DNA from: Pseudomonadota bacterium
GTDB taxonomy: Bacteria > Bdellovibrionota > Bdellovibrionia > Bdellovibrionales > Bdellovibrionaceae
Length of the DNA: 64,000 nt
Direction: 5' to 3'
Assembly: GCA_041178425.1 (NCBI GenBank)
Contig: JBEGVH010000009.1
Location: 1-64,000 of the forward strand
The notes below the pieces were generated by a model, which did no database searches, was not told the origin of the DNA, and was given only the letters and a program-made list of their open reading frames with translations. Of this stretch, positions 1 to 64,000 are shown piece after piece. The translations under genes were made by a program, and so were the position numbers. Numbering within the stretch: the stretch's first letter is position 1; every line of letters starts with the position of its first letter.

Positions 1-2789
1 TGGAGCCGAATCAAATTACTTACTTTTTTACCTTGGTAAGTCTTGAACTCGCCAGCGACGTAAAGTTTTTGACTGACCTCATCGAGCGCGATGGCCACAG
101 GATGGCTACTAAATCCGGAACCAACATCAAAAGAGTAATCGATTGACCCATCGATATTAGCTCGTACGATACTTCTATTAAAACTTAATCCCTCATTTCG
201 AACATATCCTTTTAGATACAGTTGTTGATTCGTGCCATCGTAGACTATTGCCTCCAAACCATATTTTATTTTTTCAATTGAGGTAAAATGAGTATCGAGC
301 CGGCCGTCTCTATCAATTCTCACCAGATTGGGACTAAATACTTTTTGGTATACTTCAAAATATCCAGCAACATAGATTTTATTGGTGAATGGATCAGAAA
401 AAATATTTGTGACCGTTCCATCAAAGCCAGAACCAGTTATGAACGAATGATCAACTGACCCATCGTTGTTCAGCCGCGCGATTCTCTTTACGGCAATGCC
501 AATGTTCGATTCAAAACTGCCGCCGATGACAATCTTTTGATTCATCTGATCAACATAAAGAGCCTGAATATCATATAATCCGCTCTGCACAGAAAATGTT
601 GTGTCGATAGAGCCATCTAAATTGATACGAATTAAAGGGCCGACAAATGTACCACGATAATTTGAAAACACTCCGCTAGCATAAACCTTGCCATTTAAAC
701 TATCTAAAAACAATTTTATGGGAGGATTGTTAAATCCCACTCCGACATCAAAGCCGCTAAGGGGAGAGCCGTCTTCGTTAATACCGGCGATGCGAACATT
801 GGAAACACCCTGGTATGTTGTAAACGAACCAACAGCGTATAATCTATGCCTGACTTTATCATGCAAAAGATCTGAGACATCCGAATCGAATCCAGTTCCA
901 ATAGCAAAGTTGTTATCGACCGAACCATCTGCATTTAAACGCACGATATAATTGACCTGCTCTCCATTGTAAGTGGTAAAGTTACCGGCCACATATATTT
1001 TTTGCTCGGTGCCATGCAAGACAATACTTCGAACATCGCCATTGAAGCCGAGACCAGAGTTAAATGTGGTATCGATCGAACCATCGCGATTAAGCCGGGC
1101 AATTCGATTGACTCGAACACCCTTATAGTACTCAAAAGACCCACCCACATAAAGTTTTTCAATGATTGAATCGTAGGCGATAGCGTTGACACTATCAAGA
1201 TAATCACCGGACACGAACCCATCACCCGTTGCAAAAGTCCTATCAACGGTTCCATCTATATTTAATCGAGCAACACTTTTTTGCGAAACCCCTCTGACAG
1301 AGGAAAACAGCCCAGCCACATAGATCTGAAGTTTTCTCTCATCCATCGAATAAACCATTATCCCATCATCCGTCCCACCCGAGGATCCCAGCTTGAAACC
1401 AGAGGGATTGAAACTAATGTGCCTAGTAATTCTTTGTTCCCCCTGCCTCAACACGATCGTTCTCGGTCCCCGATCCCCATAAAATTGCACACCAAAGGAA
1501 AACGATGAATTTTGACAGAATTGACTTGATGACACTCCCTTGGGGAGCTGGGTCAGCGCAGGAAGAACGATCGAAACCTGTTGGCCAGAAACACATGATC
1601 CCGAAAATACTTTATAACCAGCGAGGTTTTCGTTTTCGCGCACCGAAAGGAGTGAAAAAATGCTTTCATCAATAACTTCCAAAGAAATCGTGGCAACAGC
1701 CACCTGACCAACCGTATTTGTCGCAGTAATTGTAAAATTTGTGGGCGCAAGCAGAGCCGTTGGCGTTCCACTAATGTAGCCGGTAGAGGCATCGATGCTC
1801 AATCCCGTCGGCAACGAAGGATTAATTGAAAAGGTAAAAGGACTGGAACCAAATAAACTGGGTTTATTTATCGCAATGCTATGGCTTCGAGCATAAACAT
1901 TGGTACTTGATACATACACAAGGCCAGAGGGAGGTGTTAAATCGCGAGTCCACTCAAAAAAACTGGGCGCCATGGGATCCTGTTCGTTGCCAGCGAGATC
2001 ACGACCCAAGAGGCATAATTTAACCGGACCAGCCGACAAAGCAGCAATACTCGTTAATAGGGGTTGATTGACTGGGGTCCATGCGCCATAACTCGACGCC
2101 TGCGTGCAATCCAAGCTCCCCCCAGAACCAACGACAAATCGATACTCGGCCAAGTCGAAATTTGAAACGGATAAATTCAAAGAGTCTACTCGATTAGTCC
2201 CCGTTGGCACGCAACATTCAAATTCAGCATAAGGCGCTATGGTGTCGATACTGACCATTTTCGAACCCAAATCATAACCCGTGCCGAGCAAGGGCAAACT
2301 AAGATTAAGTGATCTCCCCTCGGCATCAACCATTTCAGCACCGTTGGCCGATAAGGACGAAACTCCCGCATAATTCAGGATATCCACACCATCGCCAATC
2401 TCTACATCCGCTGTAAAAGTTAACACATCGGATCCTGATCCAGACTGATAGGTCGCAAATTTGAGCTGCGGCAGGAAATTGAGTTCTAATCTAGGCATAC
2501 CGTTCGCAGTATTAACTAAAATAGGTTTATTGGTCTTTACTTTGATAATCAAAGTAGTCCCGACGGAATAAACTCCTTGTGGATTCATGATCGTCACGTG
2601 TTCGATTTTAGGATTAACATCTTCTAACTTCAGGTCGGAGCTTACATCGTTTACATTGACTTCTAATTGACAGGCCGTAAGCAATAAAAGAAGGAAGCCA
2701 AAGAGCATCCGGAACGAATAGCAATATTCGTTCCGGATGCTCTCCCATTGAGCTCTCAGTTTTTTATTGGAGTGCTGCTTATCAATCAA
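1..2789 (-). CDS. Large lipoprotein with N-terminal Ig-like domains and C-terminal delta-60 (beta-propeller) repeats; runs off the left edge
   Basis: Not in the ORF track because no stop falls in the window; I checked that both ends are in the same minus frame. Possible starts are TTG 2789 (GGAG upstream) or ATG 2708, giving MLFGFLLLLLTAC (lipobox). The distal part has delta-60-like repeats, e.g. VAGEFKTYQGKKVSNLIRL and RLNxDGSxDxxF. Confidence 0.8.
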   Translation of the reverse strand, partial: MIDKQHSNKKLRAQWESIRNEYCYSFRMLFGFLLLLLTACQLEVNVNDVSSDLKLEDVNPKIEHVTIMNPQGVYSVGTTLIIKVKTNKPILVNTANGMPRLELNFLPQLKFATYQSGSGSDVLTFTADVEIGDGVDILNYAGVSSLSANGAEMVDAEGRSLNLSLPLLGTGYDLGSKMVSIDTIAPYAEFECCVPTGTNRVDSLNLSVSNFDLAEYRFVVGSGGSLDCTQASSYGAWTPVNQPLLTSIAALSAGPVKLCLLGRDLAGNEQDPMAPSFFEWTRDLTPPSGLVYVSSTNVYARSHSIAINKPSLFGSSPFTFSINPSLPTGLSIDASTGYISGTPTALLAPTNFTITATNTVGQVAVATISLEVIDESIFSLLSVRENENLAGYKVFSGSCVSGQQVSIVLPALTQLPKGVSSSQFCQNSSFSFGVQFYGDRGPRTIVLRQGEQRITRHISFNPSGFKLGSSGGTDDGIMVYSMDERKLQIYVAGLFSSVRGVSQKSVARLNIDGTVDRTFATGDGFVSGDYLDSVNAIAYDSIIEKLYVGGSFEYYKGVRVNRIARLNRDGSIDTTFNSGLGFNGDVRSIVLHGTEQKIYVAGNFTTYNGEQVNYIVRLNADGSVDNNFAIGTGFDSDVSDLLHDKVRHRLYAVGSFTTYQGVSNVRIAGINEDGSPLSGFDVGVGFNNPPIKLFLDSLNGKVYASGVFSNYRGTFVGPLIRINLDGSIDTTFSVQSGLYDIQALYVDQMNQKIVIGGSFESNIGIAVKRIARLNNDGSVDHSFITGSGFDGTVTNIFSDPFTNKIYVAGYFEVYQKVFSPNLVRIDRDGRLDTHFTSIEKIKYGLEAIVYDGTNQQLYLKGYVRNEGLSFNRSIVRANIDGSIDYSFDVGSGFSSHPVAIALDEVSQKLYVAGEFKTYQGKKVSNLIRL
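2702..2743. repeat. Perfect 19-bp inverted repeat with 4-nt loop overlapping the ATG at 2708
   Basis: AGAGCATCCGGAACGAATA-gcaa-TATTCGTTCCGGATGCTCT read directly. Confidence 0.9.
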
Positions 2790-3112
2790 TGACTGCTCCG
2801 ATTTCCGATGGAAATGTTTAATAGCTATTTCCCAAAGCTCTTATCGGAAATTTTCCTCGGTAATTGAGCACCTTTCCGGCAAATCGGGCTTTTCTCTTGA
2901 AATGAGACAAACAAAGCAGTAAAGAAAAATTCAAAATTTAATCGGTTCACATCGTAAGCATCGATATCCGATTTTTCTGACATAAAGTGAGACAATTCAC
3001 CCTTGATTTGAAGATACAATTCCAGCAGACTTTTTAAAAGTGAGTCACCCAAAGTAAGACGTATTTCAAATTGCGATGGCTGAACTCGGTCCCCAAACTC
3101 GGGAGGTTTCCA

Positions 3113-4177
3113 ATGGATTTAAAAGGTGCGTTCATCATCGGTTTTATTCTGACCTTACTCGGAATCGTCGTCGCAGGACTCGGGTCAGCTCTTACTCCCC
3201 TCCTCATTGCCTTTGGCTTTGCGTATCTTCTATTTCCAGTGATCAAAAAAATCGAAGATTGGGGCATCAAGCGCCATTACTCAGTGGCTGGTGTATTTCT
3301 CGGTTGGACATTTTTAGTGACCATCACCTTTGTGGCTATAGTGCCTGGCCTTATGAGGGATTTTCATGGTCTACTTCAAGAGTTTCCTCAATCGGCTACA
3401 ACAGTGATTGATCGCCTTGAGAGCCTAGCATCCGAGTACGGGTTCACTCTCACTCTTAACAAAGCCTCGATCAATCAGTTTATTCTTGAACACACCTCAG
3501 AAATCTCAACGACTCTTTTAAAGGGTCTTTCAAACGTTTTTGATGGTTTGTTCACCAATGCTCTTCGATGGCTTCTCTCTGTGCTGAACCTCTTTTTAAT
3601 ACCGCTTTTTTTCTTTTACCTTATTAACGATTTCGAAAAAATCACCGCCGGTGTTCAATCTCTCATTCCTCCCCGGTTTCAAGATAAAGTGAAAGAGTTT
3701 TTCGAGATTACCAATACGATTTTGAGCGGCTACATCCGCGGCCAAATCCTTGTGGCTTGTATACTGGGGCTCCTTTATGGCATTGGGCTTACGATCGTTG
3801 GACTTAAATTTGGATTTCTCGTGGGCATTATGTCTGGGCTTCTCAGCATCATTCCTTATGCCGGATTCACGATTGGTTTTGTTACCTCAATGGTCATAGG
3901 CCTGGCCAACTACGATGGCCTCGGTAGCTTTCTTGCGATTGTGCTGGTTTTTGTCATAGTGCAATCCCTCGAAGGCACGGTCATCACTCCTCGGCTCGTT
4001 GGCAACAAGGTTGGCCTGAGTGCTTTAACAACGATGCTTGCTCTTATTATCGGTGGAAATCTCTTCGGGCTAATAGGGATGCTGATTGCCATTCCTACCG
4101 CTGCGGTCCTTAAAATTCTGCTGATCGAAGTTGTTAAAGAGTACCGATCGATCGAGTTTCTGCAGATACATAAATAA
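3113..4177 (+). CDS. AI-2E (PerM/UPF0118) family transporter
   Basis: Multi-TM protein with family motifs LSGYIRGQ, IPYAG, QSLEGTVITPRLVG and GGNLFGLIGMLIAIP. GGAGG at 3102-3106 favours ATG 3113. Confidence 0.9.
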   Translation: MDLKGAFIIGFILTLLGIVVAGLGSALTPLLIAFGFAYLLFPVIKKIEDWGIKRHYSVAGVFLGWTFLVTITFVAIVPGLMRDFHGLLQEFPQSATTVIDRLESLASEYGFTLTLNKASINQFILEHTSEISTTLLKGLSNVFDGLFTNALRWLLSVLNLFLIPLFFFYLINDFEKITAGVQSLIPPRFQDKVKEFFEITNTILSGYIRGQILVACILGLLYGIGLTIVGLKFGFLVGIMSGLLSIIPYAGFTIGFVTSMVIGLANYDGLGSFLAIVLVFVIVQSLEGTVITPRLVGNKVGLSALTTMLALIIGGNLFGLIGMLIAIPTAAVLKILLIEVVKEYRSIEFLQIHK

Positions 4178-4331
4178 TTCCAACTATAAAGGGCCTCGGC
4201 TCAGACAATCTTTGTTTAAGCGCTTGACAAAGAATTCCATCGTCATGAATGATAAATCAAATTAATGGGTGCAAGAGTAACTCTTGTAGTTAACTGAAAG
4301 TAGGGTCGCTTTCATTTGGAGGAACTAGCCA

Positions 4332-4406
4332 ATGGTTCTTATAGAAAGCCGTCGTGCACCCTTTGCCGAATTTAATCAAATCTTTTCTGTTAATCCATTG
4401 ATTTAA
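4332..4406 (+). other. Possible 24-aa upstream ORF (MVLIESRRAPFAEFNQIFSVNPLI) in a structured leader
   Basis: GGAGG at 4318-4322, ATG 4332, TAA 4404-4406; TTGACA at 4224-4229 upstream. Confidence 0.3.
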
Positions 4407-4448
4407 CAGAACCACAAAAATCTCGCTAAACTACGAAATGAGAACTTT

Positions 4449-5879
4449 ATGGTTTCTGTAATCATACCATCGTTTAATCATGCATGGGCCCTCTCGGAGC
4501 TTATTCCTAGGTTCAAAACGATTCCGCTCGTAAGCGAAGTCATTATTATTGACCAGGGTTCTACCGATCAGGCGATCGATACTGACTCAAATTTAGGAGC
4601 CCTCACGCTCCTAAGCCCCATGCCTAATTTAGGAAGTTGTCTTGCCGAGGGTGTCACTGCCGCTCGAAACGAACTCGTTGTGTACTGGCATCCAGAGATG
4701 CGAAATCCAACTCCAGAACTCATCGAATCCCTCATCACCCCTATTGAGGGAGACTCGGTTGACTTCGTTTCGACCTATTCGACAAACCTAACGGACGACA
4801 CCGTTACGAGTTTTACTGTGAGGCCTCAGGTAAATATTTGTTTTCCAGAGCTTTCTTCGGTGAACGAGTTTTTCCCTAAGATTTTTGCTTCGCGAAAGAG
4901 CCTTCTCTCAAAAATAAAGATTGATCGTAATAACGCTTTTACTCTAGGCCTCCTGATCGATCTCAAACAACTTAGCATTCGAACACTCGAAGTTGGAATT
5001 CAAGCTCACCCCGAAAATTTAATACCGACTCCCCACCAAGAATTAAAATCACTGGCTGAGACTTGCGCCAAAAGCCTTTTTGAACGAATGGCAAAATTTC
5101 GAAGAATAAATAGTTTTTTATTGAGCGAAGCCCAAGACAACGAGATTTCAAAAAAAACTCAACCTGATTATTTTTCAAAGGTCATCAAAAACCAGCCAAT
5201 TCTTCTGATCGACCTCGACCACACCGTGATTAACGGCAATCTTCTTTTGGATTTGGCTCGCTATGCAGGTCTTGAAACGGAAGCTAGAGATGTTTTAGAA
5301 AATTCAAAATTCAATCCAGGTCAAAAAATAATCAAATTTTCTAAAATCATGAGCGGAATTCCTCGATATATTTTTGAGAAAGTCGCAAAATCCACTCCAT
5401 TAAGAATAAAAGTTCCAGAAACAATTCTCGAACTCAAACGACTAGGGTATCAAGTTGGGCTCGTCTCAAATGGTTTTTTACTTCCCACCGAAATTATTCG
5501 AGAACGCATCTACGCTGACTTCTCGATTGCTCATCATCTGAATTTTAAAAAAAGCCTTTGCACTGGTTCAATCGTTTGGTCGAAACTTTTTTCTGAGGAC
5601 GCCAGTCCAGAAATCACCAAGAGCATTTCTATCAATAATATCGCTCGAAACTTAAGAAAAACGATGCCAGATGATGACGTTGAGATCATTCATGTCAAGG
5701 CCTCTACCGATACTTTAAACCCTTCAGAAGACCTGACCATTCATGTTGGCTCAACACTTTCTTATGATCGTCCACTCCCTGATGGACACCTATCGATAGG
5801 GACCCTCAGTGATCTCCCCGAGCTTCTTCGCCAAGAGTATTCTACCTTTCTCTCGGGTTCCCATCTAACGACCCAATAA
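4449..5879 (+). CDS. GT2-like glycosyltransferase / HAD-IB (SerB-like) phosphatase fusion with degenerate motifs
   Basis: N-terminal VSVIIPSFN and IIIDQGSTD (GT-A fold); C-terminal IDLDHT (HAD motif I) and GYQVGLVSNGF. Confidence 0.65.
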   Translation: MVSVIIPSFNHAWALSELIPRFKTIPLVSEVIIIDQGSTDQAIDTDSNLGALTLLSPMPNLGSCLAEGVTAARNELVVYWHPEMRNPTPELIESLITPIEGDSVDFVSTYSTNLTDDTVTSFTVRPQVNICFPELSSVNEFFPKIFASRKSLLSKIKIDRNNAFTLGLLIDLKQLSIRTLEVGIQAHPENLIPTPHQELKSLAETCAKSLFERMAKFRRINSFLLSEAQDNEISKKTQPDYFSKVIKNQPILLIDLDHTVINGNLLLDLARYAGLETEARDVLENSKFNPGQKIIKFSKIMSGIPRYIFEKVAKSTPLRIKVPETILELKRLGYQVGLVSNGFLLPTEIIRERIYADFSIAHHLNFKKSLCTGSIVWSKLFSEDASPEITKSISINNIARNLRKTMPDDDVEIIHVKASTDTLNPSEDLTIHVGSTLSYDRPLPDGHLSIGTLSDLPELLRQEYSTFLSGSHLTTQ

Positions 5880-5895
5880 CCTGACCTTCAAAGGC

Positions 5896-5930
5896 AAAAA
5901 AAAAGAGGAACCTTTCGGTTCCTCTTTTTC
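5896..5930. terminator. Bidirectional intrinsic terminator between convergent genes
   Basis: A-run/GAGGAACC-tttc-GGTTCCTC/T-run. Confidence 0.85.
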
Positions 5931-5958
5931 GTTTGCTTCTTTAGCAAAAACAGAAAGC

Positions 5959-7755
5959 TTACTGCTTATTGTCAGCTTTCATGTTCTTTAATTGATCACC
6001 AAAGATATCGCCGAAGCTAGTTTTAGAAGAGCTAGTTGCCTTCTTAACATAGTCATCAACGTCTGCTTTTTGATCACGAAGTTTTACAAGCTTCGAGCTA
6101 AGACCGATCTTACGAGCGTCTTTGTCGATGCTGATCACTTCTGCTTTTACTGATTCGCCAACCTTAACAAATTCGTCAGGGTGGTTAATACGATCAGTTG
6201 TAAGCTCAGAAATGTGGATTAAACCTTCGATATCGCTCTCAAGCTCTACGAACACACCAAAGTCAGCTGACTTAACAACTTTAACATCGTGTTGAGTTCC
6301 AACAGAGTACTTGTTTTCGATATTTGACCAAGGATCAGCTTCGAGTTGTTTGATACCCAATGAGAATCTTTCGTTCTCGATATCAACGCCCAACACAACC
6401 GCACGAACTTTTTGGCCTTTAGTGAACATTTCAGAAGGATGATTGATTCTCTTAGTCCAAGAGAAGTCAGAGATGTGAACAAGTCCATCAATGCCTTCTT
6501 CGATACCAATGAACACGCCGAAATCTGTAACAGACTTCACTTCGCCTTCAATGATAGTCCCTGGAGCATAAGATTCTTTCATCTCTACCCATGGATTTGG
6601 TTGCAATTGCTTCATACCTAAGCTGATACGACGGTTTTCAGCGTCGATCTCAAGAACTTGTACGTCAACCACATCGCCAACATTGACGATTTGTGATGGG
6701 TGCTTCAAACGCTTAGTCCAGCTCATTTCTGAAACGTGGATCAAACCTTCAACACCTTCACCCAATTCTACGAATGCACCGTAGTCAGTGAGTGATACGA
6801 TCTTACCTTGAGCTTTAGATCCGATTGGGAATTTTTCGCGAACAACATCCCAAGGATCAGGTTGAAGCTGTTTCATACCCAATGATACGCGCTCGCGCTC
6901 ATTGTCGTACTTAAGAACTTTAACTGTGATTTCATCAGAAACATTGAGCAATTCAGATGGGTGCTTAATGCGGCCCCAGCTCATGTCAGTGATGTGAAGA
7001 AGACCATCCATACCACCAAGGTCAATGAACGCACCGTAATCAGTGATGTTCTTAACCAAGCCAGTAACGATTGAACCCTCTTTCATAGTATCAAGAGTTT
7101 GGTTGCGGAGAGTTTCTCTCTCTTGCTCAAGAAGAGCGCGGCGAGAAAGAACGATGTTTCCACGTTTTTTGTTAAACTTGATAACTTTGAACTTATATTT
7201 TTTGCCGATGTATACATCCATGTTACGAACTGGACGCAAATCGATTTGGCTGCCAGGCAAGAAAGCCTTAACGCCGATATCAACACTGAGACCGCCTTTA
7301 ACTTTAGCGACAACAGTACCTTCAATAACTTCTTCGTTTTCAGCGGCTTTCGAGATATCAGCCCATGCACGAAGCATGTCAGCTTTATCTTTAGAAAGTA
7401 CGATCATGCCGTTTTCATTTTCGATACGATCGATGAGAACTTCAACCTTCTCGCCAGGACGCACGTCACGAACGCCATCAACCATTCTAAATTCAGAAAT
7501 AGGAATAAGCCCTTCTGATTTGTAGTTAATGTCGACAAGAACATAGTCGCTCTGAACTTCAACAACAACACCAGAGACAACGTCTCCGACTTTGAAGTCG
7601 TGTTCTTTAATTGAATCTTCGAAAAGAGATTCGAAGTTTTGCCCCTTAAATGGAGCTTCATCGCCAGGATTAGCAGCTACCTGCTCATCGGCGGCATCAA
7701 GCATAGCTAGAACGCTCTGGCGTTCCTTCTCAGACTTGCTTAGTTGTTTTGACAT
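5959..7755 (-). CDS. rpsA: 30S ribosomal protein S1
   Basis: Six S1 repeats (DYGAFIDLGGMDGLLHITDMSW, EGLIHVSEMSWT, etc.). Confidence 0.98.
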   Translation of the reverse strand: MSKQLSKSEKERQSVLAMLDAADEQVAANPGDEAPFKGQNFESLFEDSIKEHDFKVGDVVSGVVVEVQSDYVLVDINYKSEGLIPISEFRMVDGVRDVRPGEKVEVLIDRIENENGMIVLSKDKADMLRAWADISKAAENEEVIEGTVVAKVKGGLSVDIGVKAFLPGSQIDLRPVRNMDVYIGKKYKFKVIKFNKKRGNIVLSRRALLEQERETLRNQTLDTMKEGSIVTGLVKNITDYGAFIDLGGMDGLLHITDMSWGRIKHPSELLNVSDEITVKVLKYDNERERVSLGMKQLQPDPWDVVREKFPIGSKAQGKIVSLTDYGAFVELGEGVEGLIHVSEMSWTKRLKHPSQIVNVGDVVDVQVLEIDAENRRISLGMKQLQPNPWVEMKESYAPGTIIEGEVKSVTDFGVFIGIEEGIDGLVHISDFSWTKRINHPSEMFTKGQKVRAVVLGVDIENERFSLGIKQLEADPWSNIENKYSVGTQHDVKVVKSADFGVFVELESDIEGLIHISELTTDRINHPDEFVKVGESVKAEVISIDKDARKIGLSSKLVKLRDQKADVDDYVKKATSSSKTSFGDIFGDQLKNMKADNKQ

Positions 7756-7851
7756 AGAAAAAAAGATCCTCCTGTGGAAGCAGGCTCTACCCCGCTTCCT
7801 TTTTTAACTCGAATTCTCAGAATTCGGTCACTCTTATGATGAGTATCCTAG

Positions 7852-7880
7852 CTTTTAGAGGGGATGGGAGGCCTTGTCAA
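7852..7880 (-). promoter_or_regulatory. Sigma70-type promoter for rpsA
   Basis: Minus strand TTGACA-17 nt-TAAAAG about 100 nt upstream of the ATG. Confidence 0.55.
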
Positions 7881-7988
7881 ATTTAAACCCCGGATATTCT
7901 TAAAAAAATCGTAACGAAAAATGTCTCTCCAAGGTTCTCTTTTAGTTCAACTTGAAAACTCCAAGCTATCTTGCTGAAATCTTATGAC

Positions 7989-8651
7989 TTATTTGGATAA
8001 AAATTGTTCACGAATCCGGGCTTCTATCAATCCTACAGCATCGATGAGAGTGAGATCAGAGGTATCGAGAACCCACGCCTTATCTGGAATCTGAAGGGGT
8101 GCTGCTTTTCTGCTGGAATCTTGAAGGTCACGAACTTTCTGCGAAGCCACGGTTTCTTCAACCGACATTCCCATGTCTTGGGCTCTTCTCGTGGCTCGTT
8201 GAACATGATCTGCCGTGAGATAAACTTTAAGTGGAGCATTGGGAAAAACCACCGAACCGCAATCTCGCCCCTCGGCCACCAATCCGGGCGTCTTGTGTTC
8301 GCAGTCGCGTTGAGCCTGCAAAAGGCTCTCGCGAACTTTTGGTAAACGACTGACTTGGCTCGCCCATAATCCCACTTCTTCACGTGAAATGGCATCCGTT
8401 ACTGAGTGCCCTTGGTACATGACTTCCGTGCGCTCTGGCTGCATTTCCACAGACCAAATAGGTGAATGAGCAAGTTCTGTTAATGCGTTTTCATCGTTGA
8501 GGTCCACGCCCTCTTCGTGAGCCACGAAGGCAAGGCCTCGATAAAAAGCCCCAGTAGAAATCCACTGCCATCCCATTCGACGTGCGAGTTCACGGCTCAC
8601 TGAGCTTTTCCCAGACGCCGCTGGCCCATCAATTGTCACCACAAAACCCAT
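7989..8651 (-). CDS. cmk: Cytidylate kinase
   Basis: TIDGPAASGKSS P-loop, GAFYR, EGRDCGSVVFP; upstream of rpsA. Confidence 0.96.
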   Translation of the reverse strand: MGFVVTIDGPAASGKSSVSRELARRMGWQWISTGAFYRGLAFVAHEEGVDLNDENALTELAHSPIWSVEMQPERTEVMYQGHSVTDAISREEVGLWASQVSRLPKVRESLLQAQRDCEHKTPGLVAEGRDCGSVVFPNAPLKVYLTADHVQRATRRAQDMGMSVEETVASQKVRDLQDSSRKAAPLQIPDKAWVLDTSDLTLIDAVGLIEARIREQFLSK

Positions 8652-8718
8652 ACTGAAAGCTCCTAAATTCGTGATAAAAAACCAACCGGGCTCACGTCTT
8701 ACCCAAAGCCGAACTTAC

Positions 8719-9834
8719 TTATCTTAAGGCCGGAACTTTTACCAGAACTTCCTTAAGTGCCTCCAAAATGGCCTGATTCTCATCTTCCAAACCAACTGTC
8801 CAACGCAAATGATGAGGCAAACCATAATTACCAACTGGTCGCAAAATCAAACCCTTGCGAAGAAGTTGCTCATAAACTTGCTGCGCTTCTCGTTTGGTAT
8901 CAAAAAGGACAAAATTGGCCTGAGAAGGAAGATAAGTTAAATCGAGCTCTTTTAATCCTTGATAAATCTGATCGAGCCCATCCCAAATCACTTTTTGGGA
9001 TTTTTTAAGATAAGAATCATCATCAAGGGCCGCGATGGCAGCGACTTGAGCCAATTCATTGGTGTTAAATGGGTTTCTTACGCGATGATAAAGATCGATC
9101 ACCTCTTGTTGAGCAATAATGGCGCCTAAACGTAAACCGGCGAGCCCATACACCTTGCTGAACGTTCTCATCACAACCACAGACGAATAGTCTTTCATCC
9201 ACTCTTGCCCAGAGGCGTAATCAGCGGCGCGTACAAATTCATTATAGGCTTCATCAAATACAATCAAAAGATCGGGGCGCTTTCCCACCTTCTCCATAAA
9301 AGAGGCAATGGCCTGTTTTCCTACGTAAGTTCCTGTTGGATTGTTTGGATTGGGCAAAAACACCAAGCGAATTTTTGGATCTTTAAGAGCCAAATCAGCC
9401 ATCGCTGCTAAATCCATTGTAAAGTCGTCGTTGAGTGGCACCTTAACGGTCTCTACACGAGCCGCTTGGGCACAAATCGGATAAGCGACAAAAGCTTTGT
9501 CTGTGGTCAGTATCTTTTCACCGGGTTCACAATAAATTCGAATCAACAGATCAATAATTTCATTGGAACCGTTGCCAAGAGCAAGATGAGTTGGAGACAC
9601 CTTCCAAGCCGAAGCAATTTTTTGAACAAGTTCGAAACCCAAGGGATCTGGATAGCGATGCAAATTTTCGAGATGACTTTTAATGGCTTCAATGGCCTTG
9701 GGCGACGGACCCAATGGGTTTTCGTTGCTTGCCAACTTGATAATTTTCGACAACCCATACTCTCGTTGAGTTTCTGAAATTGGTTTTCCTGGCTTGTATG
9801 GAATCAAATTTTTAATTTCAGATGAAACACGCAT
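8719..9834 (-). CDS. hisC: Histidinol-phosphate aminotransferase
   Basis: KLASNENPLG, NPNNPTG, DEAYxEF and RTFSKVYGLAGLRLG (PLP lysine). Confidence 0.93.
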   Translation of the reverse strand: MRVSSEIKNLIPYKPGKPISETQREYGLSKIIKLASNENPLGPSPKAIEAIKSHLENLHRYPDPLGFELVQKIASAWKVSPTHLALGNGSNEIIDLLIRIYCEPGEKILTTDKAFVAYPICAQAARVETVKVPLNDDFTMDLAAMADLALKDPKIRLVFLPNPNNPTGTYVGKQAIASFMEKVGKRPDLLIVFDEAYNEFVRAADYASGQEWMKDYSSVVVMRTFSKVYGLAGLRLGAIIAQQEVIDLYHRVRNPFNTNELAQVAAIAALDDDSYLKKSQKVIWDGLDQIYQGLKELDLTYLPSQANFVLFDTKREAQQVYEQLLRKGLILRPVGNYGLPHHLRWTVGLEDENQAILEALKEVLVKVPALR

Positions 9835-9951
9835 AGCTAAAAACTCCCCCTTGCCCAGAGCAATCTCCCGTGGCGTAAACAGGAGTACTATAGTAACAAA
9901 GCAGGATTCATCGCAACATTTTTTGCTTTAGCGCCCCCCCCCGAAGCCCCC

Positions 9952-10049
9952 CTCTAAACTTTAGACAGTTGATCTCATTTTGAGCGATTCGCTGTCTCAA
10001 AATGAGATCAATTCAAATATAGAGTGTTTTAAATTGGTACAGTTTATGC
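9952..10049 (+). promoter_or_regulatory. Three tandem palindromic boxes (GTCTCA-N3-TGAGAC-like) followed by a sigma54-type -24/-12 element
   Basis: Boxes at 9952-9966, 9972-9986 and 9994-10008; TGGTAC-AGTTT-ATGC (GG-N10-GC) at 10035-10049. Confidence 0.55.
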
Positions 10050-10082
10050 CCTATAGCTGTTTGAACAGTGATTGGAGCATTT

Positions 10083-10505
10083 ATGAAAAAATCATTTCTT
10101 ACTAAATTAGCCTTCGGTTTTTTAATGGCAGCTTTCGCCGTGGGATGCGCGCAAGACTCATCAAAATCGTCTTCGTCTTCTCGTCGTGGCTATTGCGACC
10201 CGAATTCCTACAATTGCTCAAGCAACTACAGCTACGGCAATCAATACGGGAACAACTACAATACGGGCTGTGGTATGAACGCCGTCAGCACGAGCTATGG
10301 TTGCCTACCGCGTGGAAATTGCCCGGTTAACTATGGTTATAGTATGCAGACCAACCAGTGTATTCCCGCTCAAGGTGGTTACAATACTGGCTATAACAAT
10401 ACCGGATACAATAATTATAATAATGGTTATTACAATAACGGTTATAACAATGGCTACAATAACTATAATAATGGTTATTACAACAACGGGTACTACGGCT
10501 ACTAA
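10083..10505 (+). CDS. Small lipoprotein with Cys-containing core and Asn/Tyr/Gly low-complexity tail
   Basis: GGAG before ATG 10083; signal peptide ending FAVGC; repeated NNGY/YNN units. Confidence 0.8.
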   Translation: MKKSFLTKLAFGFLMAAFAVGCAQDSSKSSSSSRRGYCDPNSYNCSSNYSYGNQYGNNYNTGCGMNAVSTSYGCLPRGNCPVNYGYSMQTNQCIPAQGGYNTGYNNTGYNNYNNGYYNNGYNNGYNNYNNGYYNNGYYGY

Positions 10506-10596
10506 AGACGAGGTCGCACTCGCTTAGCCCCCTCTAATCCAATGTTGACCCGAATCTCACTCGCTATTAGGACTGAACCTTCGGAGGATTGTAACT

Positions 10597-10935
10597 ATGA
10601 GCACTGAATTGAAAATTACCGATACTGTTGTTGGAACCGGCAAAGAAACGACTAAAGGCGCCTTGATTAGCTGTCACTACGAAGGCTTCTTGGAAGAAGG
10701 AACCAAGTTTGATTCTTCTCTTGATCGTGGCCAACCCATTCAGTTTGTTATTGGCACTGGCCGAGTCATCAAGGGCTGGGACCAAGGCCTTATGGGCATG
10801 AAAGAGGGCGGTAAACGAACTTTATTTATCCCCTCGGAGCTAGCTTATGGTGATCGCCAAGTTGGCCCAATCATCAAGCCCAACTCCAATTTAATCTTTC
10901 ACGTGCAACTCGTAGAAGTGCGTCCGCGAGATTAA
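10597..10935 (+). CDS. FKBP-type peptidyl-prolyl cis-trans isomerase
   Basis: HYEG, KFDSS, VIKGWDQGLMGMKEGGKRTLFIPSELAYG. Confidence 0.95.
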   Translation: MSTELKITDTVVGTGKETTKGALISCHYEGFLEEGTKFDSSLDRGQPIQFVIGTGRVIKGWDQGLMGMKEGGKRTLFIPSELAYGDRQVGPIIKPNSNLIFHVQLVEVRPRD

Positions 10936-10946
10936 CGGCACCAAGT

Positions 10947-10978
10947 TCATTTTGACCTCCATCGGTAACGGTGGGGGT
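10947..10978. repeat. 32-bp direct repeat, copy 1
   Basis: TCATTTTGACCTCCATCGGTAACGGTGGGGGT, identical to 11378-11409. Confidence 0.95.
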
Positions 10979-11267
10979 TCGGGCTTCATTACAAATGTTA
11001 TCATCAGAAGCAGTTGCTGTTCCCCCGGACAAAAATTAGTTCGATGGGTGATAACTACTTTTTTACCAGAGAGGCGGCCAAGCCAACCGCCCCGCGCTCC
11101 TTGAATACGACTCCCCACCCGGGGTGAGTCGCCCTCTTCCTTGGTCGGGGACGGACATCGTCTAAACTGTTACAAGCAAAACTAAGTTTCCTCTTCGAGC
11201 TCTTCCGAAAACGTGCCACACCGAGAAACGTACCATTTTAAGAGTTCGAAGACCTAAGAATCAAATC

Positions 11268-11381
11268 TTATTCCTCAAAAAAGCGCCGAAGGACTTCACA
11301 CACCAGTAAAACCAGTCGTAAAATCGCTAAAGCTCTTCGTACAAAACGCCGAAACTTAAATGGTTGGTTTAAGTTTGTCAT
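11268..11381 (-). CDS. 37-aa cationic hydrophobic peptide, candidate type I toxin
   Basis: GGAGG-5 nt-ATG; MTNLNQPFKFRRFVRRALAILRLVLLVCEVLRRFFEE. Confidence 0.5.
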   Translation of the reverse strand: MTNLNQPFKFRRFVRRALAILRLVLLVCEVLRRFFEE

Positions 11382-11420
11382 TTTGACCTCCATCGGTAAC
11401 GGTGGGGGTCTTTTTCTTTG
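11331..11420 (+). ncRNA. Candidate cis-antisense RNA covering the peptide's SD and start codon; boundaries approximate
   Basis: TTCACA-18-TAAAAT at 11295-11324; terminator GACCTCCATCG-gtaa-CGGTGGGGGTC-TTTTTCTTT, whose G.U pairs form only on the + strand. Confidence 0.4.
11378..11409. repeat. 32-bp direct repeat, copy 2
   Basis: Identical to 10947-10978. Confidence 0.95.
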
Positions 11421-11520
11421 GTGATACTCGCTTACGCTTGCAACCCCAAGCCAGGGCAGTTGGTTTGGCCAAGACCATCCTTTTGCAAACGAAGCCAATC
11501 TGTGGAATGAAATTAAATTG

Positions 11521-11549
11521 AAAATGGGAGTCCGAGGGATCCGACTCCC
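11521..11549 (-). terminator. Probable ilvA terminator
   Basis: GGGAGTC..GACTCCC hairpin followed by ATTTT on the minus strand, just after the ilvA stop. Confidence 0.55.
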
Positions 11550-11566
11550 GATCACTATGGCCGGCT

Positions 11567-12778
11567 TTAAATCAACCGAATGCCTTCAATGGATTTTAGA
11601 GCTTCACGTACACGCTCGGCGTGTTCGAGACTGGTTGTTTCAAGGAGAAAATCAATTCGTGCCTCACGCAATTGAAGACCTCGCTCAACGCGATCATGGT
11701 GAACTTGTAAGATGTTCGCTTTTTCCATTGCGATGGCCGTTGTCATCTGGCCGAGCAAGCCTGGTATATCTGGCACGACGACAGAAATTTCCGTGAGGCG
11801 ACCTTTTCTGATTAACCCCTGGTCAATAATTTTACCCACAAGATTCAAATCAATGTTGCCACCGCTTAAAACAATACAGGTCTTTTTACCGAGCGGAATT
11901 TTACCCTGCATCGCTGCGGCAAAAGAGGCAGCACCACTGCCCTCCACCACCGCTTTAGCTCTCTCGATTAAAAAGAAAATCGCTTCGGCAATTTGATCAT
12001 CCGTCACCGTCACAATATCATCGACATATTTTTTAATAAAAGAATCGTGCATGATTTGGCTGGCTTTTTTGACGGCGATACCATCAGCAATCGTTACTCG
12101 ACGACGAGGAGGTGGCTCAATCACTGGCTGGCCATGAAACATCTGCGACATCGTTTGAACAAGTTCGGACTGCACTCCAAAAATTTTAATATCGGGTTTA
12201 AGAATTTTCAGAGCAACAGCGATACCACTAATCAATCCTCCACCACCAATCGGCACAATGACTGAGTCGAGATCAGGAAGTTTTTCGAAAATCTCGATAC
12301 CGATCGTCCCCTGCCCTGCAATAATCTGCTCGTCTTGATAAGGATGAATAAAAACTCTTTTTTCCTCGGCTTCAATAAGCTTGGCTCTCTCGAAAGCATC
12401 ATCGTAGATTGTTCCATGAAGAAGAACCTCAGCACCATAGCCACGAGTGGCATCCATTTTAATTAATGGCGCCGTTTCGGGCATTACAATCTTAGACGAT
12501 ACACCCATTTTGGTCGCACTGTAGGCCACACCTTGGGCATGATTACCCGCAGAGCTTGCCACCACGCCTCGGGCTCGCTCTTCAGGAGTTAGTGATGAAA
12601 TTTTACTGAGAGCCCCACGAATTTTAAAGCTTCCGGTGAGCTGTTCGTTTTCCATTTTAAAGAAAACTTCAGTGCCAAGCAGCTTGCTCGCACTGAAGCT
12701 TTTGTCGATCGCCGTCTCTTTAATGATCCCCTTGAGACGTTCTCGCGATTTTTGAATATCGGCAATTTTCACTTGCAT
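11567..12778 (-). CDS. ilvA: Threonine ammonia-lyase with C-terminal ACT domain
   Basis: TGSFKIRGA, SAGNHAQGVA, PIGGGGLISG, LSGGNID and an ACT domain. Confidence 0.92.
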   Translation of the reverse strand: MQVKIADIQKSRERLKGIIKETAIDKSFSASKLLGTEVFFKMENEQLTGSFKIRGALSKISSLTPEERARGVVASSAGNHAQGVAYSATKMGVSSKIVMPETAPLIKMDATRGYGAEVLLHGTIYDDAFERAKLIEAEEKRVFIHPYQDEQIIAGQGTIGIEIFEKLPDLDSVIVPIGGGGLISGIAVALKILKPDIKIFGVQSELVQTMSQMFHGQPVIEPPPRRRVTIADGIAVKKASQIMHDSFIKKYVDDIVTVTDDQIAEAIFFLIERAKAVVEGSGAASFAAAMQGKIPLGKKTCIVLSGGNIDLNLVGKIIDQGLIRKGRLTEISVVVPDIPGLLGQMTTAIAMEKANILQVHHDRVERGLQLREARIDFLLETTSLEHAERVREALKSIEGIRLI

Positions 12779-12789
12779 GGTCTGCTACC

Positions 12790-13053
12790 TCAACAATTAG
12801 AAAGTGGAATTTTGTTCTCACCCTCCCAGTAAAGGCCTACACCGATAAGAGGGAGATACGTCGTGCTCTCGTCGCCTACAAGAACATGTTCCTCCACTCC
12901 ATCACCAAAGCCTATGATTTGCCGCTCGTCAAAGTAATAAAAAGGTGCGATATGCTTTCCGCAATGCACACACTGATCAATACTGTGACTCTCTTTTTCT
13001 ATCGTCGCCCCACAAACATGACACCGCCGTAGATAACTTCCACCGTGGCTCAT
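12790..13053 (-). CDS. Small zinc-ribbon hypothetical protein
   Basis: CHVC...CVHC; AAGGA upstream; 11 bp from the ilvA start. Confidence 0.7.
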   Translation of the reverse strand: MSHGGSYLRRCHVCGATIEKESHSIDQCVHCGKHIAPFYYFDERQIIGFGDGVEEHVLVGDESTTYLPLIGVGLYWEGENKIPLSNC

Positions 13054-13207
13054 GTGAATGTCCTTTCCTATCCCAAAGTATAGCGAACATTTCGATTCCT
13101 TACCCCGTGATTTTTCACAAATAAAAATTACCGAAGAAGTCTTTATGGTTAATCCTTTGCGTCAAGCAGAGTCGCAGATTGAGACAAAGGGATTGATGGG
13201 TGTGCCT

Positions 13208-13349
13208 TTGCGAGTGAGGGTAGAGCTTCTGTTCCTTGCGACCGTTAAAGTTCAAACAATCGGTGCTCGTCGAGGAACGAGGTTCCTCCACTACGCTCCG
13301 AACTCACTGTTCCGCTCGCAAGGAACACAAGCTCTACCCTACTTGCGAA
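13208..13349. repeat. Long imperfect stem-loop element (possible ncRNA or REP/MITE-like element)
   Basis: AGGGTAGAGCTTcTGTTCCTTGCGA pairs with TCGCAAGGAACAcAAGCTCTACCCT; inner GAGGAAC-gag-GTTCCTC hairpin. Confidence 0.8.
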
Positions 13350-13618
13350 ACGACATTGACCCAATCGGAGAAGAGACGAATGTCTCGTCGCCATAGCAAT
13401 GTCGAACAAAATGAATAAACTTTTGGCGCCTATTTTTATTTTTGTGTCTGAGGTTTTTACGTTTTTTCTGAGAAGGCGATAAAAAAATATTTGCTTGTTT
13501 CATCCGGAGAGTGCCACTTGAATCTCACCAAAAGTCTAGTGCTATACTTAAAAAAGCGGCACGTCTCCTCGAATCTAAAACGTCGATTCTCGATCTTTGA
13601 TCGAAGGAGATGATAACC

Positions 13619-13867
13619 ATGAAAGAAACTAAGTTAATCCTGATCTTCATCACCCTCTTTTTGCTCTTTCTGGGCGGAGAAAAGGCTTTTGCAGAAAAAA
13701 AGAAAATCCAAGAAATCAATTTTAGTGAAATGGATGTGCAGGGCTCAGCACGCACACCCGATGGAACCTACCTTGTTCAACGAAGAGGCCTTCGATTCTT
13801 GCCTCTCTACGACGTTAAGCGAGATCTCGATCAAAAAATCAGAAAATCAACTAGCTATTTAAAGTAA
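13619..13867 (+). CDS. GltF/CglF-like small exported gliding-motility protein
   Basis: Signal peptide, then INFSEMDVQGSARTPDGTYLVQR, resembling the CglF family pattern from memory; first gene of the cluster. AAGGAG spacing favours ATG 13619. Confidence 0.6.
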   Translation: MKETKLILIFITLFLLFLGGEKAFAEKKKIQEINFSEMDVQGSARTPDGTYLVQRRGLRFLPLYDVKRDLDQKIRKSTSYLK

Positions 13868-13882
13868 ACATCAGAGGCACAT

Positions 13883-15316
13883 ATGTATCTAATCGTTGAG
13901 CACCGCAAAGATAAGTTTAGGAAAACATGGAAACTCGAAGCTCTTAAGAAACCAATGAGTGTTGGCCACTCTCGCCACGCTGACATTCGCCTTGATAAAT
14001 CACAATCTGGCATCACTGGAATGTTTGAGTACAGGCAAGGTCAATGGATATACAGCAATCTCAAAACCCCAAAAGACTTAAACCAAAGTAGGAATATCGC
14101 CATCAAAGGATCCACAATTATTCCTCTCTCAGAGGGCGAACTTCATGTGTCGCTTCTCGATCGCCAAATTGAACTCTTTAAATCACACGATAGCACTTCT
14201 GTTTCCACAAACAAAACCCAGCTCTGGCTTTTATGGAAACGCAACAACAAGGTTTGGTTTAGCGAATACGTTTCTACCTCTGCAAAAGTGTATTGGCCCC
14301 ACAACCAAAAACCTATCGCCCTCACCCCTTCGAACAATTGGCAATCCATCGAAGAGGAAGGTCTCACTCTATCCTACAAATTGGCCAATACTCCCGACTC
14401 GAAAGGACTCTTTGGAGGTAGTTTAAAAGAACTTCTCGATCCCACACTGCGGCCATTTATTGCGGCCGCTTTACTGGGAAGCCTCTTAACCGGCCACCTG
14501 ACCCTCACGGGCACAAAAACCCCCGAACCCGTCGCTCCTGTTGCGAAAAAACCTGTCGTGACCTCTAGCACTGTCGTGAGGCTCGAAAAAAAGCCGATTC
14601 AAGAACCTCTGCCAGAGGCTCCCAAGGCGCCCGTAGCTAAAGCCTTAGAAGCCGCTGTGGCCCCCAAGGTGGCTCTCTCTGCTAAAGCAAAGGCACAACG
14701 CACTCTAGGAAAAGTATTTTCGCAAATCGGAAAACAATCGCTTAAAACGATTGCCATGGGTGAGGGGCCAAAAACTATTCAAATCACAAACACCAGCGTT
14801 CCTGATATAGTGCCCAGTAATGCGAAAACCTTGAAGGTACTTGGTAGTTTGGGGTCGGGAACGGGACTACAGCCAAGCCAGTTTAATAAAGGTGCCACCA
14901 AAGAGGGTGGCGTAGGCAATGGCAGCGCCTCCATCGGCGGTAAAGACCTCGGACAAATTGCCCAAGGCAATGTGGGTCAAGGAAACATTGGGCTTTTGCA
15001 TAAAGAGAGCGAAGTCAGTGGCGGACTCGATCGCGATGTGATTGCCAAATACATCAATAGCCAGAAAGGCAAAATTCTCTTCTGCTATGAAAGACAGTTG
15101 AGCGCCAATCCAGGACTCTTCGGCAAAGTGTCTGTGAAATTTCAGATCACGGGCAACGGCCGTGTCGAAGCACAAAATATAACTGAAAGCACTCTTTCCA
15201 ACCAGAACGTTGAATCCTGCCTCCTTCAGTTAATGGCCAACTGGCAATTTCCCGAACCCAAAGGGGGCGTGCGCGTGCTCGTTAGCTACCCTTTCGTGTT
15301 CAAGAGTCTTAACTAA
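13883..15316 (+). CDS. GltG/PglI-like protein: degenerate FHA, TM helix, AgmX/PglI TonB-C-like C-terminal domain
   Basis: VGHSRHADIRL; TM helix with His (SLLTGH); Pro/Gly-rich linker; GGLDRDVI...FCYERQL...GKVSVKFQI...WQFPEPKGG...VSYPFVF. Confidence 0.8.
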   Translation: MYLIVEHRKDKFRKTWKLEALKKPMSVGHSRHADIRLDKSQSGITGMFEYRQGQWIYSNLKTPKDLNQSRNIAIKGSTIIPLSEGELHVSLLDRQIELFKSHDSTSVSTNKTQLWLLWKRNNKVWFSEYVSTSAKVYWPHNQKPIALTPSNNWQSIEEEGLTLSYKLANTPDSKGLFGGSLKELLDPTLRPFIAAALLGSLLTGHLTLTGTKTPEPVAPVAKKPVVTSSTVVRLEKKPIQEPLPEAPKAPVAKALEAAVAPKVALSAKAKAQRTLGKVFSQIGKQSLKTIAMGEGPKTIQITNTSVPDIVPSNAKTLKVLGSLGSGTGLQPSQFNKGATKEGGVGNGSASIGGKDLGQIAQGNVGQGNIGLLHKESEVSGGLDRDVIAKYINSQKGKILFCYERQLSANPGLFGKVSVKFQITGNGRVEAQNITESTLSNQNVESCLLQLMANWQFPEPKGGVRVLVSYPFVFKSLN

Positions 15317-15337
15317 ACAGCAATTAGGGAGTTCAAC

Positions 15338-16117
15338 ATGAAAACAGTAACGGTAGAAGAACGATCAAACCTTTTAAAAAAATCAATTCTTTGGTGTTTA
15401 ATGATTTATTTGCTGTCGTATAGCATGAGCGCTGGCGCTGCCGAAGAAGCATCCGACAAACTTGACATCACAAACCTTGAACAAAAATATTGGTCAGCCA
15501 AAGATGACGACTATACTGTCGTGCAAAATAGAACCTTTACCAAAAATCGTCGTTTTTTTATTAACTTCAGCACCGGACGACTTATTAACGACGGTTTTCT
15601 GGAGGGCGAACCGAACTCAGTTGCGCTAGGCTACTTTTTCAATGAGAAAAATGGATTTAGTATCGACTACTCGCTTTTCAAAACAAAAGATAACCAGGTC
15701 ACGCAAAAAAGTAAGGAACAACTTGGCATGACTCCCTCTTATAATAGCCCAGTCAATGCCACCTCTATCGCCTATATTTGGTCGCCTATCTATGCAAAGG
15801 TGAGTCTTCTCGAAAAACGAATTCTTTATCTGGATCTCTCCATCGCTCTCCGAGCAGGACTCTCAAATTATAAAATGATGACGGATCTTGGCGGTGAAAT
15901 AAAACAAACTAGTTTTTATGGAGTTGATGTCAGTCAACTGTGGTTTCTCAATAAGCGCTTTGCCTTTCGATTTGATATTCGAAACAACTGGTCGAGTCAG
16001 GAACAACTCAAATATCATATCGCTGCGAATGCCGATGAAAGCACGCGACCCATCGGCGCTACCAGACTTCAAGACACCACTTGGCTCTTTGGCCTTAACA
16101 TCTTTTTTGGGCGATAA
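15338..16117 (+). CDS. Outer-membrane beta-barrel protein (GltA/B/H-like)
   Basis: VVQNRTFTK, WSPIYAKVSL, RFDIRN; aromatic C-terminus FGLNIFF. Confidence 0.75.
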   Translation: MKTVTVEERSNLLKKSILWCLMIYLLSYSMSAGAAEEASDKLDITNLEQKYWSAKDDDYTVVQNRTFTKNRRFFINFSTGRLINDGFLEGEPNSVALGYFFNEKNGFSIDYSLFKTKDNQVTQKSKEQLGMTPSYNSPVNATSIAYIWSPIYAKVSLLEKRILYLDLSIALRAGLSNYKMMTDLGGEIKQTSFYGVDVSQLWFLNKRFAFRFDIRNNWSSQEQLKYHIAANADESTRPIGATRLQDTTWLFGLNIFFGR

Positions 16118-16131
16118 GGAGAGACGAATTT

Positions 16132-18228
16132 ATGGAATCTATCAGCAGAAAAACGTCGACACTCATTGCCTCCATCGTCTTGGCGAACACCATGCTGGCA
16201 GGTGCAGCTTCAGCACAAAGGCCTAACAACTACATCACCCTTGGCCAAAAGAGAATCCCCCTAAAAACGGTCTCTCCAATAACTGTACCAACAGTTAATC
16301 ACTTGAAAAACAAGGACTCCTATCAACTTCCCGTTGATCTCGTACTCACGCTTCCAAAGCTCATGGCGGATCCATCACCGATGAGTCCGAAAATTACCCC
16401 TGTCGTTGTGCCAGTAAGACTTCCTCCTCTTGTGCGTTTTTCTATTAAACCAACCTGGGCCAAGAGCGAAAACACCTTGGCCCAAGAATCGACACCCTCG
16501 ACTCTTAAAACAGTAGTTGAGCCACAGACGATTCCGGTAGAATCATTTAGTGAAGGTGAATTCAAGATTCTCGAGGCTCTGCTCTTGCTAAAATCGGAGA
16601 ATACGACACCACTCTCAATAGGATTAGCCAACCCTCTGCTCCAAATGAGCGCGACAAAAGCAGCTGGCGATGAAATTATTGCTCGAAGTCTCCTTCGTTT
16701 GAAGATTCGCACGGCAGCAACGGAACACCTCAATGATCTTGCCCGCTCCGAATCCAATCCTTCGAAAAGTCAGTTGGGAGCCAAATTGATTCTCTCGAAT
16801 CTCAAAACCACCGACTACGAAGAGGCCGATTTTCTCCTGCCAATCCTCGAAAAGCTTAAAGTCCCCGAACCAGAATGGGGAAACCTGCCAATTGCCATTG
16901 CGAGAGAATCCTTACACGCTCGGAACCTCGAAAAAGCATGGCAAATTCTCTCTCGAGTTCCAACACAGAACTCCCAGAGTTATGAGGCTCGCTTTTTGCG
17001 ATCGATGATCCAATATCGTTCGAATCAGGTCCTCGAAGCCCAAAAAGGCCTCGAAACCCTCTTGCGAGATTTCGACAAGGCACCCAAGGATTTGAGATCT
17101 TTGATCGCCTCAACGCTCGCCCAAATCTACTTTCAAAAAGGAGATTACAAAAAAGCTTATGCCACGTATCGAAAGGTCAACCAAGACCACCCTCTTTGGA
17201 TGCAGACTCTGGTTGAGACGGCTTGGAGCCAAATTCTAAACAAAGACTTCGAAGGTGCTGCGGGCAATATGTTCTCGCTTCATACCAATTATTTTAAAGG
17301 AGCTTACAACCCTGAATCTTATATTGTTAGAACCGTTGGATATTTACAATTATGCCAATACGGCGACGCCCTTTCGGTCCTTCAGGATTTTTTAAAAAAA
17401 TACAAATTTGCGCAAAAGCAATTAGCTAGTTATAAAAAAAATAAACCCAACCACCTTGAGACTGTTAGAGACTTCTTAAAGGCAGGTATGCCAAACAAGT
17501 TCGCTGGCCTGCCTCGCTCCTTACTTGTGGAGATTGCTCGAGACCCGCAATTTATTGAGCTACAAAAAAAGCTCAACGAAATCGAAGAAGATTCCTCAAA
17601 GCTTTCAAAACTCTCGAATCGCCTTATAGAGCTCGATAAAGAGTTTATTTTGGAGCAAGGGCAAATCAATCTCGCTTTCAAAGATTTAGACAATGAAATA
17701 AAAAAAGCGGCTAGCCCCGAGAAGAGGGCCTCCTTGGTGGCTGATCGATTAAAAAAAGAAAAACAATTGCAACGACTCTCCGTTCTTCGCCGAATCATTA
17801 TCGATGCCAAACAAGGAGTTGCCAATGAGAACGAACGGTTTGCAAACTTTTGGATTAGTCAAAAAGGCAATCTTAAACTCAAGCAAGCCGATGTGATATC
17901 TTCGAGTTTTCAAAGTATCGAAGCGGATCTCGCTCACTGGCTCGATCAAAGCGAACTTCTCTTTTACGAAATTCACAACGGTGCGGGCGAACATTTGCGC
18001 TACCAAATGGCCAGTACCGATGAATCCAAGGCTCTTGGAAAAAAACCAGGCGTTTTTAAAAAAGGTGAAAAGCACCAACTCTGGGCCTTTGATGGAGAAA
18101 TCTGGGAGGACGAAGTGGGGCATTACCGCTCATCACTCAAAAATGTCTGCCCAGCAGAAGAGACCAAGACGACTAACAACCAAGATACCAAACACCAAGC
18201 AACCATCGCACTTGCCAATGAAAATTAA
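16132..18228 (+). CDS. Exported TPR protein (GltC-like)
   Basis: TPR helices, ETAWS, YLQLCQYGDA, C-terminal WAFDGEIWEDEVGHYRSSLKNVC. Confidence 0.7.
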   Translation: MESISRKTSTLIASIVLANTMLAGAASAQRPNNYITLGQKRIPLKTVSPITVPTVNHLKNKDSYQLPVDLVLTLPKLMADPSPMSPKITPVVVPVRLPPLVRFSIKPTWAKSENTLAQESTPSTLKTVVEPQTIPVESFSEGEFKILEALLLLKSENTTPLSIGLANPLLQMSATKAAGDEIIARSLLRLKIRTAATEHLNDLARSESNPSKSQLGAKLILSNLKTTDYEEADFLLPILEKLKVPEPEWGNLPIAIARESLHARNLEKAWQILSRVPTQNSQSYEARFLRSMIQYRSNQVLEAQKGLETLLRDFDKAPKDLRSLIASTLAQIYFQKGDYKKAYATYRKVNQDHPLWMQTLVETAWSQILNKDFEGAAGNMFSLHTNYFKGAYNPESYIVRTVGYLQLCQYGDALSVLQDFLKKYKFAQKQLASYKKNKPNHLETVRDFLKAGMPNKFAGLPRSLLVEIARDPQFIELQKKLNEIEEDSSKLSKLSNRLIELDKEFILEQGQINLAFKDLDNEIKKAASPEKRASLVADRLKKEKQLQRLSVLRRIIIDAKQGVANENERFANFWISQKGNLKLKQADVISSSFQSIEADLAHWLDQSELLFYEIHNGAGEHLRYQMASTDESKALGKKPGVFKKGEKHQLWAFDGEIWEDEVGHYRSSLKNVCPAEETKTTNNQDTKHQATIALANEN

Positions 18229-18255
18229 TTGAATAGGAATAATAAAGGAGATTTT

Positions 18256-18906
18256 ATGAAAACATTAAAAACTATCATTTTTGGGGGAATCGTTGCTTCT
18301 AGCGTTTTTCTACAGGCAGGAGAACTCACTCCCGATGAAGGCCTCCAACGCCTTTCCCAAAATGTGGAGACCTGTACTAAAAATCGAGACGAAATCAACC
18401 GTGCCATTGCACAAATCAATGAAAACGTCACCACCCTTGAATCAGCAAATCTCGATCTACAGAACAAAAAGAAGAGGCTTCATCAACAAATCGATGAAAA
18501 CAAAAATACGCTAGCCCTTCACAACAAGAAACTGCAAGACCTCGAACGAAACCGCATCGAGGAAGATAAAAAACTGAAAGACGACGCGGCCAAAATGGTT
18601 CAGCTAGAGAAGACCCTGGCCCAATTAAAAGAAATTTACAAAATGAGAAACGACCGTGTTCTCAAGCTAGAATCGGATCGCAATAGTATCATTGAATCCC
18701 AAAAACAGGGAGAAGGTCTGCAGGTAACGCTAGACAATGAAATCAAAAATATTGACCAACGTATCGAAAGTCTGACGAAAGAGGTCGCTCCCTGGAAAGA
18801 ACGGCAAAAATCCTATCAAAAGGAGGCCTCTCGATGGAACGGGGAACTCGAACGGCACCAAAAAATGGAAGCCGAAGTAAAGCTTCTTCTCGACTCCACA
18901 ACATAA
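18256..18906 (+). CDS. Exported coiled-coil protein
   Basis: AAGGAG then ATG 18256; signal peptide; continuous heptads. Confidence 0.75.
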   Translation: MKTLKTIIFGGIVASSVFLQAGELTPDEGLQRLSQNVETCTKNRDEINRAIAQINENVTTLESANLDLQNKKKRLHQQIDENKNTLALHNKKLQDLERNRIEEDKKLKDDAAKMVQLEKTLAQLKEIYKMRNDRVLKLESDRNSIIESQKQGEGLQVTLDNEIKNIDQRIESLTKEVAPWKERQKSYQKEASRWNGELERHQKMEAEVKLLLDSTT

Positions 18907-18930
18907 GCCGCAAATCTACCACATTGCGTT

Positions 18931-18959
18931 GAAGGAGCTTCTTCCCCGAAGCTCCTTTT
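18931..18959 (+). terminator. Intrinsic terminator of the glt-like cluster
   Basis: AAGGAGCTTC-ttcccc-GAAGCTCCTT-TT. Confidence 0.7.
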
Positions 18960-19232
18960 CCCTGCCCTGAGAATCTTCAGGCGCCAAACTAAAATTATGT
19001 TAAAATAAAGTTCATTGAGTTAGTTTTCTGAGCAACTGTAAAACATTTTTCCACTCCGCCAAAAGGATCCATACCCCATTTAACAGCAAATCGTTCGCTA
19101 AAGAGGCACAAAGCTTGAATTGCTAAAAGAAGATAATGAAACCAGTGAGCAATAAAGACGCTGTGCGCATCAGATAGCTCATTGAAATTTCAAACGAAAT
19201 TGATTTATTATCCATTATCTTTAGGAGGATAA

Positions 19233-19679
19233 ATGAATATCTTGAAAAACTCTCCACTGAGAAATTCTCGCGGTATGACTCTCGTGGAAATCCTTATCGT
19301 TCTAGCCATCGTCGGCACCCTCATGGCTGTGATCGGTGGCAACGTCATGGGCAAATTTGAAAAAGCGAAACGTAAAACGACAGGCATCATCTTGGAAAAC
19401 GTCTCGAACGCCATCCAAACTTATAACTCCGATTGTGGCAAACTTCCTCCTACCTTGGGCGCCCTCATTGAAAACCCAGGAGCCGAATGCGCCGACTGGG
19501 GACCTGAACCATACATCAAAAAAGATATGCTAAAGGATGCGTGGAAGCATGACCTCGTTTATGAAACCGACGGCGGTAATTTTACTTTAAAAAGCTTAGG
19601 TAAAGATGGTCGTGAAGGCGGAAGCAAGAACGACAAAGACATCTACTACGACGAAAAAGACGCCAGTTCAGAGAAATAA
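19233..19679 (+). CDS. gspG: T2SS major pseudopilin
   Basis: RG|MTLVEILIV prepilin motif; WGPEPY, DAWKH, SLGKDGREGG...DI. Confidence 0.88.
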   Translation: MNILKNSPLRNSRGMTLVEILIVLAIVGTLMAVIGGNVMGKFEKAKRKTTGIILENVSNAIQTYNSDCGKLPPTLGALIENPGAECADWGPEPYIKKDMLKDAWKHDLVYETDGGNFTLKSLGKDGREGGSKNDKDIYYDEKDASSEK

Positions 19680-19706
19680 GATTTTAAATTTAATTTGAAT
19701 TACGAT

Positions 19707-19738
19707 AAGCCCCTTTGTACCGCAAAGGGGCTTTTTTG
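19707..19738 (+). terminator. Intrinsic terminator after gspG
   Basis: AAGCCCCTTTG...CAAAGGGGCTT-TTTT. Confidence 0.85.
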
Positions 19739-19756
19739 TATCTTTTTTTTGATTGT

Positions 19757-19785
19757 TTGACGTCGAATTGCCGCCTTTCTACAAT
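19757..19785 (+). promoter_or_regulatory. Sigma70-type promoter for gspH-N
   Basis: TTGACG-17-TACAAT, 6 nt before ATG 19792. Confidence 0.65.
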
Positions 19786-19791
19786 GCAATC

Positions 19792-20400
19792 ATGTTCATT
19801 AAAAACCAGAAAGCCATGACACTCATTGAAATTCTCGTTGTTCTTGCCATCTTGGGCGTCTTGGCCGTTGCTGGCGTTCAGCGTCTACGCCGAACCGAAA
19901 ATCTTCGAACGGCCGTTCGGCAACTCTCGACAGTTCTCAAAAAGACCCGTGGTTTTTCTAAGCTCAGCGGCAAAACCTATCGTCTTGTTTTTAAAAAGGA
20001 TGACAAAGAGGGCGATAGCTATTGGGCTGAAAGCTCAAACCAAACCCATCTTATTGATCCAAAAGCCGACGATAAATACAAACTCAGCATGGACAAAGAG
20101 AAAGAAGAAGAACTTCAACGAAAAGCCAGTGGTGGCTTTCAACCGGCCACTGATATTATTAAAAAGCCAAAGACTCTTCCCAAGGGTTGGTCGTTTGCAA
20201 AAATTGAGTCCTCTGGGAATCCTGAAAAAGAAACCGGAGATATGACCTTTGTTTACTTTTTTCCACAAGGCGTCTCCGAAGAAGCCATCATTCAGCTGAC
20301 AAACAAAAATAAAACTACTTGGACCATCCACCTCAATCCTCTTCTCAGCAGTCCCGACATTTTTGAAGAAGAGAAAGTTCTCAAGGACTTTGCGCAATGA
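19792..20400 (+). CDS. gspH: T2SS minor pseudopilin GspH-like
   Basis: A|MTLIEILVV motif; YFFPQG; position after gspG. Confidence 0.75.
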   Translation: MFIKNQKAMTLIEILVVLAILGVLAVAGVQRLRRTENLRTAVRQLSTVLKKTRGFSKLSGKTYRLVFKKDDKEGDSYWAESSNQTHLIDPKADDKYKLSMDKEKEEELQRKASGGFQPATDIIKKPKTLPKGWSFAKIESSGNPEKETGDMTFVYFFPQGVSEEAIIQLTNKNKTTWTIHLNPLLSSPDIFEEEKVLKDFAQ

Positions 20401-20900
20401 CGAACAACAAATACTTTTTTAAATCTTCGGGATTTACCCTAATAGAAGCCCTCATCGCCATGACGATTCTTTCGGGGGCAATGCTACTCCTCTCTCAAAC
20501 CTGGGGAGGAGCTTTTCGATCCATCAAAAAGGCAAAGCAGCAATACGAAGTGTCGCTTTTACTGGAGCGCAAACTCACAGAGCTCGATCTAGAGTTTCGC
20601 GGCAAGCCCCTTACAGAAATACCTGAAGAACGCGAGGAAGATTTTGGTAAAGAGTATCCTGAAGCCAAATGGAAAATGAAGTCAAAAGAGTTTGAGTTTC
20701 CTGACATCTCACCGCTCCTAAAATCGGGCGACGGCAATTCAGACGAAATGACCATGATGATTTTTAAAAAGCTCGCCGATAACTTTAAAAAAACGGTAAA
20801 AGAGGTCAAAGTAACTGTGATGGTAAAAGAAGGGAAAAAAACAAAAGAGTTTAGTGCGGTCACTTATTTTGTCGACTACGATCAACCATTAACGCTCTAG
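20397..20900 (+). CDS. gspI: T2SS minor pseudopilin GspI-like
   Basis: G|FTLIEALIAM motif; ATGA overlap with the upstream gene. Confidence 0.75.
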   Translation: MTNNKYFFKSSGFTLIEALIAMTILSGAMLLLSQTWGGAFRSIKKAKQQYEVSLLLERKLTELDLEFRGKPLTEIPEEREEDFGKEYPEAKWKMKSKEFEFPDISPLLKSGDGNSDEMTMMIFKKLADNFKKTVKEVKVTVMVKEGKKTKEFSAVTYFVDYDQPLTL

Positions 20901-20912
20901 GGGACCTCAGGC

Positions 20913-21854
20913 ATGTCAAAAAATCGAGGATTCACTCTTATAGAAACGATTATAACCCTGGTGATCATGGCTGTTCTCACAACTTTAGCGGCTCGAACCA
21001 TTCAACAGGCATTTAGTGCGAAAGCTAAAATTCAAGATCAAATCGATTTAGTGGGTCAAGTCAAAGACACCCTTCGCCTTCTTGAACGCGACGTCAACTT
21101 GGCATTTCATTACCAAGATTTTGAAAAAGAGACCAAAGAAAACCTTCAAAAAGATATAAATAAAAAATGTCAACCTCAGCAGCAACAGGGGCAGCAAGGG
21201 CAACAGCAAGGTCAAGCTCAGGGCCAACAACAAGGGCAACAACAAAATCAACCGCAAGCGCCACAAGGCGCTAATCCTGTTTGCAAAACCCAGGGCTACG
21301 ATAAAGCTTATTTAGTGAAAACTGAAAATCGCTCCGACCCAGTCACCCAATTTGTGGCCAAAGAAAACTCTCTCAACTTTGTCACGTCTAACAGCGTGCG
21401 CTTTATGAAAGACTCTCCACAAGCCGATTTTGGAGAGGTTGGGTATTTTTTGGAGGCCTGCAAAAATCGACCCGATAAAAAATTTGAGTCGGGCCAATGT
21501 CTTTTTCGCCGTTTTTCTCCCCTCCTCGACAAAGATGTCACCAAGGGAGGGTCTGTCACTCAACTCATTTCGGACGTAAGCGAATTTAAGGTAAAGTATT
21601 ACTCGAAACTGCAAAAAGATTGGCGAGACGATTGGAACTCCAATGATGATGGCGGGGAAGCGATGACCAAAGGCCGCTACCCGGAAGCTCTCGAAGTCAA
21701 TCTCACCGTGGAACCGCCAGTTAAATCGGCCAGCGCTAATGCTAAAGGAAAAAAGAAAAAGGTCAGCATTCAAATGATTATTCCTATTCATTTTCCCAAC
21801 AACAAGGAAACCAATGAAAACCCGAATGGCCAAACTCAAATTATTAATCAGTAA
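20913..21854 (+). CDS. gspJ: T2SS minor pseudopilin GspJ-like with Gln-rich insert
   Basis: G|FTLIETII motif; LERDV; EVGY; DWNS...YPEALEV. Confidence 0.75.
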   Translation: MSKNRGFTLIETIITLVIMAVLTTLAARTIQQAFSAKAKIQDQIDLVGQVKDTLRLLERDVNLAFHYQDFEKETKENLQKDINKKCQPQQQQGQQGQQQGQAQGQQQGQQQNQPQAPQGANPVCKTQGYDKAYLVKTENRSDPVTQFVAKENSLNFVTSNSVRFMKDSPQADFGEVGYFLEACKNRPDKKFESGQCLFRRFSPLLDKDVTKGGSVTQLISDVSEFKVKYYSKLQKDWRDDWNSNDDGGEAMTKGRYPEALEVNLTVEPPVKSASANAKGKKKKVSIQMIIPIHFPNNKETNENPNGQTQIINQ

Positions 21855-23064
21855 CCCCTTCGGACTAAACAATTCGAAGGGCGTTGCTCTCCTTCAGGCC
21901 ATGTTTATGGTGATGCTCATCACTTTTATTGTGAACCAAGTAAACTTTGAGGCGGCCGTTGAATATTCAGTTAATGCGCAATCTCTTCATCGGGTACGCG
22001 CCTATCAGGCCGCAAGAGCGGGCCTAGAGCTAAGCCTCCTACGAATTAAAATTTATCAACGGCTCATGAATGGCGAAGCAGGGGTTCCAAAGGAGCAAAT
22101 AGGAAGTATCGCCAAAATGATTTATTCGATTCCTGTGAGCTGGCCCATGACTCTTCCGTCAGACCTGTCTGCCGTTGACAAAGATGGTTTTGAAAAACTC
22201 AATAAAGAATCTCTCATGGAATCTACCTATTCAACGCAAATTCAATCCGAAGACCTTCTTAATATCAATGATTTGGCTTCACCGATTCAAAGCCAGAGAG
22301 ACCGAATCAAAAATAAACTCAAAGATTTGTTTGAATCCAAAATGGAGAATGACAAAGACTGGGCTGAGCAAAATCGTGGTATTGCTTTTGAGGAAGTCAT
22401 CAATAACATTCAAGACTGGATCGATAGCGATACGGAGAGTGGCAACGGCGGTAACGAACGCGATATTTATGGTAAGTTGCGCGAACTCGACCCAGACAAC
22501 AGAGATAATTTTCCGCCCAATCGTTATTTTCGCTCAATGGATGAACTCCATATGGTTCCTGGTGTGACGGATGAAATCTTTGAAATTATTAAAACCTCAT
22601 TTTCAGTTTTTGGCCCCATGGGTATCAATCCCAACTACGCGGAGGCTGATACTATTAAAGCTCTCCATAAATCCCTCACAGATGAGATTGTCGCGAAAGT
22701 TTTACAGCGTCGTAATGACCCTGAAGAGGGCGGTCCTTTCACCAGCGAAGACGACTTTTTCGATTTTGTGAACAGCAAAGGGGCGCGTATTGGCGACGAG
22801 AGCAAAGAGATTCCACTACGCTTTACCGAACCTTGTAACTTTAGAATTCAGTCAACAGGTGCCAGCGGAAAAACGGTTTCTACAATTACCGCTATCACTT
22901 ATGATTTTTCTTGTGCCACCGAAACTGTGAGCAAAAAATTAAACTCCACTGAAGGCGGGGGCCAAGGCGGAGGCAATGGAACCGGCGGCCAGCCTAACGA
23001 CCAGGGCTCCAGACAATCCCTTCCCAAAGGTCCGCCTCGCATCGTATATTGGAATGAGAAATAA
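21814..23064 (+). CDS. gspK: T2SS pseudopilin GspK; start may be ATG 21826
   Basis: KG|VALL, LNIN, IQDWIDSD, FRSMDELHMVPGV, INPNYA. Confidence 0.85.
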   Translation: MKTRMAKLKLLISNPFGLNNSKGVALLQAMFMVMLITFIVNQVNFEAAVEYSVNAQSLHRVRAYQAARAGLELSLLRIKIYQRLMNGEAGVPKEQIGSIAKMIYSIPVSWPMTLPSDLSAVDKDGFEKLNKESLMESTYSTQIQSEDLLNINDLASPIQSQRDRIKNKLKDLFESKMENDKDWAEQNRGIAFEEVINNIQDWIDSDTESGNGGNERDIYGKLRELDPDNRDNFPPNRYFRSMDELHMVPGVTDEIFEIIKTSFSVFGPMGINPNYAEADTIKALHKSLTDEIVAKVLQRRNDPEEGGPFTSEDDFFDFVNSKGARIGDESKEIPLRFTEPCNFRIQSTGASGKTVSTITAITYDFSCATETVSKKLNSTEGGGQGGGNGTGGQPNDQGSRQSLPKGPPRIVYWNEK

Positions 23065-23088
23065 CTCCACAACACCGAGGGTCTTTTC

Positions 23089-24789
23089 GTGCGCTCAGTT
23101 GGAATTGATATTGGCTCTTATTCCGTAAAAGTCTGTGTGGTAAACTCCACGAAAAAGGGATTATATCTCGAGCAATTCAGTGAGAAAGTTCTTCTGAGTG
23201 CAAACCCTTTTGATCGAAACCTGGAGATTATTGAGTTTTTAAGATCAGAGATCGCAAACCTAGACCCCTCCCAAATTAGGTTTGTCGCTTCAATTCCCCA
23301 AGACTTAGTAAGTGTGCACACTAAGATTTTTCCGTTTAAGGATCGCCTCAAAATCATTAAGAGCCTTCCCTTTGAACTCGAAGAAGACACCCCCTTCAAT
23401 CCTGATGAGACCGTCTTTGATGGCCGAACGATTCGAGTAGAAGCAACCCAGTCCGAGGTTTTGGCCTGCGCTTGTCCTAAAGAGACCGTTAAACAGTATG
23501 TTCAACTGATGTCTGACTCTGGGGTGACTTTGAGTCTCTTGACTCCCGAAGGTCTCGCCTTTGCTAACCATTTCGAAAAATGGTCGGAGCCTGTACCGGT
23601 GGTTCCTTTCATTGACGATCCGTCGATTCCTTCAGAAATCCCAAGGCCGCCTCGAACCTGCCAGGCCCTATTAAATATGGGGCATACCCATACGACATTA
23701 CTCGTTCTTGAAGATGGAAAAATTGTCGATGTACGTAGCCTTTCATGGGGAGGCGACTCGATCGCACGAACTATTCAAGAAAAATATAATATTTCCTACG
23801 CCGAGGCTTTAAAGCAGCTCCAAGCCAACGCCTTCATCCTCACCTCAAATGAAGGTGCCGATGCCGACCAAATTTTCTTTTCAAACTTGATTGCCGGATC
23901 TGTAAATGAGCTCATTAGAGAGCTTCGATTGGTTTTTCTCGAAATCCAAGCCTCTGCCAATGTCACGATCCTCGGCTGTAAAATGACAGGTGGAACGAGT
24001 CGTATCCAAAATCTAGCCCCTTACCTGACTCAAAATCTCGAATTGCCCGTCAATAAGTATTCAGTGCTCGACCAATTTCCGAACACTAACTTTGAGAAGA
24101 CACCTAAGACAGACTCTATTATCGCAAGTTCAATTGGTCTTGCAATCGAAGGTCTTCGTAAGCCAAGGAACCCTGCTGTCTCTTTTTTAAGAGGCGAGTT
24201 CGCCATTCAATCACACGCGTTTCAGAATTTTGTAGACACCTGGGCCACCACACTCAAATTTGCATCGATGTTGGTGATTATGCTCTACGTATACGCCAGC
24301 GTTCGCGAATCGGCCGCACTCACTATGGCCGAACAAGCCGATCAAGTGATGAAGGAGCAAGCTCAAACGATTGCCAAGCTCAAGGGCTCGAAGGCTACTG
24401 AGCAAGGAATTGAAAAATTCATCAGTCAAAAACGTAAAACGATTAAGGAACTAAAGGATCTCGAAAGCTTTGTTGCAATGAATTCGGCCCTTGAAATTCT
24501 AAAAAAAGTGAATGATGCCGCTCCCGGACGATCCACTCTTCGCATGGAGGTTCGTCAATTCAGCGTCAAAGACGGAAAAGTTCGCTTAGAGGGATACGTG
24601 GCGACTCTCAAAGATACAAAAATCCTTCAAGATACCTTGGTTAGTTTAGCCACTGACCGCAAGATTAATCCCGTTCAGGCTAGTTTTGCTGTTCCCGCCG
24701 GTAAGATTCCCTTCGGATTCGAATTCACTGTAGATAGAAATGTTAAAGTTTCGAAAGGCGCTGAAAAGGCCGGGAGAAGCAAACTGTGA
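23089..24789 (+). CDS. gspL: T2SS GspL (PilM-like actin fold plus TM and periplasmic domain)
   Basis: VGIDIGSYSVK, MGHTHT, TGGTS; TM segment; position in operon. Confidence 0.75.
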   Translation: MRSVGIDIGSYSVKVCVVNSTKKGLYLEQFSEKVLLSANPFDRNLEIIEFLRSEIANLDPSQIRFVASIPQDLVSVHTKIFPFKDRLKIIKSLPFELEEDTPFNPDETVFDGRTIRVEATQSEVLACACPKETVKQYVQLMSDSGVTLSLLTPEGLAFANHFEKWSEPVPVVPFIDDPSIPSEIPRPPRTCQALLNMGHTHTTLLVLEDGKIVDVRSLSWGGDSIARTIQEKYNISYAEALKQLQANAFILTSNEGADADQIFFSNLIAGSVNELIRELRLVFLEIQASANVTILGCKMTGGTSRIQNLAPYLTQNLELPVNKYSVLDQFPNTNFEKTPKTDSIIASSIGLAIEGLRKPRNPAVSFLRGEFAIQSHAFQNFVDTWATTLKFASMLVIMLYVYASVRESAALTMAEQADQVMKEQAQTIAKLKGSKATEQGIEKFISQKRKTIKELKDLESFVAMNSALEILKKVNDAAPGRSTLRMEVRQFSVKDGKVRLEGYVATLKDTKILQDTLVSLATDRKINPVQASFAVPAGKIPFGFEFTVDRNVKVSKGAEKAGRSKL

Positions 24790-25475
24790 ACTTTAATGAT
24801 ATTCTTGAGCAAATCAAAGACCGGTTAAAAAGTATTTTTCAGCAAGTGCAAGAATCTGCCGCTTTTCAACAGGCCCTTGAAAAATATGAAGACCTACCCT
24901 CACCTCAACAAAGATTGATTCGGATTGGCGGAGGAACGCTCTTTGTTCTCTTTCTGTTGAGCCCGCCCATTACAACATGGCTTAGCAGCGAAGAATCCGT
25001 CGATGAATTTGTTCGAAAAAGAGATGTCACCCGATCGTTGCTCAGTGTGGTGCGAGATGCGGCTAATGCGCCAAACATTCCACCAGCTCCAGATTTGTTT
25101 TCTTTGCAGAATCGTTTTCAACAAGAGCTTCAACAGAGAGACAAATTACTCCCTGAACAAATTTATTCATTGCAGGCGTCCTCTGACCCCGGAGTTATTA
25201 TTCCAAAAAGCCTTTCTCTTGGGGCCCTAACTGTGAATCTTCGCGACTTAAACTTGAGACAAATTCTCGATATTGGATACCGTCTGGCAACTGTCGCACC
25301 AACCGTAAAAATGACAGACATCGAACTCACTGCCAGCACCGACAAACCAGGGTATTTTCATTTTAATGCCAAGGTAGTCGCGCTTAAAGCTCCGGAACCG
25401 CCAAAATTTGAACCCGAAGAGCCAGAGCTAAAGAAGGGTCGCTCGCGAAAATCCAATGTTGAGGAAGAAGAATAA
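24786..25475 (+). CDS. gspM: T2SS GspM-like protein
   Basis: Single N-terminal TM; lies between gspL and gspN. Confidence 0.55.
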   Translation: MNFNDILEQIKDRLKSIFQQVQESAAFQQALEKYEDLPSPQQRLIRIGGGTLFVLFLLSPPITTWLSSEESVDEFVRKRDVTRSLLSVVRDAANAPNIPPAPDLFSLQNRFQQELQQRDKLLPEQIYSLQASSDPGVIIPKSLSLGALTVNLRDLNLRQILDIGYRLATVAPTVKMTDIELTASTDKPGYFHFNAKVVALKAPEPPKFEPEEPELKKGRSRKSNVEEEE

Positions 25476-26434
25476 TGGATAAGCAAAGCCTCTTTGCCCT
25501 CTTAAAAAAACTTCGTGGCCCATTTTTCTTATCGATTTTATTTACCTTGATTTGGTTTGTCGTTCTCTTTCCGACGTCCGACCTAGGAGATCTCGTTTCG
25601 ACAAAAGTTTCTGAATTCACTCAAAACCAAGTTTTTTTGCAATTTGATGAATTTAGCTTTGATGTTGCGCCTCCTGGAGTAGAGTTTTCGAATGTTTTTT
25701 TAGAATCACCGTTTTTTCCTGGTTTCAGCGCAGAAACTATTTCTATCGCTCCCTCCGTCTCGGGAATGATTTCTCAGAAACCCTATGGCACGGTCAAAGC
25801 GCAGGGCTTTCTTGATGGAACAATTTCGGCCACAGTAAAAAAAGGCCAAGCCACCGACGCGGGTGTCGAGCGCCATCGCCTTCTCTTAGACGTTGAAAAA
25901 ATAAGCCTTGCTTCGGTCCGGGAGATGTTAAAATGGACCACTGCTTTTGAAGGACGAATCAGCCTCACTGCCGACGGTCAGGGGGATCTCGCCCTCAATG
26001 AACAACCCGATGTTGATCTCAAACTAGAAGTTGATAAGTTTGCACTGCCTCCGGCCACCATCAATACAATGATGGGACCACTCACTCTTCCCGACATGAA
26101 ATTAGGAATCATCCATTTGAAGGGTCGTCTTTCTAACGGCAAGTTCTTGATTGAATCAGGCGAAATCGGAAAGAAACAAGACGATCTCTTTGGTAAAATA
26201 AAGGGCTCGTGGAATGTTCAACTGATGATGATGGGCGGACGCCCAGTTCCTCAACTTGGAGCTTATGATTTTGAAGTTGATTTAGTGGCCAACAAGCAGT
26301 TTCAAGCGAAAGCTGGGCTTTTCTTAAGCCTCCTCGATCAGTACAAAACCATGACGGGGGACGGAGCTCGTTACCAATTTAAAGTATCAGGGGCCGACCT
26401 CTACAACCCACCCAGTATCAATGCCACTCGATAA
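25475..26434 (+). CDS. gspN: T2SS GspN-like protein
   Basis: N-terminal TM ending LFP, beta-rich body; last gene of operon. Confidence 0.7.
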   Translation: MDKQSLFALLKKLRGPFFLSILFTLIWFVVLFPTSDLGDLVSTKVSEFTQNQVFLQFDEFSFDVAPPGVEFSNVFLESPFFPGFSAETISIAPSVSGMISQKPYGTVKAQGFLDGTISATVKKGQATDAGVERHRLLLDVEKISLASVREMLKWTTAFEGRISLTADGQGDLALNEQPDVDLKLEVDKFALPPATINTMMGPLTLPDMKLGIIHLKGRLSNGKFLIESGEIGKKQDDLFGKIKGSWNVQLMMMGGRPVPQLGAYDFEVDLVANKQFQAKAGLFLSLLDQYKTMTGDGARYQFKVSGADLYNPPSINATR

Positions 26435-26658
26435 GTGATCACTGCTCTATTTGTGGTCACTTCTTACATCTCAATTTAACGCTAAACGTTAATCCCTGTC
26501 CGGTTTCCGCAGAGCGGCTCTCCTCGTCTCTCAAATCCCCGTCAGTTGGTTTTCATAGGTCTTTGAATTTTGCAAAAAGCTCCTTGCACGCAAAACAATA
26601 ATCGGTGACAAGAATCTACTGATTAAAACTTGTTGCCCAATTTTTAGGAGGCTTATTT

Positions 26659-27108
26659 ATGGCTGGTATTAATAAAGTGATCTTGGTTGGACACCTCGGC
26701 AAAGATCCTGAAGTTCGTCAAATCGCTCCCAATCAAACGGTTTGTCAATTTCGTATCGCAACTAGTGAAAACTGGGTTGATAAATCCGGACAAAAACAAG
26801 AGCGAACTGAATGGCATAGCATCGTTGTTTGGGGGAAAATGGCTGATATCTGCGGAAAGTATCTCGCTAAAGGACGCCAAGTTTATGTCGAAGGACGTCT
26901 ACAAACACGCTCTTGGGAAGACCAACAAGGTCAAAAGCGCTACACAACAGAAATCGTTGCGAGCACTGTTCAGTTCCTTGGCGGTATGGGTGCTGAGCGC
27001 TCGGCGGGCGGAGCTTCTGCCAACGCTGGTTTTGGAAGCTCTAACTACGGCCCAACTGATTTTGGTCCAGAGCCAACATTCGACACCAACGACGAAATTC
27101 CTTTTTAA
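26659..27108 (+). CDS. ssb: Single-stranded DNA-binding protein
   Basis: [32 protein letters not shown]-terminal DEIPF. Confidence 0.98.
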
Positions 27109-27165
27109 ATAAATTCGAACCTTGGTCTAATTGTTTATTGCACCGAGACACGAGAGAATGGAAGA

Positions 27166-28020
27166 GTGAAAACTCTTCCATTTTTTTTATTTAGAATGTC
27201 ACTCAGCTCTCTGATTGGATTTTCATCGATGGGAATCGCTGGAACCGTCACCAACAAAACCGCCAATCAAGTTCTCATCGACTTTCAAGGCGAATCAGTA
27301 CCCTCTGTAAAATCACAATACCATGTTCTCGATCAGAGCACGCATAAAGAAATTGGTCTTGTTGAAGTTGTTCAAGTTCAAGGAACGCGGGTGATGAGTC
27401 GTATTCTCCAAGGGACGGCTAAACCCGGAGATCGCACTGATGTGTACTGGAAGGCACCCAGCATAGCCAAGCAAACGCAACAAGGTCGAAACCCAGCAGA
27501 AACAATCCCTGCTAAAAAAGCCCTAAAAAAGAAAACGTCGAAAAAAGGTAAATCCAAATTTGGCGTTGGGGTAAATATTGTTTACACCTCCTTTTATATT
27601 AAAAATGAACTTGGCAGTGGTTCCATCTCAGGAATCAGCGGAGGTTTTCGTGTGGCCTACGATATTCCGGCGACCAAATGGCTTGCGTTTACAACCCTCG
27701 TAGGATTCCATCCCCAAAGCGCTAAAGCGGCTCTCGCCGAAGTGAATCTTGAGAAAAATGCTAGCTATTTAGCTCTTGAGGGCTTGGGACGAATTATCGT
27801 GGATAAAAGCAATCGGGGTTTTTGGATTGGTGGAGGAGTTGGCTATTACATGCCTATCGCTTATAAAGGGGCGACTAAACCCAATAGTGAAGTCGATCTT
27901 TTAGGATCCATGGGTTTTAATATACCCTTTGGCAAAAATTATTTAAGCCTCAAAGGGGATCTTATTCTTCTCGAAAATAACTCTTATCAAATGGTAGGAG
28001 GCGGAGTTTATTACTTTTGA
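27166..28020 (+). CDS. Exported protein with small N-terminal beta domain and C-terminal OM beta-barrel
   Basis: Signal peptide; amphipathic beta strands; ends GGVYYF. Confidence 0.7.
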   Translation: MKTLPFFLFRMSLSSLIGFSSMGIAGTVTNKTANQVLIDFQGESVPSVKSQYHVLDQSTHKEIGLVEVVQVQGTRVMSRILQGTAKPGDRTDVYWKAPSIAKQTQQGRNPAETIPAKKALKKKTSKKGKSKFGVGVNIVYTSFYIKNELGSGSISGISGGFRVAYDIPATKWLAFTTLVGFHPQSAKAALAEVNLEKNASYLALEGLGRIIVDKSNRGFWIGGGVGYYMPIAYKGATKPNSEVDLLGSMGFNIPFGKNYLSLKGDLILLENNSYQMVGGGVYYF

Positions 28021-29024
28021 AAACTCTCTCATCGTTTTTCTTAATTTTTTTATTCCTAACCTCAAGTGTTCCTGCTCTCGCCGGACGCATCACTAAAGTT
28101 CGTGGGCGCCAAGCCGTGGTGCAAATGTCGGGAGACGAATTCTTGCGCTTGCGGCAACGAATTGTATTGGCAAACCCTAATACGGGCGATCGAATTGGAA
28201 TTTTAGAAATCACTCGCAAAAAAGGAAACCGAGCTCTCGGCAATATCATCAAGGGCCGAGCTCGCGTGGGAGCACTCACATCTCCCCTCAGAGGCCAGGG
28301 AGAATTAGAGGAAGAGTATAACGAACCTTCCTCCAATTTAGCCGACAACAATTTTGATGACTCCTTCGGTAAAGATGACTTTTCTGCCGATTCAAATAGT
28401 CAATCAGACCAAGAAAGGGAGCTTGCATCTATCGACGATGATGCGACTAATCCTTTTGAGACCAGCGGTAATATCGTAGCCGACCCAACGCCAAAACACA
28501 CTAACAGAGGCCTATGGGGTTTTGGTTTGGGAATTTCGCCAACAACTATCAAAGTCCAAGAGGGCACTTATCGCAATCATTTAAAGGGGAACAACTTTCT
28601 TGTAAAAATAAATTACGACAAGCCCCTTCGCCGCCTCGTCAGCGTTCTTCTGGGAGCCGGCACCCTGCCCATCAGCGGCAGCGAACCCGATACACTGTTG
28701 GGAACAGCAAAAATGGAAGTGAACTATCTTTCTTTCGAAGGAAACCTTCGACTCAATTTTTCGGGCAAAGCCTCGGAAGGACTTTGGGTGGGCGGCGGAT
28801 TGAACTATCTCAAATCAACATCACCAGGCTCCAGTAATGTTGTTGACCCATCAAGCATGGGTGACCGTGTTCTATACCAAATCAGCGCTGGCTATAACAG
28901 TGGAATGAGTGCGGAATATCTCATGTACCGGGCTGATATTCTCATGCACCCCTCATCAACGTCGAGCCGTAATTCTGTCAACATCTCACAAACTATTTTT
29001 AGCGCCGTTTATTTTTTTAATTAA
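28017..29024 (+). CDS. Paralogous exported OM beta-barrel protein with acidic linker
   Basis: Same layout as the upstream gene (IG(I/L)xE.., YLxxEG..R, G(F/L)W(I/V)GGG); ends VYFFN. Confidence 0.7.
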   Translation: MKTLSSFFLIFLFLTSSVPALAGRITKVRGRQAVVQMSGDEFLRLRQRIVLANPNTGDRIGILEITRKKGNRALGNIIKGRARVGALTSPLRGQGELEEEYNEPSSNLADNNFDDSFGKDDFSADSNSQSDQERELASIDDDATNPFETSGNIVADPTPKHTNRGLWGFGLGISPTTIKVQEGTYRNHLKGNNFLVKINYDKPLRRLVSVLLGAGTLPISGSEPDTLLGTAKMEVNYLSFEGNLRLNFSGKASEGLWVGGGLNYLKSTSPGSSNVVDPSSMGDRVLYQISAGYNSGMSAEYLMYRADILMHPSSTSSRNSVNISQTIFSAVYFFN

Positions 29025-29035
29025 ACTCCACCACT

Positions 29036-30925
29036 TTATTCAACTGTTACGGATTTAGCCAAATTTCTTGGCTGATCAACGTCGTGACCTAAAGAACAAG
29101 CCAAATGATAGGCCATCAGTTGCAGAGGCACTACCTCTAAAATGGGGTTGGTGGCCCAATGGGCTTTCGGTAAGTTCACAAACGCTTCTGTGCGATCGTC
29201 AAAGCTGTCTTGCTCCCCGTTCGAGAGAAGCCAAATTTTACCACCGCGAGCTCGCGCTTCTTCGAGGTTACTAATAGACTTTTCATACACCTCATCATGA
29301 GGAGCCACCATAATAATAGCCATGTTCTCATCGATCAGAGCGAGTGGACCGTGCTTCATTTCTCCAGCGGCGTAACCCTCGGCATGAAGGTAAGCGAGCT
29401 CTTTTAATTTGAGAGCTCCTTCCATCGCAATCGGAAAATTCACGCCTCGACCCATAAACAAAAAACCTTTAAACTTTTTTAAACGGCCAGCGGCCTCAGA
29501 AAAATATTTATCGTAAGCTAGCACGCCTTCCATCTGGCTCGGTACATTGAGGAGTGAACGCAAGTGACTCTCTTCAGTTCCGCGATCCAAAGCTCCACGC
29601 GACTTTGCGATAGCGAGCGCAAGTAAATTCAAAACGGTAAGGCTGCTCACAAAGGCTTTAGTGCTCGCCACTCCAATCTCAGGACCAGAGTTCATATAAA
29701 GGTGCCCATGCGCCTCGCGATCAATCGAAGAGTTTTTCACATTACATAAACTCATGGTGGTTGCACCAAGTTGTTTGGCTAATCGAATGGCAGCTAAGGT
29801 GTCGGCGGTTTCACCGCTTTGTGAAATCACCAAAAACAAACTATTCGCTGGCACCACCGGATGGCGATATCGAAATTCACTGGCAATATCGGTTTCAACG
29901 GGAACACGCGCAAGTTGCTCAATATAATATTTTGCGACTTGAGCAGCGTAGTAACTGGTTCCACAGGCTACGATAAATACTCGTTCGATCTTACGAAAAA
30001 TTTCTTGAGTATTCGCCCAATCTTTTTGTGGATCAATAGCTTCCAGATCGGAGATCTCTACCCCTTTAAAGCCAACTCCTCTTAACTGCACCGACACAGG
30101 CTCCAATTGAACATGTGGCTCCATTGCAGAAGCGATGGCCCGCGGTTGTTCGTGAATCTCTTTAAGCATGAAGTGCGGGAACCCCTGTTTTTCGACGAGA
30201 TCAGCACTCCAATTCAGAGTTTGAACTTTAGGCTCAAACTTTTCGCCTTTAGAATTGTAGTAGTCAATGTGAGGCCCCTTCAAATGAGCGGTCTCTTGAT
30301 CAGCCAAAAACACGAAGCGCTGCGTGTGCTGGAGCAAAGCTTGAACATCGCTCGCTACAAAATTTTCTTTGTCGCCAAGCCCAACCACCAATGGCGGACC
30401 ATCTTTAAAAGCCACCATTTCTTGCGGCGACTGATCCCACACCACTAAAATGGCATAGGCCCCATGAAGCTTTGGTCTAACTTCGTTAACAGCTTGTAAT
30501 AAATTTGGAGTTTTTTTGAGCTGCAAACTGATCAAGTGAGCTACTAATTCAGAATCAGTATCAGAGCTTGGAAGAATGCCTTCCGCCTTGAGCGACTCGC
30601 GGATATCGAGATAGTTTTCGATAATACCATTATGAACCAATGTCACATCGCCCGCACGATGAGGATGAGCATTACGTTCACTCGGTGCCCCATGCGTGGC
30701 CCAACGAGTGTGACCAATGCCCACATGACCAGAAAATTTCACTTCAGAGGCGATACTCTCAAGGGCTTTAAGTTTTCCAGACGCCCGAAGACGCTTGAAC
30801 TCATTACCATCCCAAACGGCAAGCCCCGCACTGTCGTAGCCACGATATTCGAGTTTGCGTAAGCCATGTATAATAACTTCTTTAGGATCTTTTGTTCCAC
30901 CAAGATATCCAACGATTCCACACAT
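29036..30925 (-). CDS. glmS: Glutamine--fructose-6-phosphate aminotransferase
   Basis: MCGIVG, LEYRGYDSAG, GHTRWATHG, SQSGETADT, PRNLAKSVTVE. Confidence 0.98.
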   Translation of the reverse strand: MCGIVGYLGGTKDPKEVIIHGLRKLEYRGYDSAGLAVWDGNEFKRLRASGKLKALESIASEVKFSGHVGIGHTRWATHGAPSERNAHPHRAGDVTLVHNGIIENYLDIRESLKAEGILPSSDTDSELVAHLISLQLKKTPNLLQAVNEVRPKLHGAYAILVVWDQSPQEMVAFKDGPPLVVGLGDKENFVASDVQALLQHTQRFVFLADQETAHLKGPHIDYYNSKGEKFEPKVQTLNWSADLVEKQGFPHFMLKEIHEQPRAIASAMEPHVQLEPVSVQLRGVGFKGVEISDLEAIDPQKDWANTQEIFRKIERVFIVACGTSYYAAQVAKYYIEQLARVPVETDIASEFRYRHPVVPANSLFLVISQSGETADTLAAIRLAKQLGATTMSLCNVKNSSIDREAHGHLYMNSGPEIGVASTKAFVSSLTVLNLLALAIAKSRGALDRGTEESHLRSLLNVPSQMEGVLAYDKYFSEAAGRLKKFKGFLFMGRGVNFPIAMEGALKLKELAYLHAEGYAAGEMKHGPLALIDENMAIIMVAPHDEVYEKSISNLEEARARGGKIWLLSNGEQDSFDDRTEAFVNLPKAHWATNPILEVVPLQLMAYHLACSLGHDVDQPRNLAKSVTVE

Positions 30926-30930
30926 TTTAT

Positions 30931-32316
30931 TTAACCTTCTGTTTGCTCTGGGCTCGCAATTTTGTCTGCGTAATTTTCTTTGTTCACTTGACGACCACGA
31001 GCCACCGCAAGAGCCTTGGCTGGAACATCTTCGGTAATCGTTGAACCGGAGGCGATAATCGCTCCTTCACCAATTTCAACAGGAGCGACAAATTGAACAT
31101 CGCTTCCAACAAAGACATTACTACCAATTTTTGTTTTATACTTCTTGCGATCGACCGCATAATTGCAGGTAATCGTGCCACACCCAACATTGACACTCTC
31201 ACCAACCTCCGCATCGCCGAGGTAGGTAAGATGCCCTGCTTTTGATTTTTTGCCAAATTTTACTTTCTTAAGCTCAACAAAGTTACCAATGTGAGACTCC
31301 TCACCCAATTCCGTTTCAGGGCGCAATCTTGCGTAAGGGCCAACACTCACTTTGTTGCTGAGTTTACTTTTTTCGAGGTAGGAGCCGGCACGAACCTCGA
31401 CACTATCACCAAGAACACAATCAACCACAAAGCAGTTGGGTTCGAGAACGCAAAACGCTCCAATTTTGGTTTTACCGCGCAGGAAGGCTCCTGGATAAAC
31501 GACTGAGCCTGGCCCTATTTCAACTTCTTCTTCGATATAGGTTTGCCGAGGATCAATGATGACCACTCCAGCTTCCATCAATTTTTTTGCTTTTCTACGA
31601 AAAACAACGCGATTCGCTCGCGCCAACTCTTCTTGATTATTCACTCCAAAAGCAACCACAGGGGGAGCCTTGAGGGCCTTTACAGTATAGCCCTGGTCTT
31701 TTCCGAGGGTGATAATGTCAGTGAGATAAAACTCCCTTTGCGCATTGTTGTTTTTGATTTTTGGCAACAAATCCTGCAAAGCCTCGGCCTTAACCACATA
31801 CAATCCCGAGTTGACCTCTTTAATTTTTAGAGTTTCTTGCGAGGCATCTTTCGCTTCAACAATAGCCATGAGCTCGCCATGATGACGAACAACGCGACCA
31901 AGTGATCCGGGATTTTTTAATTCGGCGGTAACCACCGCGATATCAGCTTTGGTCTCTTGAAATTTTTTAATCACACCTTTGAGATCGTCGGCCTGAATGA
32001 GCGGGTGATCACCGTTTACGATAAGAACCAGACCATCAATGGTTTCGACTTGAGCGGCTTTAACTGCATCGGCAGTACCCATCGGCTGCGCTTGATCGTA
32101 GCAATGAACAGGAAGAATATTTGCAACATTTTTGACCAAATTGCTTTGGTGGCCCACCACTAAACGAATATCTTCTGCTCCGCTTCCCATACAGGCATGA
32201 ATGACTTTGTGAATCATCGGCACTCCGGCAACGGGGTGAAGCACTTTTGGTAGGGGTGAGGCCATTCGAGTGCCCTTACCGGCAGCCAAAATGATTGCAG
32301 AAACCTTAGTACTCAT
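30931..32316 (-). CDS. glmU: Bifunctional UDP-GlcNAc pyrophosphorylase / acetyltransferase
   Basis: LAAGKGTRM..PKVLH; hexapeptide repeats; GNFVELK, HLTYLGDA. Confidence 0.98.
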   Translation of the reverse strand: MSTKVSAIILAAGKGTRMASPLPKVLHPVAGVPMIHKVIHACMGSGAEDIRLVVGHQSNLVKNVANILPVHCYDQAQPMGTADAVKAAQVETIDGLVLIVNGDHPLIQADDLKGVIKKFQETKADIAVVTAELKNPGSLGRVVRHHGELMAIVEAKDASQETLKIKEVNSGLYVVKAEALQDLLPKIKNNNAQREFYLTDIITLGKDQGYTVKALKAPPVVAFGVNNQEELARANRVVFRRKAKKLMEAGVVIIDPRQTYIEEEVEIGPGSVVYPGAFLRGKTKIGAFCVLEPNCFVVDCVLGDSVEVRAGSYLEKSKLSNKVSVGPYARLRPETELGEESHIGNFVELKKVKFGKKSKAGHLTYLGDAEVGESVNVGCGTITCNYAVDRKKYKTKIGSNVFVGSDVQFVAPVEIGEGAIIASGSTITEDVPAKALAVARGRQVNKENYADKIASPEQTEG

Positions 32317-32378
32317 TTTTTTCTCCTAACAAAACCTGTGACTCTCGCCTTAACATCGAAGCATACTTATATCCAGAG

Positions 32379-33089
32379 ATGAACTCAAAAATTTATTTTA
32401 ATCCTACATGGGCCAAAACTAGGCAAGGGCTAAATATTCCTCTTTGGAGTTCGCAAGCCCCAGAAACTCTGCATGGTCGTCAGGGGCGTAATCCTATTTT
32501 GTTCATTGGTGGTGTTCATGGCGATGAACCCGAAGGCGTTTGGCTCGCCGAAGCTTTTTTGAATGCCATTCAGACTGAGTATCTGAAAAGGGCACACACG
32601 ACCTCATCGACTTGGCCGGGGCGCAATTGGATTTTAATTCCATGCTTGAATCCCGAGGGCTATGAACGCCAAGAACGCACCAATTCGGCGGGCGTTGATC
32701 TGAACCGAAATTTTCCTTCGACCGATTGGTCTCCCGAAGCAAAGGCGCCGCGATATAATCCTGGTGCTCAACCTGGCTCAGAGCCAGAGGTTCAAGCTAC
32801 TATTCGCGCCATCAATCTTTTTAAGCCAGAGCTCATCATTCATTTTCATTCATGGCAGCCTTGTGTGGTTTACACAGGAAGCCCGGGGGCATCCGTGGCT
32901 CGTCAAATCGGTGAGCACGCCGGTTACGAATACAGAGAAGACATCGGTTACCCTACTCCCGGGAGTCTTGGTCAGTATGGTTGGCTTAATCACAAAACTC
33001 CCGTGATCTGCATTGAAGAACGCGAGGGAACCGCTCGAGAGCTTATTTGGCCGCGTTTTGAATGGGCCCTCATGGACCTATTGAAATGA
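32379..33089 (+). CDS. mpaA: Murein peptide amidase A (M14 zinc carboxypeptidase)
   Basis: GGVHGDEPEG, NPEG, RTNSAGVDLNRNFP, IGYPTPGSLG. Confidence 0.85.
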   Translation: MNSKIYFNPTWAKTRQGLNIPLWSSQAPETLHGRQGRNPILFIGGVHGDEPEGVWLAEAFLNAIQTEYLKRAHTTSSTWPGRNWILIPCLNPEGYERQERTNSAGVDLNRNFPSTDWSPEAKAPRYNPGAQPGSEPEVQATIRAINLFKPELIIHFHSWQPCVVYTGSPGASVARQIGEHAGYEYREDIGYPTPGSLGQYGWLNHKTPVICIEEREGTARELIWPRFEWALMDLLK

Positions 33090-33799
33090 ATCTACTCCCC
33101 ATTTCTTGGCAAGCCTGGATCTTTGATCTCGACGACACTCTTCTTGACACGTCTGGGCTCTTGGTTCCCGAAGCCATTCGTCGCGCCTGCGAATTCTTAG
33201 TCACACAAAAAATATTTACCTCTGTTGAAGAGGGACTAAACCGATGGACAGAGAGCCGCACCGGAGCCTATGGGGCTAATCTTTTTTATGAGATTATTCC
33301 TTTGATCGACGATCTCAGGCGAAAGCAACTCGCCGAACAAGCCTACCGAATTTTTCGATCTCCCCCAATTCCAAAGAACCTTGAACTGAGGCTTGGAGGA
33401 CGACAACTTTTAGAACTGGCGGCGATGCAATTCCCAGTTTTTTTAGTTACTCAGGGCGACATCGATGTGCAAATGAGTAAAGTCGAAGAATTAAGAATTA
33501 TTTCTTACTTTAAACATGTTTACTACATCGACCCCTTTGCTAACGAAAACAAACTCAAGGCTTTTAATGCGATTTTGTCTCAATGGCAATTTGATCCGAA
33601 GAGAGTTTTGTCGATTGGTAATCGTCTCGACAATGAAATCGAGTTTAGCAAAAGTCTTGGAATGAAAACCTGCTATGTGCGCCATGGAGAGCACGCTCAT
33701 GATCAGCCGCGTTTGGCGCTTCAGATTCCTGACTACGACATCGTCGAACTCTCAGAATTAAGAAAATTCTTAAGACTTTCATTAAACCTCGAAGGATAA
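33086..33799 (+). CDS. HAD-superfamily hydrolase
   Basis: FDLDDTLLDT, LVTQG, IGNRLDNEI; ATGA overlap with mpaA. Confidence 0.85.
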   Translation: MNLLPISWQAWIFDLDDTLLDTSGLLVPEAIRRACEFLVTQKIFTSVEEGLNRWTESRTGAYGANLFYEIIPLIDDLRRKQLAEQAYRIFRSPPIPKNLELRLGGRQLLELAAMQFPVFLVTQGDIDVQMSKVEELRIISYFKHVYYIDPFANENKLKAFNAILSQWQFDPKRVLSIGNRLDNEIEFSKSLGMKTCYVRHGEHAHDQPRLALQIPDYDIVELSELRKFLRLSLNLEG

Positions 33800-33801
33800 T
33801 C

Positions 33802-35196
33802 ATGAACGAAATTATTCTCATTGGATGGAACGAAAAACCATGGTCTTTTGAGGCCACTTTGTTTAACAATGTCGAAGCCTTTCTAGGTCACAACAAAAAT
33901 GATGACTCTCGGTGCATTTTTATCGTGAAGTGCCCTTCAGAGATTGACCAGTTAAAATCGGTATTAGTTACTCTTTCTTCAAAACACGAACCCATTCTTC
34001 TCATTGGCATCGAGCATTACGCCACCCTTGATCTTGTTAAAATTAGTTCCCAATACCCTGTTGTCGCCATGCTAAACTCCTCAGATTGGGAACGAACCGA
34101 AGACCTACTCAACGCTCTTCTCTTAACTCGTCGCCTTGAGGAGCAAGAGTTAGCGCACCAAAAACTTTTGCGAGAAGAAGAATTTCGCCAAGAAAAGCAG
34201 TATGAGCAATTGTTGTTGAACCTCCGCGAACAACAATCCCTAATTACCGAAATTCAAAATCGGCTTTTAAACGGCCTCCAACAAGAAAAACTTTTGCACG
34301 ACACGCTTCTTATTATCATGACGAGCCAGGGTATTGGTGAAATTGAACTCCGACTAGAAGAAACCTTAGCCCCCCTCCTTGGCCCACTTCATTTACGCTT
34401 GATCCTCCATGATGGATCAAGCCATCCTCAATCGTGGGCTAATCCATCTATTGCCTTTGAGCTTCATGAACAAGAACAATCTCTTGGTCGCATGATTGTT
34501 ACTCCGACGGGAGGTCAGAATTTCGAGCGCAAGGAGCTTCTCATACTCGAAAACATTTCAGAAGCCATTGCTTTGCATATTCCGCGTTTTCTTGCTTTTG
34601 AAGCCAACGCGCTACTCGAAACAGAATGGCGAGCCACCTTCGACGCGATTCTTGACCCCGTCCTTCTAGTTAATGGCAGCTATATGGTGGTCGAAGCTAA
34701 CAAATCCGCTCGGGACCGCGCCGAAAAAAACAAAACGTCGACAAGCAAGCCGTGCTACGAGGTAATGTTTGGTCGTTCCCATCCCTGCATTTTCTGCCGT
34801 TTTGGAACAAAATCAAACCTCGAACCGAAATCCTCCGCACCTGCGGAGCAGTGGGAGATGAGCAGTCATGAGTTGAGGATAAAAAAATCGGCTGAGAAAA
34901 TTTACGTTCATTTGTATCGCAACAAATTTTCTCAAATCGAGCTAGAAACCCGAATTAGCGACTTCGCCAAAAACGCTGAGGTCGGCATTTTTAAATCGAG
35001 TCTTGCCCACGAACTGAATAATCCCATCGGCGGTCTTCTGACGTTGGCCCAGCTTCAAAAAATGGATCTTATTGCTGGCCATCCCCTTTTACCACTAGTC
35101 GAAGAAATAGAAAAACAGGCGCTCTTGTGCCGAGACCTTATTCTCGACCTTTTGCAGAGAGCGCGTAACGCGCCCACCCCCACCAAGGGCTCGTAG
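33802..35196 (+). CDS. Sensor-like protein with coiled coil, PAS-like region and HisKA, but no HATPase domain
   Basis: EWRATFDAILDP, CYEVMFGRSHPC..C, AHELNNPIGG; stop about 60 aa after the His. Confidence 0.7.
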   Translation: MNEIILIGWNEKPWSFEATLFNNVEAFLGHNKNDDSRCIFIVKCPSEIDQLKSVLVTLSSKHEPILLIGIEHYATLDLVKISSQYPVVAMLNSSDWERTEDLLNALLLTRRLEEQELAHQKLLREEEFRQEKQYEQLLLNLREQQSLITEIQNRLLNGLQQEKLLHDTLLIIMTSQGIGEIELRLEETLAPLLGPLHLRLILHDGSSHPQSWANPSIAFELHEQEQSLGRMIVTPTGGQNFERKELLILENISEAIALHIPRFLAFEANALLETEWRATFDAILDPVLLVNGSYMVVEANKSARDRAEKNKTSTSKPCYEVMFGRSHPCIFCRFGTKSNLEPKSSAPAEQWEMSSHELRIKKSAEKIYVHLYRNKFSQIELETRISDFAKNAEVGIFKSSLAHELNNPIGGLLTLAQLQKMDLIAGHPLLPLVEEIEKQALLCRDLILDLLQRARNAPTPTKGS

Positions 35197-35440
35197 CCAA
35201 ACTTTAGTTTTAAATTGACTCACTGTTCTTTTTTGATTCGTGACTTAAATCGAGAACAAAGTGATTTGAATCAAAGTAAAACACTTCTCTCTTCCCAGAC
35301 GATGGCCTAATTCATTTGGTTGACCTGTGGGATTAAGGTCACTTTTGCCCAATCCACATTTTGCCAATTCCATGAATTTTCGATGATTTAAGTTACTTTA
35401 TCGCTAAAGTAAATCTCATAAAAAGCCGACAAGATATTGA

Positions 35441-36664
35441 ATGAAAAGGATTTTCGGCTTTATAAATTTTATCTTCATAGTGACGAGCGTTCTGGTAGGA
35501 TGCTTCAAAGGAAACTATGATGGTGCTTCAACGGGTGAAGATTCTCCTGCTGTGGTCACGTTCGATGGTGCGCAGTCTGCCGAAAATATCAATGGCACAA
35601 CGATTCAACTTAATTGGAATTTATCCACCGACAAAACCATCGAAGAGTACCAAATATTTTCTGTGCAAACCGACAATTCTTTAAAACTCATTGGCGTAAC
35701 CTCCAGTGACACAAGCACCTACACCGTGACTGGTCTCACCGCCGGCTATTTGCAAAAGTACGTCGTCCGCGCTTATAGAAAATCTGGTACTATCGATACC
35801 AATCGAAAAATTGTATCAGCCCTCCCCTACGCAGGAATTAGCTCAGCAACGGTCATCGATCAAACCACCGTTGACCTTGCCTTCCCAGGTGCTGCCGATG
35901 CAGCCAACCTTCGCATTTTTTGCGCCACGGGTATTGCTGGCGCAATGACTCTAAGGCAACAGGTAAACTCATCAACATCAATCGTGCGATTGAGCAGCCT
36001 TACAACCGGTGAGCTTTACAGTTGCAAAGTGAAAGCGGTTTTGCCCGACGGCAGCGAAGATCAAAACACCACGGTGAAGAGTTTCATTCCTGACACCGTG
36101 ACTGATCCTTTTGGATTTAGTGGTCTTACCAGTGCCGTGAATAGCAACGGCACAACTATCCAGCTGACTTGGACACCAGCAACGCCCATCGCTGGAAAAA
36201 CAATTCAAGGGTATCGAGTGTATCAGGTCGATGGCGATAATGAACTTGATTTTGCCGATGTCACGCCAAGCAGTGCTTCTGGCTACCAAGCTATTGGCCT
36301 TACGCCAGGAACCAATTACCGATACATGGTCAGGGCCGTCGATTCCAACGGACTTCTCGATAGCAATCAAGTTTGGAAGTGGGCTTTCACTTATGCTGGA
36401 ATAACGTCGGCGAGCTCGCCCTCAGGAACGATTGCCAATCTGTTTTTCCCAACTGCCCCTTCCGCGACTCAATTAAATATTTATTGTTGGAAGGACTCCG
36501 ACCCAAGACCAACTATCCCAACAGCTTCTCTACCGGGGACCAGCAGTTCACATCAAGTCACAGGACTATTACCAAGTACCCGATACAAATGCGCCGTCCA
36601 AGCTGTCGGTGTTGGAGGAGAGGATGGTAACCCTGCCATCCAATTATTTACGACGCCCATGTGA
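35441..36664 (+). CDS. Fibronectin type III repeat lipoprotein
   Basis: Lipobox LVGC; four FN3-like units (IQLxW...GLTPGTNYRYMVRA). Confidence 0.85.
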   Translation: MKRIFGFINFIFIVTSVLVGCFKGNYDGASTGEDSPAVVTFDGAQSAENINGTTIQLNWNLSTDKTIEEYQIFSVQTDNSLKLIGVTSSDTSTYTVTGLTAGYLQKYVVRAYRKSGTIDTNRKIVSALPYAGISSATVIDQTTVDLAFPGAADAANLRIFCATGIAGAMTLRQQVNSSTSIVRLSSLTTGELYSCKVKAVLPDGSEDQNTTVKSFIPDTVTDPFGFSGLTSAVNSNGTTIQLTWTPATPIAGKTIQGYRVYQVDGDNELDFADVTPSSASGYQAIGLTPGTNYRYMVRAVDSNGLLDSNQVWKWAFTYAGITSASSPSGTIANLFFPTAPSATQLNIYCWKDSDPRPTIPTASLPGTSSSHQVTGLLPSTRYKCAVQAVGVGGEDGNPAIQLFTTPM

Positions 36665-36677
36665 TTAACCAGGAAGG

Positions 36678-39600
36678 ATGATTACTATGCGATGGTTTGA
36701 AAATTATTTGACACTGCTCTTGACCTCGATTCTCGCAATCTTGGCTCAACCACTCTTTGCAGCAGAAGAGGCCGTTCAATCCTTTAGTGTGAGCGGTACG
36801 CTTTACCAATCGGGATCAACCACTCCTCTTCACGACCCGGCTACCACCTTTAAAATACAAATCATTAGCCCCGACCGAGCATGCCTTCTTTACGAAGAGC
36901 AGCAAGTCGTTAATATTGGATCAACCGGCTACTTCAATATTCAAGTTGGTTCTGCAAGATCATCTAACAAAAGAACAGCAAACGATCCACGACACTCTAT
37001 GACACAGGTTTTTCAGAATGTCGGAATGATTTTTGCCAATAATGTGGGAGTCACTCAATGCCCGGGTGGACTTTATATTCCCAGTCCGGGAGACACTCGG
37101 TACGTTCGCCTCACAGTCACTCCGTCTTCCACCAATTCTCCTGACACTCTTTCGCCCGATATCGCTATTGGCTCGGTGACGTCTTCACTCGTTGCTCAAA
37201 GCGTTCAAGGCCTCGAGAGAAATAAAATCCTTCAGGTCAGAGAAAACAACTCTGTGTCTCTCACTCAAGGAAACCTCGAATGGCTATTTAATTCGACAAA
37301 CTTATCGAATCTACAAACTGTGCTTTCAGGTGGGCTTGTTTCAGCACCTGGCACCGGCGTGGCCCTTCCGCAATTTAATGGTGCTCCAGTAAACCTCAAC
37401 GAAGGCACGATCTGGTATGATACAAACGAAGACGTCATTAAATATTCCAAGGGCAGCTTGACCGCGCCCCTCACACTGGTGAACAGCACGTCGGGGACGA
37501 TCGGAGGATCGGTCGTGGTTGATACGACTGGTTATATAAGAACTTCCAATTACGTGAATGCAGGTTCTTTGTATTCGCCTTATATTTATGGAGGCTCTGC
37601 CCCTTCATCCAACCTCACAATAGATTCTACTTCCGACGCCACAAAAGGGAATATTATAATTGGCCCGACGACCAGCGCGGTTGGAATCGGCACGACGACG
37701 CCGACGGCAAAAGTCCATATCTCGGCGGGAGGCACCACACCCGGCAAAGCCCCGTTTAAGCTGACAAATGGTGGGCTGTTATCAACACCCGAAGCTGGTG
37801 CCATCGAGTACGATGGAACTAGTCTCTATTACACAGATACTTCAGGAACACCCGCTCGTCATACCCTGGCAACGGTTGCCGGAAGCGTTGCCAGTCTGCG
37901 AGGCGATGTGACAACTCTCGACGCCGCTGATCCTGCCCAACCAGGAACTTATAATGCGACGGTCGTGTCGGTCGGTGGATCATCGGCTACGCAAGTGAAT
38001 CAATCGCGCCTGGACACTGAGGCCGCCACGGCCAATAATAACGCAGAGACGATTGTAAAAAGAGATGCCTCAGGAAATGTGAGCGTCGGTGATTCTTCTC
38101 ACCGAAAAATCTATTTGAGAGATTCTGGTTCTAATACAGTTAGCTTAGAGGCCGCCTCAACGACTAGTTCTTACTCTTTAAAATGGCCCGCAGCGAAAGC
38201 AGATTCGACCAATAAAGTTCTGGCATCAGACACCGACGGTAATTTATCTTGGATTAACCTGGGTTCTGTCGATGGTAAAGTCAGCTTGACCTCCCAGGTA
38301 ATTGGCGTGTTGCCGATTGCCAATGGTGGTACGAACTCAGCTGTGGCTTTAAATAATAATCGTTTAATGTACTCCTCCGGTGGCGCCATTATTGAAATGG
38401 GCGAGTTGTCGACCGGTCAAATCGTTGTGGGAAAAACTGGAGACGCGCCCCAAATTAAAACTCTGAACGAAGATGTTGTTGTGGATGAAACAGGAAAAAC
38501 CACCATCAATAAGGTTAAAGGAACAACAGTAAGCGGTGTTGGATTACTTTCGGGCAATCTCCTGCAAAACACCTCTGCTAGTGCGATTGGTCTGAATAAC
38601 CTCCTTATTTCTAATGCCACAGGAGTTCAGGATTTTCCTGCCACAGGCGAAAAGGTGCTTCTCACAGTGGCAGGAATCCCAACTTGGACTGCGCAAAATG
38701 CCGATAGCTTTACCCAATATGTTCTATTAAATGGTCGAACCTCTGGCCAAACAATCAATGGGGGCGCTGATGCCAATGGCAATCTCACCCTAGAGTCTAC
38801 GAGCAACGGCACCAAAGGAAACATTCTTCTTTCGCCCAACGGGGGAAGCTCGGTGGCCGTTGGCACATCAACACCGCTCTCTAAGTTCTCTGTGGTAGGT
38901 GGTGCAATGAGTGCCGGGCCGCAAGGAACCAGCGCCGGTCAAGGTGGTGAGGTTCGTTTTTATGAACTCGGAGCTAACGGAAGCGACTATGTTGGATTTC
39001 GGGCGCCGGACGCTCTTGCGGGCACGAAAGTTTGGACTTTGCCGACAGCTGATGGAACTTCCGATCAAGTGCTTAAAACAGATGGTAGTGGTACGCTCAG
39101 TTGGTCCACTCTCAATACAGGACAAATAGGAACTGGTGCGGCAGACGCCACTAAATATCTTCGTGGCGACCGAGCATGGTCAGACTTTAATGCCGCAGCC
39201 ATTGGGTCTAATCTCACGGGCTACGCCACGGCATCGCCAGCATCAATCTCTTCAAGTGATTCCGTTCTCCAGGCCGTTCAAAAACTCGATGGGAACGATT
39301 CACTCTGGCTAAAAAAAGATGGCTCCCGCCCTCTCACAGGCAACTGGGACGCAGGCGCATTCAAAGCAACATTTAACAGTGTTCAGGTTGGATCTGCCGC
39401 CAACACGATCACAGGCCTCTCAACAATCGTTAACACTGGCACTCTCACCTTGCCAACGACTACAGATACGATCGTTGGTCGTGCGACCACCGACACTCTC
39501 ACGAATAAAACGCTCTCTGACTCAACCACAGTGGTGGCCAATGCGACGACACCCTCTAAACAACTAGCGTTTAGTTTGAGCAATCAATCCGAAAGCACCA

Positions 39601-42600
39601 CATTAACCATTTCGCCCACACAAAGCACAACTCAATCTTTGGCGATTCCTGATGTGCTTGGTAGCGATTCTTTTGTTACAAACAACACAACCGCCACACT
39701 CAAAGGAAAAACAATTAAGATCAGCGATAGCAACGTGATCGAAGGACTCACAAACTCTTCTATTAGCGACTCTGCTGCGATAGCTCGATCGAAGATGGCC
39801 GTCGATGCCAACAAAGGTGGTCTCGTCTATAACGACGCATCCACCGGCGCTCTCACAAGCCTCAATCCTGGGTCGGCTAATTATCCTTTATTGTCTGCAG
39901 GCACTAATGCCTCACCCGTCTGGTCGGGCATTAGTCTTGCCAATGACAACATTAAACTTCCACCTGGCAAGTCGATTAGTAATGATAGCGGCAACATGAG
40001 TATCTCGGCCGTGGGCGATATGACTGTCAACGCCAGCGGCGACACCACTGTGAAAGGCGCCAATACTTATATCGGTAACACATTGGCGGCTTCTGAAACC
40101 CGCATTTCTGGGGGAGCGAGTGGTGCCTCTTATCTTAAAATAAAATCAACGGGTGGTATTGAGTTCGCGGCCCCAAGTGGAATCACATCGGATGGGCCCC
40201 TCGGCCTAGGCACAACGTCACCAACGTCGATGCTCCATACGGTTGCAAGCGGGGCCAAGACTTCTGCTTACACAGGCAACTACCTTTCGAACACGGCCAC
40301 TTCAGGCACCGGATCCATTGCCAAGATTGGTCTCGATGTTCAATCGACTGGCACGTGGAATGGTGCTTCGGCGACGAACACTGGTCTTAATGTAAACGTA
40401 AGTGGCGGAACGACCAATTATGCTGCCACCTTCAATGGCGGCAATGTAGGTATCGGTACGACTTCGCCAACAGGCACGTTAGAGGTGAGCAGTACAAACA
40501 CAGGTTCGTCTAATTCTTATGGTGTGAAGATCACACCAACCTATAATCAAACGGGTTCAGCAGCTAATACTGACCTTTTAATCAATCGCACGCAGACAGC
40601 GGTTGGCAGTGGCACCCAAAATTTGATAGACGCGCAGGTCAATGGCACTTCAAAATTTAGCGTTGATAACGGTGGTAACGTAACAGTCGTTGGGGTGCTT
40701 ACTGCTGCGAATATTTCGGGTAATTCCTCCACCGCCACCAATTTATCGAACGGTTCACTAGGAGCAATTCCTTATCAAAGTGCTGCAAGCACTACGGCGA
40801 TGCTCACGGGCAACTCAACCACCACAAAAAAATACCTCACGCAAACGGGAACTGGGAGTGCTAGTGCAGCACCAGCTTGGAACACCATTGATACTGGTGA
40901 TATTACTTCGGGAATTTTGGGTGTTGACCGTGGCGGGACTGGCGTGGGCACCATCACTGGCATTATCAAGGGAAGTGGTACCTCGGCATTTACGGCGGCA
41001 ACGGCAGGAACTGACTACTCGGTGCCGGCCAATGTGGAATCATTTACAGGTGCGAAGACATTTGATAACGATAAAATTTTACTGAAAGGTAGCAGTTCAG
41101 GAACTACGACTTTCCATTCGAACAACTCAACTGCTACTAATTTCACTCTTAATTTTCCTGCCACTAATGATACCTTAGTGGCCAGAAATACGACGGACAC
41201 TTTAACCAATAAAACGCTCTCCGATTCAACAACCCGATTTGCTAACGTGACTGATGCCACAAAAAAATTAGCTTTTAGTTTGGGCGGACAAACAACCAAC
41301 ACCACACTTACGATCACGACCGCTCAGTCCACAGATCAATCACTATCCCTTCCAAATGTAGGAGCCAGTGATTCGATTGTTACCAACAATACGACCGCAA
41401 CCCTCAAAGGAAAAACCATTAATATTGGAGCTCCCGATAATAACGTTATCACTGGACTCACCGACTCGAGTATTAGCAACTCAGCCGCTATCGCTCGTTC
41501 AAAAATAGCAGCCGACACCAGCGTAAAAGGTGGATTAGTTTACAACGATGCCATTTCAGGAAGTCTTGCGAGCCTCACGCCAGGAACAGCTGGTTTACCA
41601 CTGATTTCGGGCGGTACTAGCACCGCTCCAGGCTGGTCGACCGTCAGTCTTGCAAGCGGCAATGTCACGCTCCCAGCGAGTGGCAACATCACCAACGTAA
41701 GCGGAAACATGAGCGTCTCGGCCGTTGGCAACCTCACCGTTACGGGTGGTGCAAGTGCGAATACCTATGTGGGCAACACAGGCTCAAACACCTATGTTGG
41801 CAACAGTACCGCGGGAACGACCATGATTTACGGTGGATCTTCATCCAGTATTCTGGTGGACTCTAGCGGTGTAACGATGACAGGTACCTCCATTAAAGCT
41901 CCGAACTTTATGCCAACGGGATCCACCAAACCCACCGATGGAATGTATCTTCCCGCTGCAAGCACTGTTGGTATTTCAGCGGGCAACACTTTGGCGGCTC
42001 AATTCACTTCAACAGGTTCGTCCTTCAGTGGAAGTGTGGGCATTGGCACCACAACTCCTGGCGCCTCGCTTGACATCACACCCGCTGCAAACACTATTGG
42101 ACTTCAAAGCACGGGCTATTCCCTCACGGGTGCCAACGCTCAGTCACTTGTGAATCTCTCTGGCACCTGGAACACCTCAGGCACACCGACCTTAATCAAA
42201 GCTAATGTGACGGACACTTTAAGCAATGCGAGCTCCCTCCTACTCGACTTGCAGGTGGGTGGTACTAGTATGTTTAAGGTGAATAAAGCAGGCAACTTGA
42301 CGAATACGGGATCTGTGACGGCGACGGGTGGCTTTTATGGGCCGCTAACGGGTAATGTGAGTGGTAATCTAACGGGCAATGTGATTGGTAATATTTCTGG
42401 CGCAACGGGAGTTTTTTCGACGTCGGTCACATCACCGCTGCTTCTTGGAGGAACAACAACAACCTCTTCGTTGACTTACAAAACCACTACGGCGGTGGGA
42501 ACTAGTGGAGCTGATCATATATTTCAAGTCGGCAACAACGGCGGTACCGAAGCCATGCGTATACTTAATTCTGGCAACGTGGGTATCGGCACAGCAACTC

Positions 42601-45600
42601 CTGGTACAGCCCTCGAAGTAAAAGGTTCAGTTCGAATCCAGAATTCAGCCACTGCTTATGTCACTTTCGCCTCCTCTTCATCAGCAGGCACCCCCACTTA
42701 TACTTGGCCGACGACGGGACAATCTTCGAATTATTTTTTGAAAACAGATGGGAGCGGTAACTTGAGTTGGGCGCAACCAAGTCTCTCTAATATGATCACA
42801 GGAACGCTCCCAGTGGGTAATGGCGGTACGGGTACGACCACGTTCACATCCAATGGTATTTTGTACGGCAACGGCGGCTCGGCGATTCAGGCCACCGCCG
42901 CTATGACAGATGGACAGTTCGTTGTTGGGAAAACTTCGAATGCTCCACAAATTGTTACCATGAGTGGCGATGCTACCGTTAGCAACTTAGGAGCTGTCAC
43001 AGTTCAAGGCCTCAGAGGCAAAACAGTCGATTCTACGTTGCCGACGACCAGTGGCCAAGTTCTCCGATACGATGGAACCAAGTGGGTTCCTAATTTTGTA
43101 TCGATGTTTGACCTTCGATCGACAGTGACGGGATCGGCAACATTTAATTCAGGCTCACAGGGATGTACTGCTGGCCAAACTCTAACCTGGACGTCTGCGA
43201 CGGATAATCTCAGTTGTACGACAATTGCCATAAATGATTCACAACTTAATTTTTCCGCCTCTCGCACAGCCAACACCTTCCTCGCAGCACCTAATGGAAG
43301 TGCAGGAGCTGCATCATTCAGAACGATCGCAACGGCCGATGTTCCTTGGGCGACACCTGGATCAATAGGATCAACAACCGCCGCGAGCGGTGCCTTTACA
43401 ACTCTCACAGCATCAGGGGCAACAACACTCACTAACAACACAGCCTCGACGAGTTCGAGCACGGGTGCACTTATCGTCACAGGTGGCTTGGGCGTGGGTG
43501 GCGCGATTTTTTCTGGAAGCACCATAGCAGCCACGGGCGCCATCACCTCTAACTCTAGTATTAGCAACACCATCACGACGGCTGCCAACTCGGGGGCCAA
43601 TTATAACTCACCAGCGCATAATTTTGTTGGTACCTACTGGAATGGCTCTGCCAGTGCAAACGACTCATGGTCAATTACAAACGTCTTGGGCACAGGAGCT
43701 AATCCTACGGCCACATTGACCTTGGTCCACACCGGATCGAGTGGCACAGCAACAGTGTCGACCCCCAACTTAACAGTTAGTGGTACCTTAACGAACACGG
43801 GCTCTTTTACGCAGGCGTCTTCCAACACCACCGGAAGTGCTAACGCAATAACTGCTAATTCTCTAACGAGCGGAAATATCCTCTCACTGTCTTCGACTTC
43901 GACAACTGCTGCAGCAGGAAACACCGGTTTGAACATTGCAATTTCTGGCACCAATGCCACCGCAGGGATTAGTCGTTACGGGCTGAAGTCAGTAATGACA
44001 TCGGCGGGAAGCACTAGCACCAACGTGGCCGGTTACTTTTCTGCGACTGGCGGTACGACCGCGAATTACGGCTTGATTGTAGAAAATGGGAATGTGGGAA
44101 TCGGAACGACAACTCCAAGTACCGCTCTCCAAGTAAACGGTACAGTGACAGCTACAAGCTTCGCCGGAAGCGGTGCGAGTTTGACTGGAATTACCGCCTC
44201 AACCAATGCCAATTTAACAGGCCCGATTACAAGCGTTGGTAATGCAACCTCGGTTGCTTCACAAACTGGTACCGGAACAAAATTTGTGATGGACACGAGC
44301 CCGACGCTAGTGACTCCGACTCTCGGTGTGGCATCAGCAACCTCCATAAATAAGGTTACCATAACAGCACCGGCCACAAGTGCCACACTGACGATTGCCA
44401 ATGGAAAGACACTTACCATCAATGACTCCCTAACCCTGACAAGCGGAACGCAAGGGGGAGTACCATACTATTCGTCGACTGGCGCACTTTCCTCGTCACT
44501 GGCGGGTACTTCTGGTCAATTATTGACATCCGCGGGAACTGGCGCAGCGCCAACTTGGATATCATCGGTTCCCATTGCGAATGGCGGTACCGGAGCAAGC
44601 ACACAACAGGCAGCGATCAATGCTTTAACTGGCATTCAAACATCCGGAAGATATTTAAGGAGTGATGGAACAAATGCGACACTTTCGGTTATTGCAGCTG
44701 CTGACCTGCCGACAGTTTACATCGGCACCACAGCGATTCCACTGAGCAGAGCCTCAGCCTCACAATCGTTGACAGGCATAAGTATTGACGGTTCAGCCGC
44801 GTCCTTCACGGGATCCTTGAGTGGTGATGTCACTGGAACACAAGCTGCCACGTCTATTGCTGCCACGACCGTTACTGGTAAGGCATTAACAAATTTTAGT
44901 TCGACCACTGGGACTGTGACGGCCTCAGATACGATTCTCTCAGCCATTAATAAATTGGTTGGGAATATGGCAACTTATGCCCCACTCGCAAGTCCAGGAC
45001 TTACGGGCACACCAACAGCTCCCACTGCTGCGGTCAATACAAATACAACTCAAATAGCAACTACCGCATTTGTTTTGGGACAAGCAGGAGCTGCAACACC
45101 AATCGTCAATGGCACGGCCGCCGTGGGTACGGCTACAAAGTTCTCGCGCGAGGATCATGTGCACCCAACAGACACGAGCCGTGCACCAACGGCAAATCCG
45201 ACATTTACTGGTAACGTAAACATGCCAGGCACTGGTATATGGAATTCCTCCGGAAATGTGGGGATAGGAACGACATCTCCTGTAGATAGACTCTCCTTCG
45301 GCACCCCGACAGCCTCAGCGACGACAGCTCTCGTCAATTTATCCAATACTGCTCTTGTAAGCGGTTCAGCCTCTGGAACTTACATAGGAGCGAACCCAGC
45401 TTCTGCTGGGGCCGATTTCATAAACTATCAGGTCGGCAATACATCGAAATTCAAAGTGGATTCCGCCGGAAACGTAACTGCTGTCGCCTTTCTTTATAGT
45501 TCTGATCGGCGACTCAAAACGAATATCAGTCAGATAGAAAACCCAATAGAGACAATTCTAAAGTTAAAGGGTGTAAACTTTATTTGGAAAGATTCAAAAA

Positions 45601-45920
45601 AGCCAGAAATGGGATTTATCGCTCAAGATGTTGAACGAGTGCTGCCAAATCTAGTTAAAACTGATGAGCAATCTGGATTCAAGAGCGTTCAATACGGCAA
45701 CCTTATTGCTCTTGCTATTGAGGGCATTAAGCAATTAAAGTCGACCATCGATACGATGTTTATTACTCAATCTCAACAGATGAGTTCAATCAAGCAAGAA
45801 AACAAAGAGCTTAAGGATCAAATGGAGAGATTAACGGAAGAGAATAAAACCAAGGAACAGGAACTTAAAGAACTGAAACTTCGCATGGACAAACTAGAAA
45901 AGGCCCTTCAAAAAAACTAA
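36678..45920 (+). CDS. Giant phage-tail-fibre-like adhesin with C-terminal S74 intramolecular chaperone (Bdellovibrio MAT-type)
   Basis: Signal peptide; N-terminal CLLYEEQQ domain; many GNVGIGTTxP and QVLKTDGSGTLSW motifs; SDRRLKTNI at about 45501, GFIAQDVE, terminal coiled coil. Confidence 0.9.
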   Translation: MITMRWFENYLTLLLTSILAILAQPLFAAEEAVQSFSVSGTLYQSGSTTPLHDPATTFKIQIISPDRACLLYEEQQVVNIGSTGYFNIQVGSARSSNKRTANDPRHSMTQVFQNVGMIFANNVGVTQCPGGLYIPSPGDTRYVRLTVTPSSTNSPDTLSPDIAIGSVTSSLVAQSVQGLERNKILQVRENNSVSLTQGNLEWLFNSTNLSNLQTVLSGGLVSAPGTGVALPQFNGAPVNLNEGTIWYDTNEDVIKYSKGSLTAPLTLVNSTSGTIGGSVVVDTTGYIRTSNYVNAGSLYSPYIYGGSAPSSNLTIDSTSDATKGNIIIGPTTSAVGIGTTTPTAKVHISAGGTTPGKAPFKLTNGGLLSTPEAGAIEYDGTSLYYTDTSGTPARHTLATVAGSVASLRGDVTTLDAADPAQPGTYNATVVSVGGSSATQVNQSRLDTEAATANNNAETIVKRDASGNVSVGDSSHRKIYLRDSGSNTVSLEAASTTSSYSLKWPAAKADSTNKVLASDTDGNLSWINLGSVDGKVSLTSQVIGVLPIANGGTNSAVALNNNRLMYSSGGAIIEMGELSTGQIVVGKTGDAPQIKTLNEDVVVDETGKTTINKVKGTTVSGVGLLSGNLLQNTSASAIGLNNLLISNATGVQDFPATGEKVLLTVAGIPTWTAQNADSFTQYVLLNGRTSGQTINGGADANGNLTLESTSNGTKGNILLSPNGGSSVAVGTSTPLSKFSVVGGAMSAGPQGTSAGQGGEVRFYELGANGSDYVGFRAPDALAGTKVWTLPTADGTSDQVLKTDGSGTLSWSTLNTGQIGTGAADATKYLRGDRAWSDFNAAAIGSNLTGYATASPASISSSDSVLQAVQKLDGNDSLWLKKDGSRPLTGNWDAGAFKATFNSVQVGSAANTITGLSTIVNTGTLTLPTTTDTIVGRATTDTLTNKTLSDSTTVVANATTPSKQLAFSLSNQSESTTLTISPTQSTTQSLAIPDVLGSDSFVTNNTTATLKGKTIKISDSNVIEGLTNSSISDSAAIARSKMAVDANKGGLVYNDASTGALTSLNPGSANYPLLSAGTNASPVWSGISLANDNIKLPPGKSISNDSGNMSISAVGDMTVNASGDTTVKGANTYIGNTLAASETRISGGASGASYLKIKSTGGIEFAAPSGITSDGPLGLGTTSPTSMLHTVASGAKTSAYTGNYLSNTATSGTGSIAKIGLDVQSTGTWNGASATNTGLNVNVSGGTTNYAATFNGGNVGIGTTSPTGTLEVSSTNTGSSNSYGVKITPTYNQTGSAANTDLLINRTQTAVGSGTQNLIDAQVNGTSKFSVDNGGNVTVVGVLTAANISGNSSTATNLSNGSLGAIPYQSAASTTAMLTGNSTTTKKYLTQTGTGSASAAPAWNTIDTGDITSGILGVDRGGTGVGTITGIIKGSGTSAFTAATAGTDYSVPANVESFTGAKTFDNDKILLKGSSSGTTTFHSNNSTATNFTLNFPATNDTLVARNTTDTLTNKTLSDSTTRFANVTDATKKLAFSLGGQTTNTTLTITTAQSTDQSLSLPNVGASDSIVTNNTTATLKGKTINIGAPDNNVITGLTDSSISNSAAIARSKIAADTSVKGGLVYNDAISGSLASLTPGTAGLPLISGGTSTAPGWSTVSLASGNVTLPASGNITNVSGNMSVSAVGNLTVTGGASANTYVGNTGSNTYVGNSTAGTTMIYGGSSSSILVDSSGVTMTGTSIKAPNFMPTGSTKPTDGMYLPAASTVGISAGNTLAAQFTSTGSSFSGSVGIGTTTPGASLDITPAANTIGLQSTGYSLTGANAQSLVNLSGTWNTSGTPTLIKANVTDTLSNASSLLLDLQVGGTSMFKVNKAGNLTNTGSVTATGGFYGPLTGNVSGNLTGNVIGNISGATGVFSTSVTSPLLLGGTTTTSSLTYKTTTAVGTSGADHIFQVGNNGGTEAMRILNSGNVGIGTATPGTALEVKGSVRIQNSATAYVTFASSSSAGTPTYTWPTTGQSSNYFLKTDGSGNLSWAQPSLSNMITGTLPVGNGGTGTTTFTSNGILYGNGGSAIQATAAMTDGQFVVGKTSNAPQIVTMSGDATVSNLGAVTVQGLRGKTVDSTLPTTSGQVLRYDGTKWVPNFVSMFDLRSTVTGSATFNSGSQGCTAGQTLTWTSATDNLSCTTIAINDSQLNFSASRTANTFLAAPNGSAGAASFRTIATADVPWATPGSIGSTTAASGAFTTLTASGATTLTNNTASTSSSTGALIVTGGLGVGGAIFSGSTIAATGAITSNSSISNTITTAANSGANYNSPAHNFVGTYWNGSASANDSWSITNVLGTGANPTATLTLVHTGSSGTATVSTPNLTVSGTLTNTGSFTQASSNTTGSANAITANSLTSGNILSLSSTSTTAAAGNTGLNIAISGTNATAGISRYGLKSVMTSAGSTSTNVAGYFSATGGTTANYGLIVENGNVGIGTTTPSTALQVNGTVTATSFAGSGASLTGITASTNANLTGPITSVGNATSVASQTGTGTKFVMDTSPTLVTPTLGVASATSINKVTITAPATSATLTIANGKTLTINDSLTLTSGTQGGVPYYSSTGALSSSLAGTSGQLLTSAGTGAAPTWISSVPIANGGTGASTQQAAINALTGIQTSGRYLRSDGTNATLSVIAAADLPTVYIGTTAIPLSRASASQSLTGISIDGSAASFTGSLSGDVTGTQAATSIAATTVTGKALTNFSSTTGTVTASDTILSAINKLVGNMATYAPLASPGLTGTPTAPTAAVNTNTTQIATTAFVLGQAGAATPIVNGTAAVGTATKFSREDHVHPTDTSRAPTANPTFTGNVNMPGTGIWNSSGNVGIGTTSPVDRLSFGTPTASATTALVNLSNTALVSGSASGTYIGANPASAGADFINYQVGNTSKFKVDSAGNVTAVAFLYSSDRRLKTNISQIENPIETILKLKGVNFIWKDSKKPEMGFIAQDVERVLPNLVKTDEQSGFKSVQYGNLIALAIEGIKQLKSTIDTMFITQSQQMSSIKQENKELKDQMERLTEENKTKEQELKELKLRMDKLEKALQKN

Positions 45921-45982
45921 GGGGGACGTAGTCCGAATTCCTACTTCGCAGTACATTGATATTCGGACTCTTCGGACGTCCC
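45921..45982. repeat. Nested hairpin immediately upstream of the RAYT-like gene
   Basis: GGGACGT/ACGTCCC outer arms and AGTCCGAAT/ATTCGGACT inner arms. Confidence 0.7.
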
Positions 45983-46035
45983 ATTGCTTTATATTCGAAT
46001 CCAGCTCGTCACACTTCTTGCTAAAATAGCAAAGC

Positions 46036-46800
46036 ATGAGAATAAAACGATCACAACAACTATGGCCCGACAATGGCACCGTCCATCTTTACTGGCGTTG
46101 CCATAATAAAGAATACTACTTAGAAAATAATTTTTTTAAAGACGTTTACATGTCTTGCCTGGAGAAGGGTCTGGAACATAGACCCTCAACTCACCTAACT
46201 AAACTTAAACAAAAGTGTAAGATACATGCCTACTGCGCCATGAGTAATCACTTTCATCAGGTGGCGAGCTATCGTGACGGTTCGACCCATCTATCGCTAT
46301 TTATGCGTCAGGCGCACGCCCTTTTCGGCATCAAGTATAACCGTGCTAAACGCCGGAGTGGAAAGGTTGCCGAAGGCCGCCCGAAGACACCGCTCATTCA
46401 GGATCCCCGCCATGAAATGCTTGTTCACTTTTACGTCGAGGCCAACCCCATTCGCGCTGGGTTCAGAAACATTGAGAATTTGAAATACTACCAATATTCA
46501 AGTTATGGTTTTTTTGCCTACGGGAGAAAAACAAAGTACACTCATCTATTAACTTTGCCTGATTGGTATATGAAACTAGGAAAAACATTAAAAGAACGGC
46601 AACAAAAATATAGAAAACTCTTTAGGCAATACCTAGGGGAGCATAGACCATCTTTTTCTTGCCGATTCAAACAAGCTTTTATTGGCGATGCGCAATGGAT
46701 ACTTATGTCGATGGTGCGACTTAAAAAAGATAATCGAGAATTTGAAAATGAAAGTTATAACATTCAAAGTGATCTGAGTATTCTAGGGAACACTGCCTGA
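46036..46800 (+). mobile_element. REP-associated tyrosine transposase-like (Y1/HUH) protein
   Basis: H..RCHNK, HAYCAMSNHFH (HUH), YN...RSG...EGR, YVEANPIRAG (catalytic Tyr), YQYSS, WYxxLG...RQ..YR. Confidence 0.85.
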
Positions 46801-47030
46801 TTTCGTTATGACTCAAGTCTTTTGATCCCCCTTGGTTAAAATGGAGTCTCATATTGGGTCGTAATTTTTACCTCGATGGTAATTTCCACTGAGATACGCG
46901 ACCTCGGTGGTGCTCGATTCGTCCTCACGTGAGACACATGATAATTAAAACACCCTATCAACCTAAATTGTTGGCATAATTAGAGTTGAATAACGTTAAA
47001 ACTACCGTTTCCGTTTCTGTGGGGTTTAGA

Positions 47031-49778
47031 ATGTCACGTTTTATCACGTTGCCTGACTTTGCGAAGTTATCGAATTTGGCATTGGTTGTTTTTATTTTGA
47101 TTAATTCCGGATGTACCAAAATAGACTTCACCCAAGAACTTTCTAAATTGAGCGCCAATGCAGTGCCAACTGAAACGCCAAACCCAAACCAAACTTCACC
47201 TCCAATTGAAAATGAGGATACAAACAGCAAAGATGCCGTTTGCGGCGAAAGTCATTTAAAAGAACTTACGTCTGCCCCATCAGAAGCCATTAGCTTGTGT
47301 AGCAATGGTTCTCCCAGTGCTGTGACCGAAAATAATGAGAAGACCAAGTATATTTGGAACTGTAGCGGACTACCAAATGGACCCCTCGTTGAATGCTATG
47401 CCTTGATTTCTAATTCCTCTACAATGCCGCCACGACCAACTCCAAGCGCCTCTCCGACTCCAGACCCGGCTCTATTGGTTAATGGTTCTTGTGGTGGAAG
47501 TAACGGACAGTATTTGAGCTCCGTCCCCACAACTGGGCTTTGTGCAAGTGGCACCGCGAGTGCCGTTGATTCGACTGCAGGTATTGCAGTGGTCGGCGTG
47601 AGCACTACTAAAACATACAAATGGACCTGTAACGGCAGTGGTGGTGGTTCTAGTGCTACTTGCAGCGCCACCCAAAAATTAGCGCCTCTCTGTGGCTTGA
47701 GCAATGGTCAAAATGTTTCTACAACTCCCACCCGAGAACTATGCTCCCAGGGAACAGCGAGCGCCGTTACTCTCGGTTCAAACAAATACACCTGGAGTTG
47801 CTCGGTTACAAACGGACCCACTACTGAAAACTTAGTCTGCGCGGCTAACCAGGTTGTCAATGGGATCTGCGGAACTAGCAACGGAGCATTCACACCCTCC
47901 GCACCAACTACAAATCTTTGTGTCAGCGGAGCTCCGTCCCCAATTCTCACGAATTCAGCGGTATTTCCATCAAAGTATAATTGGAATTGTAACGGATTAA
48001 ATTCTGGCACAACGTCATCTTGTAGTGCTATTCAATCGATTGATCCGGCCTGCGGATCAAGCAATGCTCAAAACTTTGAGGCAAAACCTACAAGCAATCT
48101 CTGCGCTTCCGGACAGGCCAGTGAGGTCACCCTTTCGGATGGCAAATTCAAGTGGAGTTGCACCACAAATACAACGATTACCAACACCCAAATGTGCTCG
48201 GCAAATCAAGTGGTGAATGGCACTTGTGGTGCTAGTAACGGACAATATGTGAGCTCCGTCCCCACTACCGGGCTCTGCACGAGTGGTATCGCGAGCGCCG
48301 TTGATTTGCGCGTAGTTGCAACATTGATCCGTGTGAGCACTCCTAGTCAAATATACAACTGGACCTGTAACGGCAGCGGTGGTGGATCTAACGCTTCTTG
48401 TAGTGCCTCACAAAAATTAACTGCCCTCTGTGGCAAGAGTAACGGTCAAACTTTCCTTACCCCTCCTGTTAACGATCTTTGCTCTTCGGGAAACCAGGGA
48501 ACCGTTGCCACATCGGCCACGTCGTTCGACTGGACTTGTTCAGTAACCAATGGAACGTTAACCGAAATGGTTTCTTGTTCCGCGAAAAGACTGAATATTC
48601 CGGTTTGCGGGGCGTTTAAAGAAGTGAGTTTGGCGTCGCAGACGCTGCCGAGCTCCGTCCCCACGGGATTGGGAGAATTTGTCAGGTATTCGGGAGCGCC
48701 GATTGGTCAGCGATTTATCGTTCCGAAAGAATCTTGTGCCATCATTGAGGCACCGCGACTCCCCAACCTAATAGGCTTTCAGCAACTCTATTCGGTGGTG
48801 GTTGATGCTCCGTCGACTGATTATACCATCCAAGGTTTTTATGGCATCGAAGTTTTAAAAAACACTAAAACCGGTCAGATCATCACCGTACAACTTCCCC
48901 AACCCCCAGCAGGCCCCAACAATATGGGCATCACCGTGACCTTCACCAACGGAAGTATATCTCTCACCTCCCACCAAACCCCCATCACAACTGCGTGGAC
49001 CGCTTGGGTCACTCAAGGCGTCGCTTTCGGAGGCGATACCTCTTTGTGGAATAATCCCTCGAGCACGATGATCCCGGGCCTCATTCGCTCTGTCTCGGCT
49101 TTGAATCTGGGTTCCTATCTCACCGCGAACCCCTCTCTCCTCAACACGCAGGAAACCGCGAACAAGTATTCCTTCCCGTCGCCTTCAACACCGATCGCCC
49201 AATCGATCTGTCCGAATCCACGAATTCTTAATCTAGATTGGCAGGCTGCGTCCCCAACCACCGCTCAATCCAACGAACATCTTATTACCTTTGGGAACCC
49301 TCTAAAAAATACATTTATCATTGGCAACAGCTCTTGCCTAACCGTTGTTGCCCCACAACTCCCCTTTGATGGTTCGGGTTTTCAGCAACTCTATGCGGTA
49401 GCCCTCCATGGTTCCTCCTCGCAATACACCGTGAGCGGCTACCACGGCATGCTCGTTCTTACAAATATCTTTACCAACCAGCAAATTCACCTACAAATTG
49501 CAAGGCCACCGATCGGTCCTAATAACTATGGAATCAACATAAAATTCACGAATGGTAGCATTTCGCTTACCACTTGGAGAAATGAAACAACTTGGAAATC
49601 GTTTATCACTAGAGGCGTCCCTCTGAACGGCGACCTCTCCGCGTGGAACAACTCCGCAGCCCTCGAACTTCCGGCAACACCACCTCTGGGCACCCCATTG
49701 TCACTTTCCACTTACCTGGGTGCAAACCCCTCACTTCTCAATACGACGGATACGTCAAACATTTATAGTTTTCCTTAA
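47031..49778 (+). CDS. Lipoprotein with seven 4-Cys ~55-aa repeats and a duplicated C-terminal domain
   Basis: Lipobox INSGC; repeats NGxCGxSNG..PTxxLCxSG..WxCxG..CSA; two copies of GFQQLY...PPxGPNNxGI..FTNGSISLT. Confidence 0.85.
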   Translation: MSRFITLPDFAKLSNLALVVFILINSGCTKIDFTQELSKLSANAVPTETPNPNQTSPPIENEDTNSKDAVCGESHLKELTSAPSEAISLCSNGSPSAVTENNEKTKYIWNCSGLPNGPLVECYALISNSSTMPPRPTPSASPTPDPALLVNGSCGGSNGQYLSSVPTTGLCASGTASAVDSTAGIAVVGVSTTKTYKWTCNGSGGGSSATCSATQKLAPLCGLSNGQNVSTTPTRELCSQGTASAVTLGSNKYTWSCSVTNGPTTENLVCAANQVVNGICGTSNGAFTPSAPTTNLCVSGAPSPILTNSAVFPSKYNWNCNGLNSGTTSSCSAIQSIDPACGSSNAQNFEAKPTSNLCASGQASEVTLSDGKFKWSCTTNTTITNTQMCSANQVVNGTCGASNGQYVSSVPTTGLCTSGIASAVDLRVVATLIRVSTPSQIYNWTCNGSGGGSNASCSASQKLTALCGKSNGQTFLTPPVNDLCSSGNQGTVATSATSFDWTCSVTNGTLTEMVSCSAKRLNIPVCGAFKEVSLASQTLPSSVPTGLGEFVRYSGAPIGQRFIVPKESCAIIEAPRLPNLIGFQQLYSVVVDAPSTDYTIQGFYGIEVLKNTKTGQIITVQLPQPPAGPNNMGITVTFTNGSISLTSHQTPITTAWTAWVTQGVAFGGDTSLWNNPSSTMIPGLIRSVSALNLGSYLTANPSLLNTQETANKYSFPSPSTPIAQSICPNPRILNLDWQAASPTTAQSNEHLITFGNPLKNTFIIGNSSCLTVVAPQLPFDGSGFQQLYAVALHGSSSQYTVSGYHGMLVLTNIFTNQQIHLQIARPPIGPNNYGINIKFTNGSISLTTWRNETTWKSFITRGVPLNGDLSAWNNSAALELPATPPLGTPLSLSTYLGANPSLLNTTDTSNIYSFP

Positions 49779-49782
49779 ACTC

Positions 49783-49813
49783 AAAAAAAAAAGAGCCCTT
49801 CTTTGGAGGGCTC
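49783..49813 (-). terminator. Intrinsic terminator for the convergent minus-strand genes
   Basis: A-run followed by GAGCCCT...AGGGCTC. Confidence 0.7.
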
Positions 49814-49844
49814 CCTGTCTGACGCTGACTAGATTTTTTAACAA

Positions 49845-50294
49845 TCACTCGCGGGGTGTCTCTTTTTCTTTGAGTGCTTTTTCAATTTTAGACGCTAAAT
49901 CTTCAAAGTAATCTCCCTTTCGCACCGAAAAAGACACCTGTTTGTCTGGCTCAATTTTAAGCTCATCCAAAATTTTCATCAACCGATAAATCGGACCCGC
50001 TATTTTGTTCGAAAAATAGATACCAAAAAGATAAAATATCACTCCCGCGATAGAGAAAGCCACCGACACCGAAACAATATACTTATTCCCTACCGATTCA
50101 ATAAAGCTATAGTAAACATGATCCGAGGGCAATTGAGCCTGCTCTCCCAAAGCTCTGAGTTCATTAAAATAATACATCGTATGCACAACAAAGACAGCAA
50201 TGAGCATAGCAAAGAGCGCCGTTAATCGGTTAATAAAATGGATTTGAAATTCTGGCAAAATGAGCCAACGCTTACGCAGGTTTACATTTTTCAT
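49845..50294 (-). CDS. Two-TM hypothetical protein with HAMP-like tail
   Basis: RKRWLIxPEFQ, two TM helices, SNKIAGPIYRL...RKGDYF. Confidence 0.7.
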   Translation of the reverse strand: MKNVNLRKRWLILPEFQIHFINRLTALFAMLIAVFVVHTMYYFNELRALGEQAQLPSDHVYYSFIESVGNKYIVSVSVAFSIAGVIFYLFGIYFSNKIAGPIYRLMKILDELKIEPDKQVSFSVRKGDYFEDLASKIEKALKEKETPRE

Positions 50295-51028
50295 TGAGGC
50301 CTCACGATCTCTCTAAATTCTTCAAACATCTTTTCTCGATACTGGGGATTGCGTTCACCATAAAAATCAATCATCGAAACTATCTCTGCCGAATCCATTC
50401 GTTGGCTAATGAATCGAACACACTCAATGTATTTTTGTTCATCATCGAGTCCGCCATGAGTCGCTAGCTTCATAAACGCGAAAGGAACAAGCATTTTTGC
50501 CTCGGCGCTTTGATCACGAGAAATCTTTAAATACAAATCTCTTTCTGCTGGATGAGCTTCTTTGAGGGGCGGCATTCTTTCTAGAATATAATGGATTTTC
50601 TCATACTTGAGAGGATCGCGACGACTATCTAGGAGAAAATAGGCGAGAGAATCAAAAATTTTTTCCGATTCTTTATCCATAACATCAAAATTTTTATCTA
50701 CCCACGAGCGAAATTCAAGCATATCGGCTTCGGAGGAAAGTTGAGCACTCAACTGATCAATGGCAACGAGCTCTTTGTCCTCTTGATGTGCTGACGACTT
50801 TGTATGAATAGCCTCAATTTTTTTTAAGGCAATTGCCATTTCTTTTGTTTTAAGAGATTCGATGATTCTATCGTTGGCCAAATCGATCCTTAGGGAGTTT
50901 GGTGGTTCAACGGCGACGATTTCAGGCTTACCCCTGACTTTTTTTTGACCCCAGAGGGATACGCGCAACAATCCGTAAAAACCAAAGCAGCAAATAAGAA
51001 TAACAATGAGAGCCTTCGGAATCGTCAC
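50291..51028 (-). CDS. Membrane-anchored helical hypothetical protein
   Basis: N-terminal TM; 4-nt overlap with the next gene. Confidence 0.6.
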   Translation of the reverse strand: MTIPKALIVILICCFGFYGLLRVSLWGQKKVRGKPEIVAVEPPNSLRIDLANDRIIESLKTKEMAIALKKIEAIHTKSSAHQEDKELVAIDQLSAQLSSEADMLEFRSWVDKNFDVMDKESEKIFDSLAYFLLDSRRDPLKYEKIHYILERMPPLKEAHPAERDLYLKISRDQSAEAKMLVPFAFMKLATHGGLDDEQKYIECVRFISQRMDSAEIVSMIDFYGERNPQYREKMFEEFREIVRPQ

Positions 51029-51132
51029 TCCCTCATCTTACACACTCACAGCACAAAAGAGGCCTCTGCTCTCTGCTTTTTCGACCTAGGTCCAGGTTGA
51101 TTCTCCCCACCAAACACGTTAAGGTCCGGCCC

Positions 51133-51981
51133 ATGCATAGAAAAAGACCGCCATCCAAACCCCAAGGCCTCATATACAAACCCAATTACGTGACTCGCGC
51201 ACACAAGCAAGAGTTACTAAAGTGGTTTTCTGAGTTGCATCCGATTTGGGAGAATCGCTATTCCGAAAGTAACCCTCCACCAGAGGGTACTGAGCAACGA
51301 CGCCTGCTCCGCCCAGTCTACTGGCTCGGAAACTGGCAATTCGCCTGCTTGAACTATTTTCATCCACCTAAAAATATTTATAATTGCTGTGTAGAGGCCG
51401 AGCCATTTCCTCCCGTACTACAGAGACTAGCAAATCAAATCGAAGAGGAAGTTCATTCTTTTTATCCCGATCGCGACATTCCCACCGGCTGGCACTTTAA
51501 CACGTGTTTAATTAATTTTTACGGACAATCCATCGATGCCAACAACAAAACCACCGACACCGCTCGTGTTGGTGAGCATAAGGATTTTGAACCCGGCCCA
51601 GTCGGCTCAGTGTCCTTTGGCGAACGTGCCCTTTTTCAATTTGTCGATTCAAATAATCGAGGCGCTCAGAGTGAAGTCGTTTTACAACAATGGCTCGATG
51701 ATTCTAGTTTACAAGTTTTTGGTGGTGATCGATTTAAGCGAAAGCTCTTTCACCGCGTACAACGGGTCGACCATAAAACGGGAGTTTTTCTAGAACCAAA
51801 AATAGATGGCTTCCAAACCCGTCGCATCAATCTCACATTTCGCTATGTTCCAAACGAGTTTATCGTTCCATACGAGAAGCTTCCCGAAAATTTACAGAGA
51901 GACATTCTCCCCTACGTAAAGGAACTCAGTCTACACGCCTCTTTTTTTAAGGAAGTTTTAGAACAGTATCAAGGTCAGTAG
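51133..51981 (+). CDS. AlkB-family 2OG-Fe(II) dioxygenase
   Basis: FNTCLINFY, GEHKD (HxD), SVSFG, FHRV, RINLTFR. Confidence 0.88.
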   Translation: MHRKRPPSKPQGLIYKPNYVTRAHKQELLKWFSELHPIWENRYSESNPPPEGTEQRRLLRPVYWLGNWQFACLNYFHPPKNIYNCCVEAEPFPPVLQRLANQIEEEVHSFYPDRDIPTGWHFNTCLINFYGQSIDANNKTTDTARVGEHKDFEPGPVGSVSFGERALFQFVDSNNRGAQSEVVLQQWLDDSSLQVFGGDRFKRKLFHRVQRVDHKTGVFLEPKIDGFQTRRINLTFRYVPNEFIVPYEKLPENLQRDILPYVKELSLHASFFKEVLEQYQGQ

Positions 51982-52010
51982 TTGACAGATGCTCAAGAGA
52001 AACATGGAAT
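51982..52010 (+). promoter_or_regulatory. Possible sigma70 promoter
   Basis: TTGACA-17-TGGAAT upstream of GAGGAG and ATG 52045. Confidence 0.45.
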
Positions 52011-52044
52011 AGTCCCTGTGAACAAACCACAAGAGGAGATTTTC

Positions 52045-52605
52045 ATGAAACTAATCATTGCTAGTTTATTTATTGCACTCTCTGCCAATGCTGCAGAATC
52101 AACAATCACGTCCGCTCCATCAACACCAAAGCAAGCATGTGAACTGCTTGCTAAGGCCGCGACTGAAGATAACTTTAAGGCTTTTACTGATCTCACGGCT
52201 ATGCACACTTGCCCCATGCACCATAGCAAAAAAGATTGCACCGATGCGAACTGCCCTATGCACCACGATAAAAAAGATTGCACCGACAAAAACTGCCCTA
52301 TGCATAAAAAAGGCAAAGACTATAAGCACGCCGGCACATGCCCTCACCATGGCCATGGAAAAGGATCTGAAGAAGGTTTCCATAAAATGCATGAGAAAGA
52401 GATCGAGCGTTTAAAAGACCTCACTTGTAAAGAAGAAAAGATCGTTGGTGATCACGCATGGGTTGAGGCAGTCAGCAAAAACGAAAGCCGTCTAGTGCCT
52501 TTCAAAATGCAAGATGGTTCTTGGAAATTTGACATGCACACGTACCATTCTTTTTATCCTCACGCAAAAATGACCGAGACTGAAAAAACAGACAAAAAGA
52601 AATAG
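52045..52605 (+). CDS. Exported protein with His/Cys-rich CPMH tandem repeats
   Basis: Signal peptide; CPMH x3 at a 42-bp period (52210, 52252, 52294). Confidence 0.8.
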   Translation: MKLIIASLFIALSANAAESTITSAPSTPKQACELLAKAATEDNFKAFTDLTAMHTCPMHHSKKDCTDANCPMHHDKKDCTDKNCPMHKKGKDYKHAGTCPHHGHGKGSEEGFHKMHEKEIERLKDLTCKEEKIVGDHAWVEAVSKNESRLVPFKMQDGSWKFDMHTYHSFYPHAKMTETEKTDKKK

Positions 52606-52614
52606 TTCTAATAT

Positions 52615-52654
52615 AAAAAGCCCCTCTCAAGTTCTGAGAGGGGCTTTTTTTTTT
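52615..52654. terminator. Bidirectional intrinsic terminator
   Basis: AAAAAGCCCCTCTCA-agttc-TGAGAGGGGCTTTTT. Confidence 0.9.
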
Positions 52655-54692
52655 ACCAAATCACTACCCGTTCTTTTTCAGGAAGAAACATTTTATCTCC
52701 CTTTTTACATTGAAACGCTTCAACGAAGCCCGGCTGATGCTTGATAGGCTCATTGATTCGAGCCCATCCGGCCGAATGAGGATCCGTTTTTAATAATTTT
52801 TCCGCCATCTGTGGACGAATCACCCCACACCATAGGCGAGCATAGCTCACAAAAAATTTCTGCTTATCTTCCTTAGTCCCAACTCCATTGGGAAAGGCCG
52901 CCTGGTAGGCAAATGTTACACCAACAAGATCGGCCACGTTTTCGCCTAAAGTGAGTTTTCCGTTGTGTCCGATCTTAGCATATTGATCTACCAACTTCGT
53001 CGAGCGGCCCGAGAACTCACCGAGATCTTTCATCGTCATCCACTGTCGCAAGCGCCCCTTTTGATCATAGCGGGAGCCCATATCATCTATTCCATGGCCA
53101 AGCTCGTGACCGACAACTGCACCAACCGATCCAAGGTTTTCAATCTCACTTCCCTCGGCATCAAAAAAGGGAAACTGCAATATTCCCAAGGGCATCACAA
53201 ATTTATTCGCCGAAGGATCATAATAAGCATTGATCGTGAGAGGCCCCATATACCACTTGTCGCTATTCACCGGCTCGGCAATCGCCTTAATCATTTTTTT
53301 GTATTCAGCGGCGCCCAGCAACTCACCATTCTTAATGCGATTGTTCGCGCTGTATTTCACCACGGGATGAAAATCCCACTCTCTTTCGTTGAGGGGTTTT
53401 ACTAATTGCAGACGAGCTACCGACATTTTTTCTTTGGCTTCTTTTTTAGCTTCTATGCTCAACCATTTATTGCCTTCAACTCCGGCAACAATCGCTTGAC
53501 GGATTTTTTCTACCACCGTGCGGAATTTATCCTCGGGAAACTTAGGAAAAAGTCGCGGCATAAGAATTTCATCTAATTCTTTAGCAAAAGTTCCCATGAT
53601 CTCCATGGTACAGCGTTCTTCACGGACTGGTCGTTTTTCGGGCCCACCGAAAAACTTCCGGCGAAACTCAAACCCTTTTTGAAAAAAATCGGGGTACGCA
53701 TCATCCATAACCGAAGACCCCTCGGTGTAAAAAAAGTAATCTTTCAGTGAGGCTAATTTCTCTTCAACAAGATTTTCTTGATAAAACTTCATTGCTTCAG
53801 GAATCAAAAGACGAACTTTAGTTGTCGATGGCACTTGCTTAAATAGTGGCGCAAAGCCAACAGCAGGATAGTTTTTTAAAAAATCATCTTGAGTGACTTC
53901 TCGCTGTTCACTCCAACGCTGTCGTCGTACTTCGGGCTTGGGGTAAACCTTGATAAACTCTTTCTCAAGCGCAATAATGGCATCGGCCTTCTTCTCAGCT
54001 TCACTCGTTTCAGTTTTAACGTTCACAGTTTTGAAAAAATCAACAATGTGTTCGCGATAAGCTTTCATAAGTTCTGCATTTTCATAGTAACTATGATCCG
54101 GCAGATTCATGAATTTGATCCCTACATAAAGGTCATAAATAGTAGGGTCACCAGCGTTTTCAGCCTCGCCCACCTCGATAAGACTATCAATACCTTTCGC
54201 AAGATTACCAACCTGTGCATCCCTAAATTGGTCTACCGTTTTTAGAGATTTAATTTGTTTCGTTAACTCTCCGATTTTAGATTTCTCTGCTTTAGCCCCA
54301 CCTTTATCGTCCATGCAGGCCAAATAGTTATTTTTAAGCCCCTGGCCCCTAGCGGATAGCTTTTTTTCCTGCTTAATCTCTCTTAGAAACTTTCTTTTAT
54401 CGAGCAACAGACGCTCGGCCGAATCATTGAAGGCAAACGTGTGCTTACTTCGATCATCGCGCAGCTTAAAAGAACTCTCAACTTTCGAACAAACATAGTC
54501 ATGGAAATTTTCACAAGGATTCACACTGTCACTCAGTGGAAATTCTCTGCGTGTTGGAATATCACTCGACGATGGAGCTGATTGAACTGCCCCCTCTGTT
54601 CGTTTCTGTTCTACTGTTGATGATGGTGCAGAGCTCTGTGCGATTGCGATCATCGAAACTGAGGCTAAACCTATAATTGCTGTCCACTTCAT
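52653..54692 (-). CDS. M13 family (neprilysin/PepO-like) metallopeptidase, exported
   Basis: NPCENFHDYVC, NAYY, GHELGHGID (HExxH), GENVAD, DPHS. Confidence 0.92.
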   Translation of the reverse strand: MKWTAIIGLASVSMIAIAQSSAPSSTVEQKRTEGAVQSAPSSSDIPTRREFPLSDSVNPCENFHDYVCSKVESSFKLRDDRSKHTFAFNDSAERLLLDKRKFLREIKQEKKLSARGQGLKNNYLACMDDKGGAKAEKSKIGELTKQIKSLKTVDQFRDAQVGNLAKGIDSLIEVGEAENAGDPTIYDLYVGIKFMNLPDHSYYENAELMKAYREHIVDFFKTVNVKTETSEAEKKADAIIALEKEFIKVYPKPEVRRQRWSEQREVTQDDFLKNYPAVGFAPLFKQVPSTTKVRLLIPEAMKFYQENLVEEKLASLKDYFFYTEGSSVMDDAYPDFFQKGFEFRRKFFGGPEKRPVREERCTMEIMGTFAKELDEILMPRLFPKFPEDKFRTVVEKIRQAIVAGVEGNKWLSIEAKKEAKEKMSVARLQLVKPLNEREWDFHPVVKYSANNRIKNGELLGAAEYKKMIKAIAEPVNSDKWYMGPLTINAYYDPSANKFVMPLGILQFPFFDAEGSEIENLGSVGAVVGHELGHGIDDMGSRYDQKGRLRQWMTMKDLGEFSGRSTKLVDQYAKIGHNGKLTLGENVADLVGVTFAYQAAFPNGVGTKEDKQKFFVSYARLWCGVIRPQMAEKLLKTDPHSAGWARINEPIKHQPGFVEAFQCKKGDKMFLPEKERVVIW

Positions 54693-54722
54693 TAATACCC
54701 CCTATTCGCAAGGTAGGTTATT

Positions 54723-56087
54723 TTAGAAGGGCATTCTTGTCATCAGGAACTTCATGTCATCATTCGTAAATGACAAACCTGCACCAATATAGTTCGAGTA
54801 TCCATTGTTTTTATTGAGAGCATCAAAGATACCCCCTGTCACATAGACCCCTTTGGCCACATGGTATGTTAAAGAGGTTCTCAGATTCATCTGAGTGAAT
54901 TGAAAGGCTTCGGTCGTAAACTGCAAACGATTTCGGAAAAATCGATAATCAAGTCCGACGCCCCCTGAGTTTTCGATAATCCCACCACGAACTGTAAAAT
55001 CATAAAAGTTTTTGGCAAAGAGAAGCGTCAACTTCATACGATCATAATTGGTTCGCCGTTCGTCAACCGTTAGATCACTTCCAGGATTCGAGGTGGATTG
55101 TGTTTTGGTACGAGAAACAACGCCAGTTGGATCATCAATGACCTGAATAAAATAGTAACGATCAAGCCCAGGTTGAACTTTTAAGCCAATATACGATTTC
55201 CACATTTGCTGACCAGCCAAATATTCGCTGCGAAAATCAACGGAGGTCTGAAGTTTACCCGCCACATCGAGCATATTGTTAATGCCCTCAACGGCTGAGT
55301 TGATTTCTTCGATTGTCTTATCGTCATTGATCAGTTTACCTAAAGTTCCCTGACCACTATTGATTTTATTTGTCACATCTTCGATATTTCTAAGAGCAAG
55401 ATCGAGTCGCGCCCAAGTTCTCTTTACGCCAGAATCGGCATTATTTAGTGTAGAATCTAAGGTTCTTGTGATCGAGTGCACTTCGGCAAGAATATCTGTA
55501 ACACGATTACGATTCTCATGGGTAATATTAGCTAGATCACCCGTAATTTTATCGATATTCTGAACGATACGACCTAATACGTGTTTATCGCTCCCCTCAT
55601 CCTGCACCGCCTCTTTAAGAGTAACAGCGACCATTTTGAGCGAAGTACCAATATCGGAAATCTGGCTCAACAAGCCATCCATCGATGCTTTGTCGTTAAC
55701 ATTAAGAATCTGCTCTCCGCTCGGCAACGCCGGATCTTCTGGAGACCCTGGTGAAATTTCGACGTACTTATCACCAAGAATGCCGTTAGCCTTAATTTCA
55801 ACGCGGGCCGATTGACGCAAATCAACTTCGTCGCGAACAATAATATCAATGCGTGCAATTCCTTGCGACAGTCGGATGTCTTTAATCACACCAATAGGGA
55901 TACCCGCCATCTTAATGGCGCTTTTTTTCACAAGCCCACTGGCATTAGGAGACAAAAACCAATATTTTTTCGCACCGCCAACGGTTGGATCTTCGCTCAC
56001 GCGCATCGACATCACCGCAATGAGTGCGGCAACGATAAGCACAAGCAGACCAACTTTAAATTCTGGCATCTGCGAGAGAGGTTTCAT
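54723..56087 (-). CDS. mlaD: MCE/MlaD protein with long helical region and beta-rich C-terminus
   Basis: EFKVG TM segment, ASGL..AGIPIG, GILGDKYVEISPG. Confidence 0.85.
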   Translation of the reverse strand: MKPLSQMPEFKVGLLVLIVAALIAVMSMRVSEDPTVGGAKKYWFLSPNASGLVKKSAIKMAGIPIGVIKDIRLSQGIARIDIIVRDEVDLRQSARVEIKANGILGDKYVEISPGSPEDPALPSGEQILNVNDKASMDGLLSQISDIGTSLKMVAVTLKEAVQDEGSDKHVLGRIVQNIDKITGDLANITHENRNRVTDILAEVHSITRTLDSTLNNADSGVKRTWARLDLALRNIEDVTNKINSGQGTLGKLINDDKTIEEINSAVEGINNMLDVAGKLQTSVDFRSEYLAGQQMWKSYIGLKVQPGLDRYYFIQVIDDPTGVVSRTKTQSTSNPGSDLTVDERRTNYDRMKLTLLFAKNFYDFTVRGGIIENSGGVGLDYRFFRNRLQFTTEAFQFTQMNLRTSLTYHVAKGVYVTGGIFDALNKNNGYSNYIGAGLSFTNDDMKFLMTRMPF

Positions 56088-56860
56088 CCGTGTTTCATCC
56101 CTTTACTAACAAACTTTTTTACTAACTCTATATCGGTCTTAAGAAATTCTTCTGGAGTCCCGAATAACACACAACGTCCACTATCTAACATAGCGATATA
56201 GTCTCCAATTCTGAAGGCTGCACCCAAGTCGTGGGAAACAACCACTGACGTCATTCCTTTGCGACTTTTATGAGTGTCATAGATGAGATTATCCACCATC
56301 TCAGTCAAAATTGGATCAAGACCTGTCGTTGGTTCGTCATAAAACATTATTTCTGGATCGAGGGCCAGCGCACGGGCCAGTCCGGTTCGCTTCTGCATAC
56401 CACCACTGATTTGGTTAGGAAGCTTGTGAAAGTGTTTGGGATCAAGACCCACAAGATGCAATTTTTGTTTAGCGACTGAAATGATGGTGTCTTCACCATA
56501 CTCTCGCCGATGCTCCCAGAGCGGAAAACAAACATTTTCAAGAACCGTCATATCGTCAAAAAGAGCAGCGCCTTGAAATAAAACTCCAAAACGGCAACGG
56601 ATTCGAACGAGATCATCAACACTCATGCGGGTGATCTCTTCACCAAGAATTTTTAAAGACCCACTCGTGGGCCGATGCAAGCCGAGCATATGTTTAACGA
56701 GGACACTTTTACCCGTTCCCGAGTAGCCGATGATGACCGTCAGACTCCCCTTGGGAATATTGAGATTCATTCCGTTAACAACGAATTCTTTTCCATCGAA
56801 GGTTTTCTTCAGGTCAGTAATTTCGATGGCGTTTTCGTTCATTAAACTTTCAGGACTCAT
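56084..56860 (-). CDS. mlaF: Mla ABC transporter ATP-binding subunit
   Basis: GYSGTGKS, FQGAALFD, ISGGMQKR, YDEPTTGLDP. Confidence 0.9.
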   Translation of the reverse strand: MSPESLMNENAIEITDLKKTFDGKEFVVNGMNLNIPKGSLTVIIGYSGTGKSVLVKHMLGLHRPTSGSLKILGEEITRMSVDDLVRIRCRFGVLFQGAALFDDMTVLENVCFPLWEHRREYGEDTIISVAKQKLHLVGLDPKHFHKLPNQISGGMQKRTGLARALALDPEIMFYDEPTTGLDPILTEMVDNLIYDTHKSRKGMTSVVVSHDLGAAFRIGDYIAMLDSGRCVLFGTPEEFLKTDIELVKKFVSKGMKHG

Positions 56861-57681
56861 GTTTGTATCCCCGAGAGTCCGTAGTAAATACGAATTACGT
56901 TCGTTAAAAAATAATCCAAAATAATAATCATCACCATACTCTGAACAACACCCTGATTGGTTGCTTCACCAACTCCCTTGGCACCACCTGAAGTAAAAAA
57001 ACCTCGGTAACTACAAATGACGGCAAAAACCAAACCAAACACCGTTGATTTAAAAAGCCCCTCATTTATATGACGGGGATCGAGCATAAAAGCAATTTTT
57101 TCCCAAAAAATGGCTTCATCAAGATCAAGCAATCCAACACAAAGGATGTAGGTTCCAACCATGGCTACAAAATCAAATACGGCTGTCAAAAGTGGCATAC
57201 AAAAAACGGCTGCGTAAATTCGAGGAGCAATGAGGTATTGTCGAGTATTGATGCCCATCACATCGAGAGCGTCGATCTGTTCACTCACACGCATGGTGCC
57301 GAGGCGGGCTGCCATGGCACCACCCGCTCTGGCGGCAACAATCAAACCAGTTAAGACAGGCCCCAGCTCACGAGTGATACCAAGTGCCACCGTTGGACCA
57401 ACCATATTCACAGCATTGAAAAGCTTAAAACCAAGATAAATTTGAAACGAGAGTGCAAGCCCCGTAAAAAGACCGGTCAAAGTGATAATAAACACTGATT
57501 GATTACCAATGAATTCCATGTGGCGCATGAGTTCGTTGACTCGATAAGGACGCTGAACAGAAACTCTCATGGTACGATAGAAAAAGATGCCGATTTGGCC
57601 AACTTCTTTTACCAATCCCATAATCGGGTTCCACAAACCCAAGGCAACGCTGTCAATCCAGTCAGCTATCCTCTGTACCAC
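56857..57681 (-). CDS. mlaE: Mla ABC transporter permease
   Basis: RELGPVLTG, LGTMRVSEQIDAL, GGAKGVGEAT. Confidence 0.92.
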   Translation of the reverse strand: MVQRIADWIDSVALGLWNPIMGLVKEVGQIGIFFYRTMRVSVQRPYRVNELMRHMEFIGNQSVFIITLTGLFTGLALSFQIYLGFKLFNAVNMVGPTVALGITRELGPVLTGLIVAARAGGAMAARLGTMRVSEQIDALDVMGINTRQYLIAPRIYAAVFCMPLLTAVFDFVAMVGTYILCVGLLDLDEAIFWEKIAFMLDPRHINEGLFKSTVFGLVFAVICSYRGFFTSGGAKGVGEATNQGVVQSMVMIIILDYFLTNVIRIYYGLSGIQT

Positions 57682-57697
57682 CGGGTACCAATCCCTT

Positions 57698-58789
57698 TCA
57701 GCTGAGCACCATCCTTGGCACTCTCGATGTCAGTGCTGTCATTAGCTCATAGGTGATCGAACCTGCTGCCCTGGCAATCTGCTCGAGGGGAATATTGTTT
57801 CCCCACAATTCAACGTCATCGCCCTGGTCAGCACCTTCGACATCTGTGACATCTATCATAAGATAATCCATACAGACAGTTCCGACCAGCGGAACAACCT
57901 TACCTCTGACGAAAACCTGACCTTTGTTCGATAGTATACGGGGATAACCATCGGCATAACCAATAGGTAAAATGGCAATTTTAGAATCTCGCTGGGCCGT
58001 CCATGTGGCGTTGTAAGAGACCGTCCCACCCTTCTTTACATCGATGAGGTGAACAATTTTTGTTTTGAGTGTCATAACTGGCTTTAGTTTTTTTGTCGCA
58101 TCAGACACGACACCCGAGTACCCATACAACGAAAGCCCAGGTCGCGATCCGTAGGTAAACGGCAAGCGACCGCTCATTTGGTTTGCAAAAAATCCATCAG
58201 AATTAAAAATGTGTTTTTCTTGAACCTCTGGAAAATGCGACTCTATTCGCAAAAATTTTTGAATTTGCGACTCACTAAACCCATTTGAACTTCCGAGGTC
58301 ATCACCCTTGAGCAAGTGGGTACCTAAGGCCTGAATCCGCAATTGCGGAAAACGCCGAAGAGTTTCTTTCAACCATGTCACATCCGCTTCAGCGAAACCG
58401 AGGCGATTCATTCCCGTATCCCACTTAACGTGAATCTCCCCGGAAAATCCTTTTTGCCCTAGATTAAGCAAAAATTGTTTATCACTCGCCATTGGAATAA
58501 TACCAAGACTTTGGGCGATTGGTACATCTGAGGTAGAAAAAGGACCAAGCACGAGAATTGGGTCCTTATAACCAATCCGTCGGAGTTCTTCAGCCTCCTC
58601 GAGGAGAGCGACCGCCACTCGCTTCGCACCCATTTTTTGCAACTCTTGGGCAAAAGCAGCGACGCCATGCCCGTAAGCATTGGCTTTAATCACCGGAGTC
58701 AAAGAAGAACTTTTTTGGATGCCGCTCAAGACGGACCAATTATTGGCGAGAGCCTTCAAATCAATTTCTGCCACTGTAGGACGAGGCAC
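57698..58789 (-). CDS. alr: Alanine racemase
   Basis: VIKANAYGHG, DTGMNRLG, GYADGY, GTVCMD. Confidence 0.95.
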   Translation of the reverse strand: MPRPTVAEIDLKALANNWSVLSGIQKSSSLTPVIKANAYGHGVAAFAQELQKMGAKRVAVALLEEAEELRRIGYKDPILVLGPFSTSDVPIAQSLGIIPMASDKQFLLNLGQKGFSGEIHVKWDTGMNRLGFAEADVTWLKETLRRFPQLRIQALGTHLLKGDDLGSSNGFSESQIQKFLRIESHFPEVQEKHIFNSDGFFANQMSGRLPFTYGSRPGLSLYGYSGVVSDATKKLKPVMTLKTKIVHLIDVKKGGTVSYNATWTAQRDSKIAILPIGYADGYPRILSNKGQVFVRGKVVPLVGTVCMDYLMIDVTDVEGADQGDDVELWGNNIPLEQIARAAGSITYELMTALTSRVPRMVLS

Positions 58790-58794
58790 TTTAC

Positions 58795-60444
58795 TTACCC
58801 TTTACTATCGAATTCTAAAGATGGCGCAAACTTTACAACTTTAGTTTGACGAACCACGCGGGCAACCCCCACTCGATTCCCACCCTGACCCATGACTGTG
58901 GTCAAAGCCTGAAGCGATCCCTTCAATAGAGACTCTGGCGACGTCGCTAACTGAGGGTAAGCACTCACTCCAATGCTCACGGTAATGGCACCAGAGACTG
59001 GGGGAATGTCTACGCTCTCGAAAGCTTGCCGAATTCGTTCTGCCAAAATTGTAGCTTCTTGTGGCTTGAGATTGTTCGCAAGTAAAGTAAATTCGTTGAG
59101 CGCCGTACGATAAAAACCATCGCCAGATCGCGTAAATTTCTTGCCCGTCACAGCGAGAGCACGAATCACACTATTCACCGCCGTAGGACCGTATTTTTCT
59201 TCGATGTAATGAAGACGATCAATACTAATTCTCAAAATCGCCAAACCCATTTGGTTTCTTTGCAAGTGATCGATCCGATCATTCAGCACTTCGTGAAAAT
59301 CTTCGAAGGAATGGATGTGCTCCAAAACACCTTCGAGTTCTAGCTCCATTTGCTTTTTCAAAAAGGTGAATCGCTCGAAACTGACACGAAAGAGAGCAAA
59401 GCGGTTATTAAAATGGATGGTGTTAAACGGGTCTAAGGTATCGCCAAAAAAGACAAAAAGGCCATCCACGTCTTCTCGAACCATCAGAGGTTTCACATAA
59501 CAATCTTCAACCTTAAAAACATCTTGGAGTAGCTTGTTCAAACTACCGAAACCCCGTGGGGAGACCAGCAAATTCTGAGCCTCTAAAATTTCTTGGCTCG
59601 ACAAACGCACACCCGCCCCTTTTATAAGTTCTACGGGAATGCCACAACCATGGGTCGCAACTAACAGCTGAACCGGCTCTAAATACTTAAAGTAAAGAAC
59701 CTTGGCACCTTGTGAGCAATAATCTTCTAAGGAATGAAAGAAGACTTGTAACAGATCTTCTCGGTTTCGCGTATTTTCATACAACGTAAGTAAATTAGCG
59801 ATATCATCTTCAGCAGTGGACGTTGCTGGGGTGGGATTCGCGGTCTCCTCACCAGACAACAAAAAGATTGAATCACTCTCTTGTTCTTGCTTTTTAATGG
59901 CTTCAGACTCAACAAAGCCTTCGAGCATTGCTGCTGATCGCGCATCAATGAGCGGTTGATTCTCTTCAACTTCTCGAACTCGTGCCCTTAAAAGATCCGT
60001 TTGTTTTTTAAGTTCCTCAGAGTCTTGAACCAAATTTTTATTGAACAGTTTTAAAACCACTCGTTCAAGCGCATTATCAATAGACCACTCCACAAGACCA
60101 ACAAGGTGATCTTCTTGAGAGAGGTAATCAAGAACGCCGTAATCTCGATATTCACCAAACTTGTAACGAGAGAACGCCGAACCGATTAAAATAAAATGGG
60201 TTTGATTGGCAATTTCGAGGCATTCTGCCAAAAAATCATCAATCGCCCCAACAACCAGAGAAAGATCTACGATCACCAAGTGACTTGGACTTTTCTTAAA
60301 CTCCTCAAAAAATCGATCGGTGTTGGTCGAATGAAAAAGGCTGTGCCCTTTTTCCCGAAGATGAACCTTGATTTCTTGATAATCTTCTGAAAAAGGAACC
60401 AAAAAGTGCAAATCAAACTGTGATCGGTACTGGGTTAAATCCAC
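58795..60444 (-). CDS. Degenerate GGDEF-domain protein (CdgA-like c-di-GMP receptor candidate)
   Basis: N-terminal REC-like region; C-terminal GGDEF fold (AERIR, TVSIGVSAYP, GGNRV) with the active site reading ALNEF and an upstream RSGD I-site. Confidence 0.75.
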   Translation of the reverse strand: MDLTQYRSQFDLHFLVPFSEDYQEIKVHLREKGHSLFHSTNTDRFFEEFKKSPSHLVIVDLSLVVGAIDDFLAECLEIANQTHFILIGSAFSRYKFGEYRDYGVLDYLSQEDHLVGLVEWSIDNALERVVLKLFNKNLVQDSEELKKQTDLLRARVREVEENQPLIDARSAAMLEGFVESEAIKKQEQESDSIFLLSGEETANPTPATSTAEDDIANLLTLYENTRNREDLLQVFFHSLEDYCSQGAKVLYFKYLEPVQLLVATHGCGIPVELIKGAGVRLSSQEILEAQNLLVSPRGFGSLNKLLQDVFKVEDCYVKPLMVREDVDGLFVFFGDTLDPFNTIHFNNRFALFRVSFERFTFLKKQMELELEGVLEHIHSFEDFHEVLNDRIDHLQRNQMGLAILRISIDRLHYIEEKYGPTAVNSVIRALAVTGKKFTRSGDGFYRTALNEFTLLANNLKPQEATILAERIRQAFESVDIPPVSGAITVSIGVSAYPQLATSPESLLKGSLQALTTVMGQGGNRVGVARVVRQTKVVKFAPSLEFDSKG

Positions 60445-62690
60445 TATAACCTCTCCTCCGGTCTGGGAATCTGTACTTTCATACTAGCAAGAGGTTCTTC
60501 TTTTTTCTTCAATCTTTTTACAGGACTAGAGGAAGGTGCAGACTCCACACTACGAATCACTTCTTGGGCGATCTGCTCAGCTCGACTTAAATCTTGAGAG
60601 GAGGAGCTCGTGGGCTTCGATTCGCTAAAACCAATGCGTCCAAACTGAAAATCGCCATCAGCATCATCTTCGTCATCAAAAAGCTCCATGGCGTTTGAAG
60701 AAGAACTACCAGAGAGAGCATCATCATTTCGCAGAGAGCTTGGAAACAGCGGACTTGTTGGTATAGCCAGCTCTTCTGTGTTTGTGGCACTCACCGCGCC
60801 CGTGCCAATCGGTGTCGTTAAAGGAGACATCTCAGGCTCCTCGAAAGCAGCAATCGCGAGAGCCTCCATACTTGGTGTCTTTAATTCACGAAGGGGGCGC
60901 GCCGTTTGGGAGCGATCACTGAGACTTTGCGCGATTTCCTGACTCATGGGAATCTTCAGGGTGATGCAAGTGCCTTCTCCCATTCGCGACTTTACTTGCA
61001 CGTCGGCCTTGTGCTGGCGAAACACACCAGCGGCCATGGCAAGTCCCAGTCCACGATGATCAATCGTTGATCGCGTTGTAAAAAAGGGCTCAAAAACTTT
61101 TTGAATATTCTCAGGAAGGATTCCTTCCCCAGTGTCTTCAATTTCAAGAACAATAGAACCATTTTGCGACCGAGCTCGCAGAGTCAGGTTTTTTCGAAGA
61201 TTCTTTTCCATTGCTTCGACGCTATTTCTTAGCACGGCTCCTAGCGCGGCTTTAAACTCATCGACATCACACTTGATATTGAGATCGGGTTGAATCTCGC
61301 GAATAATCTTAACGCCTCCTCGAAGAAAGGCGCCCTCAACGCTTCTGAGGGCTGATTCAACCAATTCAAAAAGAGGAATCGTTACTGAGGGCACTTGAGC
61401 TTGGCCGCTGTACTGCCCGATACGATCAAGAACATCTCGAGCGTTTCGAACTTCGGTTTCGATGGCTTGTAAGGATCCGCCCTGCGGATTTAACCGGGCA
61501 ATTTGAACATGACCAAGAACCGAAAGAAGCGGGGCTTTCAAGGCGGCTACCACTTTTTCTAAAACACGCAACGAAACCTGCGGTTCAGGAAGCTCCGTCC
61601 CCACCGATGTGGGAGAGTTGAACATCGAAAAGGGCCGCTGCGGAAGCGACGGAACTGGGGACGGAGCTCCTTTGGGCTGCTCCGCAATCACACCATTTTC
61701 AAACCCCACTTTTCTAGATTCAAACACTGGTTTTTCAACAACTTTTTCTACGACTCGTTCAACAATTCGCTCCACCGGCACTTCACGAATGACCACTTCT
61801 GGCTGTCCCAATTTTTGCAAAAGATGCTGAGCCAACCCACCACCCAGCAGGGACAGAGCCAAAATAATCAACAAACCTTGGCCATAAAACATCCAATCCG
61901 TCGTCACCCAAAGGTCTTTTCTCCACTGGCTCACGAGAATGAGCTTCGATGCCGGAATTTTAACAAAGAACGACAGAATATCCTCACCTCGGACATCCTT
62001 TGTTTTAATAGAACCAAAAAGATTCTTATCTTGTCGGATGAGATCATAAGACTTGTCACCGATCATCGAATTACCCAGGTATTCAGACACCGTATGCGCC
62101 AAGGTTAAGCCAGAGTCAGTTGTTAAAAAGGCATGAATCCCCTGGGACTTTAAGCGATCCACTAGATCTTGAAACATTCCTTGAGGCAAAATACCAACAA
62201 GACGAACGTTACTGACCTGGCCTGATCGTCGATCTTTCACTTTTGCCGGTATCGTTAAACTAGACCGAATTTCGCCCTCTGCCACTTGGCTGGCATAGTA
62301 CCCAACGCCTCCACCCTCGAGACCTTGGGTATTGAGCTTTTTCGCCCAAGCTTGTGAGAACTCGTCTTTCAATAAGCCATGGGTTTGTACTTTCCATAGA
62401 AAGTTTAACGAATGACTATCCATCGCTCCCACGGCTAAAAAAGGAGCCAAGGCTTTTTGAGCTTCTTCAAAAAGCCCAGCCTCCATCAAGGTGGCCACTC
62501 GACCCAACTGATTTTTCATTTTTTCTAAATCAGTACTTAACAAATCGCTCATTAAATCGAGTTGGCTTCGAGAATTTTCGGTTAACCAGTGAATACTGAC
62601 TTCTTTTTCTCGACGAACAAAAAGAATAATAGACAAGAGACCCGTCAACAAGATCGTCGCGACGAAAACACCTATAATTTGTTTCTTCAT
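60444..62690 (-). CDS. Membrane sensor kinase-like protein (Cache-like periplasmic domain, HATPase) lacking the canonical phospho-His
   Basis: Two TM helices; H-box reads VAALKAPL; intact N box, DTGEG, FEPFFT and GLGL; acidic C-terminal tail. Confidence 0.75.
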   Translation of the reverse strand: MKKQIIGVFVATILLTGLLSIILFVRREKEVSIHWLTENSRSQLDLMSDLLSTDLEKMKNQLGRVATLMEAGLFEEAQKALAPFLAVGAMDSHSLNFLWKVQTHGLLKDEFSQAWAKKLNTQGLEGGGVGYYASQVAEGEIRSSLTIPAKVKDRRSGQVSNVRLVGILPQGMFQDLVDRLKSQGIHAFLTTDSGLTLAHTVSEYLGNSMIGDKSYDLIRQDKNLFGSIKTKDVRGEDILSFFVKIPASKLILVSQWRKDLWVTTDWMFYGQGLLIILALSLLGGGLAQHLLQKLGQPEVVIREVPVERIVERVVEKVVEKPVFESRKVGFENGVIAEQPKGAPSPVPSLPQRPFSMFNSPTSVGTELPEPQVSLRVLEKVVAALKAPLLSVLGHVQIARLNPQGGSLQAIETEVRNARDVLDRIGQYSGQAQVPSVTIPLFELVESALRSVEGAFLRGGVKIIREIQPDLNIKCDVDEFKAALGAVLRNSVEAMEKNLRKNLTLRARSQNGSIVLEIEDTGEGILPENIQKVFEPFFTTRSTIDHRGLGLAMAAGVFRQHKADVQVKSRMGEGTCITLKIPMSQEIAQSLSDRSQTARPLRELKTPSMEALAIAAFEEPEMSPLTTPIGTGAVSATNTEELAIPTSPLFPSSLRNDDALSGSSSSNAMELFDDEDDADGDFQFGRIGFSESKPTSSSSQDLSRAEQIAQEVIRSVESAPSSSPVKRLKKKEEPLASMKVQIPRPEERL

Positions 62691-62795
62691 CCGTGATTCC
62701 CTCAAAGGTAATTAACATCTTGCATCAATGCAAAATGAGGCTATCTAAAAGTATTGTTCCTGACGAAAGCCTAAGAATCAAGTATATTGGCGCTC

Positions 62796-64000
62796 ATGAA
62801 AACACATCGTTCTGATTTTTTGGTTATTGGCTCCGGTCTCGCAGGCTTATCCTTTGCGCTTAAGGTCGCCGACCATGGAAAAGTGAATCTCCTTTCGAAA
62901 ACACAACTTCCCGATACCAATTCCTCGATGGCCCAAGGAGGAATTGCCGCCGTGATGGGGCAAGATGATTCATTTGAAAGCCACGTTCGCGATACCCATA
63001 TTGCCGGAGCGGGACTGTGTCGAGATGAAGTGGTAAGAAATTTTGTTTCACAGGGACCGGCACGAATCCAAGACCTTCTCTCCTGGGGCGTTGAATTTGA
63101 CAAAGACCTCACACGCGAAGGCGGACATAGCTTTAGGCGCATTCTTCACCACGAAGATCAAACAGGAATGGCCATCCATAAACGTCTTCTTGAATTAGCC
63201 AAAGCCCATCCGAACATAGAAATATTTGAACACCACTTTGCCATAGACCTGATTCTCAATAAAAAAATTTGGCCCTACCAAATGGGACCGTTGTACTGCC
63301 TCGGTACTTACGCCCTTGAAACACAAACAAATGATGTGGCTAGTTTTTTAAGCCCGCACACGGTTCTTGCCACCGGAGGCGCTGGTAAATCTTATTTGTA
63401 TACATCGAATTGGGAAGGCGCCACCGGAGATGGGGTCGCTATGGCCTACCGAGCTGGGGCCCGAGTGGCCAACATGGAATTCATGCAATTCCACCCTACC
63501 TGCCTTTATCACCCAGAGGCGCGTAACTTCCTTTTAACTGAAGCTTTGCGTGGGGAAGGCGGAGAACTAATCAATAATAAGGGCGAAGCCTTTATGAAAA
63601 AGCAACACCCACTAGGAAGCCTTGCTCCGAGAGATATCGTTGCTCGAGGAATTGATGCCGAAATTAAACGATCCGGAGCCGAGTGCGTTTACCTCGATCT
63701 TCGCCACCACAAAAGGGAATTCCTACAACAGCGTTTTCCGATGATCTTTCAAAAGTGTCTCGACTACGGATGGGACATGAGTCAGACGCCAATCCCCGTA
63801 GTACCGGCTGCACACTTTCTTTGTGGAGGTGTGCTCACGGATCTAAATGGGCAAACCGACATCAACGGCCTTTGGGCCCTGGGAGAAAACGCCTGTACCG
63901 GCTTTCATGGAGCGAATCGGTTGGCGAGCAACTCACTTCTAGAATGTTTAACTACCGCCCACAATGCCTCCGAAAGTATCAAAGCCAATTCGGCAAAGTT
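62796..64000 (+). CDS. nadB: L-aspartate oxidase; runs off the right edge
   Basis: Read by hand: VIGSGLAG, SSMAQGGIA, REGGHS, QFHPT, TEALRGEG, LAPRDIVAR, HGANRLASNSLLE. Confidence 0.93.
   Translation, partial: MKTHRSDFLVIGSGLAGLSFALKVADHGKVNLLSKTQLPDTNSSMAQGGIAAVMGQDDSFESHVRDTHIAGAGLCRDEVVRNFVSQGPARIQDLLSWGVEFDKDLTREGGHSFRRILHHEDQTGMAIHKRLLELAKAHPNIEIFEHHFAIDLILNKKIWPYQMGPLYCLGTYALETQTNDVASFLSPHTVLATGGAGKSYLYTSNWEGATGDGVAMAYRAGARVANMEFMQFHPTCLYHPEARNFLLTEALRGEGGELINNKGEAFMKKQHPLGSLAPRDIVARGIDAEIKRSGAECVYLDLRHHKREFLQQRFPMIFQKCLDYGWDMSQTPIPVVPAAHFLCGGVLTDLNGQTDINGLWALGENACTGFHGANRLASNSLLECLTTAHNASESIKANSAK

Follow-up and report, generated by a model that had tools for sequence, protein, structure and literature searches.

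TIRtrons, in which a Y1/HUH transposase gene (TIRYT) lies between terminal inverted repeats (TIRs), are already known; their TIR families have been described as singles, dimers or clusters, with GGGGWSAS as the consensus for the majority (Di Nocera et al., 2013; PMC3733652). TnpA-Y1 proteins of subclass 2.1 are characterized by NH[YF]H, Y---NP and SS motifs over ~238 amino acids and are described as having a C-terminal HTH-like domain (Quentin et al., 2018; PMC6006769), and RAYT Group 1 (Bertels et al., 10.1101/119735) is also among the closest relatives of the system studied here. REP/REPIN–RAYT systems are generally described by GTAG- or CGTC-tagged hairpin repeats of 20–40 bp that are mostly extragenic and by an enzyme that cuts these repeats and carries out their strand transfer, and the intragenic REPs and the RPEs of Rickettsia are presented as in-frame insertions, of 20–30 amino acids in the case of REP dimers (PMC3733652).

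The element analysed here is built like a TIRtron: its Y1/HUH gene is flanked by terminal inverted repeats, which begin GGGGAC and are not REPs, and, as for TIRtrons, TIR dimers (MITE-like) occur elsewhere in the genome. We show that a repeated 12-mer, AGCTCCGTCCCC, belongs to the terminal inverted repeat of a TIRtron of ~1.05–1.3 kb in Bdellovibrionales-type bacteria and forms the outer 10–13 nt of that repeat (tip RGGGACGGAG), which supports the link to a RAYT-like transposase that an earlier note on this DNA had proposed. What is new is the placement of lone tips, substituted into neighbouring ORFs, which goes unmentioned in the descriptions of TIR families that we drew on from PMC3733652. 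In the window, the whole 64,000-nt stretch of DNA that was analysed, the element comprises:

45922..45982, + strand: left end, a decayed terminal repeat (GGGGACGTAG) with a local stem-loop, placed by the position of the ends of sister copies
46036..46800, + strand: TIRYT (RAYT-like HUH/Y1 transposase) of 254 amino acids, with motifs NHFH (H72, H74) and YVEANP (Y133)

Together with YSSY, these motifs match the NH[YF]H, Y---NP and SS signature of subclass 2.1, and the proteins resemble those of TIRtrons and the related TnpA-Y1/RAYT Group 1 in motifs, in length (~240–255 amino acids) and in the presence of some recent duplicates. H72, H74 and Y133 are conserved in the transposase alignment, with H74 replaced in one of 11 rows. 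The predicted model (pLDDT 82) has 4ER8 as its top fold match (E 5.4e-6, structure search); fold, presumed chemistry and the spreading of repeats by a resident transposase are shared with RAYT/TnpA-REP of E. coli. The C-terminus of the window transposase is a helical tail in the predicted model and gave no Pfam HTH match. It matched NF047646 at E 7.6e-9, under that model's cut-off, and a PF01797 search recovered none of six transposase copies. A single-sequence scan of the genome contigs gave two loci only, and later searches used the transposase alignment.

At most of 63 loci RGGGACGGAG lies ~50–330 nt upstream and 270–530 nt downstream of the gene, and 35 loci of the clade have both terminal inverted repeats. 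Sister copies keep intact GGGGACGGAG ends where the window has the decayed GGGGACGTAG; in a conspecific run from another study (X3) the left end is intact, with a 30-nt tandem end duplication, and the X3 transposase alleles agree consistently with neither the C26 nor the C9b paralogue. No right end was found in the window at the usual distance from the transposase, and the tip at 47517 is its nearest present stand-in. The GGGGACGG end is one base off the GGGGWSAS consensus, at position 7, while the GGGGACAG end of the paralogue on contig C40 fits it. A young subfamily is mobile in the source genome, where the copies on contigs C6 and C26 are 98% identical and more pieces lie at contig ends. 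The target-site duplication of classical IR-flanked insertion sequences was not found in 28 of the 35 whole elements, and the longest candidate was 4 nt, like shuffles. The window left end folds at -14.6 kcal/mol (z -3.9); a conserved subterminal hairpin was rejected as a general feature, with z<-2 in only 11 of 53 left ends and a median z of ~0 for 53 left and 43 right ends.

The tips, their host genes and one partial copy in the window are as follows:

11147..11156, - strand: intergenic partial copy (9/10 match) at 35 kb from the transposase, of uncertain membership
25475..26434, + strand: host gene gspN, type II secretion protein N (TIGR04411 above cut-off)
26357..26368, - strand: lone tip in gspN, left-end orientation, a same-length substitution by orthologue comparison, read as G-D-G-A
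46986..49778, + strand: host gene that probably encodes a surface protein with Cys-rich repeats; the called start is probably 47031
47517..47528, + strand: first right-oriented tip, in the Cys-repeat gene, SSVP; 724 nt beyond the end of the transposase match
47930..47941, + strand: lone tip in the Cys-repeat gene, GAPSP; GTASA is commonest here in homologues
48252..48263, + strand: lone tip in a duplicated repeat unit, SSVP, paralogue of 47517 by repeat alignment
48651..48662, + strand: lone tip, SSVP, at the switch from Cys repeats to the C-terminal region by repeat alignment
60444..62705, - strand: host gene, histidine-kinase-like membrane protein with a HATPase_c domain (domain matches)
61591..61602, + strand: lone tip in the kinase linker, GTEL, outward orientation
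61657..61668, - strand: lone tip in the same kinase linker, GAPSP; alone among the exact copies of the window in pointing inward, it faces the copy at 61591

The seven exact copies claimed by the earlier note are thus borne out, and none appeared in 100 dinucleotide shuffles of the window; its starts at 26357 and 61591 stand, and those given as 47516, 47929, 48251, 48650 and 61656 were each one base too low. The four peptide readings are correct (gspN has GDGA, the Cys-repeat gene has three SSVP and one GAPSP, and the kinase gene has GAPSP and GTEL), and the estimate of about five independent copies agrees with our count of five to six, because 47517 and 48252 occupy duplicated repeat units (78% identical). 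Of the nine peptide slots that could accommodate the 12-mer within 20.5 kb of the transposase, seven carry it, against 0.013 expected when codons were redrawn with the proteins held fixed; the frame independence of the motif and its tolerance in flexible coding regions are likewise supported. Of the two partial copies noted earlier, that at 45922 is the decayed left end of the element; that at 11147, a 9/10 match and the only such 10-mer among the matches listed for the source genome, is indistinguishable from chance. The Cys-repeat protein had no match in Pfam or NCBIfam, and in its homologous repeats the proline is preceded by SSV in 3 of 538 and by Ala in 298 of 538, with GAPSP, the reading at 47930, in none of the 538. 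The gspN site is colinear in four same-genus orthologues (for example GGG GAC GGA GCT vs GCA GAT GGT GCT), and the tip at 61591 is missing from four same-genus orthologues, in a linker that aligns poorly. An assembly artefact was rejected as the source of the copies: a single contig covers the stretch, and runs from two other studies agree.

The source genome holds 16 copies of the 12-mer against 0.12 expected, and CTCCGTCCCC is its most over-represented 10-mer (34 vs 1.55 expected). The copies group around elements: seven of the 16 AGCTCC 12-mers lie within 20 kb of the window transposase and nine of 17 GGGTCT 12-mers within 11 kb of the divergent element copy on C40, with no cross-over of variants between the two neighbourhoods, and orphan clusters occur on contigs C31, C17 and C29. 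Co-occurrence with the transposase clade is found, at least 10 copies of RCTCCGTCCCC being present in 7 of 11 genomes with the clade and 1 of 290 without. High SWCCGTCCCC counts in G005, G017 and G019 were set aside as mostly lacking specificity: in G005 and G017 the leading base varies among C, G and T, and the G019 count is near its control. The AGTGAC variant is weakly enriched genome-wide (35, 49, 26 and 20 vs control 20, 26, 27 and 16), and among the genomes with this variant only G238 has a convincing local cluster, its element ending in AGTGACGGAC and the same variant being found in adjoining ORFs.

Across the flanks of 43 loci (630 kb) there were 158 lone copies, defined as more than 1 kb from the transposase gene, against 1.1 expected, 115 of them in ORFs; six control words gave four hits. 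Lone tips accumulate within ~10–30 kb of a resident element and carry its own variant, the bases inside the core matching the end of their own locus at a mean of 1.60 vs 0.80 (0 of 2000 permutations). They point mostly outward (106 vs 40 inward; by locus 18 vs 4, p=0.004), and single mismatches in the core number 17 vs 12 expected at positions 2–7 and 40 vs 5 expected at positions 8–10. Such behaviour is not common to all TIRYTs: in 20 loci of another TIR-flanked RAYT clade of the same order (three without a recognized ORF, 15 with a scored inverted repeat), distant copies totalled 13, with two or more at two loci. Unlike REPs and REPINs, the lone copies have no GTAG-tagged hairpin, measure 10–13 nt and are mostly unstructured (no hairpin in six of the seven window copies folded, z above -2), largely intragenic, local and substitutive. 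A minimal palindrome scar of two cores head to head was considered and rejected, palindrome extension being no longer in lone copies than at real ends.

Lone tips usually replace an equal number of host bases. Of the 40 sites for which an orthologue could be used (55–92% identical), 33 aligned colinearly, the other seven having indels or being unalignable, although some of the 33, being far from elements, may be background. Identity to orthologues was 54.5% in the motif vs 65.3% in composition-matched controls, and fell at the three inner bases (53% vs 67%) and hardly at the three outer bases (65.5% vs 66.9%), giving a dip ~13 nt wide that is abrupt on the outer side and gradual on the inner side. 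Lone copies showed no enrichment of flanking target duplications once tandem copies were set aside. These results, with the missing hairpins, do not support the suggestion that a REP-like repeat invades ORFs by insertion; as with intragenic REPs and Rickettsia RPEs the repeat sits in working proteins and is tolerated in loops, but here the tips mostly add no length. Essential genes carry tips (three in pheT and three in ligA, both genes of a sister genome, and two in gatA), one pheT site reading GDGL in G002 and PEGQ in three of four congeners. In four conspecific sequencing runs covering 43–63 kb, no change within six motifs was seen among the differences listed.

In IS91/ISCR one-ended transposition one end acts on adjacent DNA, and in prime editing a flap is resolved as a nick-anchored, in-register short replacement. 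We consider it probable, from the pattern in the sequences, that the tips arise by one-ended strand transfer in cis by a TIRtron, resolved as a short in-register patch. The transposase would act in cis on single-stranded DNA, nicking the outer edge of one element end and joining it to target DNA close by in that strand in an abortive one-ended transposition. The covalent joint would set the register of the patch; the rest of the element strand would form a flap that host nucleases trim to ~8–15 nt and that is sealed in place of the original bases, the patch then being fixed by replication and retained by selection where the protein tolerates it. Short tandem stutters would follow because patches act as ends and are cut again. 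HUH enzymes are described as yielding a 5'-phosphotyrosine and a 3'-OH able to prime or attack (PMC8266576). The capture of flanking genes known from IS91/ISCR is not seen for the window-type element. Rather than a host signal, the patches are most probably a mutagenic side effect of a selfish element. More tentatively, and with rather less confidence than an even chance, the TIRYT clade may be a natural short-patch genome writer that overwrites 8–15 nt with its own end in one length-neutral step; its flap mechanism would resemble that of prime editing, with the element's own DNA end as donor and without reverse transcriptase or RNA template.

Several observations count against one-ended strand transfer. 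The four conspecific runs gave no pair of alleles from before and after a patch. No lone copy was found at 18 of the 43 loci, five of which have a different end variant that itself has none or one; upstream, inside ORFs, polarity is weak (25 vs 20). Stutters begin most often 6 or 3 nt inside the tip, which could mean a nick internal to it. In the source genome 9 of the 16 12-mers lie away from any visible element, and beside the window transposase the intact AGCT-type right end is gone, leaving no such donor. In G218, where nothing matched the transposase alignment, there are 13 scattered copies. The GspN relative that is closest (87%) also has GDGA, as do some distant ones, and therefore the gspN site alone could be old or partly chance.

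An unlikely alternative is that the tips are footprints of local hopping, a whole element inserting nearby and excising imprecisely to leave one tip and remove a similar number of bases. The mobile young subfamily and the seven sites with indels or unalignable sequence fit this, and the orphan clusters could be former homes; however, three sites each in pheT and ligA imply lethal insertion intermediates, a symmetric element leaves the outward polarity unexplained, and the ORFs have neither two-tip scars nor target duplications. Another possibility, also improbable, is templated repair without strand transfer: near-cognate sites would be nicked in cis by the enzyme, and host recombination or template switching would then copy a nearby end into them, a short gene conversion. 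Orthologous sites are already ~55% like the motif, although selection on the protein predicts this too; the 12-mer is perfect in the two paralogous repeats, whereas 15 of the 46 other codons for identical residues differ between them, as if the motif were refreshed, and all seven differences of a 2.5-kb strain contig fall at 61455–61608, next to one copy. A homology of 5–6 matching bases is nevertheless very small, and the sharp outer and graded inner edges are better suited to a joint. Binding sites under selection, whether operator-like or serving local chromosome organization, that arose by point mutation would account for exact copies in diverging repeats and for the greater copy number around older residents than young ones, but we regard them as very unlikely: four to seven coordinated changes would be needed, many of them non-synonymous, at arbitrary positions not shared by sister species, element position is unconserved, and G003 lacks both element and motif. 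DNA uptake sequences (DUS) are genome-wide, high-copy, lineage-conserved, frame-independent words inside genes, and a signal of this kind would have a cognate methyltransferase or uptake receptor. A DUS/HIP1-like uptake, methylation, chromosome-organization or replichore signal, as the earlier note had offered, agrees with the top-ranked, frame-independent 10-mer and with the proposal that HIP1, a genome-wide and far more abundant word, is made by repair converting near-matches (PMC4390886), but is largely refuted and hardly credible, since the 34 copies in 3.06 Mb are non-palindromic, clustered around elements whose variant they follow, and element-centred in polarity, with background levels in 289 of 290 genomes without the element and no RCTCCGTCCCC in the sister genome G003.

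Literature searches for the motif strings or for patch-writing behaviour gave nothing relevant among the matches listed, and found no experimental study of TIRYTs. The tip substitutions, read from sequence comparison, point to an undescribed local way for a mobile element to rewrite its neighbours. If the TIRYT clade is such a short-patch writer, a compact enzyme of this sort would be of interest for genome editing, as a new class of targeted local mutagenesis that is possibly reprogrammable via the inner bases of the end. The loci provide a product record of repeat-making in the RAYT family (tract of ~10–13 nt, sharp edge, cis range, polarity and stutter starts), and therefore cut sites are predictable and the reaction is directly testable. 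If the substitutions are real, a mobile element would be altering amino acids in essential genes, pheT and ligA among them, with no insertion involved, and comparative genomics would misread its patches as ordinary clustered substitutions.

The repeated 12-mer described in the earlier note is a real feature. All seven copies were counted in the window against none in 100 shuffles, and the readings GDGA, SSVP, GAPSP and GTEL were all seen, across three unrelated genes; when codons were redrawn with the proteins held fixed, 0.013 copies were expected near the transposase where seven occur, nine slots being compatible. The 3.06-Mb genome, in which the window is C9:1-64000, holds 16 copies (0.12 expected); its most over-represented 10-mer is CTCCGTCCCC (34 versus 1.55 expected), and another word, GGGTCTGTCCCC, is present in 17 copies (0.04 expected). 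Names of homologues point to a host within Bdellovibrionales. Six motif sites had identical sequence in contigs from two other studies, and no before/after allele of the motif was found in the strain contigs compared with the window. The 12-mer contains the outer end, or tip (RGGGACGGAG), of the terminal inverted repeat of an element represented in the window by:

45922: left end, with one decayed base; intact in X3, a conspecific sequencing run, with a 30-nt tandem duplication
46036-46800 (+): HUH/Y1 transposase gene
47517: first right-oriented tip after the transposase, within the next gene

The transposase has five more matches in the genome, and more pieces lie at the ends of contigs. The boundaries of sister copies are GGGGACGGAG...CTCCGTCCCC, and this end, or one that differs slightly, was present at most of 63 loci from this genome, relatives and metagenomes; 35 whole elements measured 1.02-1.29 kb and showed no target duplication beyond the level of shuffles. 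The same arrangement is described for TIRtrons in the available text of Di Nocera 2013 (PMC3733652), and on the tested features the element is a TIRtron and behaves like one; the accessible part of Quentin 2018 (PMC6006769) puts TIRtron-type transposases mostly in subclass 2.1. The window copy has no right end at the usual 270-370 nt past its transposase, and no intact AGCT-type donor end is left in the window. Its left end abuts the stop codon of a probable fibre or adhesin, a 3080-aa protein (36678-45920) with a terminal Peptidase_S74 chaperone domain. Between X3 and the window, 11 of 16 strain differences in 17.5 kb sit in the element (45929-47088), and in a 2.5-kb contig piece all seven adjoin the 61591 copy (61455-61608); these clusters suggest local hypermutation or recombination tracts.

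Tips lying apart from a whole element (lone tips) cluster around their own element. Seven of 16 AGCTCC-type 12-mers lie within 20 kb of the window transposase (1.3% of the genome) and nine of 17 GGGTCT-type within 11 kb of the divergent copy on contig C40, whose right end carries the GGGTCT sequence; both distances were picked after the fact, and other genomes were tested for that reason. Neither word was found near the other's element, and around nine of the 16 AGCTCC-type 12-mers no element is visible. At 43 loci of at least 8 kb, the flanks beyond 1 kb of the gene add up to 630 kb and hold 158 copies where 1.1 are expected, 115 of them inside called ORFs; six control words gave four hits. 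At least one copy was present at 25 loci and none at 18, and the young C6, C26 and C9b copies had no lone tip within 10 kb. Bases just inside the core matched the end at their own locus (1.60 versus 0.80 for permuted ends, 0/2000), in a test that counted the 47517 copy as one of the ends and left the tandem copies of one locus uncollapsed. Variant ends are accompanied by variant lone copies, as with AGTGACGGAC at a locus of genome G238 and GGGGACAGAG, found 13 times within 4.3 kb of locus L101.

The tips are also polarized. After tandem collapse 106 faced outward, as does the element end of the same side, versus 40 inward; by locus the figures were 18 and 4 with four ties (p=0.004), and six of the seven exact window copies faced outward. 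Downstream, the bias was present whichever strand the host gene was on (17:5 and 46:4); upstream within ORFs it was weak (25:20). Tandem repeats spanned the junction after the tip at 60 of 422 sites versus 7 of 3000 random sites, and lay on its inner side at 22 of 422; 19 of the 60 were whole neighbouring cores, and the remaining stutters most commonly started 6 or 3 nt inside the tip. Genome G144 (C45, C80, C116, C122, C133, C135) has tandem tip arrays with periods of 14-30 nt and 83 copies genome-wide, which suggests stutters enlarged to minisatellites.

Orthologue alignments indicate that lone copies are mostly replacements of host bases. The earlier note had raised, as one possibility, a REP-like repeat that invades ORFs. 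The gspN gene is colinear with four congeners. Congener G002 carries, no more than 5 kb from an element, three tips each in pheT and ligA, four in a dus gene and two in gatA; one pheT site reads GGG GAC GGA CTT (GDGL) there versus CCA GAG GGG CAA (PEGQ) in this genome, PEGQ being present in three of four congeners. In the fumarate hydratase of this genome, by the C40 element, QT replaces EP, EA, EP and KP of four orthologues exactly inside the motif. The Cys-repeat gene copies encode SSVP and GAPSP, and among 538 homologous repeats SSV occurs three times and GAPSP never; the kinase sites sit in a poorly aligning linker. A first pass, accepting orthologues down to 25% identity, gave 29 colinear sites, 19 with indels and 11 that lacked an orthologue; filtering at 55-97% identity left 42, of which 33 were colinear, seven were not and two were shared. 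At those 33, identity was 54.5% within the 10-mer (control 65.3%), 53% over the three inner bases (control 67%, P=0.0006), 58% over the next three (P=0.03) and 65.5% over the three outer bases (control 66.9%; inner/outer asymmetry P=0.016). Single core mismatches were at background at positions 2-7 and eightfold enriched at 8-10, a spectrum that agrees with a sharp outer and a graded inner edge as read from the alignments.

Several other loci carry tips or element pieces. A 135-bp MITE-like unit (C40:58667-58801) has 23-bp inverted ends beginning with the tip, and six more copies of its inner ~95 bp are found elsewhere, lacking tips. Dimers of the GGGGACAGACCC variant form a non-autonomous MITE-like pair (C41:9598-9747) and an inward-facing pair (C6:16211-16258). 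An element directly follows pheT both in this genome (C9:113578-114754) and in G002 (C20:14860-15714); the two are oppositely oriented and just 57% alike, possibly marking an insertion hotspot. The former adjoins tRNA-Pro, and pheT there has no tips. Three tips, between them of both variants, lie in an isochorismate-synthase-like gene (C31:186357-187616) that has no element close by; the G004 orthologue shares one of the positions. Another transposase-gene copy in G004 is interrupted by an element end, a nested insertion (L042:4626-4949).

Eight of 301 genomes of the order have ten or more RCTCCGTCCCC, a pattern for the same tip, and seven of these belong to the 11 carriers of the transposase clade, the two counts being joined on the assumption of one same 301-genome draw. 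Three of the four unenriched carriers were inspected and had mostly other end variants. The eighth genome, G218 (91% complete), carries 13 copies dispersed over C1, 12 with A; no match to the clade's transposase was found in it. The behaviour was absent from a second TIR-flanked RAYT clade of the order (13 distant copies in all at 15 loci), whose inverted ends (L168-L187) are longer, several starting AGGTGCC or AGGTA. Intragenic REPs and RPEs are insertions in the available text of PMC3733652, whereas lone tips are mostly same-length replacements. A preprint, in the part available, proposes that TnpA-REP diversified prochlorosin genes and itself notes no strong evidence either way. None of the accessible papers searched was found to describe TIR tips being written in at unchanged length, and local rewriting by a TIRtron is apparently undescribed.

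HUH enzymes, according to the accessible text of PMC8266576, generate a 5'-phosphotyrosine and a 3'-OH able to prime synthesis or attack another phosphotyrosine. We propose that tips are probably written by one-ended strand transfer in cis: one element end would be joined to a target close by in the same strand, and the flap then trimmed and sealed in place. The transfer would account for cis range, polarity, sharp edge and fixed register, and trimming and sealing for an inner edge that varies and a length that does not. Footprints of insertion and excision are unlikely to be the source, and nick-templated conversion we hold to be just as doubtful. Selected binding sites are a far poorer candidate. 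The DUS/HIP1-like signal and the REP-like repeat raised earlier both failed their tests, and with tips clustering round their own element a genome-wide signal is highly improbable. One-ended transfer, if true, would require no lethal intermediate in essential genes.
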